From an uncultured Actinomycetota bacterium (GTDB lineage: Bacteria > Actinomycetota > Actinomycetes > Mycobacteriales > Mycobacteriaceae), in NCBI GenBank assembly GCA_963741555.1, contig CAVUIH010000009.1, positions 10,200-74,199 on the forward strand: a stretch of DNA of 64,000 bases. Direction: 5' to 3'. This document shows positions 1 to 64,000 of the stretch, piece after piece. Position 1 is the stretch's first letter; each line of letters starts with the position of its first letter. The translations under genes were made by a program, and so were the position numbers. Under the pieces are notes generated by a model that saw nothing but the letters and a program-made list of their open reading frames with translations, did not search any database and was not told the origin of the DNA.

Positions 1-2767
1 TGTGGGGCTTCTTCATCCTCATCACGGTCTACATCGAGGCCTACGGCACGCTATTCGTGCCGAACTTCCACATCCCGATCGTCGGCCGGTGGGACGCGCT
101 GGGTTTCCTGCAGGACTTCATCGCCCTCGCCGTGCTGGCCGGCATCACGACATTCGCCATCATCCGGTTGCGCTCCGAACCCAAGCAGTACGGCCGCTCG
201 TCACGGTTCTACGGCTCGCACACCGGCGGCGCGTGGCTGATCCTGTTCATGATCTCCCTGGTCATCTTCAGCTACGCCATCTTCCGCGGCGCCGCGGTCA
301 ACACCGGAAACTTCCCGTACGGTGAGGGCGCGTTCTTCTCGCACGCATGGGAGCGCTCATGCATCCGCTGGGTGTCACCGCCAACGAGTGGATCGAGACG
401 ATCGCGCTGCTGGCTCACATCAGCGTCGCGCTGGTCTTCCTGATCATCGTGCTGCACTCCAAGCACCTGCACATCTTCCTGGCGCCGATCAACGTCACCT
501 TCAAGCGGCTGCCCGACGGCCTGGGCCCGCTGCTGCCGATCGAAGCCAACGGCAAGCCGATCGACTTCGAAAACCCGCCGACGACGCGGAGTTCGGCCGC
601 GGCAAGATCGAGGACTTCACCTGGAAGGGCAACCTCGACTTCGCCACCTGTACCGAGTGTGGGCGCTGCCAGTCGCAGTGCCCGGCCTGGAACACCGGCA
701 AACCGCTGTCGCCCAAGCTCGTCATCATGGACCTGCGCGATCACTGGATGGCCAAGGCGCCCTACATCCTTGGCGAAAAGAAGGCCGAGCCCTCGGAAGG
801 ACTCGACCTCGAGACCGCCCACGAAGAGGGCCACCACGTTCCCGAATCCGGGTTCGGCCGAGTACCCGGGCACGGGCCCGAGCAGGTTGCCCGCCCACTG
901 GTCGGCACCGCCGAACAGGGCGGCGTCATCGACCCCGACGTGCTGTGGTCCTGCGTGAACTGCGGTGCCTGCGTCGAGCAGTGCCCGGTGGACATCGAGC
1001 ACATCGACCACATCGTCGACATGCGCCGCTACCAGGTGATGATGGAGTCGGAGTTCCCGTCGGAGCTCTCGGTGCTGTTCAAAAACCTTGAGACCAAAGC
1101 GAATCCGTGGGGTCAGAACGCCGCCGATCGCACGAACTGGATCAGCGAGGTCGACTTCGACGTCCCGGTGTACGGCGAAGACGTCGACAGCTTCGACGGT
1201 TACGAATACCTGTTCTGGGTCGGCTGCGCCGGCGCCTACGACGACAAGGCCAAGAAGACCACCAAGGCGGTCGCCGAACTGCTCGCCAGCGCCGGGGTGA
1301 AGTTCCTGGTGCTGGGCACCGGCGAGACCTGCAACGGCGACTCGGCCCGCCGCTCGGGTAACGAGTTCTTGTTCCAGCAGCTTGCCCAGCAGGCGAAAGA
1401 AACGCTGGACGGGCTGTTCGAAGGCGTCGAGACCGTCGACCGCAAGATCGTCGTCACCTGCCCGCACTGCTTCAACACGCTGGGCCGCGAATACCGTCAG
1501 CTCGGCGCCAATTACTCCGTGCTGCACCACACCCAGCTGCTGAACCGGCTGGTGCGCGACAAGAAGCTGGTGCCGGTAAGCCCGGTCTCCGAGGACGTCA
1601 CCTACCACGACCCGTGCTTCCTGGGTCGGCACAACAAGGTCTACGAGGCGCCTCGTGAGCTGATCAACGCGGCCGGCGCGAAGCTGACCGAGATGCCGCG
1701 GCACGCCGATCGCAGCTTCTGCTGCGGCGCCGGCGGTGCGCGGATGTGGATGGAAGAGCACATCGGCAAGCGGATCAACCACGAGCGCGTCGACGAGGCG
1801 CTGGCCACCGGTGCCACCACCGTCGCCACCGCGTGCCCGTTCTGCCGCGTGATGGTCACCGACGGTGTCAACGACCGCCAGGAAGAGGCCGGCCGCGAGG
1901 GCGTCGACGTCCGCGACGTGGCGCAACTGCTCCTCGAGTCGCTCGACCGCGACAGCATCACACTGCCCGAGAAGGGCACTGCCGCAAAGCAAGCCGAAGA
2001 GCGTGCCGAGAAGGCCGCGCCTAAGGCCCCGGAAGCTCACGCCGCGCCGCCCGCCGCGACCGAGCCGGCGAAGACCGAAGACAAGGACGACGCCGCTGCG
2101 GGCAAGGATGCGAAAGCCGTCACCGGACTGGGCATCGCCGGCGGCGCGAAGCGTCCCGGAGCCAAGAAGGAAGCGCCGGCATCCGACGAGAAACCCGCCG
2201 AGGCAAAGGAATCTGCAGCCCCGGTGAAGGGGCTGGGTATTGCCGGCGGCGCCAAGCGGCCCGGAGCCAAGAAAGCGGCCGCAAAGCCTGCAGGCTGCAG
2301 CGGAATCCGCGCCGGCGGCCGAGTCAGAGGCCAAGAGCGAGTCCGCACCGGCCGCACCCGTCAAGGGATTGGGCCTCGCCGCCGGAGCCAAGCGGCCGGG
2401 CGCGAAGAAGACTGCTGCCACCCCGGAGGCCTCAGCGCAATCCGAGCCGGCCGCACAGCCCGAATCCAAGACGGAGGCGCCCGCGGAGTCGGAGGCCAAG
2501 GCACCGGCCGCACCCGTCAAGGGACTCGGCATCGCAGCGGGCGCGAAGCGGCCCGGCGCAAAGAAGACCGCTGCCGCGGCGCAACCGGCGTCGCCGGAGC
2601 CGAAGACCGAGGCCGAGTCGAAGCCGGAGCCGGAGCCGGAGGCCAAGTCAGAGCCCCAGTCGACGCCGGCGGACAGCGACGGCGACGCTAACGGCGAAGC
2701 CGCGCCACAACCGCCCGTAAAGGGGCTGGGCATTGCCCGCGGTGCGCGTCCGCCAGGTAAACGCTGA
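1..2767 (+). CDS. ispQ: Membrane Fe-S oxidoreductase (heterodisulfide reductase-like, Rv0338c/FadF type); 5' end outside window; frameshifts near 345, 575 and 2290
   Basis: TM N-terminus (ORFs 57..443 and 347..958), two ferredoxin motifs (CTECGRCQSQCP, CVNCGACVEQCP), CCG domains (YHDPC, FCCGAGG, TACPFC), C-terminus GLGIARGARPPGKR; directly upstream of aspC. Confidence 0.85.
2125..2764 (+). repeat. Five dispersed copies of peptide repeat GLG[IL]AxGAKRPGAKK (last copy GLGIARGARPPGKR) separated by A/E/P/K linkers
   Basis: Visible in translations of 322..2691 and 2240..2767. Confidence 0.9.
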
Positions 2768-2813
2768 TCAGGCGGATTGCTGAATTATTAAATAGATAGA
2801 CAGCCGTGGCACC

Positions 2814-4088
2814 ATGGTTGACGTGACCACTCACCAGCTGCCATGGCAAACCGCGGGGCATCAGCCGCGGCAGCGCACCTTCGCGCAGTCATCGAAGCTG
2901 CAGGATGTGCTCTACGAGATCCGTGGGCCGGTGCACGATCACGCGGCACGGCTGGAGTCCGAGGGTCACCGCATCCTCAAGCTGAACATCGGCAACCCGG
3001 CGCCGTTCGGTTTCGACGCGCCCGACGTGATCATGCGCGACATGATTCAGGCGCTGCCTTACGCCCAGGGCTACTCCGATTCCAAGGGGATCTTGCCGGC
3101 ACGGCGCGCGGTAGTCACCCGCTACGAACTCGTCGACGGTTTCCCGCGATTCGACGTCGACGACGTGTATCTGGGCAACGGCGTGTCGGAGCTGATCACG
3201 CTGACCCTGCAAGCCCTGCTGGACAACGGTGATCAGGTGCTGATCCCGGCACCCGACTATCCGCTGTGGACGGCGTCGACGTCGCTGGCGGGTGGCACCC
3301 CGGTGCATTACCTGTGCGACGAGACTCAGGGCTGGCAGCCCGACATCGCCGACATCGAGTCGAAGATCACCGAGCGCACCAAGGCTCTGGTGGTGATCAA
3401 CCCGAACAACCCGACCGGCGCTGTCTACAGCCGTGAAATCCTCACGCAGATGGGCGATTTGGCGCGCAAACATCAGCTGCTGCTACTCGCCGACGAGATC
3501 TACGACAAGATCCTCTACGACGACGCGCAGCACATCAGCATGGCGTCGGTCGCGCCCGACCTGTTGTGCCTGACGTTCAACGGGCTGTCAAAGGCGTACC
3601 GGGTCGCCGGTTATCGCGCCGGCTGGCTCGCGATCACCGGGCCCAAAGACCATGCCACCAGCTTCATAGAAGGCATCCACCTGCTTGCCAATATGCGGCT
3701 GTGCCCCAATGTTCCTGCCCAGCACGCGATTCAGGTTGCACTGGGCGGGCATCAGAGCATCGATGACCTGGTGCTGCCGGGTGGGCGGCTGCTCGAACAG
3801 CGCGACGTGGCGTGGTCCAAGCTGAACGAGATCCCCGGGGTGTCCTGCGTCAAACCCGCGGGCGCGCTCTACGCGTTCCCGCGGCTGGATCCCGAGGTGC
3901 ACGAGATCGCCGACGACGAGCAGCTTGTGCTGGATCTGCTGCTGTCGGAGAAGATCCTGGTCACTCAGGGCACCGGATTCAATTGGCCCGCACCGGATCA
4001 CCTGCGCATCGTGACGCTGCCCTGGTCGCGCGACCTGTCCCGCGCCATCGAGCGGTTGGGCAACTTCCTCGCCAGCTACCGCCAGTAA
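2814..4088 (+). CDS. aspC: PLP-dependent class I/II aminotransferase (Rv0337c; AspC/AlaA type)
   Basis: LNIGNP, INPNNPTG, ADEIY, NGLSKAYRVAGYRAGW (PLP lysine). Confidence 0.93.
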   Translation: MVDVTTHQLPWQTAGHQPRQRTFAQSSKLQDVLYEIRGPVHDHAARLESEGHRILKLNIGNPAPFGFDAPDVIMRDMIQALPYAQGYSDSKGILPARRAVVTRYELVDGFPRFDVDDVYLGNGVSELITLTLQALLDNGDQVLIPAPDYPLWTASTSLAGGTPVHYLCDETQGWQPDIADIESKITERTKALVVINPNNPTGAVYSREILTQMGDLARKHQLLLLADEIYDKILYDDAQHISMASVAPDLLCLTFNGLSKAYRVAGYRAGWLAITGPKDHATSFIEGIHLLANMRLCPNVPAQHAIQVALGGHQSIDDLVLPGGRLLEQRDVAWSKLNEIPGVSCVKPAGALYAFPRLDPEVHEIADDEQLVLDLLLSEKILVTQGTGFNWPAPDHLRIVTLPWSRDLSRAIERLGNFLASYRQ

Positions 4089-4489
4089 GCGTTCGCTCTC
4101 GCCATTCGAGGAACCGCACGCACACATGACGGGCGTCGGGTCTGAGGCCGCCAGCGCGGCCTCCCACAGCTGGCCGATCATTTGAACTTTCTATGAGTTT
4201 GCCCGCTGAGCGCGCGCCGCGGTGACCGCGAAGGGCAAGATTGGTTGTATCTGCGTCGGTGCTTTCTCGCATTGGCTAGTCCACACAGCCGTGGTGACAC
4301 GAGTTGAGTTGTGGTGCAGACGATCTGGTTGCGAGGGTAACAGGCGAAGCGATTCAACACCCGCAGCAACGAATCGCGGCTGATCGAGCCGTTCGCAAAG
4401 GAGAACTGCGATGCCATACCGATGTACATCGGCGGTGACGATCCCGGACGCACCGTGCGTACGCATCGTCGCCACTGCGGAGCGCTGAC

Positions 4490-5716
4490 GTGGACTTCGG
4501 CGCGCTACCACCGGAGGTCAACTCCGGACGAATGTATTCCGGACCCGGCTCGACGCCGCTGCGCACGGCGTCGGCAGCGTGGAATCTGCTTGCTGCGGAA
4601 CTGGAGCAGACAGCCACCGGCTATCAGTCGACCATCGACACATTGGCCGACGACGAATGGCGCGGTCCCACATCGGCATCGATGGTCGCCGCCGTCGATC
4701 CCTACATCACGTGGATGAACACCACCGCGGAGAAAGCCGGCCACACCGCGGCCCAAGCTTCGGCGGCCGCAACCGCCTACGAGACCGCCTACGCGATGAC
4801 GGTGCCGCCCCCTTTGGTCGCGGCCAACCGAGCACAATTGGCGATGCTGGTCGCCACCAACGTCCTGGGCCAGAACACGGCGGCCATCGCCGCCAACGAG
4901 GCTCAATACGGTGAAATGTGGGCGCAGGACGCGGCGGCGATGTACGGCTACGCCGGGAGTTCGGCCTCGGCCGCGACGGTTCAGCAGCTCACCCCGCCGC
5001 CGGAGACCGCCAAACCGACGGCTGCTGCCCAGCAGGGATCCGCGGTTGCGCAGGCGACCGGCACCAGCGCGGGGGCCGGCGTGCAATCGCAACTGCAGCA
5101 ACTGATCTCCGGCGTCCCGTCGTCGTTGAACCAACTCACCTCGCCGACGTCCGCGGCTGCGACCCCGGGTGGTTGGCTGACCCAACTTCTCGACTTCCTA
5201 GACGGCGCGGACGGGAACTCGATCGGAACCTTCCTGAACTCCTCCCTCGTGAACGGTTTCGTGTCGGCCGGATACGTCAGCCCCGCGATCATCACACCCG
5301 CGATCACCAGCGGTTTGGCCGACATCAACTCGTTGGACCCAAACGTCGAGTCGGCGCCCGGGGGCGCCGGCGTCACCAGCATGATCACGCCTGCTCCGGC
5401 GGCTCCGGCGCCGGCGCCGGCGAGCGTGCCGAATGTGGGCGTCTCGGTGAACACCTCCGGCAGCACACTGGTCGGCAAGCTGTCCGTCCCGCCGACGTGG
5501 TCGGCGGCAGCGCAGGTGGCCAACCACAGCGGCGTCACCTATGCCGGCGGCGGGTGGACCAACGCGGTCGGCCCAACCGGCGGCGGTACCGAAGCTGTGC
5601 CGGCCGGGATGCCCGGGATGCCCGGTGCTTCTGCCGGCAGATCCGGCGGATTCGGTCACGGCCCCCGCTACGGCAACCGCCTGACCGTCATGGGTCGTCC
5701 GCTGTCCGGCGGCTGA
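4490..5716 (+). CDS. PPE family protein, SVP subfamily
   Basis: [40 protein letters not shown]. Confidence 0.95.
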
Positions 5717-5727
5717 TCACGGCGGCG

Positions 5728-6603
5728 TCAGCCCCGTTCCAGCAACTCCAGCAGGTAGCTCCCGTAACCGGATTTCAGTAGCAACTTGGCTCGCTGTGCC
5801 AGCTGCTCGTCGTCGATGAAGCCCATCCGCCACGCCACTTCTTCGGGGACGCTGACCTTCAAGCCTTGGCGTTGTTCCAGCGTACGAACGTAATCGCCGG
5901 CGGCCGCCAACAAGTCGAATGTCCCGGTGTCCAGCCACGCCGTACCACGGGCCAGCACCTCGACGGTCAGCCGTCCCTGGTTGAGGTAGGCCCGGTTGAC
6001 GTCGGTGATCTCGTATTCGCCTCGCTCAGAGGGCCGTAAGCCGCGGGCGATCTCGATCACGTCGTTGTCATAGAAGTACAGACCCGGCACCGCGTAGTTC
6101 GATTTCGGCGTGGCGGGTTTCTCTTCGATCGACAACGCAATGCCGTCGGCGCCGAATTCGACAACCCCGTACGCCGTCGGATTGGCGACCCAGTACGCAA
6201 AAATTGCTCCACCGCTGACTGATTGGAGGCGCTGAAGGTTAGTGCCCAGCCCGGGACCGTGAAAGATGTTGTCGCCCAGAGCCAATGCCACCGAATCGTT
6301 TCCGATGTGGCCGGCACCGATCACGAACGCCTGTGCCAGGCCCTTAGGCTGAGCTTGGACTGCGTAGCTGATGTTGATACCGAATGCGCTGCCATCGCCC
6401 AGCACTCGCTGGAAAGCGGGCGCGTCGGGAATGGTGGTGATGAGCTGAATATCGCGGATGCCGGCCATCATCAGCGTGGACAACGGGTAATAGATCATCG
6501 GCTTGTCGTAGACCGGCAACAGCTGCTTGCTGACGCCCAAGGTGACCGGGTACAGGCGCGTGCCCGCACCGCCCGCCAGAATGATCCCTCGCATGCCTGC
6601 CAT
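5728..6603 (-). CDS. rmlA: Glucose-1-phosphate thymidylyltransferase
   Basis: [42 protein letters not shown]. Confidence 0.97.
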
Positions 6604-6604
6604 C

Positions 6605-6958
6605 TCAGTCGACGAGATCGGCGTCGGTCAACTCGGTCGCCGCCAGCGCGGCCGCCAGGTCGTCATGCCGGAACACCGAGGTGACGTGGTCATGGACCAC
6701 CCGAAAGGCGGCTGCGGCAGTGCCGTTGGTGATGTTCTGTTCGACGACGACGACGCCGTCGTGAACGTAGATTCTGCCCACCTCGGCTTCGGGCGGATGG
6801 GCGGACGCCCACTCGCGCAACGCGGCGTGGCCTTGCGCGGCGCCGTGCGCGTCGCCGACCTCGATGTCATCGCTGGACAGCGAGATCAAGGTGTCGAGGT
6901 CGGCCGCGTTCAACGCGTCGTGCCATGCCAGTACGGTGGCAATCTCCGATGTGGTCAT
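6605..6958 (-). CDS. SnoaL/NTF2-like protein (Rv0333 orthologue)
   Basis: [23 protein letters not shown]; directly upstream of rmlA. Confidence 0.8.
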
Positions 6959-7027
6959 GACGTGCAACGTACCGCGTGCGTCTAGAACGGTGGCCGAGAT
7001 TCCAGCGAGAGCGCGCCGTTAGCTCGG

Positions 7028-8354
7028 TCAGGCTACGCGGCGCCCCAGGCAGCGCACGCGCCAGCCGGCCTGCTGCCAGCGCTGCACGTCGAGGCAGTTG
7101 CGGCCGTCGACCACGACACGGGCTCGTACCCGGTCGGCGAGCACGTCGGGGTCGAGCTCGACGAATTCCGGCCACTCGGTGAGCACCAGAACGGCGTCGG
7201 CGCGGTCACACGCTTCCTCCACCGATACGGCGTAATTCAGCGTGGGAAACAGTCGCCGGGCGTTCTCCAGCGCCTTGGGGTCGTAGACATTGACCGCGGC
7301 ACCGTTGAGCTGCAGCTGGCCCGCGACGTTAAGGGCCGGTGAATCGCGGACGTCGTCGGATTCGGGCTTGAATGCGGCGCCGAGCACCGCGATGTTCGCG
7401 CCCAGCAGCGACCCGCCGCAGGCGCTGGTGGTGATCTCAACCATCTTCGTGCGGCGGCGCATGTTGATGTTGTCGACCTCGCGCAGGAAGGTCAGTGCCT
7501 GGTCAGCGCCAAGCTCGCCGGCGCGTGCCATGAACGCTCGAATATCTTTCGGCAGGCAGCCACCGCCAAAACCCAAGCCGGCGTTGAGGAATCGGCGTCC
7601 GATACGCGGGTCGTGGCCGAGCGCATCGGCCAACAGCGCAACGTCGGCTCCAGCCGCTTCGCACACCTCGGAGATCGCGTTGATGAACGAGATCTTGGTC
7701 GCCAGAAAGGCGTTCGCGGAGACCTTGACCAGCTCCGCGGTCTGCAGATCAGTCACCAGGAACGGGACACTCGGCGTCGAGCATCGGCGCATACAGTTCG
7801 CGGATCGCGGCCTCGGCGCGCATCGACCCGTCCTGAACGCCGAGCACGATGCGGTCGGGCCGCAAGGTGTCCTGTACGGCAAATCCTTCCCGCAGAAACT
7901 CGGGATTCCAAGCGATTTCGACGTCGACACCGGGCCGTGCGGCGTCGCGAGCCCGCTGAACCAGGTCGGCGGCGGTGCCGACCGGAACGGTGGACTTACC
8001 GACAATCACCGACGGTCGGGTCAATCGCGGTGCGAGCGTGTCGATTACGGCGTGGACGTGACTCAGGTCGGCGCCGTACTCGCCCCGCTTCTGCGGGGTG
8101 CCGACGCCGAGGAAATGCACCTCGGCGAAGTCAGCGGCCAGATCGTAGTCGGTGGTGAACTGCAAGCGTCCGGCTGCGATGTTGTCTTGCAACATCTTTC
8201 GCAGGCCAGGCTCGTAGAAGGGAACGTCACCAGCAGCCAGCTTGGCGACCTTACCGGGATCGATGTCGACGCCGACAACCTCGTGCCCCAGTTCGGCCAT
8301 CCCCGCAGCGTGGGTAGCACCCAGATAACCCGTTCCGAAAACGGAGCACCTCAT
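7028..8354 (-). CDS. udgA: UDP-glucose 6-dehydrogenase; one frameshift near 7770
   Basis: GTGYLG, KSTVPVGT, NPEFLREG in 7749..8414; KVSANAFLA, GFGGGCLPKD, AFKPESDDVRDSP in 7028..8005. Confidence 0.93.
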
Positions 8355-8470
8355 ACACCCGTGTGTAAGCGGCTGCAATGATCTGATGGCATCGCTCTTC
8401 TGAGCGATGGGCAAACGTCAGATGACGGTTTGCAGTCGACGGCTAAAAGCCCAGGCCGGCAATGCTCGGC

Positions 8471-10001
8471 TCAGTGGCCGAAGCCGAAGCCGAAGCCGCC
8501 ATGGCCAAAGCCGCCGCCAAAGTGGCGGAGCCGCCGCCCCCGCTGCCGTGGCCGCCGCCACCGCCTGGGCCGGGGAAGCCGCCGCCGGGGTTGCCGCCGC
8601 CGCCACCTGGACCCCACGGCCCACTGGGCGGCCCGAACCGGGGCCCACCGAAGATTCCTGGTATCGGGATCGGCACCGGAATAGGTGCGACGACAGGCGG
8701 CGGTGCAACAGGAGGCGGAGCCACCGGCTCCGGAGCAACCGGCGCCGGCGCCGCCGGTGCGGGTACGGGAGCCGGGGCGGCCTGCACGGGTGCGGGAGCC
8801 GGTGCCGCCGGAGCCGGGGCCGGGGCCTCGGGAGCAGGTTCGGGCGCCGGCGCCTCAGGAGCAGGCGCGGGCGCGGCGGTGCGGGTGCCGGTGCAGACGC
8901 CGGGGCCGGGGCTACGGGTCGCGGCAGGCGCCGGCTTGGGTGCCACCGCCTGTTGACCCGGTTGCGGCCGGACAGCCGGCGTTCGGACGCATGCTGACCG
9001 CCAGAGCGACCAGCAACGCCGCGGCACCCACAACGAAGATCGCCGCAACCGCGCTGGCCACCAGGACCAGCGGCCTGCGGCCACCGTCAGACGGGGCCTC
9101 GGCGACGCCGGTGTAGGTACCGGTCTCGAAATCGGCTTGCTCGCCGGCGAACGCGGTGTAGGCGTCGACGTCGTCGTCGGCCACCGCACTGTAGGCGAGG
9201 GCTTGTTCGCCCGAAGCGTTGTCGACGGCGACGTCGAAGTAGCCCGGTGCGACCGCGTAGGGGTTGATGAAGCCGGTGCCCGGATCCTGCGCGTAAGCCA
9301 GGGCCTCGGTTGACGAAGAGAACAGCGGCGCATTGGCCGAAGCCAGCGCCGCGCCACGGGCCAGCGCGGTCTCCGGCTCCTCGGGCGCGCTGACGATCAT
9401 CCCGGTGACGGCCTCGAGCTGCGATTTCAGCGGGGTGATGTCGACGCCCGATCCGACCAGGAACAGGCCGTCGGGTCGCGTGCCCAACGAGTCGGCGCCG
9501 GACGCCAGCGCCGCCAGTTCGGCAAGCGAATTACCGCCGGGCGTCAGCGGCTGGCGTTGCACCTCGGTGATCGAACCGTCGGAGGTGTTGACCACCGCCA
9601 GCGTTGCGGTCTCGGGCTCGACGAACAGCAGACCGGTCTGCGCGTAGCCGATCGAGCTGCCGACGAGCTGGGCCAGTGCCGCCGCGGCCAGGAAACGACG
9701 ACACCAGCATCACGTTCTCGACCTTGCGTTCCGCTAACGCGTCACGCAGTGCCGCGGCATCGACCGGATCTGTCCAGGTGACGCCCGTCGACCGCAGTTG
9801 GTAGCCGCTCTCGGCGGCACCCTCCTGGGTGCCAAGGATCGCCGATACGACTTGGTCGGCCGCATTGATGGTGGGGGCGTCGGCAGCCAGGTTGACGTCG
9901 AAGCCTTCTTCGTCGACGGTCGCGCCGTCGGCGTTTTCACCCTCCACGAGAACCATGCGGACCGCAGTGGGCGCCATCGAAACGCCAAGTACGGTGTCCA
10001 C
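8471..10001 (-). CDS. Paralog A: degenerate actin/Hsp70-fold domain + TM + Pro-rich stalk + Gly/Phe/His tail (DUF7159-like, from recall); several frameshifts
   Basis: RBS GGAGGAG + GTG; rebuilt from ORFs 9531..10001, 8912..9595, 8443..9357 and a final frame reading HFGGGFGHGGFGFGFGH to TGA at 8471-8473. Confidence 0.78.
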
Positions 10002-10165
10002 TTCTCCTCCAAGCTGTTCGCCCGCTCACCGGGTCAAAAGGATTGCCGGGGTTCCTCAGGTTCTGGCAGAAGCGGCGCGGATCATTGTCCGGTTATTTGC
10101 CACTTCGACTTTACCGACGGCGGAACCGGGCGGCTATGGGTTGACGACGCAATTCCCGGCGGTCA

Positions 10166-11606
10166 CTAACGGCCGTGGCCGCCACCGTGACCCCAGCCAC
10201 CGCCGCCGTGACCCCAGCCGCCGCCGCCGTGGCCCCAGGGGCCACCGTGGTCGCCGCGGTCGCCGCCCCACGGGCCCGGGCGGGCGGGCCGAACAGCGGG
10301 GGTAAGCCGGGTATCGGAATCGGAATCGGTGCGGGCACGGGCGCTGGGCCGGGAACGAAGGCGGGGGCCGGCGCCGGGCGCGGAACGAAGACGGTGCAGG
10401 TGCCGGCGCTGGGGCCGGATGGAATACGGGGGCTGGCGCGGGCGCCGCGACCGGCGCGGGCGGGGCCGCCACCTGCGCCTTGGGCAACGGGGCCGGGGCC
10501 GGGGCCGGCAGCGGTCGAGCCGGAGCGACCACGTTGTGGCTGAGACTGGGCCGCGAGCTTGCTGACGGTCGGATACTGAACGCCAGCGAGATCACCAATG
10601 CCATGACGCCGGTCACAAAAATGATCAACACGCTCATCGCCGCCAAAAACGGTGTGCGACTGACGTGTTCGTGCTCCATTGCACCGAAATCCGGGTACAT
10701 GCCGGTGGTGAAGTCGTTGTCTTCGCCGGCATACGCGTCGGCGCCCATCTGGGTGTAGACCGCGGCAGAGTCGTCGGCGACGGCGCTGTAGGCCAGCCCG
10801 TCTTCGCGCGGCTCGGCAGCGACAGCCTCGGCGACCGCGAGGTATCCCGGCTCGTGGACGTGCGGGCTGACCGCACCGGTGCCCGGGTCGAGCGCGTAGG
10901 CCTGCGCGGCCGTCGACGACGCGAACAGTGGTGCATTCGCCGACGCGAGTGCCGCGCCTCGGGCCAGCGCCATCTCGGGCTGGTCGGGCATGCTCAGCGG
11001 AAGCGACGTCGCGCCTTCCAGCGCCGGCTTGATCAGCGGAATGTCGACCCCGGAGCCGATGACCAGGACGCCGTCAGGCTCGTCGTCGAGCCGCTCGGCG
11101 GCGGAGACCAGATCAAGCAGTTTCGACACTGCCTGGTCGTCGTCGTCGGGCAATATCTCGCGGTGAACGTCGGTGATCGACCCGTCGTTGGTATCGACCA
11201 CTGCCAGCGTCGCGGTTTCGGGCTCGACATACAGCAGCGCGGCGCGGGCGTATCCCGTCGCGGCGCCCATCGACTGGGCCAATGCCGCCGCGGCAAGAAA
11301 CGTCGAGACAAGCATCACGTTCTCGACCTTGCGCGCCGCCAATGCGTCGCGCAGTTCGGCAGCATCGCGCGGATTACTCCACGTCACACCGGTTGACAAC
11401 AGCTCGTAACCGGCCTCGTTGGCGCCTTCACGAGTGCCCAGAATCGCCGCAACCACCTGATCCGGCGCCCTCAAGGTTGCCGGGTCTTCGCCGTCGGTGA
11501 CGACGAAACTGTCCTCATCGACGGTCACACCGTCGGCGTTTTCTCCCTCAACCAACACGATGCGGACCGTCGTGGGTGCCATCGATACACCAAGTACCGT
11601 GTCCAC
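10166..11606 (-). CDS. Paralog B: same architecture with Gly/Trp/His tail; frameshifts near 10390 and 10280
   Basis: GGAGG + GTG (VDTVLGVSMAPTTVRIVLVEGENADG); last frame reads GPWGGDRGDHGGPWGHGGGGWGHGGGGWGHGGGHGR to TAG at 10166-10168. Confidence 0.8.
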
Positions 11607-11736
11607 GAATCCTCCAACATGTTTGCCAGCTATCCGCGGTCCGTGTCCGATAAGCGCACCGTTGAGGTGGCCAAACACAAATTCAAACGCCGCACTTGTG
11701 CGCGGCGTTGACCGCGGATTAGCTGTGCTCGGTGAA

Positions 11737-11763
11737 GTACCCGCCAGGGACATTGGTCAATCC
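11737..11763 (-). promoter_or_regulatory. Putative SigF promoter upstream of paralog B
   Basis: Minus strand GGATT-N16-GGGTAC matches mycobacterial SigF consensus GGWWT-N16/17-GGGTAY, about 130 bp upstream of the start. Confidence 0.55.
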
Positions 11764-11820
11764 CCCCGGCTGACCCTTCGCAGCACGACTTTACCGTGCC
11801 TCTCGCGGGGCCGCCGGAAA

Positions 11821-13738
11821 CTAGTGATGCCCGCCCCCTCCGCTGTGGCCACCGCCACCAAACCCGCCGCTGTGGCCGCCACCGCCAAAGCCACCGCCGC
11901 CGAAGCCGCCACCACCGAAGCCGCCACCGCCGAAGCCGTGGCCACCCCCGAATCCGCCGCCGGGGCTGCCCCCGAAACCGCCCAAGCCGGGGATACCGCC
12001 AAAGCCGCCGCCGGGCATACCGCCGAAGCCGGGGTTGCCGCCGAAACCGCCATCGTGCGGCGGTCCACCGAAGCCGGGGATACCGCCGAAACCGCCCAAG
12101 CCGGGGTTACCCCCGAAACCGCCGCCTGGCGGGCTGAACGGCCCGTGCATCGGCGGACCATCGAACCCCGGACCACGGACGCCGTCCGGCGGCCCGCCCG
12201 GCGGCTCGAAGCCCGGCAGCCCTGGCAACGGCATGTGTGCCGGCGGCTCGGGCGCGACTGCCGCTCGGAACCGGCTCCTGCGGCTGCGGCGGAATGTGGA
12301 CAGGGATCGGCAGGTGCACCGGCGGCGGCTGGTGCGGAACGCTCACCGGAGGTTGCTGCGGCGACGGGAGCCATATCGGCGGCTGCTGCGGCGCGAGATG
12401 CACCGGCGCCGGGCTCGGCACATGCAACGGAGCGATGTGAATTGGAGGGCTGGCCGGAATCGGAAGCGGAACGACAACCGGTGCAGGGGCGACGATCGGC
12501 ACGGGCGGCGCAGCGGCGAGAACCGGAGCGGGCGCCGGAGCCGGAATCGGTGCGCGCACCGGTGGAGCCACCACCGCGGGTGCTGGAATCGGATGAGCTT
12601 GCGGCACAGGGATACTCACCGGCGCCGGGGCAGGTGCAGGCGCAGGTGCGGCCGGGATGATCAGGCTTTGCAACGGGCGGGGCAGCAAGGCAACACTTGG
12701 CCGAACACCAAGCGCCAGTGCGACTTCCAACGACAGCGCGGCGGCAACCACGACAACCGCGAGCATGCTTCCGAGGAGCACGAGCGGCCGGCGCTCGGAG
12801 CCGCCGTCGAAGAGCTCGTCGCGCGGGGCGCCCGCCGCGGCGGTGGGGGCTTGAGCTTCGTCGTCCGACAGGGCGTCCATCGCAGCCGTGTGGGCGTCGG
12901 CTTCCTCATCGGGAAGGGCGCTGTAGGCCAGGTCGTCTTCACCGAGCTCAGTGCCGAACGGAACATCTGGCACCGCAAGGTATCCCGGGGAGACGGCGTA
13001 GGGATCGATTGCGCCGGTGCCGGGATCTTGCGCATACGCCAACGCCGCGGTCGACGAGGCGAACAGCGGCGCGTTGGCCGATGCCAGCGCCGCGCCCCAC
13101 GCCAACGCGGTCTCCGGCTCTTCGGCTGCGGTGACCGGCAGCAGCGTCACGGTCTCCAGTTGCGGCTTGATCGTGGCGACGTCCACCCCGGTGCCGACGA
13201 TGAACACGCTCTGCGGACGCGTTTCCAGCGCTTCCAGACCGGCCACCATCCCGGCTAGCGTCGCGACAGTGTCGATGCCAGACAGCACCTCTTTGTGGAC
13301 ATCGGTGATGGAGCCGTCGGCGGAGTCGACGATGGCCAGCGTCGCGGTGTCGGGTTCGAGGAAGAGCAATGCGGTGTGCGCGTCGCCGACGGTGTTACCG
13401 ACCATCTGCGTCAGTGCGGCCGCGGCCATGAACGCCGACACCAGCATGACGTTTTCGACCTTGCGGGTGGCCAGAGCCGAATGCAGTGCGGCGGCGTCCA
13501 CCGGATCGGTCCAGGTGACGCCGGTCGATCCGAGCGCGTGACCGGCTTCGGCGGCGCCCTCCCGGGTGCCCAGAATCGCCGAGATCACCTGATCGGCAGC
13601 GCTGAGCGTCGCCGCGTCGTCGTCGGTGGCGATGTCGAAGGTGGTGTCCTCGACGGTGACGCCGTCGGCGTTCTCACCTTCGACCAGCAACATCCGGACA
13701 GCTGTGGGTGCCATCGACACCCCGAGCACGATATCCAC
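11821..13738 (-). CDS. Paralog C: same architecture with long GGFGG tail ending HH; frameshift near 12250
   Basis: GGAGG + GTG (VDIVLGVSMAPTAVRMLLVEGENADG); ORF 12107..13750 joins ORF 11821..12234. Confidence 0.82.
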
Positions 13739-13853
13739 CGCGGCCTCCAAGAACCTTCGCAGCGCGCCACGGTTTTAGGCGGAGGGAACACCGCGTCCGG
13801 CGCTACATGAGGTAAATATTCACTGTGGAAGCTGTGCGGGGAGACAGCCGAAC

Positions 13854-14426
13854 TTAAGTGGACCTTATGAAATTTTGATACGACCGCGACGGCGTCGGTC
13901 CGCGCTGGCCCTGATACTTCGAGCCAACCGAGGCGCTGCCGTAGGGATGTTCGGCCGGGCTGGTCAGGCGCAGGATGCAAAGCTGACCGATCTTCATACC
14001 CGGCCACAGCGTGATGGGCAGGTTGGCGACGTTGGACAGCTCCAGGGTGATGTGACCGCTGAAGCCGGGATCGATGAAGCCGGCGGTCGAATGTGTCAGC
14101 AGCCCAAGGCGTCCCAGCGACGACTTGCCCTCCAGCCGGCCCGCCAGGTCTTCGGGCAGCGTGCACAGCTCCAGCGTCGAGCCGAGCACGAACTCCCCGG
14201 GATGCAGCACGAACGGTTCGCCCTCGGCCGGTTCGACCAGGCTGGTCAACTCGTCTTGTTGCTGCGCGGGGTCGATGTGCGTGTAGCGGGTGTTGTTGAA
14301 CACCCGGAACAAGCTGTCGAGGCGGACGTCCACGCTGGACGGCTGAACCAGGGCGTCGTCGAACGGGTCGATTCCCAACCGGCCGGCGGCAATCTCGGCT
14401 CTGAGGTCGCGATCGGAGAGCAGCAC
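13854..14426 (-). CDS. dcd: dCTP deaminase
   Basis: [50 protein letters not shown]. Confidence 0.97.
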
Positions 14427-14497
14427 GCGACGAGCGTAGCCGCCTGCGATGCCGGTGAACGGCGTGACGCCGGATGCTAGCCTCTCCAAGCAACATT

Positions 14498-14571
14498 GCC
14501 GATGTAGTTCAATGGCAGAACATCAGCTTCCCAAGCTGAATACGCGGGTTCGATTCCCGTCATCGGCTCCA
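14498..14571 (+). tRNA. glyU: tRNA-Gly (anticodon CCC) with encoded CCA
   Basis: Acceptor GCCGATG/CATCGGC, anticodon arm TCAGC-TTCCCAA-GCTGA, T-loop GGTTCGATTC, 3' TCCA. Confidence 0.97.
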
Positions 14572-14803
14572 CTTCTGACTGCGCCGATGCTGTTCGAAGC
14601 AGCGCTCAGTGGCAACTCGATTTGAATCGCGCCAGCTGGTTTCAGCGCGTCACTCGGTCCTCGACACGCTACCGACGCCGAGCGTCGACAAGGTGCGGAG
14701 CTACGAGTTGGCGCGCCGGTTCGGCAGCTGAACGCCTTCTTAATCCAGTCTTGACTTCTAGGATTCTCTGATCAACGGCGGACCGTGCTGATGGGAGGTT
14801 GCA

Positions 14804-15343
14804 CTGAAGCGCAGGAAGCTGTCGGCCATCGGACAGCGCTTCGAGCGCTCGCGAGTCGGCGAGTTCGCGATCAGCGTCGTTGTCGTGCTGGCGCTGACAA
14901 TCGGCGTGGTGTGGAGCATGCCGGACGCCGAATTCAAACGACGGCTCGTACCGGTGCTGCAACCGGTCGCTGTGGCGACGGGGTTGGAGCAGGACTGGCG
15001 GATGTACGCCCCAGAGCCGCTTGGGCGACTGGAATGGGTCGAAGTGCGTGTCACCATGGCCGATGGCGTCCAGCGGGTGTGGACGCCTCCGCGCGGCGAC
15101 CGGGTGGGGGGAGCGTTCGCCTGGTATCACTGGCAAAAGTTGAAGGAAAATCTCGTCGACGTGCCGGCGATCCGAGTTGATATGGTGCACTGGGCAATTC
15201 GTCAGGTCACCGACCGTTCTGAGCGTGCCGCGCGGGTGCAAATGGTCCTGCGCACCGAGTTACTCCCGGCCCCGGGAACCGACAGCCCCCGCACGGTCAC
15301 CGAGGAAATCCTGTACGACGAGATCTTGGCCGGCGGCCGATGA
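14804..15343 (+). CDS. SdpA/DUF5819-like membrane-anchored partner of the HTTM protein
   Basis: N-terminal hydrophobic helix, LEQDWRMYAPEP (QxWxx[FY]AP motif), ATGA overlap with HTTM gene; start either CTG 14804 or GTG 14885. Confidence 0.65.
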   Translation: MKRRKLSAIGQRFERSRVGEFAISVVVVLALTIGVVWSMPDAEFKRRLVPVLQPVAVATGLEQDWRMYAPEPLGRLEWVEVRVTMADGVQRVWTPPRGDRVGGAFAWYHWQKLKENLVDVPAIRVDMVHWAIRQVTDRSERAARVQMVLRTELLPAPGTDSPRTVTEEILYDEILAGGR

Positions 15344-16416
15344 GCGAGCCATCAAGCCGCCAGCGGCGTTGGCCGGCTACCGCGGTGGCGAGCTGGCGGA
15401 CGTTTTGGTTTCGCCCGCAGCCGGCCTACACCCTCGGTCTGGTCAGGATGGCGTTCGGAGCGGTGGCGATCGGCTGGACACTCTCTCTGCTCCCTGATCT
15501 ATATGCGTTGTTCGGCCGGCACGGAGTCGAGCCGCAGCAGCCTGAGAGTGCCTATCAGTGGAGTGTTTTCGCGATCTGGACCAGTGACCATGTGCTGCTC
15601 ATCGGATGGATCCTGCTGCTGCTGTCGTCGGTAGCGCTGACGATCGGCTGGCGCAGCCGACTGGCCGCTTTGGCGGTATTTGTGCTGATCTTGTCGTTCC
15701 AGCACCGCGACGTGTGGGTTTTCAATTCCGGCGATCTCGCTGTCCGCATTGAAGCCTTGTTCCTTGCGATCTCGCCGTGCGGGGTGGCGCTTTCGCTCGA
15801 CCAGGCACGCAGCACCGGCAAGTTCTGGTCGGCGCAGCAGCGCCCGCAATGGCCGGTGCGGTTGATGCAAGTGCAGCTGTCGTTGATCTATCTCGCGTCG
15901 GCGCAGGCCAAGCTGAATGGCAAAGCGTGGCCGCAGGGCACCGCCGTGTCCTACGCTCTGCGGCTGCCGGACATGCTGCTGCTGCCTACGCCGCACTGGT
16001 TTGCGACCAGCGCGCTCCTGATGAACGCCGTCACCTGGGCCGCGCTCGCCATCGAGCTTTCAATTGGGATTCTGGTGTGGAACAAGCGATTACGGCCGTG
16101 GGTGCTGGCGGCGGGCGTCGTGATGCACACCGCGATCATGATTACCATCGCGGTTGGATTTTTCACCCTGGCCATGTTCGTCCTCTATCTCGCGTTCGTC
16201 CCACCCGACGTAGTCGAGCGTCTTCCGCGTAGCGCAAAAGATATGGCGAGGAAGCTGGCGGGGCTTGCTCGACCTAGGCCGAAATCCAGGAATCAGGAGG
16301 AGATTTCGGACGCGGCAGCAGACGACGGAGTTGTCGCCGAAAGTCCAAAGTCCCGCTGGGACTATCGCCGAAGACTAGGCAAAGGCGACACCGCGGACCG
16401 GTCGGCTGAGCTATAG
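15340..16416 (+). CDS. HTTM-domain membrane protein (SdpB / vitamin K-dependent carboxylase-like)
   Basis: LGLVRMAFG, FNSGD, ALSLD, RLMQVQLSLIYLASAQAKLNGxxWxxG, MHTAIMITIAVGFF; multiple TM helices. Confidence 0.85.
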   Translation: MSEPSSRQRRWPATAVASWRTFWFRPQPAYTLGLVRMAFGAVAIGWTLSLLPDLYALFGRHGVEPQQPESAYQWSVFAIWTSDHVLLIGWILLLLSSVALTIGWRSRLAALAVFVLILSFQHRDVWVFNSGDLAVRIEALFLAISPCGVALSLDQARSTGKFWSAQQRPQWPVRLMQVQLSLIYLASAQAKLNGKAWPQGTAVSYALRLPDMLLLPTPHWFATSALLMNAVTWAALAIELSIGILVWNKRLRPWVLAAGVVMHTAIMITIAVGFFTLAMFVLYLAFVPPDVVERLPRSAKDMARKLAGLARPRPKSRNQEEISDAAADDGVVAESPKSRWDYRRRLGKGDTADRSAEL

Positions 16417-17997
16417 GTGACCGCCACCGGTGGTCAATGCATGGCCGGTGGTCAACCCATGGCCGGTCCCGCCGCCCGTCGTGCTACCGCCACCGTCGTC
16501 CCACCGCCCGTCGTGGCCGTCCCCGTCGTTCCGCCGGTCGTGGCGGTGCCCGTCGTTCCGCCGGTCGTCGTTCCGCCGGTCGTGGCGTGCCCGTCGTGCG
16601 CCGGTCGTCGTTCCCCGGTCGTTCGCGTACCTGTCGTTCCGCCGGTCGTCGTTCCCCGGTCGTGCGTGCCCGTCGTGCCGCCGGTCGTCGTTCCACCGGT
16701 CGTACCGCCCGTCGTCGTTCCACCGGTCGTACCACCGGTCGTCGTCCACCGGTCGTCGTTCCACCGGTCGTACCGAGGTGGTCCCACCGGTCGTCCCGGT
16801 CGTTCCGCCCGTCGTCGGTGGTTCCACCCGTCGTCGTCCCGGTGGTTCCACCCGTCGTCGTCCCGGTGGTTCCACCCGTCGTCGTCCCGGTGGTTCCACC
16901 CGTGGTGCCGCCGGTCGTGGTACCTCCCGTAGTCATACCGCCGGTCGTGCTCGGGTGTGGATGCGGAAACGGGATCGGATAGGAACGGGGATCGGAACTG
17001 GGATCACCCCGGGCGCCGGTGGCGGCCCGGCGTCGGGCGGGGGTGCCGGCGGTGGCGCTTGATCTGCTCCACCGCCACCTCCGACCGCAGGCCCCGGACC
17101 ACCTTGGGGGACAACGGCATCCGGGGCTGGCAACTGGTGGCGCCTGGACGACCGGCGCAGGTCGCGTATTCGGCGCCGGCAAGGCAGGGACGAAGTTTCC
17201 CGGAACCGACTTCTGCTGCGCCGGCGGCGGCGGTTGTGGATGCGTCGCGGCGGTCGGGCGGACGCCGATCGTCACCGCGACGGCTAACGCCGCAATTCCA
17301 GCGACCAGCATTCCACCGGCCGCGCTGCCCACCAGCAGGGCCCGGCCGGCTGGCACTGCGGCAGCATCGAATTCTCATCATCATCATCGCCGCCGTATTC
17401 CATCGGGAGCAGTTCGGAGTCGTCGTCCTCCATCGAGTACGCCAACTGCGACTCCATAGCCGCGGCCCTCGTCGCGACCTCGTCACCCGTGAACGCCTCG
17501 GTCATCGGCGCTGCAGCTGACAACATGGTTTCCTCGCCAGTCGTCGAGGAGAACGAGCCGGTCGGCGGCACCGGTGCCAACGTGGTCGCGTCACCGGCGG
17601 GGTAGGACAGCCGGCCCGTCGCCGCGTCTAAGGCTGCGCCGCGGGCGACCGCGAAGTCAGGGTCATCCGGCACCGCCAGCGGCAGAGAAGACATCGCCGT
17701 TGCTGCATCAGAGTCGGACAACACCGCGACGTTCTGAACGCCGGAGTCGTTCAACACCTGCCTCAGCTGATCGGCCAGGTCTTGATCCGACCAGCACAGC
17801 CGGGTCGCGACCAGCCGGTGATATTGGTCTGCCAGAGACCGGCTTGTACCGACGACCGTCTCGGTCAGTCTCGCGATCGGATCCTCCGCGAGGTCGACGA
17901 CCGACTCATCGATGACCCCATGGGCACCGTTTCCCGTTTCGATGAGAGCCAAGCGGGCAACCGGACCGTCGACTGCGACCCCTAGAGCTAGGTCCAC
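16411..17997 (-). CDS. Paralog D: shortened actin-fold domain + TM + Pro stalk + long Thr/Gly tail; multiple frameshifts
   Basis: GAGGAGG + GTG (VDLALGVAVDGPVARLALIE), PDFAVARGAAL, QLAYSMEDDD, TM ending VTIGVRP, IPVPIPVPI, TTGG repeats, end GGGHL. Confidence 0.72.
16440..16950 (-). repeat. Coding tandem repeat of TTGG/TTTGG/TTG units, including about 3.7 perfect 24 bp copies at 16816-16903
   Basis: Plus-strand unit CGGTGGTTCCACCCGTCGTCGTCC starting at 16816, 16840, 16864 and partially 16888. Confidence 0.92.
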
Positions 17998-18312
17998 CGC
18001 GGACCTCCTCTCCACTGCTGCCGCATCGGCATGGTCGCCAGTCAATCACGATCTACCAGGGCAAGTCCGAGGCAAGAATGCCGAGCTTCGCTATACCTCG
18101 GCGATTATCAGTCATTGGCGAGAGAATGCCAGCGCAATTGTCAGTTTTGCTTCGCCTCATGTGTCTGTCGAATTAGCCGGTACAACCTCGTGCTGGATCG
18201 GCGCACAGCGGATACCGTCACAGACGAGCCGCGCAATTTGCCGAGCAGGGTGCTAACTCGGCGCATAACTTAACCGGTGCCGAACCGCAGTATCACATTC
18301 CAGGGAGATCTC

Positions 18313-20234
18313 GTGAGCCAAAGGCACGATGACCCGGCCACCCAGAACTTCGCCACCCAACGTCTCTCAGCCGGACAGGGCACACCGCCGCCCCCAAGAC
18401 ACCCCGCTCCGAACGAGCCATCGGCGAAGCGATGGAATATCGGTCGCGACGTCCTCGCCGGCGTGCTGTTGGTCATCGCGCCCCTCTTCCCGTGGAACCT
18501 GTACTTCGGCATCGGTATCCCGCACAGCAGCGGTGCGTTGTTTGCGCTGCTGGCTGTGGTGACCGTGCTCTCGCTGGCAGCTGTCGCGGTGACCTATGTG
18601 ATCGGCTCACGCCCGGGCAATAGCGTGGCCGGTCGACTCCGAGTGGCGCTCACCGCGCCATACGTGTTGCTGGTGGCGGGCTTCGTCGGTTTCGACGTCG
18701 TGCAGACCATCCGCTACGGCGGCAGCGGCAATGTGCCGGGTGGCGTGGGTCCAGGCGCATGGCTCGGGATCAGCGGCGCACTGTTGACTGCGCAGCCTTC
18801 GATCACCGGCGCGGCCACCGACGACGGCAGCCTTCGAAAGTGGCCGATGTCGGCTCGGATCGTGGGCTACACGTCCATAGCCCTTGCGGCGCTGGCTGTT
18901 TTGTTCAACCTGTTCTGGCGGACAAAAGCCGCCTTCCCAGGCTCGGCAGACTCGTCTGGCTTCGGCAGACAGAATATGGCGATCATTGCGACGGCAGTGG
19001 TGTACGGCGTTGTGGCGCTGGTCCCCGTCGTCGTGGCAGCCAGGTGGATTCTGCAGAGCAGCAGCAGGTCCTCTCGGCTGGCGACCATAGCTCTCGGAGC
19101 GTCCACGCTGATCGCCGGCGTTGTCGTCTGGGTCCTTCCCGCCGGCCGCGAGATCGACGGGTTCCATAGCATCGCACAGAACACGTCGACGGCTGGGGTG
19201 GGATTCGAGGGCTATCTGGCGTGGGTTGCGGCCGCAGCCATATTCGCGCCGCTGACCCTGCTCAGCGTGGCAACCAACCAGCAGATCGACCGAGGTGTCT
19301 GGCGGGTAGCCGCACGAAAAGGCTTACTACTGATCGCTGTTTGGTGCCTGGCTTCCGTGCTGATGAGAGCAACCGACGTCATCGTTGCCGCCGTTTTGCA
19401 TCTGTCGCGCTCGCCGTACGACAGCGCGGCAATAGCCACATTCGATGTTCTGACCGCGGCGCTTGCGCTTTGGCTTCGCGGGAACCTCCTCAGCCGCTTT
19501 TTCCCGGTCGCCGTCATCTCATCACTGTGCGGAGTTCTTCTGGTGCTCAGTGTTTCTCGCATCGTGCTGGGCATCGCCTTATCTCCCCGAATTGCAGGTA
19601 CGCCCCCCGGGGGCGGCAACCCGGTCTACGGAAACAATCTCGCCCAGCAGATCACCAGCACCTTCGATGCCGTGCTCAGCGGGCTAGCCCTGTGCATCCT
19701 CGTCGTGGCCATCATCACCGCACGCTTTGTACAACGTCGCCCACACGCTAAAGGCAAGGGGGGACAACCAGGTCCGGCCTGGTGGCTTCGGATGCCGAGA
19801 CGACGCGACTGCGCATCCCCGGCGCAGCGGAATCAACCGCCCCACGACGGCAACAGCCAACGCCCCCGCCGCGGATCCATCGTCCAACGGAACAGCCCAC
19901 GCGCCGGATAGACGTCCGCTCCGGGGGGCGTGAGGACGCGACACAACAGCTATCGACCCATGCGCCCCGGATCTTCCGGTCCGACGACTCGGAGGCAACG
20001 CCCCATCGCCCCGCCGCCTCAGCGTCCCGGCCAGCAATCATCGACAAGCACGCCGAAAATCCATCGGGCTCAACCAAATCCGGCGTGAGCGTCCTCGCGG
20101 TGGACCAACGCATGAAGGTGGCCCTCAGGGGTGAGCGCTGCGGCGTCGTTGTGGCCAAAGCAACGGGGTCCGAAGCCCGCCGCCTTAAGACAATTGCGGA
20201 CACCGAAAACCCCCCAATCGACTTCCCAAGCTGA
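18313..20234 (+). CDS. Polytopic membrane protein of unknown function with disordered termini; probable frameshift near 19775
   Basis: AGGGAG + GTG; about a dozen hydrophobic segments in 18277..19911; tail continues plausibly in 19782..20234. Confidence 0.7.
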
Positions 20235-20248
20235 ATACGCGGGTTCGA
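20222..20248 (+). repeat. att-like duplicate of tRNA-Gly anticodon loop to T-arm
   Basis: 27/27 identity with 14527-14553, then degenerate. Confidence 0.9.
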
Positions 20249-20364
20249 CTCCACGTTGAGCAGCGCCGACGCTAGGTGCCGTGATGTCCGATTCTCCGAT
20301 GAAGGCCGCTGTTTCGCGCTAGATTTCCCGCAAGCCTTCCCGTGCTGCCGAATAGGGGCGCATC

Positions 20365-21417
20365 GTGACTCGTGTTCTCGTGACCGGCGGGTACGGCCGG
20401 GTCGGCAGGGCGGTGGTGGCGCGGCTCGTCGCTGACAAGTTTCAGGTGGTCGTCACGACGCATAAGACCGTGAAACCCTCACTGCCGGTCGGTGTGGATG
20501 TCCGTCCCGTGGATCTGAGCCAACCCGATCAGGTCAAAGCCCTCGTCGACGATCTGTCGCCGTCTGTGATAGTTCACTTGGCTGCCGTCGTCCCGCCACG
20601 GTGTTACACCGATCGCACGTTTGCCCGTGCGGTCAACGTCGACGCCACCGCTGCCCTGGTGCGTGCCGCGACGCAACGGCCGTCACCCCCTCGTTTCGTG
20701 CACGCATCCACCGGGGCGGTGCACGGTATCCGGAACCCACACCGGGCCACCAATCCGGTGACACCCGACTCACCGCTGGCGCCGGTCGACCTGTACGGCT
20801 GTCACAAAGCCTTGGCCGAGAACATTGTGCGGTCATCAGGTTTGGAGTGGTCGATCCTTCGGCTCTGCAGCGTCATTGCGCTTGATCAACTTGCCCACTT
20901 CCGAAATACCGATGCGTTCTATTTCCGTGCGCTGGTACCCGAGGACACCCGAGTCCACACCGTCGACCCTCGCGATGTCGCGGCGGCGTTCGCGGCAGCG
21001 ATCACCACCGACGCGGTGCGGGAAGTTTTCATGATTGGCGGAGACGACTCCCATAAGCGGGTATGGGGCGAATTAGCGCGGGAGAACGCCGAGGTGATGG
21101 GACTCGCCGCAGCGATGTTTCCGGGCCGACCGGGCAACCCGGACAGCGACACGGACTGGTACCCGTTGGGCTGGTTCGACACCACTCGCGCACAGCAAGT
21201 CCTGTCTTTTCAACACCACTCCAGCGCGGCCGCGTACGCCGAGATTCGCGCAAGAGTGGGCTGGAAGTCGCGCCCGCTACACATCGCGGCGCCGGCGTTG
21301 CGCGTACTCATGCAGCGCCAAGCGCCATACTTCAAGGCACCCGGTCGTTACGCCGACCCCTGGGGCGCGATCCGGAAGAAGTGGGGCGATCCAGCACCGG
21401 ACGCGTTGACGGTTTAA
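20365..21417 (+). CDS. NAD-dependent epimerase/dehydratase (extended SDR)
   Basis: VLVTGGYGRVG, VHLAA, YGCHKALAE (YxxxK). Confidence 0.88.
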   Translation: MTRVLVTGGYGRVGRAVVARLVADKFQVVVTTHKTVKPSLPVGVDVRPVDLSQPDQVKALVDDLSPSVIVHLAAVVPPRCYTDRTFARAVNVDATAALVRAATQRPSPPRFVHASTGAVHGIRNPHRATNPVTPDSPLAPVDLYGCHKALAENIVRSSGLEWSILRLCSVIALDQLAHFRNTDAFYFRALVPEDTRVHTVDPRDVAAAFAAAITTDAVREVFMIGGDDSHKRVWGELARENAEVMGLAAAMFPGRPGNPDSDTDWYPLGWFDTTRAQQVLSFQHHSSAAAYAEIRARVGWKSRPLHIAAPALRVLMQRQAPYFKAPGRYADPWGAIRKKWGDPAPDALTV

Positions 21418-21667
21418 CCGGGTCGCTCTCGTTACCAAGGCGATTGAGAACACGCTGCGCCGCTCTCGCGTTGGACACGCGACTCGCGCAATTCCCCTGC
21501 GCTTGCGGTATCGAGAAAGAGGCTGGCGCCCCGGCTTTCTCGTAACCATACAAGCGGAATCATCAGCCGCCGGTGATCACGCGTGGACGAGGTCCGCCGC
21601 CTCCTTCTCGACCGGCGCGCGCCACGGCGACCCGCTTCGGACGGCTCCGCCGTCCTCGCGATCGCCA

Positions 21668-22879
21668 CTAGGCGGCGGATTTCTCCAGGATGTGCACGCC
21701 GCACGCCGACCCCAGACCGATCACATGGGCCAGACCGACTTTGGCGTTTGCGATCTGCCGGTCGCCGGCTTCGCCGCGGAGGTGATGGCAGATCTCCCAG
21801 ATGTTCGCGATACCGGTCGCCGCGATGGGATGCCCCTTGGATTCCAGGCCGCCTGAGACGTTGACCGGGATCGAGCCGTCGCGCCACGTCGCACCGGAGT
21901 TGAAAAAGTCCGCGGCGCCGCCCTTTTCGCACAGCATCAGGTTGTCGTAGTGCACCAGCTCAGCGGTGGCGAAGCAGTCGTGCAGCTCGACCAGGTCAAG
22001 GTCGCCCGGGCCGATCCCGGCCTGCTCGTAGGCGGTCGCGGCGGCGTTGCGGGTCAGCGTGTTGACGTTCGGCAGCACCTGACAACCGGCCTCGTAGGGA
22101 TCGGTGGTCAACACCGACGCCGACACTTTGACCGCGCGTCGCCGTTGCTCCAGCGACAGCGACTTCAATGTCTCGCCATTGCACACCACCGCGGCAGCGG
22201 CGCCGTCGCAGTTGGCCGAACACATCGGCCGAGTGTTCGGGTAGGCGATCATGACGTCGTTCATGATCTGCTCGAGGGTGAACTTCTTCTGATAGGCGGC
22301 CAGCGGGTTCAGTGTCGAATGGGCGTGGTTCTTCTCGCTGATCTTGGCGAACAGCTCGAAACTCGTACCGCCGTATTTGTGTCCGTATTCAGTGCCGATT
22401 TGTGCGAACACTCCCGGCATGGCCTCGGTGCCGATGCGTCCGTCGATCGGCGCGACGGCGCCGTAACGACCTTTGGGCTCCCAGACGTCGGCGTCATCCT
22501 TTTTCTTTCCGCCACCGCCAAGCAAACCGGCGCCGGACAGCTTTTCCACGCCGACCGCCAATCCGTATTTCACCTCGCCGGCCTTGACGGCCATGATCGC
22601 GGTGCGCAGTGCGGTCGCGCCGGTGGCGCACGCATTGGCCACGTTGTACACCGGGATGCCGGTCTGGCCGATCTGCTTTTGCAACTGCTGACCGATGCCG
22701 GCGTTCGCGGCCATCAAGTTCCCGGCCGCGATCACCCCGATATCGGCCATCGTCACACCCGCGTCGGCGAGCGCGCTGGTCGCTGCTTCGGCCGCCAGAT
22801 CGACAGTGTCTTTATCCGCGTGCTTGCCGAATTTGGTCATCCGGATTCCAACGATCCAGATCTCGTCGCTCGCGCTCAT
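21668..22879 (-). CDS. Thiolase family protein (SCP-x/lipid-transfer type)
   Basis: NACATG, ELHDCF, NVSGGLESKGHPIAATG. Confidence 0.9.
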   Translation of the reverse strand: MSASDEIWIVGIRMTKFGKHADKDTVDLAAEAATSALADAGVTMADIGVIAAGNLMAANAGIGQQLQKQIGQTGIPVYNVANACATGATALRTAIMAVKAGEVKYGLAVGVEKLSGAGLLGGGGKKKDDADVWEPKGRYGAVAPIDGRIGTEAMPGVFAQIGTEYGHKYGGTSFELFAKISEKNHAHSTLNPLAAYQKKFTLEQIMNDVMIAYPNTRPMCSANCDGAAAAVVCNGETLKSLSLEQRRRAVKVSASVLTTDPYEAGCQVLPNVNTLTRNAAATAYEQAGIGPGDLDLVELHDCFATAELVHYDNLMLCEKGGAADFFNSGATWRDGSIPVNVSGGLESKGHPIAATGIANIWEICHHLRGEAGDRQIANAKVGLAHVIGLGSACGVHILEKSAA

Positions 22880-22910
22880 CGTCGCTTCTCCTTTATTAAT
22901 AGGTCGGTGG

Positions 22911-23309
22911 TCAGATCGCGGGCTCGAAGCCGAAACCGATCGCCTCGGTGCCCGCCGAATCGGCGCCGATCGGGAAGGTCGCCAGCCGGACCTTCATCCC
23001 GTCGTGAACATGGTCGGGGTCAGGCTCGACATTGACCAGATTGGCGCGCACCTGGGTGCCGTCGCAGTCGACCACCGAGGCGACGAATGGGGTGGGGATG
23101 CCGGGTGCGGCGAAAGTGACAATTGTGAACGCCCGCACCGTGCCCTCGGTCGGCACTGAAACCGTGGTGAATTCGGAAGCAAAGCACGATGCGCAGGCAT
23201 TGCGCCGATCAAAGAATCGGGCGCCACAGTTCACACATTCCTGTGCTCGCAGATGCGGGTTGCCGTCATCGAGTACCAGGTAATCGACCAGTGGGATCTG
23301 CCCGCCCAT
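22911..23309 (-). CDS. Zn-ribbon + OB-fold (DUF35/ChsH2-like) thiolase partner
   Basis: CVNCG...CASC, GTVRAFTIV, GMKVR; directly upstream of the thiolase. Confidence 0.88.
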   Translation of the reverse strand: MGGQIPLVDYLVLDDGNPHLRAQECVNCGARFFDRRNACASCFASEFTTVSVPTEGTVRAFTIVTFAAPGIPTPFVASVVDCDGTQVRANLVNVEPDPDHVHDGMKVRLATFPIGADSAGTEAIGFGFEPAI

Positions 23310-23479
23310 CAAGACCTCCGTTGTTTGGATACTGTCGACCGTAGCGATTCCGGCAGCGTCACAAAGCCGAATATCAAGATCGGGCTAACACGCGAGTCTT
23401 CCGCAGCGACAACCGATGTGCGTAAGCTCGCCCGCAAGCTTTGGTTAAGTACACACGACGATTCTTAGGTCGATTATTT

Positions 23480-25141
23480 ATGCAGGACAGGTCCTCGGTA
23501 CGGGTTGAAACCGACCACGAATCACTATGGACCTACGTCGCCTGTCCCACTCTCGTAGTTGATCAGACCGGAGTCGTTCAAGCGCTGAGCGCGTCGGCCC
23601 AGTCGTTGATCCCCGAAGCGGCGCCGGGAATTCGCCTCGATGTCGCCGTTGGGTGGCTGTCGCCGGTACACATTCGGCTCGTAGAACATTCGGCAACGCA
23701 TGACAACCGGGAGTCGTTCAACGCGTCCGGGCCGGTGGGTGGGCGGAGGTTCGACGCTCACCACGCCATGCTGCCCGGCGGCGAAGTCGCCTGGTCGCTG
23801 GTCGAAGACACCGGCCAGGTGTTACGCGACGCTCAGCAAGCGCTGACCCGGGAGCACGAACGCGCAGCATTCCTGCTCGAAGCGTCGTCTGTGTTGATGG
23901 CATCGCTGAACATCGACCGCTGCAGGGAAGCGACAGTGCAACTCGCGGCCCGGGATCTCGCCGACGCGGCGGTCGTCGTCGCTCCGGCGGGACGTGGCCG
24001 GCGGATGCCGGTCTTCTACTGCGACGCATCGGGTGTTGTCGAGCAGCGCAGTGTCGACGCCGACCCGGCATCGGTGTCGGGTCTGAGCGAGGCGCTGCGG
24101 GGATTCCCACCGGTTCCCTCGCGCTGGATCGACGCCGCGACGCTGCCGGCGTGGCTGATTCCGCAGGGTTTCCAGGGCCCGGTCGGCTCGGTCATGATCA
24201 CTCCCCTGCCTGGCCACGGCGTATCAGCGGGTGCGCTGGTGTTGTTGCGGCACGCTGAGGAAGGTGTATTCAGCGAGGGCGAAGAGGTGCTGGCGCATTT
24301 GTTCGCAGCGCGGGCCGGTGCGGCGTTGTCGGCCGCACGGCTCTACGCCGAGCAGGCGGCGATCACCCGCACGCTGATGCGTGACCTGCTGCCTCCCCAA
24401 CTACACCCGGTGCACGGGATCGAGTACGCAGGCGGCTACCGGGCCTCCGAAGACTATGAAGTGGTCGGCGGCGACTTCTACGACGTCCACCCCGCGGCCA
24501 CTCCCGATGGCGAGACACTGATTGTCCTCGGGGATGTCTGCGGTAAGGGCCTCGAAGCCGCGATGCTGACCGGCAAAATCCGGAACACCCTGCAGGCGTT
24601 GACGCCGATGGCCGCCGACCACCAGGCCGTCCTCGAGTTGCTCAACGGCGCGCTGCTGTCGACCGAGCACGCCCGCTTCACCACTTTGGTGCTGGCATCG
24701 GCCGCCAACCGGGATGGCGGGGTGGCCTTGCGGTTGACCAGCGCAGGTCACGTGCCGCCGCTGATTGTGCGCGACGGTGGACGCGTCGAGCAGGCCCAGA
24801 CGGCGGGCACGCTGATCGGCGCGTTGCCGAGCATCGAGACCCAATCGTTCGAGACGTCCCTGGCGCCCGGTGAGACGTGCGTGCTGTACACCGACGGCGT
24901 CACCGAAGCACGCGGCGGCCCGCTGGGCAGTTACATGTTCGGCGAGGAGCGGCTGGCAGCCGTGCTGGCCGAGTGTGCCGGAATGCCCGCCACCGCAGTG
25001 GTCGAACGCGTCATGATGCTCGCCACGCAGTGGATCGGCCAGCAGGTGCACGACGACATCGCCGTCGTCGCGATCACCGCCCCCCGCCGCACTCACCTGA
25101 GCGCTGTCGACGGCCACACCCGGGGAAGGTTCACGGCTTGA
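23480..25141 (+). CDS. GAF + PP2C/SpoIIE (RsbU-like) phosphatase
   Basis: VGGDFYDV, GDVCGKG, SAGHVPP, LYTDGVTEA, HDDIAVVAI. Confidence 0.92.
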   Translation: MQDRSSVRVETDHESLWTYVACPTLVVDQTGVVQALSASAQSLIPEAAPGIRLDVAVGWLSPVHIRLVEHSATHDNRESFNASGPVGGRRFDAHHAMLPGGEVAWSLVEDTGQVLRDAQQALTREHERAAFLLEASSVLMASLNIDRCREATVQLAARDLADAAVVVAPAGRGRRMPVFYCDASGVVEQRSVDADPASVSGLSEALRGFPPVPSRWIDAATLPAWLIPQGFQGPVGSVMITPLPGHGVSAGALVLLRHAEEGVFSEGEEVLAHLFAARAGAALSAARLYAEQAAITRTLMRDLLPPQLHPVHGIEYAGGYRASEDYEVVGGDFYDVHPAATPDGETLIVLGDVCGKGLEAAMLTGKIRNTLQALTPMAADHQAVLELLNGALLSTEHARFTTLVLASAANRDGGVALRLTSAGHVPPLIVRDGGRVEQAQTAGTLIGALPSIETQSFETSLAPGETCVLYTDGVTEARGGPLGSYMFGEERLAAVLAECAGMPATAVVERVMMLATQWIGQQVHDDIAVVAITAPRRTHLSAVDGHTRGRFTA

Positions 25142-25189
25142 GCTCTCACGACGTCGACTCCGCTGCCGCGGCGTGCCGGCGGCAACCCT

Positions 25190-25215
25190 GTTTCCGGCGC
25201 TCGAACCTTTGGGTA
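25190..25215 (+). promoter_or_regulatory. Putative SigF promoter upstream of STAS gene
   Basis: GTTT-N17-GGGTA. Confidence 0.6.
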
Positions 25216-25315
25216 AACAACTGCATGAGTTTCCCCGCAGCCAGCGACTCCTCGACGCTGCAACATCCGCCCTCGCCGGCGAAAAGAGGCCGGCGACCGA
25301 CCCCCGGTTGAGTAC

Positions 25316-25699
25316 ATGAACTTCTCGATGACGATCACCACGAAGCCGCGATCGGCCCGCATGCGGATCGCCGGTGACTTGGACTACGAAACTGTCGATG
25401 AACTCGTCGACGCTGCGTCGCAGGTGCTTGCCCAACAGGCCGACCTGGCGGACCTGCACCTCGACTTCAGCGAGTTGACCTTCCTCGATTCCGCGGCCCT
25501 GTCGGGCCTGCTTCTCATCCACCGCCGTACTTCACATTCCGGCGTCGAGCTTCATCTCGACCACCGCCCGCCCTTTCTCGACCGCGTCCTGCAGGTGACC
25601 GGGCTGTTCGGGCACTTCGTCTTGTCTGACGCTGACGTGGCAGCCAACGATTCGGCCCTGTTAGGCCAGGTCACCTCCGGTGAGACAGGCGTTCGGTAA
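25316..25699 (+). CDS. STAS-domain anti-sigma factor antagonist
   Basis: GDLDYET, LDFSELTFLDSAALSGL (phospho-Ser motif), RVLQVTGL. Confidence 0.9.
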   Translation: MNFSMTITTKPRSARMRIAGDLDYETVDELVDAASQVLAQQADLADLHLDFSELTFLDSAALSGLLLIHRRTSHSGVELHLDHRPPFLDRVLQVTGLFGHFVLSDADVAANDSALLGQVTSGETGVR

Positions 25700-25863
25700 G
25701 TTCAATACCGAACTAGTACAGGCAATCTCGGGCTTGCATCTGTTTCGGCCGTAGCCGAACCGTGACAGATGCTTTACCGAAATGCCTTCGCGCCCTTGGC
25801 GTCCAACATTCCGGACACCCCTAAGATCCCTATTGCAGTCTTGTCCACTAGAAGGAACTTGGT

Positions 25864-26664
25864 ATGCGAGCGGTCTCTCGGTCTGTTCTCGCGGCGGTAG
25901 GCGTAGCCGCGTCCTTCGTCGTCGATCCAACCGGGGTGAGCAGTGCCGCGACGAGCCCGTCGCTGACGTCCGAGATCGCCTCGATTCAACCGAGATCCGA
26001 TCAAGTGGTGGGTGTGGCACACCCCGTGGTCGTCAACTTCCGTACGCCCATCGCCAACCGGCATGCCGCCGAGCAGGCGTTGAGAATCAAAGCCACACCG
26101 CCGATGACCGGTAAGTTCGAATGGCTCGATAACACCGTCGTGCAATGGGTTCCGGACCGGTACTGGCCGGCACACAGCACCATTGCGCTGTCGGTGGGTG
26201 GCATGTCGACAGACCTCAAGACAGGTCCGGCCGTCCTCGGCGTCGCGGACATCTCCGATCACACGTTCACCGTGAGCGTCGACGGAGTCCACGCGGGACC
26301 GCCGCGGCCCGCCCCGCACCACCAAGCCCACTTGGGCGAGGACGGGGTGATGCCGGCGTCGATGGGCCGACCGGAGTTTCCGACACCTGTCGGTGTCTAC
26401 ACGGTGATGTCCAAAGACCGCTCACTGATTATGGATTCAAGCACCGTCGGTGTTCCGATCACCGATCCGGCGGGTTACCGGGTCCCGGTCGATTACGCCA
26501 CCCGCATCACCAGCCGGGGCCTGTTCGTGCATTCGGCGCCGTGGGCGGTCAATGCGCTGGGCCACGAGAACGTCAGCCATGGCTGCATCAGCCTGAGCCC
26601 GGCAGACGCCGAGTGGTACTTCAACAACGTCAACATCGGCGACCCGGTGGTCGTCAAGGAATAG
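25864..26664 (+). CDS. L,D-transpeptidase (LdtA-like; Ig + YkuD domains)
   Basis: Signal peptide, VVGVAHPVVV, FVHSAPW...SHGCISL. Confidence 0.93.
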   Translation: MRAVSRSVLAAVGVAASFVVDPTGVSSAATSPSLTSEIASIQPRSDQVVGVAHPVVVNFRTPIANRHAAEQALRIKATPPMTGKFEWLDNTVVQWVPDRYWPAHSTIALSVGGMSTDLKTGPAVLGVADISDHTFTVSVDGVHAGPPRPAPHHQAHLGEDGVMPASMGRPEFPTPVGVYTVMSKDRSLIMDSSTVGVPITDPAGYRVPVDYATRITSRGLFVHSAPWAVNALGHENVSHGCISLSPADAEWYFNNVNIGDPVVVKE

Positions 26665-26707
26665 CCTCGGCGATCGCTGATGCTGTTGTCGCACAATTAC
26701 TTACATA

Positions 26708-26746
26708 ATAAAAGGCGCCCCGACATTTCGTCGGGGCGCCTTTTAT
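26708..26746. terminator. Bidirectional intrinsic terminator
   Basis: Perfect 17 bp inverted repeat ATAAAAGGCGCCCCGAC-atttc-GTCGGGGCGCCTTTTAT between convergent genes. Confidence 0.92.
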
Positions 26747-26761
26747 CGTGCGAAGCGGCTC

Positions 26762-27325
26762 TTACCCCGTCGGACCGGGCGTAATAGGCTGACCCGGCTG
26801 AGGGCCGTCGGCCGACGCCGTACCCACCGGCGCACCCTTACCTCCCGCGGCGCCAGCCGAGTCCGTGATCACCGCACCCGGAGGGCCGGCAGGTGCTCCC
26901 CCAAGTGCAATCAGCGGTGCACCGGCCGGCACCACCGGAGCGCCCACGGGCGCGCCTGCCGGCACGGGAGCGCCCAGCGGAAGCGGTGCAGGGGGAGGGG
27001 CCCCGCCGGGAACGGGAACGGTGCACCGGCGGGAACCGGCGCAGCGACTGGCGCACCGGCCATGTCAGCGATCGGTGCACCCGCGGGCCCAGCTGCAGCA
27101 CACGCTGCAGCGGCTCCGGAGCACCGGCGGCGCCAGACCACCGGCACCTGCCGCGCCGCCGGCTGCCGGCGCACCCGCACCGACCTCGCCGGCCGCGCCC
27201 TGGATGCAGGCGTAACCACCCGTTTTCAACGGAGCGGCGGCCGCATCAGGACTCAAAGCGATTGCGGCACCGCATAATCCGACGCCGGCAACCACTCTGA
27301 TGTTGAATCGATCGAAGGTTGCCAT
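26762..27325 (-). CDS. Secreted Ala/Pro/Gly-rich protein; at least two frameshifts
   Basis: AAGGAG + ATG, signal peptide (VVAGVGLCGAAIALSPDAAA), pieces in 27065..27508, 26911..27219, 26762..26965. Confidence 0.7.
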
Positions 27326-27597
27326 CGACGTCAACTCCTTTGTCCAGACTCGGGTATCTCCCGGAGTATCCACTCGACGCGGCTGACGAACACAGCCGCA
27401 CCGAAGTCGTGTTTGGACGACCGAATCAGTTCTAATAGACCAATGTTCAACATGCACCACGCCGCACCGCACTGTTTCCAAATAGAGACGTTTGACCATC
27501 CGCCGCATCAGGGTGGCGGCCGAACACAGTTACAGCGCTTGCTGTTTGGTGTTATCGAATCGAAACCTTCGGCGTACCAACGAAAACCAGATGCCGC

Positions 27598-28272
27598 TCA
27601 GCGGACGTAGACTTCTCCGCCGGTGGGATATCCCCCGCCGTGGGTGGTGATGTGCACATGGTCGTAGTGGCCGTAGCCGGATCCTGACGGTCCGCTCGGC
27701 GTGTAATAGGTGCCACGCCAAATCACGTCTTGCAACGCAAAGCGGTCGGCGTTCTTGAACGCGAACCTGACGATCTCGTTGCCGAGCGCGATGCCCGCCG
27801 CGCTGGACGGGTTGGGAATCATGATGTCGATCGCCAATCCACGCGGATGCCACGGGAGCGCATCAGGTCGGACGCCGCCGATGTTCGTGATCTCCGGGAA
27901 GGCGGCGCTGACGGCGCGGGCAGCCAGGACTGTCTTGACCTGTAAGCCCCGTTCGTTGGCGACTCCGACAGGCAGCATGCGCGGGGCGGCGTTGAGGGCC
28001 ACCCGCCATCGCGCTGCGCGCGACGCCGGCGCCGTCTCGGCCGCAGGTTTTGGCTGCACGGCGAATGCCGCCCACGAGGACGTCATCGGTGCGGTGGCCG
28101 TGACCTCCACGCAGCACGCCGGCTGGGCGCCAGCAACGGACTCCGTGACGCGATGAGCCCCCAGTGCTTGAGCGCTTCCACCAAGGGCAAAGATCGCGAG
28201 GGTCGGGGCGACGACGACAGCCTTCAGTACCGGCGACTTCGGCCGAGTGCTGGCTAACTCATGGCGACCCAC
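27598..28272 (-). CDS. Exported protein, Rv0320 orthologue, putative Zn peptidase/peptidoglycan hydrolase fold
   Basis: MGRHEL start, GGVRPDALPWHPRGLAIDIM, HYDHVHI (H-x6-D...HxH). Confidence 0.82.
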   Translation of the reverse strand: MGRHELASTRPKSPVLKAVVVAPTLAIFALGGSAQALGAHRVTESVAGAQPACCVEVTATAPMTSSWAAFAVQPKPAAETAPASRAARWRVALNAAPRMLPVGVANERGLQVKTVLAARAVSAAFPEITNIGGVRPDALPWHPRGLAIDIMIPNPSSAAGIALGNEIVRFAFKNADRFALQDVIWRGTYYTPSGPSGSGYGHYDHVHITTHGGGYPTGGEVYVR

Positions 28273-28353
28273 GGCAAGCAGCTTACGAGCAAATCAAGAA
28301 ATAGTCACGATCAGATAACAACGCGCAGGTGAGCGCTGGCCGCAACCCAGCTT

Positions 28354-28983
28354 TTACAGCGGCCAGCTGTCTGTTTCCGGCGCAAAACGGAGCATGGGCG
28401 CCGGGGGCAATGGCCGTCGATCCTTGGCGGATATCGCGTCCAGCATGAGGGCCACATAGCGGCGCCAACCGTCGCTGCCAGGATCCATCGTCCACAACAC
28501 ACTGTGCAGCATGGCGATCAGCCGCGGCAGGTCCGCAGGCACCAGGTCGGGCCGGACCACCCCGGCTTGCTGGCCGCGCTGCGCGAGCTCGGTGAGCGCC
28601 TCGTAGAGAGCAGTCGAGATGTCCGGGGTCAGCGACCCGGCCCTGCGTGCGGCGGTCAACAGGTTGCGCTCCCGCGCGCCCAGCGAGATCGCCGCGTCGA
28701 CCAGCTCCGCGAGACCGAGCAGCGGGTCAGCGGCGTCGCGGACAGCCTCGATCGTCGGCGTCAGGTCCTCGGCGATGCATTGTTCCAGCGCGGCCCGGAT
28801 CAGCTCGGCCTTGGTGGGAAATCTCCGGTAGAGCGTTCGCTCACCGACGCCGGCCTGCCGGGCGATCGCCTCGATGGCAGCCTCGGGACCGATCTCGCCG
28901 TAGATCTGGCGTGCTGCCCGCAGGATCCGCTCGGCGTTTCGCGCGGCATCGGCCCGCAATGGACGGTCGGTCACCGCGGTCAT
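28354..28983 (-). CDS. TetR family regulator
   Basis: LRADAARNAERIL, IARQAGVGERTLYRRFPTK. Confidence 0.93.
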   Translation of the reverse strand: MTAVTDRPLRADAARNAERILRAARQIYGEIGPEAAIEAIARQAGVGERTLYRRFPTKAELIRAALEQCIAEDLTPTIEAVRDAADPLLGLAELVDAAISLGARERNLLTAARRAGSLTPDISTALYEALTELAQRGQQAGVVRPDLVPADLPRLIAMLHSVLWTMDPGSDGWRRYVALMLDAISAKDRRPLPPAPMLRFAPETDSWPL

Positions 28984-28994
28984 CGCACCAGCGT

Positions 28995-29059
28995 AACTGA
29001 CAGTTGACTGCTACTTAGCCGAGTTCTACGCTCGGACAAGTGGCAGCTAACTGGCACTT
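28995..29059. promoter_or_regulatory. Two 22 bp palindromic operator-like sites between tetR and cyp
   Basis: AACTGACAGTTGACTGCTACTT (28995-29016) and AAGTGGCAGCTAACTGGCACTT (29038-29059). Confidence 0.7.
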
Positions 29060-29076
29060 AAGCGTAAAGGTGGCTG

Positions 29077-30264
29077 ATGTCAACAACTTCCGATTTGCCC
29101 GTGATCCCGATGCAGCGTGCCGCACGGTGTCCGCTCGCACCACCGACCGAATTCGCGGACTGGCGGCAAGAGCACGGCCTTCAGCGGGCCATGTGGAACG
29201 GCCAACAGGTGTGGTCGGTGAGCCGCTACCAGGACATCAGGGCCGCTCTGGTCGATCCGCGGCTGTCGGCGAAAACACTGCCGGAGCTGTTCGGTGAGTC
29301 GAGCGAGGCACCGGTGATTTTCGCGCGCATCGACGATCCCGAGCATCACCGGTTACGGCGCATGATGACCAGCCAATTCACCTTCCGACGCACCGAGGCA
29401 ATGCGGCCGCAGATCCAAGACCTTGTCGACAAATACCTGGACGCGATGATCGACAAGGGGCCGCCTGCCGACATCGTTCGCGACTTCGGCTTGCCGGTGC
29501 CGTCGCTGGTGATCGCGCTGTTGCTGGGCGTCCCTCCCGAAGATCTCGATCTTTTTCATAACAACACCGCCGCCGGATTGGACGTGAACTCCACCGACGA
29601 GGAAAGAGCGACGGGGTTCATCGAGATGTACTCCTACATCCAGGAGCTGGTAGCACGTAAGCAGCGCGACCCAGGCGACGATCTGATCAGCCGTCTCATC
29701 ACCGACTACGTCGCGACCGGCCAACTCGACTACAACACCGTCGCCGTCAACGCCGTGATCATGATGCAGGCCGGCCACGAAACCACCGCCAACATGATCT
29801 CGTTGGGCACCGTTGCGCTGCTCGAACATCCGGAAGTTTACGAGCGTCTCGGTCAGACCGACGATCCCGCCGTCATCGCCAACGCCGTCGAGGAGCTCAT
29901 GCGTTATCTCTCCATCGTGCATGCCCAGGTGGACCGGATCGCAACCGAAGACCTTATTCTCGGCGGCCAGCAGATCCGCGCAGGCGACAGATTGTTGATG
30001 AACCTGCCGGCCGGAAACTGGGACAGCGAGTTCGTCGACAGCCCAGAGACATTGGACATCGCCCGAAACACCCGCGGGCATGTCGCTTTCGGCTACGGAA
30101 CCCACCAGTGCATCGGCGCCAACCTGGCGCGTGTCGAAATGCAGGTGGCGTTCGCCACGCTGGCACGCCGGCTGCCGGGCTTGCAACTGGCGGTGCCGGC
30201 GGACGAGTTGAAGTTCAAAGACGCCGACATCTACGGCATGAAAGAGTTGCCGGTGACCTGGTGA
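29077..30264 (+). CDS. Cytochrome P450 (CYP105-like)
   Basis: AGHETT, EELMR, FGYGTHQCIG. Confidence 0.95.
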   Translation: MSTTSDLPVIPMQRAARCPLAPPTEFADWRQEHGLQRAMWNGQQVWSVSRYQDIRAALVDPRLSAKTLPELFGESSEAPVIFARIDDPEHHRLRRMMTSQFTFRRTEAMRPQIQDLVDKYLDAMIDKGPPADIVRDFGLPVPSLVIALLLGVPPEDLDLFHNNTAAGLDVNSTDEERATGFIEMYSYIQELVARKQRDPGDDLISRLITDYVATGQLDYNTVAVNAVIMMQAGHETTANMISLGTVALLEHPEVYERLGQTDDPAVIANAVEELMRYLSIVHAQVDRIATEDLILGGQQIRAGDRLLMNLPAGNWDSEFVDSPETLDIARNTRGHVAFGYGTHQCIGANLARVEMQVAFATLARRLPGLQLAVPADELKFKDADIYGMKELPVTW

Positions 30265-31229
30265 CAAACGATATGCGGTTCGACGATCAGGTCGCGGTGA
30301 TCACCGGCGCCGGTAATGGTTTGGGCAAGCAGTATGCGCTGTTGCTCGCGTCGCGCGGGGCACGCGTGCTGGTCAACGACATCGGCGGCTCGGTCACCGG
30401 GGCGGGTTCCAGCGCCGACGCGGCTACCGCCGCCGCCGACGAGATTCGCGGGCGCGGCGGCGAGGCCATCCCCGACACCAACAGCGTGACCAGTCCCGAA
30501 GGCGGACAGGCGATTATCGACGCCGCTGTGCACGCCTGGGGACGCGTCGACATCGTGATCAACAACGCAGGCATCGTCCGCGACGCGCCGTTCGAAGAGA
30601 TCACCGCCGACCGACTCGACCCGTTGGTGGACGTCCATCTCAAAGGTGCGTTCCACGTCGCGCGACCCGCCTGGAAGGTCATGCGCGAGCAGCGCTACGG
30701 GCGAATCCTCAACACCTGCTCGGCGGCGGGACTGCTTGGCGCCGAACGGATGAGCAATTACGGCGCGGCCAAGACCGGGTTGATCGGCTTGACCCGGGTT
30801 CTGGCCGCCGAGGGCGCCGATGCCAACATCAAGGTCAACGCGATCGCGCCGATCGCTTACACCCGGATGCTGGCGCATTCGGTCGAGAGTGCCGGCCAGC
30901 AGGACGACCCCTCAGCACAGGCCGTGCTGGATGACCTTGTGGCGCAATATCTTCAGAAGCTGGACCCTGCGCTTGTCGCTCCGGTCGCGGCGTTCCTGAC
31001 GCACCGGGACTGTCCGGTGTCCGGCGAGATCTACACCGTCGGCGCCGGGCACGTCGCCCGGTTCTTCATCGGCCGCACGAAAGGCTTCTACAGCCCCGCG
31101 CTATCCGTCGAACAAGTCCGTGACCATCTCGACGAGATCCGCGACGAGGCGGATTACACAGTTCCGGGCGGGCCGGCCGACGAGATGGCCGCACTGTTCG
31201 CGACGATCATGGCCGACCAGACCGGCTGA
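30261..31229 (+). CDS. SDR oxidoreductase (MFE-2 / hydroxyacyl-CoA dehydrogenase-like)
   Basis: TGAGNGLG, NNAGIVRD, YGAAK; GTGA overlap with P450 stop. Confidence 0.9.
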   Translation: MTNDMRFDDQVAVITGAGNGLGKQYALLLASRGARVLVNDIGGSVTGAGSSADAATAAADEIRGRGGEAIPDTNSVTSPEGGQAIIDAAVHAWGRVDIVINNAGIVRDAPFEEITADRLDPLVDVHLKGAFHVARPAWKVMREQRYGRILNTCSAAGLLGAERMSNYGAAKTGLIGLTRVLAAEGADANIKVNAIAPIAYTRMLAHSVESAGQQDDPSAQAVLDDLVAQYLQKLDPALVAPVAAFLTHRDCPVSGEIYTVGAGHVARFFIGRTKGFYSPALSVEQVRDHLDEIRDEADYTVPGGPADEMAALFATIMADQTG

Positions 31230-31232
31230 CGG

Positions 31233-31949
31233 CTAGAGGTGGCCGGCGGCGTAACCCGCGGCTTGCGCCGTCATGCCATTTGCCGGATACGAGGCGTGGG
31301 CGAAGCTCGGCACGGCGCCGGCATCGCCGTTGCAGATCGTGTCGCCGTCGGCGCACAGGTCAAGGGTCTTGGGCGCATACAACGGACCGATGGTGATCGT
31401 CGGCGCGCCGTAGTTCTGCAGCCACGCCGACGACGGTTTCCCGAACAGCGTCACTGCGGCGACGTGGTTGGCGATCTCCGGCGGCATCGGCTTGGGCAGG
31501 AACGGAACGTATTCAGCAGGCACCCCCGCCGGGATCGACGCCGAGGTGACGAAGCCGGCTACAGCCGCACCCTGGGAAAAACCGCCGAGCACGATCCTGG
31601 TTTTGGGGCAGTTCGCGGCGGTGGCCTCGATATGGCCGGTGGCGTCTTTGATCCCGTCGACGACGCTCTGGGCGAACTCGATGCGATCCGAGAAGTTGCT
31701 GCTGGCTTCGTAGTTGACCGGGTACACGTCCAGCGACTTGGGGCCGACAGCGGTGCGCAGTTGGTCGACGAACGGTTCCCCGATACCGCCGACGCCGGGT
31801 GGCTCACCAGTGCCGCGGGCGAACACCGCCTCGACGTCCGGACATGGTTGCGCAGACGAGACCGGCGTGGGCGCGGCTAACAATCCGCCGAGGATCACCA
31901 GCGCTGCAAAGAGGACGCGACCGATCTGGCGTGCACACATGATCAACAT
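31233..31949 (-). CDS. Cutinase family protein
   Basis: Signal peptide, CPDVEAVFARGTGE, GFSQG, CADGDTIC, catalytic His. Confidence 0.93.
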   Translation of the reverse strand: MLIMCARQIGRVLFAALVILGGLLAAPTPVSSAQPCPDVEAVFARGTGEPPGVGGIGEPFVDQLRTAVGPKSLDVYPVNYEASSNFSDRIEFAQSVVDGIKDATGHIEATAANCPKTRIVLGGFSQGAAVAGFVTSASIPAGVPAEYVPFLPKPMPPEIANHVAAVTLFGKPSSAWLQNYGAPTITIGPLYAPKTLDLCADGDTICNGDAGAVPSFAHASYPANGMTAQAAGYAAGHL

Positions 31950-32036
31950 TGTGACGTCGTACCCGCGAACATGTATCGCTATTCCGAGGTGACAAAGGTC
32001 GCGGCGGCGCAGCGGCGCCGAGACCAGGCCAGACAA

Positions 32037-32429
32037 TTAGGATGCGTCGCCGTCGTCGTCTGGGCCGTCCAGCACGCTGACGGCGATGCCGTACGGCAAG
32101 AATCGGACCTTGCGGCTCGGGTCGGTGTTGTTCCGGTTGGCGCGCAACGCATCGAGTTCGGTGGCGTACACCTCCTCGACGCGGGCCGCGCCGTCGGCGC
32201 TCATCGCATAGATCGCCCATACCCCGTCGCCGGCCTCACCGGTGGTCTCCGGCCTGGTCCGGGGGCGCCGCGTCAAGTCCTCAAAGACCGACGACCACCC
32301 TGACCGGTCACCGGGCAGCGTGAAGAATCTGCTGACCCCTTCCAGCGCGTCGCGCAAGCCCTCGCCGGCGTCGCGGATCACTCGATCCAAGTCCTCAGGA
32401 TCGAATCCGAACCGTCCGTTGTCGTCCAT
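32037..32429 (-). CDS. Conserved protein, Rv0313 orthologue
   Basis: FGFDPEDLDRVIR, GEAGDGVWAIY, VRFLPYGIAVSVLD; AGGAGG RBS. Confidence 0.8.
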   Translation of the reverse strand: MDDNGRFGFDPEDLDRVIRDAGEGLRDALEGVSRFFTLPGDRSGWSSVFEDLTRRPRTRPETTGEAGDGVWAIYAMSADGAARVEEVYATELDALRANRNNTDPSRKVRFLPYGIAVSVLDGPDDDGDAS

Positions 32430-32493
32430 TGCGCCTCCTGGCAGCTCACACCGATACATCCAGTGTGCGCATATCGACGGGCTCGCGCCACGA

Positions 32494-34520
32494 CTAGTAG
32501 CCGTACCCCGGATTCATGTAGGGGTTCTGCGGCATGTACGGGCTCTGCTGCTGGTAGGGATTCTGCTGCTGATACGGGTTCTGCTGCTGGTAGGGGTTCT
32601 GCGGCTGCTGACTCGCCCCGCCCTGTCCCTCGGGGACCTGCACAGGTATCGGTACCGGCACGAAGGGCAGATTCAGATACGTCGTCGTCATCGCCACCGT
32701 CGGCGACGTGCTCGGCGGCGGGGGCGGCGGAGGTGACGTGCTCGGGGTAGTGCTCGTCGCCGGCGGCGTCGTGGTCGTCGGCTGCTGCGTGGTGGTCGTG
32801 ACCGGCGCCCTGGTGGTCGGCGGTGGTTCATACGTGGTCACGGCGGCGGCGGTGGCGGCGGCGGCGCTTCGCTGGTCGGCGGCGGCGCCTCGGTGACGGG
32901 TGGGGGCGGCGCTTCGGTGGGTGACGGCGCCGCGCTGGGCGGAGGCGGCAGCGGGCTCGGCGATGGCAGCCGCGAGCTCACTGGTGGCGGCGGCACCGCC
33001 GTGGTGCTGCTCGGCAAGGTGGGTGCCCGGCTACCCGGGCTGCTCGTCAACGTGAACGCCACACCGCCGATGGCGACCATGGAGACCAGTGCGGCAAGCC
33101 CCAAAAACAGCTGCGGCAACCGATTTCCGCGCTGCTGCAGATCGAGCGATTCGACCCTCGGCAATGCCATGAGCTGTGACGGCGTGGCGCGGTTGTCGTC
33201 GTCGTCATAAGGTTCGCCGGTGTAGAACACCGGCTCGTCGCCGGAATCGTCAGCTTGCGACCAGGCCAACTCCTGCGGCGCCTCCGACGGAGCGCCGTTG
33301 AAGAACGCATCCGCCGGGGCGGTGAACGTGCCGGTCGATGCGTCGAAGGTGCCGGTGGGGGCGCCGAGCGCATCCGTCGGCGCGGCGAAAGTCCCGCTCG
33401 ACGTGGCGAAGCTGCCCGTCGATGCACCGACCAGCGTGGCCATCGTCGGCACTTCGACCGCGTCCTGCTCCTTCTCCTCGATCGGATGCCGGGCCGCCAG
33501 CATCACCGCGCCGACCGCCATCGCGAATCCGGGCTGCACGGCCGTGATCACCGACGCTTTGGTGTGCGACGAAAGACGCTGAGCGACAACCGGAATCTTG
33601 GCACCGCCACCGGCCATCGCCACTGCGGCGATGTCTTTGCAACGAATTCTGTTGGTACGCAACACGTCATCGAACTCCGCGAGCAAACCGCCGAGTCGGG
33701 CCTCGATCAGGGTGTCGAGCTCGGCCCGGCTCACCTCGACGCGTGAGCGCTGGCCGGGTAGTTCAACCACGAGCTCGGTGGACGTTTCTTTGGACAGCCG
33801 CTCCTTGGCCAGACGGCATTCCTCACGCAGACCGGCGAATTGCGCGACTACACCGGTGCTCGCCGGATCGGCGCCGTTGCCGTGACCGACGCTGTCCAGC
33901 ACGTGAATCATGAGCGCCTGGTCGACGAGGTCGCCGGAGAATTCCGGATACCGCACGGTGTCGACGATCGGGGTGAAGCCCGACGCGGCGTCGGCCAGGG
34001 TGATGCTCGTCCCGCTGCCACCGAAATCCAGCAGCGCGACAACACCATTGGCCGGCAGGTGGGAATCGGCGTTCAAGGCGGTCAGCGCGGCAGCGGAGTC
34101 CGTGACCAGTCGCGGAGAGATGCCATCGTGCACGAAGCCGGCATGGGTGCTCAACGCGTCTTGCAGGACCCGCAACGCGCCCGCGCCCCAATAACCCGGA
34201 ACGGCCATGGTGATGTTCGAGTTCGACGCGTCACCGCCACTCGCGGTGATCAACGCATCCAGCGCCTCGACCAGCAGGAGCGCCGGGTCGTGGTTCGAAC
34301 CGTCGGCAGGCTTGAGCTCGTTCGACCTCCCGACCCGCTCGACGAAGCCTGCCATCAACGTGCCGGTGTCAGCTCCGTCGTTGTCGTCAACGGGCACACC
34401 AAGTTCCGGCGCGCGGTCGGGAAAGAGCGTCAGCACAGCGCGACGCGAGACGGGAGGATTCCCGCTACGGACCGCGACGAGATTAGTGGTCCCGATTGAT
34501 AACCCCAACGGGTCATACAT
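32494..34520 (-). CDS. Hsp70-like membrane protein with Pro/Thr stalk (Rv0312 orthologue); frameshift near 32845
   Basis: LGLSIGTTNLVA, LLDFGGSGT, CRLAKERLS, AGGGAKIP, ELAWSQ, TM helix; tail in 32494..32841. Confidence 0.85.
32518..32610 (-). repeat. 18 bp coding repeat, about 5 copies (QxQNPY)
   Basis: QQPQNPY QQQNPY QQQNPY QQQSPY MPQNPY. Confidence 0.9.
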
Positions 34521-34671
34521 AAAACGATTACTTTCGTCGATAGCAGTCGGTGGCCAGGGTCAACCATAACGGCGGTCACGCTACGACGATCGGGCACAAC
34601 ATCATCGGTATCCGGTCGATGCGGATGTGTCACCGAAGTGATACAGCAGGCGCCTTGACAGGCGATGCGTG

Positions 34672-35899
34672 TCACACAGGAGTCAATGGCAATGATTTGC
34701 GCGGCTGGAATTCGAATGTCGATCCGCCGCTGACTTTGGCGATCGCGACTTCGGGCAATTCCTTTGCGGCAGTGTCGGTCTCAGCGAATTCGGCAATCCA
34801 GTCGGTACTGTCTCCGCTGACGTTGACCGCAATGCGCGGATCGATCGCGGTGGCGATCGCCTGCAGCGGCTGGACGGATTCAGGCGAGCACAGCGAGATC
34901 CAGGCGGCGTCGTCGTGGGCCGGCGAGCGGTGGACGTGCAAGCCGGACTGCGATCTCGGCATTGACGTAGCCCAGCGGGTTGAGCAACGGATGCAGCTCC
35001 AAAACCCTGAGCACACCGTCGATCCCGTCGGGCAGCGACAACGCTCGATGGATGCGTTCGGCGGCGAGCCCGGCGACGCCGGTCAGCCCCCGGGTGCACA
35101 CCGAGTCAGCCAGCTCGATGTCGGAACCGGCGCGCGCACGCACCGCGATCGCAAAGGAGAGATACAGCAGGTGCATCTGCAGGCACACTTCGTCGGCCAT
35201 GCGCACCAGCGCCGAATGCGAGTACGCGGCGAAGTCGAAGTCGGACACCACCGGGCCCGAATAGTCGGCCAGGCCTTCGTCGGACCGGTCGATCGGGTCG
35301 AGTTCCCATGTGGCGGCGCGTGTTTGGCTGACGATGTCCAGTGCCGGAATACCTTCGACCGGCGGGTACGACTCGTCGATGACCACAGTCCAGGCGCAGT
35401 GCGGATGCCGGTCGGTCGGGACTCGGGGCGGGCGGTGGATGGGCCGCACCTGCGCGCGGGCATTGGTCGCCACCGCCGTAGCGTCGAACGTCGGATCCTC
35501 GATGGTGTGGCACATTCCGAAGACGTAGTCGGGGCCCATCGGTTCCACGTCGAGCAGCGCGCCGCAGTGGTCGAGGTGAAACTCACCGTGCCAGCGGTCG
35601 TGGATGGTGTAGCGAAAGTCCATGAACTGCGGCGGAGCGCCGATGTCGAGCTGCAGGCCTTTGAAGATCGTCGGCACGTCGACGCCCTCGTAATTCAGGG
35701 CCCGCTGCATGCGCCGGGTGTAGACCGGGCTGGCGCCGGCCCACTCCTCGATCGCGATCTGCACCATCTCGTCGCGGCCCCACTCCTGGATGCACCAGGC
35801 CATGCCCGAGCGGTCGATCATCTGCCCGATCAGCAACAGCTCGGGAACCAGGACGGCGAGTTCCTGGCGGGACAGCTGGGCATATCGCGAATGGCTCAC
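34672..35899 (-). CDS. Conserved hypothetical protein, Rv0311 orthologue; frameshift near 34950
   Basis: LIGQMIDRSGMAWCI, GAPPQFMDFRY, GMCHTIEDPTFDATA; C-terminus in 34672..35016. Confidence 0.8.
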
Positions 35900-35937
35900 C
35901 GACCAAAAATAAAGCCGACTATGTTATAAAGTCAACA

Positions 35938-36559
35938 ATGTCTATCGCCGCAGGCCGCAAGCCCCGAGCGCCGGTCAGTCCGACCCGGCGGACGACGGCG
36001 CCGCGCAAACGCGGTGAACGACACCCGCGCGAAAATCATCGACGAAACAGTGCGCTGCATCGTCGAGGAGGGCTTTGCCGCGGCGACCGCGAAGCACGTC
36101 GCCGAACGCGCCGGTGTCACCTGGGGGGTCATTCAGTACCACTTCGGTGATCGCAACGGCCTGCTGATGGCCGTCGTCGACGACGGGGTGGCCAGGCTGC
36201 TGGAGAGCCTCTCGTCGGCCGATGTCAGCGAACTGCCGTTGCGGGAGCGCATCGAGGTCGTCATCGATACGGCGTGGAGCTGCTACAGCAGCCCGACGTC
36301 GATGGCGGCGTTCGAGATCCTGCGCGCCAACCGCGGCGGGCCGGGCGGCTCCTCCCGACGCCACCTGATGGAAATGAACGCGGCGATCGGCCAGCTGGGC
36401 AGGCTCATCACCGACGATCCCGCGAATGACGGTGTGGCCGAGGTGATTTGGGCGACGCTGCGCGGTGTGGTGTTGGCCCGGATGATCGTGGGCGCCGAGG
36501 TGGACTGGCAGCGGGAGCGGCGGGCACTGATCGACATGGTCACCCACTACCTGCGCTGA
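35938..36559 (+). CDS. TetR family regulator (start probably ATG 35938 with indel near 36020; otherwise GTG 36014)
   Basis: VAERAGVTWGVIQYHFGD helix-turn-helix. Confidence 0.88.
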
Positions 36560-36565
36560 GCCGGC

Positions 36566-37067
36566 GTGTGCTGCAATGACGTGATGAGCTCAAACGGTCA
36601 CGACGCCTGGCTCGCCGACGTCACAGCGATAGAACTGATCAAGTACCGCTATATGCGTGCGCTCGACACCAAACACTGGGACGATTTCGCCGACACGCTC
36701 ACCGAGGACGTCATCGGCGACTACGGGTCGTCGATGGGCGAAGAGCACCACTTCACCAACCGCGCCGACCTGGTCGAGTACATGCGCTCGTCGCTGCGGA
36801 CCAACGATGATCACCGAGCACCGGGTTACCCATCCGGAGATCACCGTGACCGGCGACGAGGCGACCGGCATCTGGTATCTGCAGGATCAGGTGATCGTGG
36901 CGGAATTCGACTTCATGCTGATCGGTGCCGGGTTCTACCGCGACAAGTACCGCCGCACCGCCGACGGATGGCGGATCAGCGAAACCGGATACGACCGGAC
37001 CTACGACGCCACAATGTCGTTGAAGAACTTGGACTTCAAGCTGACGCCGGGCAGCGCCCTGGCCTGA
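36566..37067 (+). CDS. NTF2/SnoaL-4 (BaiE-like) protein, Rv0310c orthologue; frameshift near 36800
   Basis: KYRYMRALDTKHW joined to EHRVTHPEITV...GIWYLQD...YRRTADGWRI. Confidence 0.82.
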
Positions 37068-37079
37068 ATTCGGTTGCGG

Positions 37080-37736
37080 CTATTGGGTAATCGCCATCAC
37101 CGCGCCCGGCCGTAGCCATTGGATGATCTGCACCAGCTTGGCGTCGTCGATCGCCACACACCCTTCGGTCGCTCCGCCATCGGTGGTGTGGAAGAAGAAT
37201 GCCGCCCCTTTGCCCGGAGCGCGGTTCGGGTTGACGCCCATCACCACCGCGTGTTTGTACTGCGGGATCTGCAGATTCTCACTCGCGGACGTCGAGAAGG
37301 GGCACTGCGCCTTCTGGCAGACCTGCATCGTGTTGAACGTGGGGCTGCCGTCGTCGCCGTTCCACCAATGGTTGGAACCAACCTGGACGTATGGCAGGCC
37401 GCCACCGGGGTTGGGTGCGGTGCCGAATGCGAACGGCAGCGCGAAGACACCCATCGGCGTAGCGGGATAGCCGCTCTTGGCCTCTTGGGCCAGACCCGCC
37501 GATCCGACGTGTGCCGGAATACCGGCCGCAACGGGTTCCCAGCCCGACGGAACACGCTGGTAGACATCCAGTTTCGCGTTCGAACCGCCAACCCCGACGA
37601 CGGAGATCACCTGAGGCGCGTTGCCGACCGAAGGTGCAAACCAAGGTGCGCCGACTGCACCCCCCTCCGGTGCTGTCGCCAGGGGTATGGCGGCTGCCCA
37701 CACCGCAGCACACAGTAAACCCAGCAGTCGGCGCAC
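37080..37736 (-). CDS. Exported YkuD/L,D-transpeptidase-like protein, Rv0309 orthologue
   Basis: Signal peptide, TPMGVF, FFFHTTDGGATEGCVAI. Confidence 0.85.
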   Translation of the reverse strand: MRRLLGLLCAAVWAAAIPLATAPEGGAVGAPWFAPSVGNAPQVISVVGVGGSNAKLDVYQRVPSGWEPVAAGIPAHVGSAGLAQEAKSGYPATPMGVFALPFAFGTAPNPGGGLPYVQVGSNHWWNGDDGSPTFNTMQVCQKAQCPFSTSASENLQIPQYKHAVVMGVNPNRAPGKGAAFFFHTTDGGATEGCVAIDDAKLVQIIQWLRPGAVMAITQ

Positions 37737-37899
37737 CTTCTTATCGTCAACGCCTTGTGATCATGAGGTCAAGTCAAGGTTTAGCGTCGATCAGGTCACC
37801 GCGCGGCCCCGCCACCGACGCCGCCCGCTCGTCGCTGCTGGCAGCGCTTATATGGTCGTATGCGTCACCCGCATGAACCCGGGGTATAGAGAGCAGTGG

Positions 37900-40348
37900 A
37901 TGTCACCAATAGATCGCAGCCGCCCGCCGCCCAATGACGGCAGCACGGCCAAGCTCGCCGCCGCGGGCGGAGTCGGCGCGCCGCCGCTGACGGTCTGGCT
38001 CGGGTCGGCGATGTACACCTTCCCGGTCGGCCGGGACGTCATCGTCGGTCGCGACCGACAGTGTGACATCCGCTTCCACGACATCAACCCGGACGATCTG
38101 AACCTGATATCGCGGGTACACGCGATTCTGCGATTCGATGGCACGCAGTGGGTGATGGTCGACAAGAGTCAGAACGGGCTCTATGTCTCTGGTTCACGCA
38201 CCAATATGGTGCCGATTCGCGACCGCCTGAGCGTTGCGTTGGGCAGTCCACGCGGCCCGCAGTTGATGTTCCGGGTGGCGGCGCCGGGACCGCGCGCCAC
38301 CAGACCCGACGAGACGGTGGGTGACAGCCCGCAGACGGCCGTGTTCCGGCCGGTAGCCCCGCCTCCTCCACCGCGCGTACAGACGCGTCCGAGTCGGCCG
38401 ATTCCACCGGTCTCGTCGCGGCCGATGGCTCAGCAGGGTTCGGCGACCGTCGGGCGCGCCAAGTCCAACAGCGTCGTGGTCGAGGATGCGTTGGCCTCCC
38501 GCGTGCACGCGGTGCTGGTGTCGGGTCCGGCCGGGCTGGAAATCCGCGACAACAACAGCAGCAACGGCACCTTCGTCAACGGCACGCTGATCACCACTGC
38601 CAAGCTGCGTGACGGCGACGTCGTCACGATCGGCAACACCGACCTGCTCGCCACCGGTAACACGCTGGTGCCCCAGCCCGTCGCGTCCCGCATCAGTGGG
38701 CTCACCGCGCACGGGTTGGCGTTGACCGTCGACGGGCGGCAACTGCTGCAGGACGTCTCTGTCACCGCCAAGCCCGGGACTCTGACCGCGGTGATCGGGC
38801 CGTCCGGGGCCGGTAAGTCGACTCTGGTCAAGCTGATCGGCGGCGCGATGCCGCCCAGTGCCGGCGTCGTCGCGTTCGACGGGCACGACGTGCACGCCGA
38901 ATACGCCTCGATGCGTTCGCGGATCGGGATGGTGCCTCAGGACGACGTCGTGCACCGTCAGCTCACCGTCGAGCAGGCGCTCAACTTCGCGGCCGAACTT
39001 CGGCTGCCACCGGACACTTCTGCCGATGACCGTCGCGAGGTGGTCGATCGGGTGCTCGATGAGCTGGAGTTGGCGCCGCACAAGAAGACTCGCGTCGACA
39101 AGTTGTCCGGCGGGCAGCGCAAACGCGCATCGGTCGCGATGGAACTGCTAACCGGTCCATCACTGCTGATCCTCGACGAGCCGACGTCAGGGCTCGATCC
39201 GGCGCTGGATCGGCAAGTCATGACGATGCTGCGGCGTATCGCGGATGCCGGTCGAGTCGTCATCGTCGTCACGCACTCGCTGACCTACGTCAACATGTGC
39301 GACCAGATCCTGCTGCTCGCACCCGGCGGCAAGACCGCCTTCGTCGACCCACCCGCGCAGATCGGGCCAGTGATGGGCAGCACCGACTGGGCCGACATCT
39401 TCGCCCGGGTCAGCACCGACCCCGAGGGCGTGCACCGCGCGTATCTGGCTCGTCATCCCGCCGCTCCGCGCCGACCATCGCCGACCGCCGGCGCGGCACC
39501 ACTGGGACGCCCGCCGCAGACCAGCCAGTGGCGCCAGGTCATCACGTTGGCGCGCCGCCAAACTCGACTGATCAGCTCCGATCGCGGCTACTTCGCTTTC
39601 CTCGCGGTGCTTCCATTGGTGCTGGGTGTGCTGTCGCTGACGGTGCCCGGCAACGCCGGGCTGGGATCGGTCAATCCGACCGCGCCCGAAGAACCCATCG
39701 ACATCCTGATCCTGCTCAACATCGGCGCGGTCTTCTTGGGAACCGCGCTGACCGTACGCGACCTGGTCAGTGAGCGGATGATCTTCCAACGCGAAAGAGC
39801 TGTGGGCCTTTCGGCGTCGGCCTATCTGATGGCCAAAGTCGTCGTCTTCAGCGCCGCAGCACTGATGGGCACCGCCGTCATGGTCGCGATCACAACGATC
39901 GGCAAAGGCGCACCCGCGCATGGCGGAGTGTTGTTGGGGCACGGGGAATTTGCCTGGTGTCATCGAGTTATATCTGGGCCTGGCATTGACCGCGATCACG
40001 TCGGCGATGGTGGGCCTGGTGCTGTCGTCACTGGCCCGATCCACCGAACAGGTGCTGCCGATGCTCGTGGTGAGCATCATGGTGTCAATGGTGTTGGCAG
40101 GCGGCCTGATTCCGGTGACCGGACGGCTGGTGCTGGACCAGTTGTCGTGGTTGGTGCCGGGCCGTTGGGGTTTCGCCGCGTCGGCGTCGACGGTGGACCT
40201 GAACAACGTCGAGGCAGGGCTGCCCATTGATCGGCTGTGGCGCCATATCCCGAGTGCGTGGCTGCTGGACACCGGAATGCTTGCGGCGCTGGGCGTCGTC
40301 CTGGCCGGCCTCGTGCGGTTCCGGCTACGCCTGGGCGCGCGGAGGTGA
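37900..40348 (+). CDS. FHA-FHA-ABC transporter (Rv1747-like); frameshift near 39945; start uncertain
   Basis: Two FHA domains (GR...SRxHA...NG), GPSGAGKST, LSGGQ, LDEPTSGLD, ABC-2 permease. Confidence 0.9.
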
Positions 40349-40404
40349 ATTGACGGCTCGGCAGGCGGCAGTAGCGTTGCGGCCAGTTCGGGAAAGGGTG
40401 AGCG

Positions 40405-40470
40405 ATGTTCGTCAACACCGCAAAGCTGCACTCCGGGGCGGATGAGTCCTATCGCGCGAGCGAGCACGCG
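40405..40470 (+). pseudogene. 5' remnant of a DUF2563-like small ESX-associated gene
   Basis: Purine-rich RBS + MFVNTAKLHSGADESYRASEHA resembles my recollection of the DUF2563 N-terminus; similarity stops after about 22 codons. Confidence 0.55.
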
Positions 40471-40544
40471 GACACTTTGTTCGTCGCAGGCAGCCGGCGC
40501 CGACACCCGACTGCGCTGACAACGGCCATCGTCATACTGGAGCC

Positions 40545-41027
40545 ATGCCGGTCTTCGTCCGCAGGCTCTTCGGCGTCGGCAAGCTCCCCGCCGAACTGCG
40601 ATCCGAGGTCGAGGCCGAGGGGGTCATCTACCTCGCCCAATACGTCGCAGTCACCAGACGCTTTCAAGGCAGCATCCCGGGCCTACGCTCGCCAAGCAGT
40701 GTCGCCAGCTATGTCGGGTCGCTGGTGTTCACCCAGCAGCGGGCCTTGGCGACCCTCTCGTCGCTACCCAAATTGGCCAGCCTTGCCGTCGATGTGCCAT
40801 GGGACGCAGCGCAATCCGGCCCAGCGACAGCGGAGATCTCCTCGACCGGTCTGCAGATCGACCTCGACCTAGATGCGGTGAATCCGGCGTTCACCGGTCA
40901 CGTCTCGTTGCACTACAAGGCCGCCGTTCCCGGTGATGTGCTTGCCGGTTTGCCACGGCGAACCTTGAAGTTCGACGTGCCGCCGGAATACGTTTTCCGC
41001 GCGGTCGGCGTCCCCTACCGACCCTGA
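40545..41027 (+). CDS. Conserved hypothetical protein, Rv0307c orthologue
   Basis: FGVGKLPAELRSEVEAEG...FDVPPEYV; CATACT -10 box 6 nt upstream suggests a leaderless mRNA. Confidence 0.8.
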   Translation: MPVFVRRLFGVGKLPAELRSEVEAEGVIYLAQYVAVTRRFQGSIPGLRSPSSVASYVGSLVFTQQRALATLSSLPKLASLAVDVPWDAAQSGPATAEISSTGLQIDLDLDAVNPAFTGHVSLHYKAAVPGDVLAGLPRRTLKFDVPPEYVFRAVGVPYRP

Positions 41028-41031
41028 GCGG

Positions 41032-41349
41032 CTAGGGGCGTGACCAGGCCGCCGACGTTGCCGACAAGTCGGGCCACGGTGGGCGGCGCAAGAGGGCCAC
41101 ACTGGCGATTACCGCCGATGCCAGCCCAGTGAGCACCCCGATCAGCGCGAGCCGATCCGAGTTCATCACGGGCACCCAGCGTGCCGTGTCCCCATGCACG
41201 ACGAACACGCCGAGCGGTGTCGCAGTGCCGGCGCGCACCTTCGCGACGGGAATGACCGTGGCGCCGTCGGCGGTCCGATAGGGGTCACCGTAGGAGCGGC
41301 CGTGAGAGCCATTGGTGGGCAATTTCTCCACTGATTCGGGAAGGTTCAT
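41032..41349 (-). CDS. Small YtfJ/GerW-like membrane protein
   Basis: YGDPYRTADGATVIPVAKV...PLGVFVV, C-terminal TM, PPWPD. Confidence 0.65.
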   Translation of the reverse strand: MNLPESVEKLPTNGSHGRSYGDPYRTADGATVIPVAKVRAGTATPLGVFVVHGDTARWVPVMNSDRLALIGVLTGLASAVIASVALLRRPPWPDLSATSAAWSRP

Positions 41350-41461
41350 CAGCTGATCCTTTTGTCGGTCGATCGGTCAAGTCTGGCCGATCGAGCCTGC
41401 CGACACGTCGAGTTGTGCATCGCTGGCCGCTTTCGCCGCCAACCGTTTCTACGATGATTGT

Positions 41462-42118
41462 GTGGAGGATCACGCGTTCAGTCCGGCGGAGCGGCGGGCC
41501 GTCTATCGCGTGATCTCCGAGCGGCGCGACATGCGCCGGTTCGTTTCCGGCAGCAAGGTCCCTGATGACGTTCTCGCTCGCCTGCTGCAGGCGGCGCACG
41601 CCGCGCCCAACGTAGGGCTGATGCAGCCGTGGCGGTTCATCCGCATCACTGACGACGAGCTACGGCGAGGCATACACGCTCTCGTCGACGAGGAGCGCCT
41701 GCACACCGCGCACGCGCTCGGCGAACGAGCGCAGGAATTTCTCGCTCTGAAAGTCGAGGGCATCCTCGATTGCGCCGAACTGCTGGTCGTCGCACTCTCC
41801 GATGGCAGAGACAGCTATGTGTTCGGCCGTCGCACCCTGCCGCAGATGGATCTGGCATCGGTGTCGTGCGCCATCCAGAACCTCTGGCTGGCGGCGCGAT
41901 CCGAGGGCCTCGGGATGGGCTGGGTGTCGCTGTTTGATCCGACGAAGTTGGCGGGATTGCTGTCGATGCCCGCCGACGCCGAACCGGTGGCAATCCTGTG
42001 CCTGGGCCCGGTTCCGGACTTCCCAGATCGGCCATCGCTGGAATTGGACGGTTGGGCACTCGGGCGGCCCCTCGCAGAGTTCGTCTCCGAGAACGGGTGG
42101 GGAAAGAACCCGACCTGA
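41462..42118 (+). CDS. bluB: 5,6-dimethylbenzimidazole synthase
   Basis: RRDMRRF, MQPWRF, LKVEGI, AIQNLWLAARSEGLGMGWVS. Confidence 0.93.
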   Translation: MEDHAFSPAERRAVYRVISERRDMRRFVSGSKVPDDVLARLLQAAHAAPNVGLMQPWRFIRITDDELRRGIHALVDEERLHTAHALGERAQEFLALKVEGILDCAELLVVALSDGRDSYVFGRRTLPQMDLASVSCAIQNLWLAARSEGLGMGWVSLFDPTKLAGLLSMPADAEPVAILCLGPVPDFPDRPSLELDGWALGRPLAEFVSENGWGKNPT

Positions 42119-42167
42119 TCGTCGCGGACGGCCGGGCCTGGATGCCGATGCCAGCTACGATGCCGGG

Positions 42168-42974
42168 GTGCAACCACCTCCACCAGGTTCTCCCCAATGG
42201 GGCAGTCCGCCCGGCGATCCTTGGGAGCACAACGAGCCTGGATACAGCGGCCAGCCGACCCCTGAGAGTTACGGTCAGCAACCGCCTACGCCCGGGTACG
42301 GCGGGCCGACGCCCCCTGGTCCCGGGTATCCACCGGCCGGTTACGGTCAGCAGCCCGGCTACAACTCCCCGCCGTGGGGCGGATACGGTGCGCCGATTCC
42401 GGCCCCGACGTCTCAGCAGAAAATCGGCTGGATCACTTTCGCCGTCGTCGGATTGCTGGGGTTGCTCGGCGCCGTCCTCACACTGACCCTGTGGATCAAT
42501 CTCGACAGCGCCGTCAACCGGGCCGGCGAAATGTGCAATCGGTTCAGCGGCGAGTACGCCAGTTCGTGCCGGCAGTCGGTCAAGAGCCTGGTCCCCACGC
42601 TTCCGGCCGTGCTGGTGGTCTGCCTGTTCCTGATCATCGGGGCCAATCTTGCGGCGACCGCTGGCGCGGTGATGCTCTTCCTCAAGAAACAACTGGGGCA
42701 ATTTCTGATCCTCGGCGGCGGCATCGTGATGCTCATTCTGTCGATAGGTTGCGAGGCTCGTTACGGAGCCACCAGTCGCGTCACCTACGACCTGATTGCC
42801 GGCCTGGTCGTCGCCGTAGTCGGCGGCCTCATGTTCGTGCCGGCTTTTCGGCTGCTGCTGGGACTGCCGCCGAAACTGACCGCCGGCCCCGGACCGGGCG
42901 GCGGGCAATGGCCATACGGTCCCCCACAGCCGCCGCCGTACGGACCGCCGGCACCTCCGCCGCAACAGTGGTGA
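42168..42974 (+). CDS. Pro/Gly/Tyr-rich four-TM membrane protein
   Basis: TACGAT -10 box just before GTG 42168; 4 hydrophobic helices; Cys pair in first loop. Confidence 0.7.
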   Translation: MQPPPPGSPQWGSPPGDPWEHNEPGYSGQPTPESYGQQPPTPGYGGPTPPGPGYPPAGYGQQPGYNSPPWGGYGAPIPAPTSQQKIGWITFAVVGLLGLLGAVLTLTLWINLDSAVNRAGEMCNRFSGEYASSCRQSVKSLVPTLPAVLVVCLFLIIGANLAATAGAVMLFLKKQLGQFLILGGGIVMLILSIGCEARYGATSRVTYDLIAGLVVAVVGGLMFVPAFRLLLGLPPKLTAGPGPGGGQWPYGPPQPPPYGPPAPPPQQW

Positions 42975-42984
42975 GCCCTAGTCG

Positions 42985-44367
42985 ATGACGCACTCACGGC
43001 GCGACAATGTGCTGCTCGTGCATTGGCACGACCTCGGTCGGTATCTCGGCGTCTACGGTCATGCAGACGTCTCGAGTCCGCGACTCGACCAGTTGGCCGC
43101 CGAGGGCATCCTGTTCACCAGTGCGCATGCCACGGCGCCACTGTGCTCACCCTCGCGCGGATCGCTGTTCACCGGCCGCTACCCGCAGAGCAACGGACTT
43201 GTCGGGCTGGCCCACCATGGTTGGGAATATCGTTCGGACGTCCGGACGCTTCCGCAGATCCTCACTGAAAATGGTTGGTATTCAGTGCTGTTCGGCATGC
43301 AGCATGAGACGTCGTACCCGTCGAGGCTGGGCTTCGACGAATTCGACGTGTCGAACTCGTTCTGTGAATACGTGGTGGAACGGGCTCAGCAATGGCTGCG
43401 CGACGACGACGGTAGCCGGCCATTCCTGTTGACAGCAGGCTTTTTCGAGACGCACCGACCCTATTCGCGGGAGCGCTACGAGCCGGCCGACGCCGCCGCT
43501 GTCGATCCACCCGACTATTTGCCGGATACCGTTGAGGTACGCCAAGATCTGGCCGAGTTCTACGGATCCATCAGCACAGCGGACGCCGCAGTCGGGCGGA
43601 TCTTGGACACGCTGGCCGACACCGGACTGGACGCCAGCACTTGGGTGATTTTCCTCACCGACCACGGCGCACCCTTCCCGCGGGCGAAGTCCACGCTCTA
43701 CGAGGCCGGGACCGGAATCGCGATGATCATCCGCCCGCCCACTCAGATGGCAGCGGCGCCAATGGTTTACGACGACCTCTTCAGCGGCGTAGACCTGGTC
43801 CCGACGCTGCTGGAATTGCTTGGTGTGGCGGAACCCGCTGACGTCGAGGGTATCTCGCACGCGAAGGCAATTCTTGCGTCGGACCGCAGCGAGCCGGTAC
43901 GCGATCACGTGTACACCAGCAAGACCTACCACGACTCGTTCGATCCGATCCGCGCCATCCGCACGAAAGAGTTCAGCTACATCGAGAACTACGCGCGTCG
44001 GCCGCTGCTGGACCTGCCATGGGATATCGAGGAAAGCCCATCCGGCCACGCCGTCGCACCGCTGGTCACCGCGCCCCGCGCGGAACGGGAGCTCTACGAC
44101 CTGCGCGCCGATCCCACCGAGACCAACAACCTCCTGACCGGAGACGATCTTGACGGAGCCGACCTGGTCGCCGCCGATCTCGCTGTCCGCCTGCATGATT
44201 GGCGTCAACGCACACATGACGTCATTCCATCCGACTTCGCCGGCAGCCGGATCGCGGCGCGCTACACCGAGACGTACCTGAGGATTCACGACAAGGCTCC
44301 GACGAGTCGTTCGGCGATCGCCGGCGACCGTGGCATCGAGGACGAAGTCGGTCAGACCGAACGGTAG
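42985..44367 (+). CDS. atsG: Sulfatase (Rv0296c orthologue)
   Basis: HWHDLG, CSPSRGSLFTG formylglycine motif, TDHG. Confidence 0.9.
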   Translation: MTHSRRDNVLLVHWHDLGRYLGVYGHADVSSPRLDQLAAEGILFTSAHATAPLCSPSRGSLFTGRYPQSNGLVGLAHHGWEYRSDVRTLPQILTENGWYSVLFGMQHETSYPSRLGFDEFDVSNSFCEYVVERAQQWLRDDDGSRPFLLTAGFFETHRPYSRERYEPADAAAVDPPDYLPDTVEVRQDLAEFYGSISTADAAVGRILDTLADTGLDASTWVIFLTDHGAPFPRAKSTLYEAGTGIAMIIRPPTQMAAAPMVYDDLFSGVDLVPTLLELLGVAEPADVEGISHAKAILASDRSEPVRDHVYTSKTYHDSFDPIRAIRTKEFSYIENYARRPLLDLPWDIEESPSGHAVAPLVTAPRAERELYDLRADPTETNNLLTGDDLDGADLVAADLAVRLHDWRQRTHDVIPSDFAGSRIAARYTETYLRIHDKAPTSRSAIAGDRGIEDEVGQTER

Positions 44368-44420
44368 TTCGATGTTCGGCGTGAATACAGGTCCGTCAGG
44401 GCGCGTATTAGGCTCACCGG

Positions 44421-45224
44421 ATGCCCGAGCATCCGACCTCCTACCTCGTGCTCGCATCGCAACGCTGTGGCAGCACTCTGCTGGTCGAATCGTTGCGTGC
44501 GACAGGCAGCGCCGGGGAACCGCAGGAGTTCTTCCAGTACCTGCCGACGACGGGGCTGTCACCGCAGCCGCGACAGTGGTTCGCCGACGTCGAAGACGAG
44601 ACGGTGCTGGAATTGCTCGATCCGCTGGAGCCCGGGACGCCGGATACCGCGTCGTCGGTCGCCTGGCGGGAGCACATTCGCAGTTCAGGCCGGACCCCCA
44701 ACGGTGTCTGGGGCGGGAAGTTGATGTGGAACCAGACGCCGTTGCTGGAGCATCGGGCCGCGTCGTTGCCCGATCGATCCGGCGACGGTCTGCGGGCGGC
44801 TATCCGGGACGTGATTGGAAGCGAGCCGGTCTACGTTCACGTCTACCGGCCGGACGTGGTCTCACAGGCGGTGTCATTCTGGCGGGCCGTGCAGACGCGG
44901 GTGTGGCGGGGCCGCCCGGACCCGGCACGTGACTCGCGGGCCGCGTACCACGCCGGGGCGATCGCCCATGTCGTCTCGATGCTGCGGGAGCAGGAGGAGT
45001 GCTGGCGCAGCTGGTTCGCCGCTGAGCGCATCGAACCGATCGATGTGAGCTACCCGGTGTTATGGCGCAACCTGAGCTCGATCGTTGCCACGGTGTTGGA
45101 GGCCGTGGGCCAAGATCCTCGGCTGGCTCCGGCGCCCGCGCTGGAGCGCCAAGCCGACGAGCGCTCCGATGAGTGGGTAGACCGCTACCATGGCGACGCA
45201 ACGAAATTGGGCCTGCCGGTGTAG
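44421..45224 (+). CDS. stf0: Trehalose 2-sulfotransferase
   Basis: [40 protein letters not shown]. Confidence 0.93.
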
Positions 45225-45233
45225 CCCGCGGCT

Positions 45234-46001
45234 TCAGCCGCCGACCTGCGCGACGAAAAACACCCGTCGGAAAGGGAAGAACGTGATCCCGTCCGGACGC
45301 GGTGGATAGGCTTCGGCGAGCAGCGGGATCAATTCTTGGCGAAAGTGTTGGTATTGCTCATCATTGAGTTGCTCGCGCACCGGCAGCAGTGCGGTGCCGC
45401 TGATCCAATCCAGCACCGGGTGCTCGCCGCTGAGTTGGTGTTCGTAGGTCGTCTCCCATGCTTCGATGGTGCACCCGGCGTCGATCAGCAGCTCTGCGTA
45501 GCGAGCGGGCATGTCGACCACGGTGCCCACTCGAAACGGGACTTCCCGCAGGGCCTTTGCGAACGGCTCGCGTCTGGCCACCGCGCGCACCGCGGCGTGC
45601 GAAGGGCTTTCGAAATTGCCCGGCATCTGGATGGCGATCCACGACCCGGCAGCCAGTTGCCCGGCCCATCGGACGAAGAGCTCGCGATGTTCAGGCACCC
45701 AATGCATGACGGCATTGCTCAGCACTACATCGGTATCAGGTTGCGGCGTCCAGGTTCCCACGTCTCCAACCGACGCGTCCACGCCCAGCTCTCGGGCGGC
45801 GTGCACCATCTCCGGTGAGCTGTCCACTGCCTCGATCACCGCGTCCGGCCAGCGCCGGGCCAACTGGACGGTCAGGTTGCCGGCGCCGCAGCCCAGATCC
45901 ACAACCCGACGCGGTGTCTGTGCGCCTACCCGGGACAGCAGGTCGACGAACGGGCGGCCCCGATGATCGGCGAAGGTGAGGTACACATCCGGATCCCACA
46001 T
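45234..46001 (-). CDS. tam: trans-aconitate 2-methyltransferase
   Basis: [33 protein letters not shown]. Confidence 0.93.
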
Positions 46002-46086
46002 GGCGCTCCTCCTGTTCAACGGCCTGCGCGGCGACTGATAGACAAAGGTATTACCCGTTGCCTGCCGGACGAGTCGAGGATGGACC

Positions 46087-46992
46087 ATGACCCACGACGA
46101 CGAAGTCGCCGAAGTACGACGGATCTGGTCTGCGCTGGACTTACCCGGTGTGATCGACGTGCACACCCACTTCATGCCGAAATCGGTGATGGACAAAGTG
46201 TGGAATTACTTCGACTCCGCGGGTCCACTCGTCGGTCGCGAATGGCCGATCGCCTACCGCACGGCCGAGTCCGAACGCCTGCAGACGTTGCGGCAGTTCG
46301 GTGTCCGTGGGTTCACCGCTCTGGTCTATGCCCACAAGCCGCAGATGGCGGCGTGGCTGAATCAGTGGGCGCTCCAATTCCGCCGGTCGACGCCGGAGTG
46401 CCTTGCTACCGCCACGTTTTACCCCGAACCAGATGCGGGCGACTACGTCGGCGCCGCGATCCGCGACGGGGCTCAGGTCTTCAAAGCTCATATCCAAGTG
46501 GGCCGGTACGAGCCCAACGATCCGCTGCTCGACCCGGTCTGGGGAGCCATCGAAGACGCCCGGATACCCGTCGTCATTCACTGCGGCTCCGGGCCGGTGC
46601 CGGGCGAGCACACCGGACCTCAGCCGATACGGCGGCTGCTGCGACGGTACCCGCGGCTGCGGTTGGTCATCGCGCACATGGGAATGCCGGAGTACGCGGA
46701 GTTTCTCGACATCTGCGAGGCCTCGGTCGACGTGCGGCTCGACACCACAATGGCTTTCACCCCGTTCGTCGACGAGACCATGCCGTTCCCGCCGGCGCAG
46801 CTGCGTCGGTTGCCGCAGTTGGGTGATCGCATCCTGTTCGGCAGCGACTTCCCCAACATCCCTTACGGCTACCCCGAAGCGATGCGAGCGATCACCCAGA
46901 TACCCGGCATCGACGACAGCTGGCTGCGCGCAGTGTTCTACGGCAACGCGGCCGCGCTGTTCTCGATCACCGACGAGGCAGCCGAAAGCTAA
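46087..46992 (+). CDS. Amidohydrolase_2 family protein
   Basis: IDVHTH, VVIHCG, IAHMG, LFGSDFP. Confidence 0.9.
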
Positions 46993-46995
46993 CTA

Positions 46996-47985
46996 CTACT
47001 GCGTGATTGGCTGCGGCTGAGCGGTGCTGGCCCAGCGCAGTCGCTCCAGCAACAGAGCCTCGGGCAATGCGACGTGACCGTCGAGCCGCTGACTCGACAA
47101 CGGGTCCAGAGCGCTTAGCGCCGCGCGCTGAATTCCGGCCTGCGATATCAGCCCGGGAAGCGGACCGGTCGCGCCGGGTGCCGCGTCGGTGCGGAACGCG
47201 CACCCGACGGCCAGGGTCTGGTCGGCCCCGGCACCGGCGACTTCGAGCACCGTCCAGACCTCGCGGACCGGGTAGGACCAGATCGCCGCGAGCGTGTTCG
47301 GCAACGCCGTGTCGATCTTGACCCGATGCGCGGCAATGTAATCCGTGCTGCCCAGGCTGATCCCCGACCAGGTCTCGCGGGCCGACCGCGGATAGGGCGT
47401 CGGAACGTCGTCGGGGGCCGCGAGGGACGCCGTCCAGCCGCTCTCCCGCAGGTGGTCGGCGAGCCGACGGGCCGCCACCTCGGCGGTCTCCTGTAGCGGG
47501 ATCTGCGGCGAACGGGCTTGCAGTGCTACAAGATTGTCGGCGGCAGACAAGGTCACGCCGATCCAGGTCTCACGCTCTCGGGTGCCGACTTCGGATGTGC
47601 TGTCGCGGCTGGTGATCCGAATGGCCTCCGCGTGCAGGCCGTAGCGTTCGGCGTAGCCGGCGATCAGCGGCAGCGGCAGCGCGTCCGCATCGGACATGGG
47701 CGGGGCGACGCGCAGCAACGCGGTTGTCCGCACGTCGATGACCGAGTCGTCGGGCCGACGAATGCCCCGGTTGGGCCGCAGGATCGCCAGTCGGCGATAC
47801 AGGATCGTCGTCACCGCCAGTCCCCGCCAGCGCGCCAACAGCACGACCACCGCAGCGATCGCGACGCCGAGCACCCAGCGCTCGCGGACGGAATGCCACG
47901 GGAAGGCGAGGGCAGCGGCCGCAACGGCCAGCAACACCAGGGTCATCCGCCCGGTGGGCGGAGATATCGATTGCGTCGCACTCAC
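46996..47985 (-). CDS. eccE3: ESX-3 component EccE3
   Basis: Two N-terminal TMs, RITSRD, ALQARSPQIPL; last gene of the ESX cluster. Confidence 0.9.
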   Translation of the reverse strand: MSATQSISPPTGRMTLVLLAVAAAALAFPWHSVRERWVLGVAIAAVVVLLARWRGLAVTTILYRRLAILRPNRGIRRPDDSVIDVRTTALLRVAPPMSDADALPLPLIAGYAERYGLHAEAIRITSRDSTSEVGTRERETWIGVTLSAADNLVALQARSPQIPLQETAEVAARRLADHLRESGWTASLAAPDDVPTPYPRSARETWSGISLGSTDYIAAHRVKIDTALPNTLAAIWSYPVREVWTVLEVAGAGADQTLAVGCAFRTDAAPGATGPLPGLISQAGIQRAALSALDPLSSQRLDGHVALPEALLLERLRWASTAQPQPITQ

Positions 47986-49376
47986 AGCGAGGCTTCCTTT
48001 CGTCGTCGTGCGGCGATCGTGGCGGCCGCTGCGACGGCCACGATGAGCGCGGCTGTCCCACCGAACGCGACGATCCGCGGCGCGAGGCTCTTCGGTGCCG
48101 GTTCGGGCGGCGCCGCAACATGTTTCACCGGTGATGCATCGGTATTCGTGGTGGCGGGAAGCTGCCAGGTCAGCGCCGCAACCGGGTCGACGGTGCCGGC
48201 GCCGACGACGTTGGACGGCGCCCGTGCGCCATTGTGGGCGGTTGCGGTGATGCGATGGATCACCTCGGTCGGCTTGAGCTCCGGGTACTTGCTGCGGACC
48301 AACGCGGCGACGCCGGAGACATATCCGGCCGCATAGCTGGTGCCGACGAGCGGCACTAACTGCTGGTGCTCGTTCGGCGTCCCGTTGGCCAGTCCCCCGT
48401 CGTCACGGTTGCTCACCGAGACGATGTTCTCCCCTGGCGCGGCGATGCCCACCCACGGGCCGGCCATGGTGAATTTCGACGGCTGGTCGCCCGCTGTCAG
48501 TGAGCCCGCCGACAGCACGTAGGGCTGCCACCAGGATGGCACCGACACCGACGTCACACCCGCCCAGTTGCGGGGATCGTCGGGACGACCCAAGTCGGTG
48601 AGGGGGTTGGACTCACACGCCGTCCCGCCGGACGCCGATCCGGTGGAACCGCTGTTGCCTGCGGCCGCGACGATCACCGCGTCCTTGTCGACGGCCGCAT
48701 AGCGGATCGCCGCACCCAGCGCGCCCTGGTCGATGTTGCGGTCGGCGGGCAGGCAGGTGATTCCCGAGACGACGATCACCCGGGCGCCGAGGTCGGCCGC
48801 GTGCACGATCGCCCGGCCCAGCGCGGTCACGTCGACGGTCGCCCGCGCCACGGTGGGGTCGCCACCGGCAGCGCGCGCCGAGAACTTCGCCGACGTCACA
48901 CGCAACGACACCAGCCTTGCCGCAGGGGCGATTCCGGCGAAGCCGTCGTCACCGGGCTGACCGGCGATCAGGCCGGCAACCGCGGTCCCACGTCCGTCGC
49001 AGTCGGTGAGGCCGTCGGTCGCCTCGATGTAGTCACCGCCCGGTTGCACACCGGGTAGCCGCGGTCCCGGCCGCACCCCGGTGTCCAGAACGGCGACCAG
49101 TTGCCCGTCGCCGCGGGAGAACCGCCATGCCGCAGAGGGATCCAGCAGCCGCTGACTCTGCGTCGGGGCGCTGAAGTCGGTACCCGCGACGGCACCGGTC
49201 ACACTGCACTCGCCGTTCTTCTCCATCGGCGCAACCGGTCCGGGCGCACCGTTCGGCGGCGCCGCACCCGGGTCGACCTGCGGGCGACTGATCGCCTGCG
49301 CAGGCGGGCAGGTCCACAGCGCAGCAACGAGAATTGCTGCGAGGCAACCGGATCGGCGGGTGTGGGCAAAGCTCAT
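47982..49376 (-). CDS. mycP3: Mycosin-3 subtilisin-like protease (catalytic His replaced by Arg)
   Basis: Signal peptide, VLDTGV, DCDGRGT, GTSYAA, C-terminal TM. Confidence 0.93.
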   Translation of the reverse strand: MSFAHTRRSGCLAAILVAALWTCPPAQAISRPQVDPGAAPPNGAPGPVAPMEKNGECSVTGAVAGTDFSAPTQSQRLLDPSAAWRFSRGDGQLVAVLDTGVRPGPRLPGVQPGGDYIEATDGLTDCDGRGTAVAGLIAGQPGDDGFAGIAPAARLVSLRVTSAKFSARAAGGDPTVARATVDVTALGRAIVHAADLGARVIVVSGITCLPADRNIDQGALGAAIRYAAVDKDAVIVAAAGNSGSTGSASGGTACESNPLTDLGRPDDPRNWAGVTSVSVPSWWQPYVLSAGSLTAGDQPSKFTMAGPWVGIAAPGENIVSVSNRDDGGLANGTPNEHQQLVPLVGTSYAAGYVSGVAALVRSKYPELKPTEVIHRITATAHNGARAPSNVVGAGTVDPVAALTWQLPATTNTDASPVKHVAAPPEPAPKSLAPRIVAFGGTAALIVAVAAAATIAARRRKEASL

Positions 49377-50794
49377 CGATTGAGCACCACATCGAAGAGT
49401 CCGACAAGGTACGCGATCACCGGAATCAACGACGCGTCGATACCCGACGCGACGAAACCCACCAACCGGCGCAGCGGCAGCGAGTAACTGTCCGGCGACG
49501 CGATCGACGGGCTCAATGCCACCACGACCCACGCCGATACCAGGGCGGCGAGAACGACGACGGCGATCAGCGCGGCCAGGTAGTGCGCGGTCGCGGTGTA
49601 GAGCACCGCCAGCGCCACGGCCACCAGATACGGCTGAGCCAACAGCCACGCCTTGCATGCGGCCGAGTCCCACACCCGGGCCCGCAGCGCTGCCGCGGCC
49701 GACGTTGCGGCGACGACATACCAGCCCCAGCCGGACAGGGTGTGCGGCTGCCAGGCAATCGCCAATGATCCCAGCGCGCTGAGCAATACGGCCCCCGCGA
49801 TGAATCCGGTCTGGTGCGCGTCGCTGATCCGGACCCGTCGCGGCAAGTCGGCGAGCACTCGCGACGACGGCGCCGACGGCGTCGGGTCGCCGGGTGCCGG
49901 GATGACCGGCAGCGGGAAGCGGGCCCACAGCGCGGACAATTGCGGGGCTTCGACGGTGACGAGCAAGGCCACCACGATCAGCACAGCGCCCAGGCTCGCC
50001 AACGGCAGTTGCCACAGCGATTTCGCACCGGCGGCCACGAGCAAACCCCCACCCACGACTGCGGTCGCGGTGAAAAGCCCAATGGCACCATCGCTTTCAC
50101 GGCGGGGAAGGATCAAGCTGATCAACGACCACGCGGTGACGCCGGCGGCGGCCAACGTGATCTGTGCCGCGCCGAAGCTGCCCGGCACCGCCAGGGCCAG
50201 CGCCGCGGCGACCGGGACCAACGCTGCCGCGGACAGCGCCGCAGCGGCACGCGGTGACCGCGAGGCGAAGCCGGCAACCACAGCGAGCACGGCGAGTGCG
50301 GCGACGGCGAAAAGCCCGATCGGCGAACCAGTGATCAGCCGATGGGTAACGCCGAGACCTGTTCCCGTCCAGAGTAATCCGACGAGTCCCGCAATTGCGC
50401 CGCGCTGGATGTGCGTAGACCCCCACGGCTTCAACCGCGACGTCGAGAAGATGACCGCCGCGTCGGCGATGTCCTCGACGATGCCCGGGGCGGCAGGCCC
50501 GGCCGGGACGGGTTGCAGCGCCAGCAGATCGCCGTCGACGACGCCGACCGTTCCCAGACTGGCGTCAAGGCTGAACGGCGCACCGCCGATCGGCGCGAGG
50601 CTGAGCCGCACGGGTGTCGTCGGGTCGGCCGTCGCGCTGCCGTTGACGACGTCGTCGGAGACGGCGGGAACGACCAGACGCTCCACTGCGGGCAGGATTT
50701 CGCGCAGTGGAAGATCGGCGGGCAGCGCTATTTCGGTCAGCCGACTGTCGGCGAGGATCGCGACCCGCACGATGGGTATCACGGCGCTGGACAT
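49373..50794 (-). CDS. eccD3: ESX-3 component EccD3
   Basis: Ubiquitin-like N-domain (SLGTVGVVDGDLL), many TMs, PVIPAPGDP. Confidence 0.93.
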   Translation of the reverse strand: MSSAVIPIVRVAILADSRLTEIALPADLPLREILPAVERLVVPAVSDDVVNGSATADPTTPVRLSLAPIGGAPFSLDASLGTVGVVDGDLLALQPVPAGPAAPGIVEDIADAAVIFSTSRLKPWGSTHIQRGAIAGLVGLLWTGTGLGVTHRLITGSPIGLFAVAALAVLAVVAGFASRSPRAAAALSAAALVPVAAALALAVPGSFGAAQITLAAAGVTAWSLISLILPRRESDGAIGLFTATAVVGGGLLVAAGAKSLWQLPLASLGAVLIVVALLVTVEAPQLSALWARFPLPVIPAPGDPTPSAPSSRVLADLPRRVRISDAHQTGFIAGAVLLSALGSLAIAWQPHTLSGWGWYVVAATSAAAALRARVWDSAACKAWLLAQPYLVAVALAVLYTATAHYLAALIAVVVLAALVSAWVVVALSPSIASPDSYSLPLRRLVGFVASGIDASLIPVIAYLVGLFDVVLNR

Positions 50795-50866
50795 CACTGA
50801 CTCCTCGAGCTTCTGCGCGACATTGCTTCTCTTTCTCTTGGTGAATTGCTGATGTTCTGGGAAGGG

Positions 50867-51739
50867 TTACACGGCCTGCGGATTGGGCTGCGTAGTGAAA
50901 TCTCTGGACAGCCGGTTCCCCTCGAACCACTGGCCGTCCGGTAACTGCCCGGTGAGCTGCTCGACGGCGACGCCGATGGCGAACGGAGTTCCGGGGCTGA
51001 ACGTGGAGATCCATTCGCCGTCGAACGCGCGCGATGGGCTGACCAGAACTCGGCCCGCCGTGGTGTCGACGATGCTCATGCCCACTTCGGTGCTGGCGTG
51101 CCGGCCGTCGTGGTGACAGCCGGCCACGATCTCCACGTAGCTGCGCGGTCCGGTGAAGACCGACTCGACCACAGCACGCGCAGACTTCGGGATGCACAGG
51201 TAGTCAAGGACTTCAGTGACCGATGCGCCGTTGCGCAGTCGCTCGTCGGCCCGTGCGCCGACCTGGGCGGGCAGGCTGAATTCGTTGAAGCGCGCAGGTG
51301 GGCGCTGCGCCAGCCCGACGCCGAGCACTGGCACCAGAGCGCGGGCGTCGTGGATGTCCATCACCGTGAATGTCACCAGCTGCGCGTTGCGAAGGGCCAC
51401 AACCGTTTTACCGCCGCGCTGCGCGATGATTCCGCGCAACAGCTCGTCACGACCGTCGGCGGCCGCCGGCCCCACGAAGCGCAGATCCAGCCACCGCTCC
51501 GGGAAGCAGACCACCCGGATCCAGTCGGCCACCTCCGCGTTGACGACGCCATCGGCCGAGATCATGTCCATCCGAGTCAGTTCTGCGTTCTGCCGACCGA
51601 GAAACGCAGCCCGCTCCGCGGCATCACTGTATGGCGTGGTGATCGCCAAAACCCATGGGAACGTTCCCGCTCCCACGGTTTCGGCGATGAACCACGCCTG
51701 ATCGACAGTGAGCTCGACGGCGTTGGGCTTGGCAGTCAT
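50867..51739 (-). CDS. espG3: ESX-3 chaperone EspG3
   Basis: [38 protein letters not shown]. Confidence 0.93.
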
Positions 51740-51807
51740 CTACCCTGCGGACCCACCCGCCATGCTGTGCGCCATGAGCCGTCCTGCAACCCGTGCCGTG
51801 GAGCGGA

Positions 51808-52098
51808 CTAGCCGCCCCACTTGGCGCCTTCGGCCTGATCGCGGGCCAGCATCGAGGTGGTGTTGTTCTCGTGCGTACCGGCCATCGCACGATAAGACAG
51901 CACCAGCTGCTCCATCGCCTGATTCCACTGCGCCTGCCACGCCTGATAACTCATCCCGGTGTCACCCTGCCAGCCGGCCTGCAACGCGGCCTGCTCACTG
52001 GAAATGTCGGCACCCAAGCTCTGCAGCGTGCCCGCATAACCGGCCATATCCGCCGAATGCGCCATCATCGCCGGGTAGTTGTACATGATCTGCGACAT
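51808..52098 (-). CDS. esxH: EsxH (TB10.4-like WXG100 protein)
   Basis: [26 protein letters not shown]. Confidence 0.96.
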
Positions 52099-52117
52099 CA
52101 CAAAACCTTTCGTCTGC

Positions 52118-52411
52118 TCAGAAGCCCGGGTAGCTGCTCGCCGCAGCACTGTCAGCGGCCACATAAGTGCCCGCCGCATCACCAAGGTTGGCCTGCGCGA
52201 TGTCCAACAACGAGTTCACCTTGGCCGCCGCCGCCACAAACCGCGCATGCGCAGCCTGAAACGCCGCCGCACCATCACCAGCGAAATACGCCTGCGACGC
52301 CATCGCCTCCTGCTCAGCCTGACCGATCGTCGACCGCATCAACCCCGCCTTGGCACCAAACGCCGACTGCGACGCCACCAACTGCGGAATATGCGCATCC
52401 AACATGCTCAT
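52118..52411 (-). CDS. esxG: EsxG (TB9.8-like)
   Basis: [28 protein letters not shown] secretion signal. Confidence 0.95.
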
Positions 52412-52458
52412 CCCTGAAATCCTTTCGTCGATTGATTACCGTTGCGACACGAACACAC

Positions 52459-53895
52459 TCAGCTGTCGCCCCCCTTCCCTTCCGGCGCATCGGGTTCCCA
52501 TGTGCCCGGCACCATCGGCATTTTCGGCCCACCACCAAAACCGTTGCTGTTCACCGTCGCCAATCCGGCCGCGGCAGCGACGGCGTCTTTGTCCACCGTG
52601 CCGGCGAATCCGAGCGGGCCCGCGCCGCGATCCGAGGCCACGGCCGCGGCGACCGGCTCCCTGCCAGCCTGCGCAGTCCAGACCGGGTCGACCTCGACAT
52701 TCATGTCGGCGAATTCATCTGCGTGATCGTGTATCTCGGTGCGGCGCCGTCGCCGTGTCCGCGTCTTGTCGCGACTTACCGCGCCGACCGCGGCCGCGGC
52801 GGCGATGGAACTCGCCGGAGCCTTGCTTTCGTCGCGATCGATCAATGTAGGGCCGGGCCCGTCGTCCGGACCGATACCGCCCACCACATAACCGAAACCC
52901 GCTGTCGCGGGTGTGGCTGCCGGGACGGCCGCGGCGGTGCCCGCCGGGGATGTCGCCGGTGCGCTCGCAGCCGATGCCACAGTGGTCGGCGTCACGGCGG
53001 CCGCCGGCATGCCCGCATTCTGTCCGCCCGGCATGCCGGGCACCGCGACCGCCGGCACCTCGGCGGGCTGTGCCAGAAAGGCCGGAATACCAAGGGCTAG
53101 GCCGAGAATGAGCGAAATCAGTGCCGGAGCACTGAGTAGCACCGACCAGAACGTCGTTCCGAACGGGATGAAGAACGCCTCGTAGGCGATGAAAAACAAC
53201 AGTGGGAACCACGCGCTCGGGTTGGCGAGGATCGAACCGATGGTCCCGCTCGGGTCCTGGATGAGCTGGAGCAGTTGGTTGAAGATCTCGGTCAGAAAGT
53301 TTCCCGACGACGGCGGATTGGCTGCGGCCGGCACTGCGTTGTTCGTCTTGACCACCGGCAGCGCCGCGCTGGTGCGTGGAGCCGATGCCATCGCCGTCCC
53401 GGACACCGCCTGGTAGGTGGCCATCGTGGTCGCTGCCTGAACCCACATCCGGGCGTAGTCGGCTTCGTTGAGCGCAATCGGAATCGGAATCGGAATCGTG
53501 TTGATGCCAAAGAAGTTCGTCGCGAGCAGCACGCCGTGAATGGCATGGTTGGCGACCAGTTCCGGTAGCGTCGGCATCGCCGCCAGCGCGCTGGTGTAGG
53601 CGGCCGCCGCGACCTCGTGCTGGGCGGCCACACTGGCGCTGTTCTCGCTGGCTTCGGTCAGCCACGCCAGATACGGCACATGCGCGTTCACGTACTGCTC
53701 GGCGCTGGACCCTTCCCACGCGCCTGCCTGCACCGCGCCCAAGAGTGAGGTGAGTTCGCTTGCCGCTGAGGCATATTCAGCACTCAGCGACGTCCAAGCC
53801 CCGGCAGCCGCGACCAGCGACCCGGGTCCAGGACCGCTACTGAGGAGCACTGAGTGCACCTCAGGCGGCGAAGCCATCCACACCGGCGCGGTCAT
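52459..53895 (-). CDS. ppe4: PPE4 (PPW subfamily)
   Basis: [30 protein letters not shown]. Confidence 0.92.
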
Positions 53896-53898
53896 TGT

Positions 53899-54204
53899 CT
53901 ACAGGCCGGCCACGTATGTCGCTGCGGCGGCCGCGTCGCCGGCCGCGTAACTCACACCGGACTCCCCGACACCCACGCCGGCGCGACCGAGCTCTTCGAC
54001 GCCCTCGGCTGCAACAGCGGCGTGCTCACTGCCCTGGGCGCTGAAGCCCGCGGCAGTCTGCAGCGACACCGGGTCAGCGGCCGACGGGACCACGGCAGTG
54101 ATCGCCGGGGCCGCACTCGCCTGCACGGCGGCCAGCCGCGCGGTGATCGCGTCCACGGCGGCGCTGGCCGAGGCCAGGCCTTCGGGAACAACTCGCAGTG
54201 TCAT
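53899..54204 (-). CDS. pe5: PE5
   Basis: [23 protein letters not shown]. Confidence 0.94.
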
Positions 54205-54228
54205 GACAGATACCCCTTTCGATGAAAC

Positions 54229-57200
54229 TCACCGACCATCGACAGCCACGCTTTCGTCGACGAGCGGATTGACCAATTGCACGTAAGTCGGTGTGTCGCT
54301 GTCGGTGAGCAGGATGCCGCGACCGGCCGGCAACCGGTCGAACCGTTGCCCGCGGACCTTGCCGCCGTCGACCGGATTGCCCGACAGCATCAGCGTTGTC
54401 GCCTGCAGGTCGTTGAAACGACGCAGCAGTTGGCTCGTCATCAGCGCGTGAGCGGCACCGCTCGCACGCGCGGTGATGACGACCCGCAAGCCGAGATCGC
54501 CTGCCTGCGCCAGCAATCCGATCAGCGGAGTCCAGGGACGCTGCCCTACATAGGGACCCGTCATCGCCGGGGTGTCCGGAATCTGGTCGACGTCATCGAT
54601 GATCAGGTAATGGGTGTGACCCTCGAGTGACCATCCGCTCAGCTGTGCCGGCGTGAAGCCCGCTGGTGGGCGCCGCTGTTCGATGAGCGCCGCCAGCCCG
54701 AGCATCGCCGGGGCCACCCGGTCGATGTTGGCTGTGTACTCGTTGTCGGGGAACAGCGGCTCGTCGACGAGATGCAGCCTGCGGTCCAGCACGGTGAACG
54801 CGACCCGGTCGGGTGTCGAATTGTCCCGAATGGTCCGGATGATGTGTCGCAACAAGGTGGTCTTGCCGGACCTGGTGTCGCCCAACACCAGTCAGCAATG
54901 GGTTCTCGGCGAAGTTGAGTTCGACTGCGGCCAAGTCTTCTTCGCGTTGGCCGATGACGATCCGGTCGTCGCCGCCGTACAGCGGTCCGAGTGCGGCCGG
55001 CTCGAGATTTGTCGGCAGCAACCGCACCGGGGGCGCGCTGATCCCCGAGTGGCGCTCGTTGATGGCCGGAATCTGGTCCAGCTCGGGCGCCGCGAACAGG
55101 AAGTGTTCGGCGGCCATGGTCAAACCACGACCGGGCTGGTCGGCGGGCACCGCCTCGGCCGGCCGGTGCAGTGCGCCGACCACGCGGACGTTGCTGTCGC
55201 GTGCGTCGTGCAGCTTGAGCTCCAGCCGCAGCCCCAGGCCGTCCCGCATCGCCAGCGGCACCTCGAGCCAGCTGGGCGTGGTGACGACGACGTGGATGCC
55301 GTAGGCCAGTCCGACGTTCACCAGCTCAGTCACCTTGCTCAGCAACGGGTTCCGGGTGTTGAACTGGTCGGTGTTGTCCCGACTGAATGCGTACAGGTTG
55401 TCGATGACCAGGAACACCTGGCCCAGCCCGTCGTCGGGGCCCTGCTTGTCGCGGAACACCTCGCGCTGCTGACGTGACCGCAGTAGTTGCTCGAGTTCAC
55501 CGAAGGTCCGGCGGATGCGTTCGGGTTCAAGTGACGATGCGACGCTGCCGACGTGCGCCAAGTCTTCCAGCGCCCGCAACTGCCCACCGCCATAATCCAG
55601 GCAGTAAAAGCTCACCTCACGCGGCGAGTGCAGACTTGCCGCCGACAGGATGAACGTCTGCAGGGCAGTAGATTTCCCGGACTTCGCGCCTCCGTGGATC
55701 ACCAGGTTGCCGGCCGCCGACCTCGCGTCGAATACCAGCGAGTCGCGGCGCATCTGGAACGGTTTGTCGATTTCGCCCAGCGGCCAACGCCATTCGCCTC
55801 GCGGCACCGCCGCGCGCGCCAGCGCTTTGCTCAACGGGATGACCTCGTCGAGCGGCGGCAGCCACAGCTCAGGCGCACGCGGGCCGTAACGCGCAAGCTG
55901 GTCACCGATCGTCGCGATCAACTTGCGAGACGGGGCGACCGGCTCGTCGTGACCGTTCTTGGCGATCACCGTGGTCTGGTCGGGCTCGACCCGGGCGGCA
56001 CTGAACAACTTCGGCTCGGGAACCGAGTGCACCACAAGCATTTTCGGTGCCTGCGGGGCGTCGTAGATGCCGTCGACGTAGGTGCTCCGGAATTTGATCG
56101 GAGCGGCGCCGGGGGCGGGCACCAGGAAGCCCACGCCTTTGTGCTCCCTACCGGCCTCGATGTGATAGGCGTCCTCCACACCGATGATCGAGCGCGATAC
56201 CGCGGGGCTGGCCACCTTCAGACCGATCCGGTAGGAGGTGTTCTTGTCGATGTCCTTGATCTTGCCCACGTCCAGGGTCTGCGACGCGAACAGGATGTGG
56301 ATGCGGAACGAACGGCCTTTACGCGCGACGTAGTCGAACAACTCCGCGTACTCGGGGTGATCGGCCAGCATCAACGTGAATTCGTCGGCGACGACGAACA
56401 GCGTCGGAATCGGTGCCAGATCGTGCCCGGCGGCGATCGCGTTCTCGTACTCGGTCACCGAGTTGAACGCGCTGCCCTGGACCTGGCGTCCGGCCTCACG
56501 CAGGATCATTTCCCGGCGGGCAACCTCGCCGCGGAGCGTGTCGGCGAACCGGTCGGCCAGCGACTTCTTCTCGGCCATGTTCGAGATCACCGCGACGACC
56601 TGTGGGAAGTTGCGGAAGATGTCTGCGCCGGCCTCACCCTTGAAGTCCGCGTAGATCACGATCAGCCGTTCTGCGGAGTGAGTTGTCAACAGCGACAGCA
56701 GGATCGACATCAACGTCTGCGACTTGCCCGCACCGGTCATACCGATCATCAAGCCGTGCGGCCCCATGCCGCCCTCGGCTTCGTCTTTGAGGTCGAACAT
56801 CAACGGCTCACCGGTCGCGGTCACGCCGATCGGCACCCGCAACTCGTCGTCGCGACGTCGCGGGGCCCACAACGTCGGGACATCGAGCCGCGATGCGTCC
56901 GGGATTCCCAGCAGCGTGGTGAAGGTGGCGCCGCGGGTCGCGGTCGACTGCAGGCCGCTGTGCGTCGGGTTGGAGTCCCATCGGGACAGCCGCCGAGCGA
57001 GGTGCACGGCCTCTTCTGCCCGTAGCTGATCGGCGTTGTCGATGTAGCGCTGCCAGCCGCCGGTCTGCCACCGGTCGATCGCTCCGTCTGGGCTTCCCCC
57101 GCCGACCCTCCCGGTGAGCCGCAGGATCGGTCGCTCAGGGTCGGAATACTGTTCGCGATGCGGTGGGGTGGCCGACCGGTAGATGACCGTGACTCCGGCG

Positions 57201-58201
57201 CGACCTGCGGCCAGCGGCGAGCCGCCCAGGTCGAAATCCGGATCGTCGACGACGATCACCAAGTGCCGCAACGCATCAGACGGTCCGCCGGTGAACGCCG
57301 GGCGATCGGTGAGGGTCGGCCCCAGCAGGGCGATCAGTTCGTCGGGCTTGGCGGACAAATAGCGGGCTGGGCCCACACCGTCCATCTCGGCCGGGATATC
57401 CACGTGCGGGAGCCATTTCAGCCATGACCAATCCGGCGACTCGAGATTCGGCGTAGCCACCGCGACGCCGAGCACGGTCGGGTCGTGCCAGGTCACCGCC
57501 TGAGCGACCCAGGCACGCAAGGCAGCGCGCACCTCGTCGTCATTACCGAGCACGGTGATCCGCGAAACCTTGGCCAGATCGATACCGGTCGGCACGTCGT
57601 GCACAGTGCGCTGGGTGTCCAGCAGGCTGCGTAATGCGCTGTGCGACACCGGTTCCAGGTCGACCTCGTCGGCGGTGTCGTTGACGCGCAGCGCGGTGTC
57701 CAAGGTGGCGGTGTGTACCCCGGCGCGCACTACCAGGAAGTCGCCGTCGTGAGGATCGCGCTCCCACTGCCGGCGCGACCCCGGGATCGCGGCCAACTCC
57801 ACCGGGTCCGGATGCGACCATTCGGCCGCGGCGCGTTGCGCGGACGCCTGCGCCCGGATGTTGTCCCGCACCACCGACAGGTAACGCAGGTAGTCGGCGC
57901 GTTCGGCGTCGACTTCTTCGGTGCGCGATTTGTTGTCTCCGCCACGGAAGAACGCGGTGGCGGCGAGCAGCAGGACGAAGGGGAAGAACAGAGTTTGCGG
58001 CGAGATCAGTCGCATCCCGGTGGCGACCATGGCGACGATCATTCCGACGATCAGCAACACGATCACCACCGGCAGCGCCCGCTTCAGCAACGACGGCGGG
58101 ATGACCCGAGGCAGTTCGGGCGGCGCCTCGATACTGATGCTGCCCTTGCGGGTCACCGGCGAGGGCAGCCTGCGGCGTGCCTCGAAGATCAAGCGGCTCA
58201 T
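54229..58201 (-). CDS. eccC3: ESX-3 FtsK/SpoIIIE ATPase EccC3; frameshift near 54893
   Basis: [24 protein letters not shown] (third Walker A in 54229..54888). Confidence 0.93.
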
Positions 58202-59772
58202 CGGGTTTGTCCTTCGGCTTCAGCGCGGCCAGGTCGAGAGTCGGGGGCCAGCCCGTCGTGAGCGAGCAGCGCGTCGGCACGCGACAGCGTCGGACCGGGC
58301 GCGTATAGCGACAGGATGGACCAGGGAGCCGGCGTCGGCGGCGAGCTCAGGCCAAGGGCCTCAGCCGTTTTGGACTGGCCGGTGGGCCCGGCCTGAGCGG
58401 CTTCGTTGTCGATGCCGTATCGGACGCCGGTGTCAGAGACCCAGAACAGTGAGCCGGCGGCCGGTGACGACGAGCCCTGCCCGACCGTCTGGGTGAAGTA
58501 CCCGCGGCCGGGGGCCATCGCGACCCGGCTGGCCGTGCCGCCGCTGCCGGCACCGACGAGATCCTCGGTGTGCAGCGCGTCCGGAATCGGAAGCGCCGAA
58601 CCCGTTAGCAACGTCAGCGAATTCGTGCTAGCTCCGGCCAACTTGTTCCAGTGCGCGCAGGTGACCGGATCATGAGAAGCGTCGACGAGAGCGATCCGCT
58701 GCTCGGGGTACCGGCTGGTATCCAGCGCTTTCGACACCGGCAGCTTGGCGATTCTGTCGGCGCCCAGCCGCGGCGGCTGATCCAGGCCGTAGGAGTTCGA
58801 GTTGCGCAGAATCGCCGCCAGCACCGGCGAGATCGGCTGGAGGCCGTCGGGCAGCACCGCGTAATACAGCGCGCTGTTGCCCGAAGTGCTTTCCAGCCCA
58901 TGAGATTCGACGACCGCACCGATCGGCGCGGGCACCGGGAAGCGCGCGGGGCCGCCGGCGTCCGGGATCACGGGCACAGCCAGCGGCGGTGCCTCGGGGA
59001 TCGCATTGAACAAGCCGACGGCGACCGGCCTCGGCGTGGGGATATCCGAACCCAGGCCCAGCGCATTGGTCACCGCGTGGTCGGTCAGGTCGATCCGGCT
59101 GCGCCGGCCGTCCCACAACAGCCAGCTGCCGGTGGCGTTGCTGACCAGAACACCGTTCCCGGTGGGCAAGGTCTTCGCGCGGGCGCCGCTGCTGTCGAGG
59201 GCACCGGCGATCACCGTGGTCCCGGCGGCCGCGCCGGAGGCGGAATCGCAGACTGTCCAGTCGGCGTCCTTGCGGGTGTTCTGCTCCATCCGCTGCGGCG
59301 CGCCGGGGATACCGATCAGGTTGCCAAGCGGAAACTTGTCCAGCTCAGCGCTTTTCACCATGGTCGGATTGTCCGGCCGGCCGGCGATCAGTCGTGCCGA
59401 AGCCAGGTTCAGGACCGGATGCAGCTGATCGCCAACGCGCACGTAGAGCGCGGAGGTCGATCGGTCGGCCAGCACCGCTTTGCCGGCCGCCGACCCGTTC
59501 GGCCGGATCAGCGAGAAGACGAAGCAGCCGGCGAGCGCTGTGATCAGCACGATGACACCCATCAGGACCGCGCGCGTCTGCGTGCGCAGCGGGTCGACGA
59601 GCATCCGGGTGTCGTGTAGCGCGACACCAGAAGCGATGCGGCGCATGACAAATCGCCATCCGGTCACCTGGTGACGGGTGACGAACCCGCGGCGGTAGAT
59701 GACCTTGTCGGGGTTGTCGTTGACGGGGGTGCGCGACGCGAACGAGCGCCGGTCGTCTTCGGGCTCAGTCAT
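58198..59772 (-). CDS. eccB3: ESX-3 component EccB3
   Basis: [35 protein letters not shown]. Confidence 0.94.
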
Positions 59773-59826
59773 CAGCGCCGCTCCTCCTCATTGCTTCGCT
59801 CTGCATCGTCGCCGGCTCGGGGGCGG

Positions 59827-61668
59827 TCATACCGGTGTCTCCAGCCGTAGGCCTTCCAGCAGCGGCGGCACCGTGTTGGCGACGTCGGCGGCGGTGATGG
59901 TCATGAGTTCCTCGTCGGTGAATTCACCGGTTTGGGCGTGCTCGGAGTGGTCCAACCGGAATTCCCGTTCCTCTTCAGACTTTTCGACGACGTTGCGGAC
60001 GAATCGACCGTTACCGGCGATGTCCAGACCGCGGCGTTCGACGCCGGTCGAATCGGCCTTGGTCGTGCTGGCCAGGTGAGCGAACAGCGACTCCAGATCG
60101 TCGAGTGCCGCCTGCTCGAATGTGCTGTCGCGCCTGGTGGCCATGAAGTTGGCGATCTCGATCAGTTCGGGAGGCTGATACGACGGGAAGTCGATGGTGC
60201 GGGTGAACCGCGAGCGCAGACCCTGGTTGGTATCCAGGAACCGGTCAAGGTCGGCGCGATAACCCGCGATGATCACCACCAGCCGGTCGCGGTCGTTTTC
60301 CATGCGGGCCAGCAACGTGTCGATGGCCACCAAACCGAAGTCGTTCTTGGCCCCGGTGGCCACCAGCGCGTAGGCCTCGTCCAGGAACAGCACGCCGTCC
60401 AGTGCGCTGTCGATGATCGCGTTGGTCTTGGCTTCGGTCTCACCGATGTGCTGACCGATCAGATCGGCACGGTGCACTTCTTTGATGTTTTCTTTCTTCA
60501 AAAGGCCCAGACCGCAATAGATTTTGGCAACCACGCGGGCGATGGTGGTTTTGCCGGTTCCGGGCGGACCGGTGAACACCAGGTGGTGGGTGCGTTGGGC
60601 CACCTCCAGCCCGCGCTCCCGTCGCACCAACTCCATCGCCACCGCACTCTTGAGCCGGGCAACCTGGTCTTTGACCTTCTCCAGGCCGATGAACTCGTCG
60701 AGTTCGCGCTCGGCCTCGGACAGCAGCACGGCCTTACGCTCCTGGGCGCCGGGATCGACGAACTCACCGGGCTTGGGCTCGGTCGCCGGATCCCACGGGT
60801 CGACGCGCGCGTCGATGCGGTCCGCCGTGGTCGGCACGATCCCGAAGCTGGTGTCGGTCAGCGCCTCTTCGACCTCGGCGTTCTCCGGGTTGGCTGCGTA
60901 CAGGTCCTGCAGCACCTCGCGGGCGGTGTCCTCCTCGCCGTCGGCACGCAGTGACAGCGCCTTGGCCAGTCCGCCGTCCACCGCGGCGACGGCGATCGGG
61001 CCGTCCGGCTCCTCGAGGTAGGCCAACGCCGCAGCGAACATCCCCAGCCGGGCCAGCGAAACCCCGAGGGCGATCTTGACGGCGTGCGCGTAGTGGTCGT
61101 CGAGGTCAGGGTCGTTGACGATCGGCGACAGCAGCTTGACGACGTCAGCCCACCGTTCCGCGCGGTATTGGACGGTCGCCGCGACCCAGCGGGCCTCCCG
61201 CGAGCTCGGCCGCCGCTCGCTGACTTCGGTGACCAGCTTGTGGGCATCAGCAAATCGACCATCGGTGGCCAGGGCCGCAGCGTAGGCAAGGTGGTAGTCG
61301 TCTGGCTCGGTCGCGCGGAACCGCAGGTACAGGCCGGTGTCGTAGTGGAATCCCAACACGCCCGGCGCCAGTTCCACGTGACGCTGCAGCAGTCCGGCGG
61401 TCGCCGTGTTGTGCGAAATCGCTTCCAGCACACGGGTGGACGTGTCGCCGGCGGCAGCAAGCCCGACCCAGGCGTCGCACTGGTCGTGGGCGATACGGAC
61501 GAGGCCGTTGAACCCGGAGCGGGCAGCGGTCAAATCAGCCGGGCGTTTGCGGTCGTAGACGGTCAGCCCGAGCGCGCGGCAACAAGTGGCGAATCGGCTC
61601 GTGGTGTCACCGTCCACCCGGACCGTGACGGGCCGGGTGGCGACGATGCCGGTTTCAGCGGTTTCCAC
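59827..61668 (-). CDS. eccA3: ESX-3 AAA ATPase EccA3
   Basis: TPR-like N-domain, GPPGTGKT, LFLDEAY, GNGRFVRN. Confidence 0.95.
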   Translation of the reverse strand: METAETGIVATRPVTVRVDGDTTSRFATCCRALGLTVYDRKRPADLTAARSGFNGLVRIAHDQCDAWVGLAAAGDTSTRVLEAISHNTATAGLLQRHVELAPGVLGFHYDTGLYLRFRATEPDDYHLAYAAALATDGRFADAHKLVTEVSERRPSSREARWVAATVQYRAERWADVVKLLSPIVNDPDLDDHYAHAVKIALGVSLARLGMFAAALAYLEEPDGPIAVAAVDGGLAKALSLRADGEEDTAREVLQDLYAANPENAEVEEALTDTSFGIVPTTADRIDARVDPWDPATEPKPGEFVDPGAQERKAVLLSEAERELDEFIGLEKVKDQVARLKSAVAMELVRRERGLEVAQRTHHLVFTGPPGTGKTTIARVVAKIYCGLGLLKKENIKEVHRADLIGQHIGETEAKTNAIIDSALDGVLFLDEAYALVATGAKNDFGLVAIDTLLARMENDRDRLVVIIAGYRADLDRFLDTNQGLRSRFTRTIDFPSYQPPELIEIANFMATRRDSTFEQAALDDLESLFAHLASTTKADSTGVERRGLDIAGNGRFVRNVVEKSEEEREFRLDHSEHAQTGEFTDEELMTITAADVANTVPPLLEGLRLETPV

Positions 61669-61689
61669 GCCTCAGACTCCCCTTCGGAC

Positions 61690-61708
61690 GTAGTGTTGCC
61701 TAAGCTAA
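61690..61708 (-). promoter_or_regulatory. Putative IdeR box upstream of eccA3
   Basis: Minus strand TTAGCTTAGGCAACACTAC, 14/19 match to TTAGGTTAGGCTAACCTAA. Confidence 0.65.
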
Positions 61709-61889
61709 CTTCGGGCGAAGTTAGCATTGCACAAGCCGAGTGTCGAGACGCACCTCTTGGCTTGACGCATGGCTTCGGTCACGCCCACACCAAAGCCCAA
61801 CCGTCGCAGGTCAGTCCGCATGACAACCCTCGGTGGCCGCTTTTGGGTGCGGCGCGACAAAGAAGGTTTCCATGCCGCTCACACCCCGG

Positions 61890-61912
61890 TTATTGAAAAT
61901 GAATGTCGTTAG
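61890..61912. promoter_or_regulatory. Putative Zur box upstream of esx-3
   Basis: TTATTGAAAATGAATGTCGTTAG resembles the mycobacterial Zur palindrome (TTGAAAATnATTTTC core); AT-rich in a GC-rich background. Confidence 0.72.
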
Positions 61913-61937
61913 CGGATTACTGTACGCCATCTGCTTC

Positions 61938-62843
61938 TCACTGTTTGACCGCCAGGACCAAAGTGTTGCGAGCGATCATCGGCCCGGCCTCGGTATCCGG
62001 TCCGGGCACCGGGCGGTCCACTTCGCGCAGGTAGTCCGCCAATGCAGTCGCGGCCGCCGTCCAGCCGTGCTCGCCGAACCACTGCTCCGCCGGAGCGTGC
62101 TGCTCGTTGTAGATCAGTTGGAAGAACAGCCGCTCGTCCCCCTCGGCTCGCGCTGCGCGCTCCGCCGCCACGGCGGCTTCGAAAGCTTCGGCAGGCATCG
62201 GCACGCCATCTTCGACCGCAACGTGACTTCCCGAACTGGCCAGCGAATCAATTCCGGTGAAGAGCTGCTGCTGAGCGGTGGCGGGCAGGTAGAGCAACAG
62301 GCCTTCGGCGATCCATGCCGAGGGCTTTGCCGCATCGAACCCAGCGTCGCGCAGCGCCTGCGGCCAGTCGTCACGCAGATCGACGGCGACCTCGCGGCGC
62401 TCGGCGTTGGGTTCGGCGCCCTGCTCGGTGAGCACCTCACGCTTGAAGTCGAGGACCTGTGGCTGGTCCAGCTCGAAGATCGTGGTCCCGTCCGGCCAGG
62501 ACAGCCGGTAGGCACGGGAGTCCAGACCGGCGGCCAGGATGACCACTTGCCTCACCCCGGCGTCAGCGGCCTGCCGAAAGTAGTCGTCGAAGTATTTGGT
62601 GCGGGCACCTTGGAAGTTGACGAAACTCTCACCCCAGTCGGGTGTTTTGAGCTGATGTTCGGGAGCCTTTCCGTCGAGCACGTCGGCCGCGCTGCCGCCG
62701 ACCGCATGACAGAAGATCCCCGCGAAGGGGTCGTTCGCCAGCGGGTCGGGCTTCTGCGCCTCCAATGCTCGAGCGGTTGCGACCAATAACGCGGTCGAAC
62801 CGACGCTTGTGGTGATGTCCCAGTTGTCGTCATCTGTACGCAC
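61938..62843 (-). CDS. SAM-dependent methyltransferase (LCM family, Rv0281 orthologue)
   Basis: [36 protein letters not shown]. Confidence 0.93.
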
Positions 62844-62957
62844 GTAAACCGACCCTACGCCCGACCAGCGTTGCCCGATTCAGCCACGACGGCAGTCAAT
62901 ACGACGTCGTGTCGTACAACAAGACCCTGTCCGGGTAGGGGGTATTCGCTTGCCCCG

Positions 62958-63845
62958 CTAGACCAATGGCCGGCCGGCCTTGATCCGGCGGTCCAGGTCC
63001 CACAGCAGCACGTTGAACGGGAATCGCCGGACGAATCGTGGCATCAGGTTGTTGACCGTCCGCAGCACCGCGATCAGCCGGTCGAATCGCTTCTGCCTGG
63101 CGGCATCCCACTTGAAGCGCATCTCGTCGCGAAAGCGTTGCGGCAGAAAGCCGGTGGTGATCAGCAAGCCGAGACTCTCTGGCAGCCGGCGAAGCCACGC
63201 GGGCGCCGGCAGTGCCTGGATGCGGCCGACGGCGATCGGATAGAGGTACTCGCGAACGGCGTCGTCGATGTGAACCTTGTCGAGCTGTTCCTGCCAGTAG
63301 CGGTCGAACGCGGCGCGGTCCGGCGGCCACATCTCCGGCGGCACCTGCAAGGTGGTGCCGAGCACCATGCCTTCGCGGTAGCGCTCGTCGGCGTCCTGCT
63401 CATCGATCTCGCCGACGAATGTGCGATAGAAGTCGACGCCGCCCTTGTAAAGGCACGCGGCGACCCACAACTGCAGATCGTGGTCGAACGCGTTGTAGTC
63501 GACCGGGCTCTCGGCGGTCGAATACACCTGGGCGTGCGCACGGTTGACCGCGCGCCGGAACGCCGCCTTCTGCGTGTCGGTCCCGGCCATCGCCACCGCG
63601 AGGTAGGTGAACGTGGTGCGTGCCCGCTTGATCGGGTGCAGGTCGATACGCCCGGTCTCGACGCGACTCTCCATGACGCCGTAACCGACACCTGGCCGGG
63701 CCAGCTGCATGATCACATTGGCCGGGCCGAGCAGCAGCGCCATTCCCATCAGCTGATCGGCGAGGCGGGCGCCCGGCCGTGGCCGAGTTATCGGCGGATC
63801 GCTCAGGGTGCGCTCGACATGGCTGATTGGTTCGCCGACCGTCAT
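62958..63845 (-). CDS. MpaB/DUF2236 oxygenase-like protein (Rv0276 orthologue)
   Basis: GPANVIMQLARPGVGYGV, AVNRAH, LWVAACLY. Confidence 0.85.
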   Translation of the reverse strand: MTVGEPISHVERTLSDPPITRPRPGARLADQLMGMALLLGPANVIMQLARPGVGYGVMESRVETGRIDLHPIKRARTTFTYLAVAMAGTDTQKAAFRRAVNRAHAQVYSTAESPVDYNAFDHDLQLWVAACLYKGGVDFYRTFVGEIDEQDADERYREGMVLGTTLQVPPEMWPPDRAAFDRYWQEQLDKVHIDDAVREYLYPIAVGRIQALPAPAWLRRLPESLGLLITTGFLPQRFRDEMRFKWDAARQKRFDRLIAVLRTVNNLMPRFVRRFPFNVLLWDLDRRIKAGRPLV

Positions 63846-63925
63846 CGCACCCCTGCCCGCTAATTCTGAGAACGTTTGTTTCCTGATATTGCCGCGCGCT
63901 GCGGACCGGTGTCAAGATGGGGTTC

Positions 63926-64000
63926 ATGGCCAGTGCCCAGACGACGACCGCGCGGCCCTACGGCGGCGTCGATGCCGCCGACCGTCTGGCGGCCCGGCGG
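63926..64000 (+). CDS. 5' end of a TetR regulator (Rv0275c-like), runs out of window
   Basis: MASAQTTTARPYGGVDAADRLAARR, divergent from the mpaB-like gene. Confidence 0.65.
   Translation, partial: MASAQTTTARPYGGVDAADRLAARR

Follow-up and report, generated by a model that had tools for sequence, protein, structure and literature searches.

Genes and shared architecture

The window, by which we mean the whole 64,000-nucleotide stretch of DNA that was analysed, carries five genes that share one plan. All five lie on the minus strand and none can be read through in a single frame, but every feature that an earlier note had listed for them was found when reading across the breaks. That note took them for a five-member family. 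The shared plan stands, whereas the genes are split over two Pfam-level families, a division that the note had partly recognised. Both families, DUF7159 and Rv0312-like, are already catalogued; they are described here as related families that encode single-pass membrane proteins. Copies 1 to 3 (8471-13738) belong to Pfam DUF7159 (PF23717), with scores above the gathering threshold in the Pfam search. Copy 4 had no match in that search, and comparison with the DUF7159 alignment gave an hhalign probability of 97.8 (E 1.1e-12, 95 columns). Judged by its sequence, copy 4 is a DUF7159 relative minus lobe II, so that the N-terminal domain proposed to be common to four DUF-type copies holds for copies 1 to 3 but is truncated to lobe I in copy 4. 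Most copy 4 orthologues in other genomes have the full two-lobe domain. Copy 5 is an Rv0312-like gene with a complete Hsp70 nucleotide-binding domain (NBD). The features are as follows.

7028-8414, minus: udgA (UDP-glucose 6-dehydrogenase), immediately downstream of copy 1
8471-10001, minus: copy 1, DUF7159 gene directly upstream of udgA; Pfam DUF7159 on both N-terminal pieces; Gly/Phe/His-rich tail, last residue His
9290-9301, minus: copy 1, LAYA motif, read across frames
9188-9199, minus: copy 1, LAYS and acidic residues, read across frames
9008-9070, minus: copy 1, transmembrane (TM) helix, Arg before, then Pro/Ala stalk
8662-8685, minus: copy 1, strict alternating P-[IV] motif
10166-11606, minus: copy 2, DUF7159 (Pfam, 61.2 bits); Gly/Trp/His tail with HGGGGW units, in another frame
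10785-10796, minus: copy 2, LAYS and acidic residues
10584-10646, minus: copy 2, TM helix, Arg before
10312-10329, minus: copy 2, alternating P-[IV] motif
11821-13738, minus: copy 3, DUF7159 (Pfam, 64.7 bits)
13031-13042, minus: copy 3, LAYA motif
12920-12931, minus: copy 3, LAYS and acidic residues
12704-12766, minus: copy 3, TM helix, Arg before, then long Pro-rich stalk
12455-12472, minus: copy 3, alternating P-[IV] motif, loose version
11821-12234, minus: copy 3, tail of GGFGG repeats with terminal HH, beyond the frame change near 12262
14498-14571: tRNA-Gly(CCC), beside copy 4
16411-17997, minus: copy 4, DUF7159-related subfamily; lobe I (~95 aa) and last ASKHA-core helix; Thr/Gly tail ending G-G-G-H-L
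17434-17445, minus: copy 4, LAYS and acidic residues
17261-17323, minus: copy 4, TM helix, Arg before
16981-17004, minus: copy 4, alternating P-[IV] motif
32494-34520, minus: copy 5, Rv0312-like (Pfam HSP70, 74.1 bits, cut-off 20.6); Gln/Asn/Pro/Tyr tail
~33480-34520, minus: copy 5, Hsp70-type NBD, then a Thr/Gly/Phe-rich linker, predicted to be cytoplasmic
33258-33269, minus: copy 5, LAWS and acidic residues
33048-33110, minus: copy 5, TM helix, Arg before, then Pro/Ser/Thr stalk
32644-32661, minus: copy 5, alternating P-[IV] motif

From N- to C-terminus, the module common to both families consists of the LA[YW]S motif with its acidic residues, an Arg-flanked TM helix, a Pro-rich stalk of 80-130 residues, the alternating P-[IV] motif and a variable low-complexity tip. 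As had been claimed, all five copies have both the juxtamembrane LA[YW]S with acidic residues behind it and an Arg ahead of a single TM helix, and the alternating motif is present throughout, although copy 3 has a looser version. LAYS is invariant in 18/18 DUF7159 sequences and LAWS in 21/21 Rv0312-like sequences, which bears out the proposal that this motif links the DUF-type copies to the Rv0312-like protein. Genome-wide, a composite motif (LA[YW]S, at least four acidic residues among the next 25, and a TM segment no more than 95 residues away) is confined to copies 1, 2, 3 and 5 and an additional Rv0312-like paralogue; copy 4, although possessing LA[YW]S, falls outside these hits, with its TM segment in another frame. 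A six-frame translation of the complete genome (4.45 Mb) contains the strict alternating motif eight times, four of them within these genes. The shared features are thus more than chance. Profile comparison of the two families gave weak scores, with a probability of 52.6 (E 1.4e-4) for the region of the adenosine motif and of 78 (E 1.8e-5) for the RRP and TM region, where the TM match is of low specificity. The link would consist of the four-residue motif and the architecture, with weak profile-profile scores.

PF23717 was found in 8/8 Mycobacterium genomes and in 0/143 genomes of 55 other genera of the same order, i.e. within this sample DUF7159 is confined to Mycobacterium. All sampled Mycobacterium genomes hold several copies of the Rv0312-like family, with 2-6 matches per genome.

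Fold and nucleotide-binding motifs of the N-terminal domains

The N-terminal domain of DUF7159 was modelled by AlphaFold on copy 3, which heads alignment A1. The model (pLDDT >90 for residues 1-225) has a beta-beta-beta-alpha-beta-alpha-beta-alpha pattern, doubled. All 50 of the Foldseek matches listed were ASKHA proteins (best E 3.4e-9), and VIA-align aligned 201-216 residues (Z 15.9) with ROK kinases, CoaX, activases, MamK and FtsA. According to the model, the domain is a minimal two-lobe ASKHA core of ~225 residues from which, in comparison with Hsp70, subdomains IB and IIB are wholly missing. The actin/Hsp70 (ASKHA) fold proposed for the N-terminal domains is supported by the models, Foldseek and VIA-align. 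The particular likeness to Hsp70 holds for copy 5 but not for DUF7159, the best structural matches of which are ROK kinases and repressors, CoaX (type III pantothenate kinase) and BcrAD/BadFG activases. These share with the DUF7159 core a compact two-lobe form without large inserts (Z 14-16, ~200-216 of 225 residues), but are soluble, acting as enzymes or regulators, and have kept their phosphate loops intact. DUF7159 proteins are membrane-anchored, have Val at position 4 instead of the phosphate-1 Asp in 41/46 sequences, and have lost the Gly-rich phosphate-2 loop, which reads E-P-D-T-A-T.

The copy 5 model (pLDDT 86) matched the NBDs of DnaK, Hsc70 and Ssz1 with Z 33.6, and its profile matched the Hsp70 NBDs of the PDB with E 3e-24. 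Like the Hsp70 proteins DnaK, HscA and Ssz1, it has a four-subdomain NBD (~330 residues aligned at 18% identity). Unlike them, it has neither lid nor substrate-binding domain, and C-terminal to its NBD come a disordered linker, a TM helix and a tail that is predicted to be exported. The phosphate-1 Asp is replaced by Ser, invariant in 25/25 Rv0312-like sequences, and its proposed absence is thus seen in both families. Copy 5 retains the phosphate-2 motif (D-F-G-G-S-G-T), the adenosine motif (G-G-G-A-x-I-P) and an acidic residue at the position of Hsc70 Glu175. The loss of the Gly-rich loop is limited to DUF7159, and the name pseudo-ATPase is therefore unjustified for copy 5, which keeps most nucleotide-binding motifs and may be active or ATP-gated instead of a pseudo-enzyme.

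Could the N-terminal domains be ATP-driven engines, that is, membrane-tethered Hsp70- or actin-like ATPases that chaperone, polymerise or export, possibly their own tails? The motifs kept in copy 5 and the match of its fold to nucleotide-bound Hsp70 NBDs speak for it, as do the acidic residue (Glu or Asp, 40/46), the near-invariant Thr of the phosphate-2 hairpin and the G-S-G adenosine-like motif kept in DUF7159, and the presence of MamK and FtsA among its structural matches. We nevertheless regard such engines as unlikely. Both families have another residue instead of the phosphate-1 Asp. In DUF7159, Pro and Asp take the place of the phosphate-binding glycines, and the subdomains IB and IIB, on which Hsp70 and actin-like filaments rely, are missing; copy 5 is without a substrate-binding domain. 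In addition, the top matches of copy 5 include Ssz1, an atypical Hsp70 that binds ATP but is not known to hydrolyse it.

Synteny and annotation, rather than comparison with the Rv0312 sequence, suggest that copy 5 is orthologous to Rv0312; it lies between ESX-3 and dcd/udgA, which we take to be the syntenic position in the H37Rv gene order. Rv0312 of M. tuberculosis and MSMEG_0692 (Pro/Thr-rich, Hsp70-family domain) likewise combine an Hsp70 NBD, one TM helix and a Pro/Thr-rich C-terminus. Copy 5 and its closest homologues differ in having a Gln/Pro/Tyr tail after P-V-P-I-P, other Rv0312-like paralogues having plain Thr/Pro tails. The alternating motif stands near the C-terminus in 8 of the ten closest homologues, and the homologue L015 is intact (668 aa), sharing both this motif and the type of tail with copy 5.

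Frame breaks in the window

Copy 1 requires at least three net frame changes (near 9695, 8977-8884 and 8520), copy 2 one (near 10280-10394), and copy 3 one (near 12262, not in a homopolymer). Several are needed in copy 4, and the single one in copy 5 falls within a poly-Pro run near 32840. In tblastn with M. cookii UdgA, udgA was also split by one frame change near 7764-7807, the two pieces being in different frames. In M. cookii, the closest named relative, the arrangement is dcd-635aa-483aa-513aa-udgA with every gene open, three of them DUF7159. The 513 aa and 483 aa proteins are the intact orthologues of copies 1 and 2, the latter with its tail in frame, and the 635 aa protein (P0003) is that of copy 3, with an N-terminal domain 94% identical and the tail in frame. 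Homologues of copies 4 and 5 elsewhere are open at 560-690 aa. The tips, being in frame in M. cookii and in the copy 4 and copy 5 homologues, are translated in relatives, as had been proposed.

The breaks are probably assembly errors. Several are 1-nt differences from M. cookii in short homopolymer runs (near 9695, 8977 and 10280), and Pro/Gly codon runs are expected hot spots of long-read indel errors. Contigs of the soil-metagenome run X1 differ from 16874-17315 by no substitutions and two gaps, located at two of the frame changes needed in copy 4. In P0002, from another assembly and 95% identical, the same gene is broken elsewhere and has the correct junction at the window's break. The out-of-frame tails are still open and closely match those of M. 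cookii. A Nextera adapter remnant was seen in X5, a sister run of X1 from the same study.

It is less probable that these are real pseudogenes of a lineage that is losing such envelope proteins, with genuine frame changes and tips that are not made here, and we consider that doubtful. In its favour, all five genes are broken, whereas udgA is the only broken one of the six conserved genes on the flanks that were compared to M. cookii; rpoB and dnaK are open, and the copy 3 break lies away from any homopolymer. It also fits this reading that copy 4 has lost lobe II and that the genome is small, at 4.45 Mb compared with 5.3 Mb in M. cookii, with a completeness score of 78.5%.

Genomic context and proposed role

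A DUF7159 gene lies directly upstream of udgA in 11/13 informative relatives, and copy 1 and udgA are probably co-transcribed. In M. tuberculosis dcd and udgA are adjacent, with no DUF7159 gene known between them, and therefore the link to udgA is not universal. The M. abscessus pair MAB_4296c-MAB_4295c (DUF7159-udgA) is a SigD-dependent operon, 3.2- and 3.6-fold SigD-dependent respectively, with a strong ChIP peak (PMC13537577). MAB_4296c is likewise a PF23717 predicted membrane protein directly upstream of udgA; the window differs in its three tandem copies and truncated fourth, and no SigD promoter consensus was found within it. MSMEG_0692, the M. smegmatis Rv0312 orthologue, is a member of the FhaA interactome (PMC11898655), and the annotation used in a BCG study assigns Rv0312 to the MtrA regulon (PMC11126594).

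The tips vary as had been described, being rich in Gly/Phe/His, Gly/Trp/His, GGFGG, Thr/Gly and Gln/Asn/Pro/Tyr in copies 1 to 5, with a His among the last three residues of all four Gly- or Thr/Gly-rich tails; they may be interchangeable. That the tips are the functional part, as surface-displayed metal-binding or adhesive low-complexity modules for which the cytoplasmic domain is a mere anchor, seems improbable. For it speak the ending of Gly-rich tails family-wide in G-G-H and a His or basic residue, the HGGGGW-type units that the window shares with M. cookii, and the tail indels between the two (24, 27 and 30 nt), which are whole repeats. Against it, conservation along the proteins is highest in LA[YW]S, in the S-S-T...D-P-G-T-G stretch and in the final helix of the ASKHA domain, all predicted to be cytoplasmic; tail class changes ~34 times on the N-domain tree of 82 sequences in a crude test; and the tails of some members are plain Pro/Thr or have none of the motifs.

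Analogues in working principle are found in GspL/EpsL of type II secretion, PilM-PilN of type IV pilus assembly platforms and FtsA, in which an actin-fold cytoplasmic domain at the membrane is a docking platform and not an enzyme. GspL and PilN are linked to the envelope side by a single TM helix and FtsA has an amphipathic helix; PilM, like FtsA, is among the structural matches of DUF7159. The window proteins do not belong to these families at sequence level, no secretion or pilus genes are adjacent to them, and they have a disordered Pro-rich stalk and low-complexity tip where GspL/EpsL and PilM-PilN have a folded periplasmic domain.

The interpretation of the earlier note is partly supported: the fold, the missing Asp, the translated tips and the LA[YW]S link were upheld, and an Hsp70-specific likeness of DUF7159 and a pseudo-ATPase in copy 5 were not. 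It placed the N-terminus inside and the C-terminus outside and proposed a scaffold or sensor, both of which stand as predictions. On balance we favour, with moderate confidence, families of envelope-spanning scaffolds or tethers in cell-wall biogenesis, the window copies of which are disrupted by assembly errors, and such a scaffold or tether is in our judgement the most likely role. A docking platform in the cytoplasm would be formed by the ASKHA domain together with LA[YW]S; it would work independently of nucleotide in DUF7159, and in the Rv0312-like protein it is perhaps gated by ATP. The stalk would cross the periplasm and wall, and the tip would touch the outer wall layers. These scaffolds or tethers would be under envelope-stress and growth regulons (SigD; MtrA) and connected to FhaA.

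Gene layout and frame breaks

The window is high-GC DNA (GC 0.63-0.70) on contig C9 of a 4.45 Mb genome that is assembled in 16 contigs and scored 78.5% complete. The nearest named relative of the studied proteins is M. cookii, with 94% identity for copy 3. The five genes proposed in the earlier note (copies 1-5) were found where it had placed them, all on the minus strand, and in the window assembly none of the five is a start-to-stop open reading frame.

Copies 1-5 and the adjoining udgA, with their frame changes
7028-8414, minus strand, udgA, in two frames, split near 7764-7807 (the M. cookii orthologue is a single 439-aa gene)
8471-10001, minus strand, copy 1, frame changes near 9695, within 8977-8884 and near 8520
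10166-11606, minus strand, copy 2, frame change within 10280-10394
11821-13738, minus strand, copy 3, frame change near 12262
16411-17997, minus strand, copy 4, several frame changes
32494-34520, minus strand, copy 5, frame change in a poly-Pro run near 32840

Once the breaks are bridged, the plan that had been described is present: an LA[YW]S-acidic motif, an Arg-flanked transmembrane (TM) helix, a Pro-rich stretch, an alternating P-[IV] motif and five tail types, all placed by regular expressions and hydropathy.

The frame breaks are probably assembly errors. In the complete M. cookii genome the locus comprises dcd, DUF7159 genes of 635, 483 and 513 aa, and udgA, all of them open, with Gly-rich tips that are in frame and His-terminated; two more assemblies match this arrangement. 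The window is 87% identical to the M. cookii locus and differs from it near 9695, 8977 and 10280 by frame-changing one-base length changes in short runs. Contigs from a public soil-metagenome run (X1) match 16874-17315, a stretch where copy 4 needs two frame changes, with no substitutions and two gaps; a sister run of the same study (X5) has a Nextera adapter remnant. No contig free of substitutions was found over the breaks of copies 1-3 or copy 5. The homologue P0002, from another assembly and 95% identical, has its copy 3 break elsewhere and shows the correct junction at the site where the window is broken.

Real gene decay is improbable in the face of the open M. cookii locus, the one-base nature of several breaks, the substitution-free but gapped X1 contigs and the P0002 junction, even though the copy 3 break lies outside any homopolymer and the breaks are concentrated in copies 1-5. 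The genome's rpoB and dnaK are intact, and udgA is the sole split gene among six conserved flanking genes compared with M. cookii, so the breaks do cluster in the five copies. Such clustering is expected for Pro/Gly codon runs, though it is not proof. Assembly error remains our preferred reading of the breaks, and our verdict is that the window genes are real, ordinary members of catalogued but uncharacterised families, which are already listed as Pfam DUF7159 and as the 'Hsp70 family' protein Rv0312.

Two families with an actin-type N-domain

Membership in DUF7159 (PF23717) was defined by a whole-protein score above the gathering threshold of 27 bits. Copies 2 and 3 exceed it with 61.2 and 64.7 bits, as does the first piece of copy 1 with 37.2 bits; a whole-genome scan likewise places copies 1-3 above the cut-off, and NCBIfam has no model for these proteins. 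Copy 4 has no Pfam match. Its first 95 residues, which hold lobe I only, match the DUF7159 alignment over 95 columns (probability 97.8, E 1.1e-12). Since the full two-lobe domain is present in most copy 4 orthologues of other Mycobacterium genomes, copy 4 is, judged by sequence, a truncated DUF7159 relative; lobe II is absent from the window's copy 4 and from one other orthologue, and the closest orthologue shares the Thr/Gly tail. For copy 5, Pfam HSP70 (PF00012) gives 74.1 bits (cut-off 20.6) over model positions 135-375, with no match past position 375, where the substrate-binding domain and lid (~390-599) would lie. The remainder of the protein consists of linker, TM helix and Pro-rich tail, and its NCBIfam DnaK and HscA scores are far under the cut-offs. 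Copy 5 thus has an Hsp70-type nucleotide-binding domain (NBD) but is no canonical Hsp70 chaperone. The 'five-member family' of the earlier note therefore holds as a common plan and not as one family, being four DUF7159-type genes plus one Rv0312-like gene, as that note had partly said.

Both families' N-domains were modelled, from an alignment of 46 sequences for DUF7159 (A1) and of 25 sequences for the Rv0312-like proteins (A2), and both models have two RNase-H-like lobes with a cleft between them, the mark of the actin/Hsp70 (ASKHA) superfamily. The DUF7159 model has a pLDDT above 90 over residues 1-225, with a doubled beta-beta-beta-alpha-beta-alpha-beta-alpha pattern, and is disordered over residues 228-297. 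All 50 of the listed Foldseek matches are ASKHA proteins (best E 3.4e-9), and VIA-align superposed ~200-216 residues at Z 15.9-13.5 on ROK kinases and repressors, CoaX, BcrAD/BadFG activases, MamK and FtsA. On the model and these matches, the DUF7159 N-domain is a minimal ASKHA core without subdomains IB and IIB, and it is not specifically Hsp70-like. The actin/Hsp70 fold that had been proposed is accordingly present in the models of both families, and its Hsp70 part does not extend to DUF7159. Searched against PDB sequences, the DUF7159 profile gave ASKHA matches below threshold only (E 0.4-2.7), and a complex prediction of its core as a homodimer, run without controls, scored 0.00, which counts neither for nor against a dimer. 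The Rv0312-like model (pLDDT 86) superposes over ~330 residues on the NBDs of DnaK, Hsc70, BiP and Ssz1 (Z 33.6-32.7), and its profile finds PDB Hsp70 NBD sequences at E 3e-24.

The loss of the phosphate-1 Asp was borne out in both families by motif alignment, on which the mapping of this position rests rather than on superposed coordinates. In DUF7159 the position (D-x-G-[ST]) is Val in 41 of the 46 sequences, beside an invariant Gly; E-P-D-T-A-T takes the place of D-x-G-G-G-T in the phosphate-2 hairpin, and G-S-G-V-D that of G-G-x-x-x-x-P in the adenosine motif. The best-conserved part of the domain is its last helix, P-E-E-P-E-x-A-L-A-R-G-A-A-L. With the phosphate-1 Asp and the phosphate-2 glycines gone, canonical ATP hydrolysis by DUF7159 appears unlikely. 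In the Rv0312-like family the phosphate-1 residue is an invariant Ser, in G-L-S-I-G-T-T-N, and D-F-G-G-S-G-T and G-G-G-A-x-I-P are invariant (D165/G167/G170 and G304/G305/I309/P310 in the copy 5 family), with an Asp aligned with Hsc70 Glu175. Since the phosphate-2 and adenosine motifs are kept and this Asp is present, nucleotide binding by the Rv0312-like NBD, including that of copy 5, is plausible, and copy 5 does not warrant the label 'pseudo-ATPase'.

The shared linker, stalk and tips

The strongest conservation of both families falls outside the fold. LAYS is present in 18 of 18 DUF7159 linkers, which also carry a near-invariant S-S-T...L-A-Y-A-Q-D-P-G-T-G stretch. LAWS is present in 21 of 21 Rv0312-like linkers and in all 24 full-length Rv0312-like homologues, always ~45-60 residues ahead of the TM helix. 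Across the whole genome, LA[YW]S with at least four acidic residues and a nearby TM helix is found only in copies 1, 2, 3 and 5 and in an Rv0312-like paralogue on contig C15; copy 4 also carries LA[YW]S, its TM helix being out of frame. The strict alternating P-[IV] motif occurs eight times genome-wide, four of them in copies 1-5, and in eight of the ten closest copy 5 homologues P-[FL]-[VL]-P-[VI]-P-I-P stands near the C-terminus, followed by a Gln/Pro/Tyr tail. The earlier note had linked the DUF7159 copies to the Rv0312-like protein through LA[YW]S, and this link is sustained by the motif's invariance in both families and by its near-exclusive composite genome-wide. On the genome-wide counts, Pro/Gly-rich composition was rejected as the source of the shared motifs. 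A reading of LA[YW]S as the ESX YxxxD/E signal was dropped, as the spacing suits copy 4 only and copy 5 has Trp. Profile-profile comparison of the two families gave weak matches in the adenosine-motif region (probability 52.6, E 1.4e-4) and over RRP plus the TM helix (probability 78, E 1.8e-5); the link appears at this level only, a single copy 5 sequence scoring a probability of 2% against the DUF7159 profile.

The TM helix and the alternating motif are ~77-129 residues apart, and the stalk between them, if extended and polyproline-like, would measure ~25-40 nm. This is of the order of the mycobacterial envelope thickness. The cytoplasmic linkers of copy-4-type proteins (orthologues L045-L051) contain repeated G-D-[AE]-T-[AT]-[ML]-A-P-A units, where copy 5 has T-G-[ST]-F repeats. 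The FhaA interactome match described below makes these Thr-containing repeats candidates for Ser/Thr-kinase or FHA-binding sites.

Tails of 150 cluster representatives fell into Gly/aromatic/His, Gly/Ser, Ser, Thr, Pro/Gln and other classes. Gly-rich tails nearly always end in G-G-H plus a basic or His residue, and more distant DUF7159 members end in W-P-type motifs, which by sequence form a second conserved end type beside the G-G-H ends. L-W-P-L-W-P-like motifs were seen close to the C-terminus of P0198, P0209, P0211, P0221, P0238, P0263 and other homologues. On a quick tree of 82 N-domains the tail class needs 34 changes, against 43-51 in the first ten of 200 label shuffles, which suggests frequent tip turnover with modest phylogenetic signal; the test is crude, many metagenomic sequences being truncated or frameshifted. 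Indels of whole repeats (24, 27 and 30 nt) separate the window tails from those of M. cookii.

Distribution, genomic context and proposed role

PF23717 was found in eight of eight Mycobacterium genomes, with 2-7 matches each, and had no match in the 143 genomes that represent 55 other genera of the order or in 14 control genomes; a phmmer search for relatives yielded 755 clusters at 50% identity. One compared genome (G051, C29:12129-29122) holds five DUF7159 matches in ~17 kb, a larger tandem expansion than that of the window. Rv0312-like genes likewise come in several copies, each sampled Mycobacterium genome giving 2-6 matches, and they often adjoin or lie near DUF7159 genes (e.g. G007 C54, G008 C3 and G003 C14). 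The source genome has two additional Rv0312-like paralogues, on C15 and C4. Paralogues outside the window lie at C15:964300-965873 (minus strand), C15:622772-624400 (plus strand) and C4:324815-325126 (minus strand); two are Rv0312-like, with LAWS, TM helix and a tail rich in Thr in the one on C15, and the third, a DUF7159 protein of simpler build, lacks LAYS, alternating motif and Gly tip.

In 11 of 13 informative relatives udgA is directly preceded, on its own strand, by a DUF7159 gene, and the window and M. cookii share this arrangement. The corresponding M. abscessus pair, MAB_4296c-MAB_4295c, forms an operon that depends on SigD and whose ChIP peak is among the strongest (PMC13537577). Besides MviN, CwsA and other wall-synthesis proteins, the FhaA interactome includes MSMEG_0692, which is given as the orthologue of Rv0312 (PMC11898655), and a BCG transcriptome study lists Rv0312 under the MtrA regulon (PMC11126594). 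The SigD promoter pattern GTAACR-N15-17-CGAT has no match in the window, and our literature searches found nothing on udgA/Rv0322 function in mycobacteria. By eye, G-G-T-A-A-A-G-T-C-G stands upstream of copies 1 and 2 alike (10002-10170 and 11607-11830, minus strand); it could be a duplicated promoter or operator or a remnant of tandem duplication.

Other neighbours of the copies
14498-14571, tRNA-Gly(CCC), beside copy 4
14885-16416, plus strand, translationally coupled pair converging on copy 4, beside tRNA-Gly(CCC)
18277-19911, plus strand, envelope/signalling neighbour
23441-25141, plus strand, envelope/signalling neighbour
25864-26664, plus strand, envelope/signalling neighbour

The coupled pair encodes a 152-aa protein with a weak DUF5819 match (E 5e-4, below cut-off) and a 358-aa HTTM-domain membrane protein (E 1.6e-17). 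The further neighbours are a DUF7937 protein (E 8e-114), a SpoIIE/PP2C-type phosphatase and an L,D-transpeptidase (YkuD plus Ig domain). At the copy 4/tRNA-Gly(CCC) position M. cookii has an integrase-bearing island with LCAT and caspase/TPR genes.

The structure and architecture of both families are well supported. Since no signal peptide is present and a folded N-domain of 225-350 residues precedes the sole TM helix, the N-terminus is predicted to be cytoplasmic and the tail exported. The proteins would then be envelope-spanning scaffolds, in which the actin-fold domain and LA[YW]S would form a docking surface in the cytoplasm, the Pro-rich stalk a spacer, and the tip a fast-evolving end touching the wall. 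Membrane-held actin-fold platforms are also known in GspL, PilM-PilN and FtsA, and TonB has a comparable Pro-rich spacer; these are architectural analogies that carry no sequence membership. PilM (5eoy) is one among many ASKHA structural matches of the DUF7159 model, copies 1-5 have no Pfam or NCBIfam match to GspL or PilM-PilN type families, and ten neighbouring ORFs scanned have no secretion or pilus Pfam families of this type. In the literature searched we did not find described the invariant shared LA[YW]S and P-I/V motifs, the genus-wide DUF7159-udgA pairing, or the contrast of a degenerate core in DUF7159 with an NBD that retains motifs in the Rv0312-like family.

How the mycobacterial cytoplasm is coupled to its thick multilayered envelope is only partly understood, and mycobacteria are not known to have MreB or FtsA. 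DUF7159 proteins would place an actin-fold domain inside and a Pro-rich spacer of 80-130 residues with a variable tip outside. The links to udgA, SigD, MtrA and FhaA suggest a place for the families in cell-wall biogenesis or envelope stress. Three ties to envelope biology, namely the conserved DUF7159-udgA pair, its SigD dependence in M. abscessus and the presence of the Rv0312 orthologue in the FhaA interactome, together with the architecture make both families plausible, testable envelope-scaffold candidates, and the invariance of LA[YW]S offers a precise handle for pull-downs and point mutants. It is possible, if rather doubtful, that the LA[YW]S-acidic motif, TM helix, Pro-rich stalk and P-I/V hinge are one portable envelope-spanning tether module, common to two actin-fold families and recruiting a shared cytoplasmic partner (e.g. 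FhaA, Ser/Thr-kinase signalling or the probably co-transcribed UdgA). If so, the module would link wall-precursor metabolism in the cytoplasm with the outer layers of the wall, and would be a connector specific to Mycobacterium, parallel to TonB- or GspL-type trans-envelope connectors, with tips that diversify by repeat slippage.

What the first reader, a model, noticed from the sequence alone, without database searches (positions are those of the whole stretch)
14804..17997. SdpA-like + HTTM modifier pair facing a Thr/Gly-repeat surface protein: candidate enzyme-substrate system
Seen: translationally coupled pair (QDWRMYAP protein; HTTM protein with NSGD and YLASAQAKL) convergent on paralog D, with no SdpC-like toxin ORF evident. 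Established: Bacillus SdpA/SdpB mature the exported peptide SdpC, and HTTM is the membrane core of vitamin K-dependent carboxylases, which use a Lys in a similar YxxxxxxKL helix. Inference: the pair may modify or process an exported protein, most simply the (TTGG)n tail next door, which would be a post-translational modification I do not know of in mycobacteria.
Basis: partly seen in the sequence, partly recalled or inferred. Interest (0 to 1): 0.72.

Follow-up and report, generated by a model that had tools for sequence, protein, structure and literature searches.

The report
Split vitamin-K-carboxylase-like membrane enzyme pair
Two overlapping mycobacterial genes encode a two-part membrane enzyme related to the human vitamin K-dependent carboxylase, but comparison with about 60 related loci gives little support for the neighbouring Thr/Gly-tailed protein being its substrate.

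Summary
A small one-helix protein (14804/14885-15343) overlaps by ATGA an HTTM-domain membrane protein (15340-16416). Both face the 3' end of "paralog D", which carries a (TTGG)n tail.

The pair is best read as a split relative of vitamin K-dependent carboxylase:
- A profile match to human GGCX keeps Lys191 (=K218), Trp197, His263 and Phe275. The Glu-binding Asn-His is Ser-Gly here.
- A complex model passes its controls (ipSAE 0.85 against 0.00).

The partner is a weak DUF5819 relative, not an SdpA-family member. No SdpC exists in the assembly.

The enzyme-substrate idea is weakly supported:
- The pair is adjacent in all 20 loci examined. D lies beside it only in one clade (8 loci); 11 more distant pairs sit in at least seven unrelated contexts.
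- D orthologues are always paired with DUF7937. They occur in many HTTM-less genomes, with other tail types.
- Three of four complete HTTM-bearing genomes have no double-TTGG coding tract; the fourth has one isolated hit.
- D is frame-broken here as assembled.

TTGG-type tails were seen only in the adjacent-pair clade, which counts as one lineage. This scan has noted such pairs before on other DNA, and a 2026 preprint describes the class. Verdict: new member of a known kind, substrate unknown.

The parts
14498..14571 (+). tRNA-Gly(CCC). Context only, not part of the module.
   Evidence: ARAGORN. Among the 39 related loci scanned, a tRNA-Gly lies near the pair only in G244, and there it is 4.3 kb away.
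14804..15343 (+). Layout: short basic N-terminus, transmembrane helix, then an alpha+beta ectodomain with the conserved loop GLEQDWRMYAPEP. It is 179 aa from CTG 14804, or 152 aa from the first canonical start, GTG 14885.
   Evidence: - Open frame and conservation upstream of GTG 14885.
- Pfam DUF5819 at 20.5-21.1 bits, below the 27.1 cut-off.
- 38 of 91 relatives match DUF5819.
- AF2 model with pLDDT 92.1.
- ESM Atlas match to a DUF5819 cluster, TM 0.57.
15340..16416 (+). HTTM-domain polytopic membrane protein, 358 aa. This is the membrane core of a vitamin-K-dependent-carboxylase-like enzyme. Its start overlaps the partner's stop (ATGA).
   Evidence: - PF05090 at E=1.6e-17.
- Profile match to human GGCX chains at E=1e-5, with K191=K218, W197=W223, H263=H287 and F275=F299.
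- 918 homologues in the protein database; the closest are 89% identical.
16411..18045 (-). Paralog D, a neighbour and not shown to belong to the module. It is a divergent DUF7159-type protein: N-terminal cytoplasmic domain, transmembrane helix, Pro-rich stalk, (TTGG)n tail. It is frame-broken as assembled.
   Evidence: - ORF fragments 17284-18045, 16484-17356, 16452-16787 and 16411-16899.
- Indels against the intact G244 orthologue.
- Intact orthologues of 472-687 aa in six relatives; a seventh, in G266, is itself frame-broken in its tail.
18277..19911 (+). DUF7937 polytopic membrane protein, divergent from D. This is D's constant neighbour.
   Evidence: - PF25592 at E=8e-114.
- Present in 200 of 400 Mycobacterium genomes.
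- A D orthologue lies beside it at every locus examined.

Best explanation

Shown or modelled here:
- The HTTM protein supplies the membrane core. It keeps the residues that in human GGCX deprotonate and oxygenate vitamin K hydroquinone and hold CO2: Lys191, Trp197, His263 and Phe275.
- The small one-helix partner packs its transmembrane helix against that core.
- The partner lays its conserved GLxQxWxMYAPxP loop and ectodomain over the Lys191/NSGD region.
- That site is on the outer face of the membrane.

Inferred:
- The complex uses the cell's own menaquinol plus O2 to make a strong base.
- The base abstracts a proton from a substrate on the extracytoplasmic side, followed by carboxylation or another carbanion-type reaction.
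- The two residues that hold the glutamate side chain in GGCX (Asn159-His160) are Ser-Gly here, so the substrate is probably not a Gla-type glutamate.

On the substrate:
- The pair is a self-contained, patchily distributed two-gene module whose substrate gene is not linked to it.
- The Thr/Gly-tailed neighbour is a clade-specific syntenic neighbour. It belongs with DUF7937, not with the enzyme.
- The substrate remains unknown. It could be a protein or peptide encoded elsewhere, or an envelope lipid or small molecule.
For: Family and active site:
- HTTM family membership.
- Profile-to-GGCX match at E=1e-5 over 228 profile positions, with K218, W223, H287 and F299 conserved.
- PMC12647623 reports that N159A, H160A, W223A and F299A impair carboxylase activity.
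- K191 is Lys in 18 of 19 homologues. N129, G131, D132, W197 and H263 are invariant.

Pairing of the two genes:
- The partner gene sits directly upstream of the HTTM gene in 20 of 20 loci.
- Where gene calls were made, the overlap is usually 4 bp.

Complex model:
- ipSAE 0.85, best of 3 controls 0.00. This mark was reached by 58 of 80 solved complexes and by 2 of 110 mismatched pairs.
- The runs agree in at least 90% of contacts, and partner pLDDT is at least 81.
- Partner residues 57-78 touch HTTM residues 126-141 and 183-197.

Published parallel:
- A 2026 preprint independently models a DUF5819 + HTTM pair as GGCX-like. It notes that MloH is the fused form.

Autonomy of the module:
- The 11 distant pairs lie in at least 7 unrelated contexts. 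Neighbours include acyl-CoA dehydrogenase, 5-FTHF cyclo-ligase, NmrA-like, ADH, L,D-transpeptidase and enoyl-CoA hydratase.
- No small ORF is conserved beside the pair across contexts.
- HTTM is present in 60 of 400 Mycobacterium genomes, DUF7937 in 200 of 400.
Against: - No biochemical activity is shown for any DUF5819 + HTTM pair. Catalysis, cofactor and reaction type are inferred from homology.
- The complex pass may partly reflect the model's memory of GGCX-like folds.
- The AF2 model of the HTTM protein alone was poor (pLDDT 54.6), so residue equivalences rest on sequence alignment only.
- The partner's fold has no significant solved counterpart: Foldseek best E 0.13, VIA best Z 4.4. Its equivalence to the GGCX luminal clamp is therefore not confirmed here.
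- One homologue has Arg at the Lys191 position.
- Within the closest clade, all 8 loci with enough flanking DNA keep D next to the pair, so a clade-specific link is not excluded.
Confidence: 0.7

Rival explanations
1. In this clade the pair modifies the extracytoplasmic (TTGG)n tail of paralog D. One option is Thr chemistry like the HTTM-dependent Thr-to-dehydrobutyrine step of linaridins; another is a new carboxylation.
For: - D is the immediate or near neighbour of the pair in all 8 clade loci with enough flanking DNA, and in the window.
- Tails with T 38-50% and G 41-47% occur in 6 of 8 'HTTM adjacent' orthologues and in none of about 28 readable HTTM-less orthologues.
- G327 has a (TTTG)n tail and also carries a pair, on another contig.
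- The modelled active site and the tail are both on the outer side of the membrane.
- In linaridins the HTTM-type LinG/CypH is genetically required for peptides whose defining feature is dehydrated Thr.
Against: - The correlation is one lineage, so effectively n=1.
- The genes are convergent, not co-transcribed.
- Unrelated genes intervene in 2 clade loci: a permease-like gene in one, glycosyltransferase-like and STAS-like genes in the other.
- 11 of 20 pairs have no D or DUF7937 nearby.
- HTTM-bearing genomes G259, G175, G495, G331 and G517 have Pro/Thr or Pro-rich D tails.
- Complete HTTM-bearing genomes G077, G210 and G267 have no double-TTGG tract anywhere, and G384 has one isolated hit.
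- The tail has no Glu or Asp to carboxylate.
- No conserved precursor-like small ORF was found, and Pfam found no LinE-type hydrolase among the neighbours scanned. LinL was not searched for.
- D is frame-broken here while the pair is intact.
Confidence: 0.08
2. An SdpAB-type peptide-toxin maturation system. Its SdpC-like or linaridin-like precursor would be unrecognised or encoded elsewhere.
For: - The same gene logic as sdpAB: a small partner immediately upstream of an HTTM membrane protein.
- A weak TIGR04033 (SdpB) match, E=2.5e-12.
- Earlier notes of this scan found small secreted cargo beside some such pairs in other phyla (unchecked).
Against: - TIGR04033 scores 47 bits against a cut-off of 178.4.
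- TIGR04034 (SdpA) and TIGR04032 (SdpC) find nothing in the genome, while the B. subtilis control is found.
- 0 of 91 partner relatives hit any NCBIfam model.
- No small ORF is conserved beside the pair across 8 contexts.
- No immunity or transporter genes are nearby.
Confidence: 0.07
3. The pair is not a quinol-dependent enzyme. It would be a structural or transport membrane complex that merely keeps the HTTM fold.
For: - The Glu-binding Asn159-His160 of GGCX is not kept.
- One homologue has Arg for Lys191.
- The preprint reports a blocked canonical substrate channel in its DUF5819 + HTTM model.
Against: - Lys191, Trp197, His263 and N/G/D129-132 are near-invariant across 19 homologues sharing 51-86% identity with the window's protein. 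That conservation is hard to explain without a catalytic site.
- The partner's most conserved loop sits on that site in the model.
Confidence: 0.1

Closest known systems
DUF5819 + HTTM(-DCC1) two-gene cassettes, modelled as a split bacterial vitamin-K-carboxylase-like complex (bioRxiv 10.64898/2026.08.19.745780; Melghirimyces thermohalophilus example)
   Same: - An adjacent small protein (N-terminal transmembrane helix plus ectodomain) next to an HTTM membrane protein.
- A confident predicted heterodimer.
- The conserved Lys/Trp/Phe triad: Lys189/Trp195/Phe273 there, Lys191/Trp197/Phe275 here.
   Different: - The mycobacterial HTTM protein has no DCC1-like C-terminal domain.
- The partner falls below the Pfam DUF5819 cut-off and matches only profile positions 19-48.
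- Neither system has a known substrate.
[quoted passage not shown]
   Same: - The HTTM membrane core.
- The catalytic Lys218 and Trp223, His287 and Phe299 align with identical residues.
- The active site lies on the non-cytoplasmic face.
   Different: - GGCX is one 758-aa chain with a luminal clamp domain. Here the enzyme is split, and the second part is an unrelated-looking 179-aa protein.
- Asn159-His160, which bind the Glu carboxylate (PMC12647623), are Ser130-Gly131 here.
- No propeptide-bearing substrate is known.
Bacillus subtilis SdpA/SdpB (with SdpC) and YitP/YitO (with YitM)
   Same: A small partner gene directly upstream of an HTTM membrane protein gene. SdpAB are needed to mature an exported peptide (established knowledge).
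   Different: - Neither protein reaches the SdpA or SdpB family thresholds.
- There is no SdpC, SdpI or SdpR.
MloH (malonomycin) and linaridin LinG/CypH
   Same: Bacterial HTTM enzymes acting on non-Glu substrates. MloH carboxylates an Asp-derived intermediate. LinG is required for Thr-derived dehydrobutyrine peptides.
   Different: - MloH is a fusion inside a PKS-NRPS cluster.
- Linaridin clusters carry LinA, LinE, LinL and LinM.
- No conserved precursor ORF or biosynthetic cluster gene was seen at this locus or at the 11 more distant pair loci. LinL was not searched for.

Membership tests
HTTM domain (Pfam PF05090) | Match to the family HMM above the gathering score | tested here: met
   64.4 bits against 27.7, covering 258 of 259 profile positions. 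Whole-genome scan gives 65.2 bits.
Vitamin K-dependent carboxylase (GGCX-type enzyme) | Catalytic Lys218 and the vitamin K/CO2 pocket residues Trp223, His287 and Phe299 | tested here: met
   Profile A1 against GGCX chains, E=1e-5: K191, W197, H263 and F275 align with them. K191 is Lys in 18 of 19 homologues; W197 and H263 are invariant.
Vitamin K-dependent carboxylase (GGCX-type enzyme) | Glu-binding Asn159-His160 | tested here: not met
   These positions align with Ser130-Gly131 of the invariant N-x-G-D motif. Their role in GGCX is taken from PMC12647623.
Vitamin K-dependent carboxylase (GGCX-type enzyme) | Single chain with a fused luminal clamp domain | tested here: not met
   The protein is 358 aa with only a disordered C-terminal tail. 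A separate 179-aa partner is predicted to bind it.
Vitamin K-dependent carboxylase (GGCX-type enzyme) | Quinol- and O2-dependent carboxylation activity | not testable with these tools
   Needs biochemistry.
SdpB family (TIGR04033) | Score above the curated cut-off | tested here: not met
   47 bits against 178.4.
SdpA family (TIGR04034 / Pfam SdpA) | Match to the family model | tested here: not met
   - No hit for the window protein at E<=1 in Pfam.
- 0 of 91 relatives hit any NCBIfam model at E<=0.01.
- The genome scan finds nothing, while the B. subtilis control is found.
sdpABC-type toxin locus | An SdpC-like exported precursor | tested here: not met
   TIGR04032 finds nothing in the 78.5%-complete assembly. 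No small ORF is conserved beside the pair across contexts.
DUF5819 (Pfam PF19136) | Match above the gathering score, and the same architecture (N-terminal transmembrane helix plus domain, next to HTTM) | tested here: inconclusive
   - The window protein scores 20.5-21.1 bits against 27.1, over profile positions 19-48 only.
- Two Mycobacterium homologues pass, at 29.1 and 28.4 bits.
- 38 of 91 relatives match at E<=1e-3.
- Atlas DUF5819 cluster, TM 0.57 over 158 residues.
- The architecture and the HTTM neighbour are the same.
DUF5819 + HTTM complex | The two proteins form a heterodimer | tested here: met
   This is a prediction only: ipSAE 0.85 against a best control of 0.00. The mark was reached by 58 of 80 solved complexes and 2 of 110 mismatched pairs.
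Linaridin biosynthetic cluster | LinA precursor with LinE (alpha/beta hydrolase) and LinL beside the HTTM-type LinG | tested here: not met
   - Neighbours are tRNA-Gly, D, DUF7937, an epimerase and proteins with no Pfam hydrolase match.
- No precursor-like ORF is conserved.
- LinL has no Pfam model and was not searched for by sequence.
DUF7159 (for paralog D) | Match of the N-terminal domain to PF23717 | tested here: inconclusive
   - Window D: no hit at E<=1. Orthologue L046: E=0.0044, 17.1 bits against 27, spanning profile positions 1-199 of 206.
- tblastn links D orthologues to the window's DUF7159 paralogs B and C at E=1e-17 to 1e-23.
- The window and G244 copies lack about 100 residues of the domain.

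The most novel reading that the evidence does not exclude
In the Mycobacterium xenopi/noviomagense-like clade, the split carboxylase-like enzyme was recruited to modify the Thr/Gly tail of the Rv0312-like membrane protein next door. The chemistry could be Thr dehydration, as suspected for linaridin LinG, or a new C-H carboxylation. That would be a menaquinone-dependent post-translational modification of a mycobacterial envelope protein. It would also explain why Pro-free TTGG tails were seen only where the pair is adjacent.
Probability: 0.07. Interest if true: 0.8.

Novelty: new member of a known kind. Interest (0 to 1): 0.33.

Why it matters
No bacterial DUF5819 + HTTM pair has a known reaction or substrate, yet the family is widespread: 918 HTTM homologues and 937 partner clusters were found here.

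Mycobacteria make menaquinone and have a VKOR homologue (established knowledge). A quinol-driven strong-base enzyme on the outer membrane face would therefore be a new kind of envelope chemistry in this genus.

For this locus, the practical result is negative. The attractive enzyme-substrate story rests on synteny in one clade only. The module occurs in about 15% of sampled Mycobacterium species and moves between contexts, so its substrate should be sought genome-wide. Non-protein substrates should be included in that search.

Tried and rejected
- AF2 of the HTTM protein with a 19-row alignment gave pLDDT 54.6. It was too poor for a fold search and was not used.
- Foldseek against the PDB with the partner model (pLDDT 92) gave nothing better than E=0.13. 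VIA-align over 48,161 chains gave a best Z of 4.4 with no GGCX row. The claimed likeness of DUF5819 to the GGCX clamp could therefore not be checked.
- NCBIfam gave nothing for the partner family.
- The idea that the pair is a tRNA-Gly-linked islet fails. Among 39 related loci, a tRNA-Gly near the pair is seen only in G244, 4.3 kb away with other genes between.
- The search for a conserved small ORF within 900 bp of the pair returned only the partner's own N-terminal extension.
- I could not decide whether D is a true pseudogene. Three other genes are also frame-split: UDP-glucose dehydrogenase at 7028-8417 and the tails of paralogs B and C. The genome is a 78.5%-complete assembly in 16 contigs, so assembly indels are as likely as decay.
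- Homology between B. subtilis SdpA and DUF5819 could not be tested, because no SdpA sequence was available by reference.
Full report
**What is at the locus**

The window is contig C9 of a Mycobacterium assembly of 4.45 Mb in 16 contigs, 78.5% complete. The features in order are:

| Coordinates | Strand | Feature |
|---|---|---|
| 14498-14571 | + | tRNA-Gly(CCC) |
| ends at 15343 | + | small ORF |
| 15340-16416 | + | 358-aa ORF, overlaps the small ORF's stop as ATGA |
| 18045 down to 16411 | - | paralog D, ORF fragments |
| 18277-19911 | + | DUF7937 membrane protein |

The 358-aa protein is a clear HTTM-domain protein: PF05090, E=1.6e-17, 64.4 bits against a cut-off of 27.7.

**The small partner**

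The first canonical start is GTG 14885. That start would cut the only transmembrane helix in half.
- The frame is open from 14792.
- The stretch KLSAIGQRFERSRVGE plus the helix is conserved at protein level in all related loci, including distant ones.
- The window and four relatives have no ATG, GTG or TTG upstream of the helix.

Family assignment:
- The protein matches Pfam DUF5819 only weakly: 20.5-21.1 bits against 27.1, over the GLxQxWxMYAP loop.
- Two Mycobacterium homologues pass the cut-off.
- A profile search of 1.84 billion cluster representatives found 937 relatives.
- Of 91 relatives sampled, 38 match DUF5819 and none matches any other Pfam or NCBIfam model.
- TIGR04034 (SdpA) and TIGR04032 (SdpC) find nothing in the genome, although both ring in the B. 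subtilis control.
- The HTTM protein scores 47 bits against the 178.4-bit SdpB cut-off.

So "SdpA/SdpB-like" describes the gene arrangement, not family membership.

Structure:
- With the 91-row alignment, AF2 gives a confident model (pLDDT 92.1). It shows an N-terminal helix, a transmembrane helix, and a four-stranded sheet with two helices.
- The model resembles unnamed actinobacterial Atlas clusters (TM 0.76) and a DUF5819 cluster (TM 0.57).
- It has no significant solved counterpart.

**Relation to vitamin K-dependent carboxylase**

A profile of 19 HTTM homologues hits human GGCX chains at E=1e-5 over 228 positions. The residue correspondences are:

| GGCX residue | Residue here | Kept? |
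|---|---|---|
| Lys218 | Lys191 | yes |
| Trp223 | Trp197 | yes |
| His287 | His263 | yes |
| Phe299 | Phe275 | yes |
| Asn159-His160 | Ser130-Gly131 | no |

- PMC12647623 reports that Asn159 and His160 hydrogen-bond the substrate Glu carboxylate. It also reports that N159A, H160A, W223A and F299A impair activity.
- Lys218 as the catalytic base is established knowledge.
- Among the 19 homologues, Lys191 is Lys in 18. N129, G131, D132, W197 and H263 are invariant.

The quinol-oxygenation half of the site is kept and the glutamate-binding part is not.

**The two proteins as one enzyme**

- The partner gene is directly upstream of the HTTM gene in 20 of 20 loci from 20 genomes. Where gene calls were made, the overlap is usually 4 bp.
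- The complex model supports binding but does not show it:
  - Score 0.85, best of 3 controls 0.00.
  - The mark was reached by 58 of 80 solved complexes and 2 of 110 mismatched pairs.
  - The runs agree in at least 90% of contacts, and partner pLDDT is at least 81.
- The partner's helix (residues 20-38) lies on HTTM residues 19-24 and 171-183.
- The partner's conserved loop (57-78) lies on HTTM 126-141 and 183-197, that is on the NSGD loop and on Lys191/Trp197.
- The partner's N-terminus is strongly basic and its ectodomain follows the helix. This places the site on the outer face, as in GGCX.
- A preprint of August 2026 reached the same picture for a DUF5819 + HTTM-DCC1 pair of Melghirimyces. 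It noted that MloH of malonomycin biosynthesis is the fused form.
- The pass may partly reflect likeness to solved GGCX structures.

**Is the (TTGG)n protein the substrate?**

Paralog D is real, and its orthologues are intact in relatives.
- Six genomes carry single ORFs of 472-687 aa with the same layout. The parts are an N-terminal domain, an acidic linker, a transmembrane helix, PGNF(V/M)P(A/V)LP, a Pro-rich stalk ending IPIPIP, and a long (TTGG)n tail ending in His. A seventh orthologue, in G266, is itself frame-broken in its tail.
- D is a divergent paralog of the window's DUF7159 proteins.
- Another paralog in the window matches HSP70.
- A paper's table describes Rv0312 as a single-pass membrane, Pro/Thr-rich, "ATP binding" protein. 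That D belongs to the Rv0312 family is from my memory and was not tested.

The comparative evidence is mostly against a dedicated link:

1. HTTM occurs in 60 of 400 sampled Mycobacterium genomes and DUF7937 in 200 of 400.
2. D orthologues lie divergent to DUF7937 at every locus examined, about 48 in all, including about 30 from HTTM-less genomes. The conserved unit is therefore D plus DUF7937.
3. Only the 8 loci whose HTTM is at least 68% identical to the window's, and which have enough flanking DNA, keep the pair beside D. A ninth contig is too short to tell.
4. The 11 pairs at 50-64% identity have no D or DUF7937 within about 9 kb. They sit in at least seven unrelated contexts among housekeeping genes.
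5. Within the clade, unrelated genes separate HTTM from D in two genomes. The two genes are convergent.
6. Of four complete HTTM-bearing genomes, three have no double-TTGG coding tract anywhere and one has a single isolated hit. In the window's own genome the only hits are in D.
7. HTTM-bearing genomes with the pair elsewhere have Pro/Thr or Pro-rich D tails.
8. The tail has no Glu or Asp.

In favour:
- Tails with T 38-50% and G 41-47% occur in 6 of 8 adjacent-pair orthologues and in none of about 28 readable HTTM-less orthologues. Those are Thr/Pro, Gly/Ser or (GTNP)n.
- G327, with a (TTTG)n tail, carries a pair on another contig.
- This is one lineage plus one case, so it is a lead, not a test.
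- Linaridins are a precedent for an HTTM-type protein being needed for Thr modification. However, no conserved precursor ORF was found here, and Pfam found no LinE-type hydrolase among the neighbours scanned.

**State of D in this genome**

Against the intact G244 orthologue (88% identical), the window has +2 nt at about 17377, +1 at about 17133 and -1 at about 16979, outside the repeats. The tail needs several further frame changes to read as Thr/Gly.

The tails of paralogs B and C are also frame-broken, and a UDP-glucose dehydrogenase gene is split at 7028-8417. ORFs of up to 1202 aa are intact. I cannot tell assembly indels from decay.

**Verdict**

- The pair is a new mycobacterial member of the DUF5819 + HTTM split carboxylase-like class. 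That class is described in a 2026 preprint and has been noted before by this scan on other DNA, in at least 29 genomes (unchecked notes).
- The proposed substrate link is not supported beyond clade-specific synteny.
- The substrate and reaction remain unknown.

Noticed in passing
window 14792-14885; L043-L046 upstream of the partner gene: The partner's conserved N-terminus (KLSxIGQRFERSRVGE plus the first half of the transmembrane helix) lies upstream of any ATG, GTG or TTG in the window and in four relatives. Other relatives have a canonical start there. This suggests a non-canonical start such as CTG 14804.
   Followed up: partly
window 10134-10400 (paralog B tail), 11821-12342 (paralog C tail), 16411-17377 (D): All three DUF7159-type paralogs change reading frame in their Pro-rich or low-complexity tails. 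B's His/Gly/Trp tip and C's GGFGG tail are in other frames than their main ORFs.
   Followed up: partly
window 7028-8417 (-): A UDP-glucose/GDP-mannose dehydrogenase is split into two overlapping frames: the N domain in 7749-8417, the central and C domains in 7028-8005. The stop-to-stop frame scan flags a further eleven or so same-strand overlaps in the window. Either the assembly has indel errors or the genome is decaying.
   Followed up: partly
window 16411-19911 and about 48 related loci (L043-L102): D-type protein and DUF7937 form a divergent gene pair at every Mycobacterium locus examined. The extracytoplasmic tail of D is hypervariable in composition between species: (TTGG)n, (GTNP)n, (PTT)n, (PST)n or Gly/Ser. 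The transmembrane helix, the PGKFMPLLP-like motif and a C-terminal His are kept.
   Followed up: partly
window 17284-18045; L043 7170-7841: The window's D and its G244 orthologue lack roughly 100 residues of the N-terminal domain that the other clade members have (472 aa against 597-687 aa).
   Followed up: no
window 32838-34559 (-), with 32494-33030: Another paralog-like protein matches Pfam HSP70 (E=1e-20). This suggests the DUF7159-type N-domains are actin/HSP70-like ATPase folds. It also has an overlapping downstream frame.
   Followed up: no
G232 C8:414968-418326; G077 C1:619557 and 645379: Some Mycobacterium genomes carry two or three HTTM copies, including a tandem duplicate in G232. 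In G077 one copy lies in a 656-aa open frame with one TGA.
   Followed up: no
L043 (G244) compared with window 14498-22879: Gene order differs between the two closest genomes. In G244 the epimerase lies between tRNA-Gly and the pair. In the window it lies after DUF7937.
   Followed up: no
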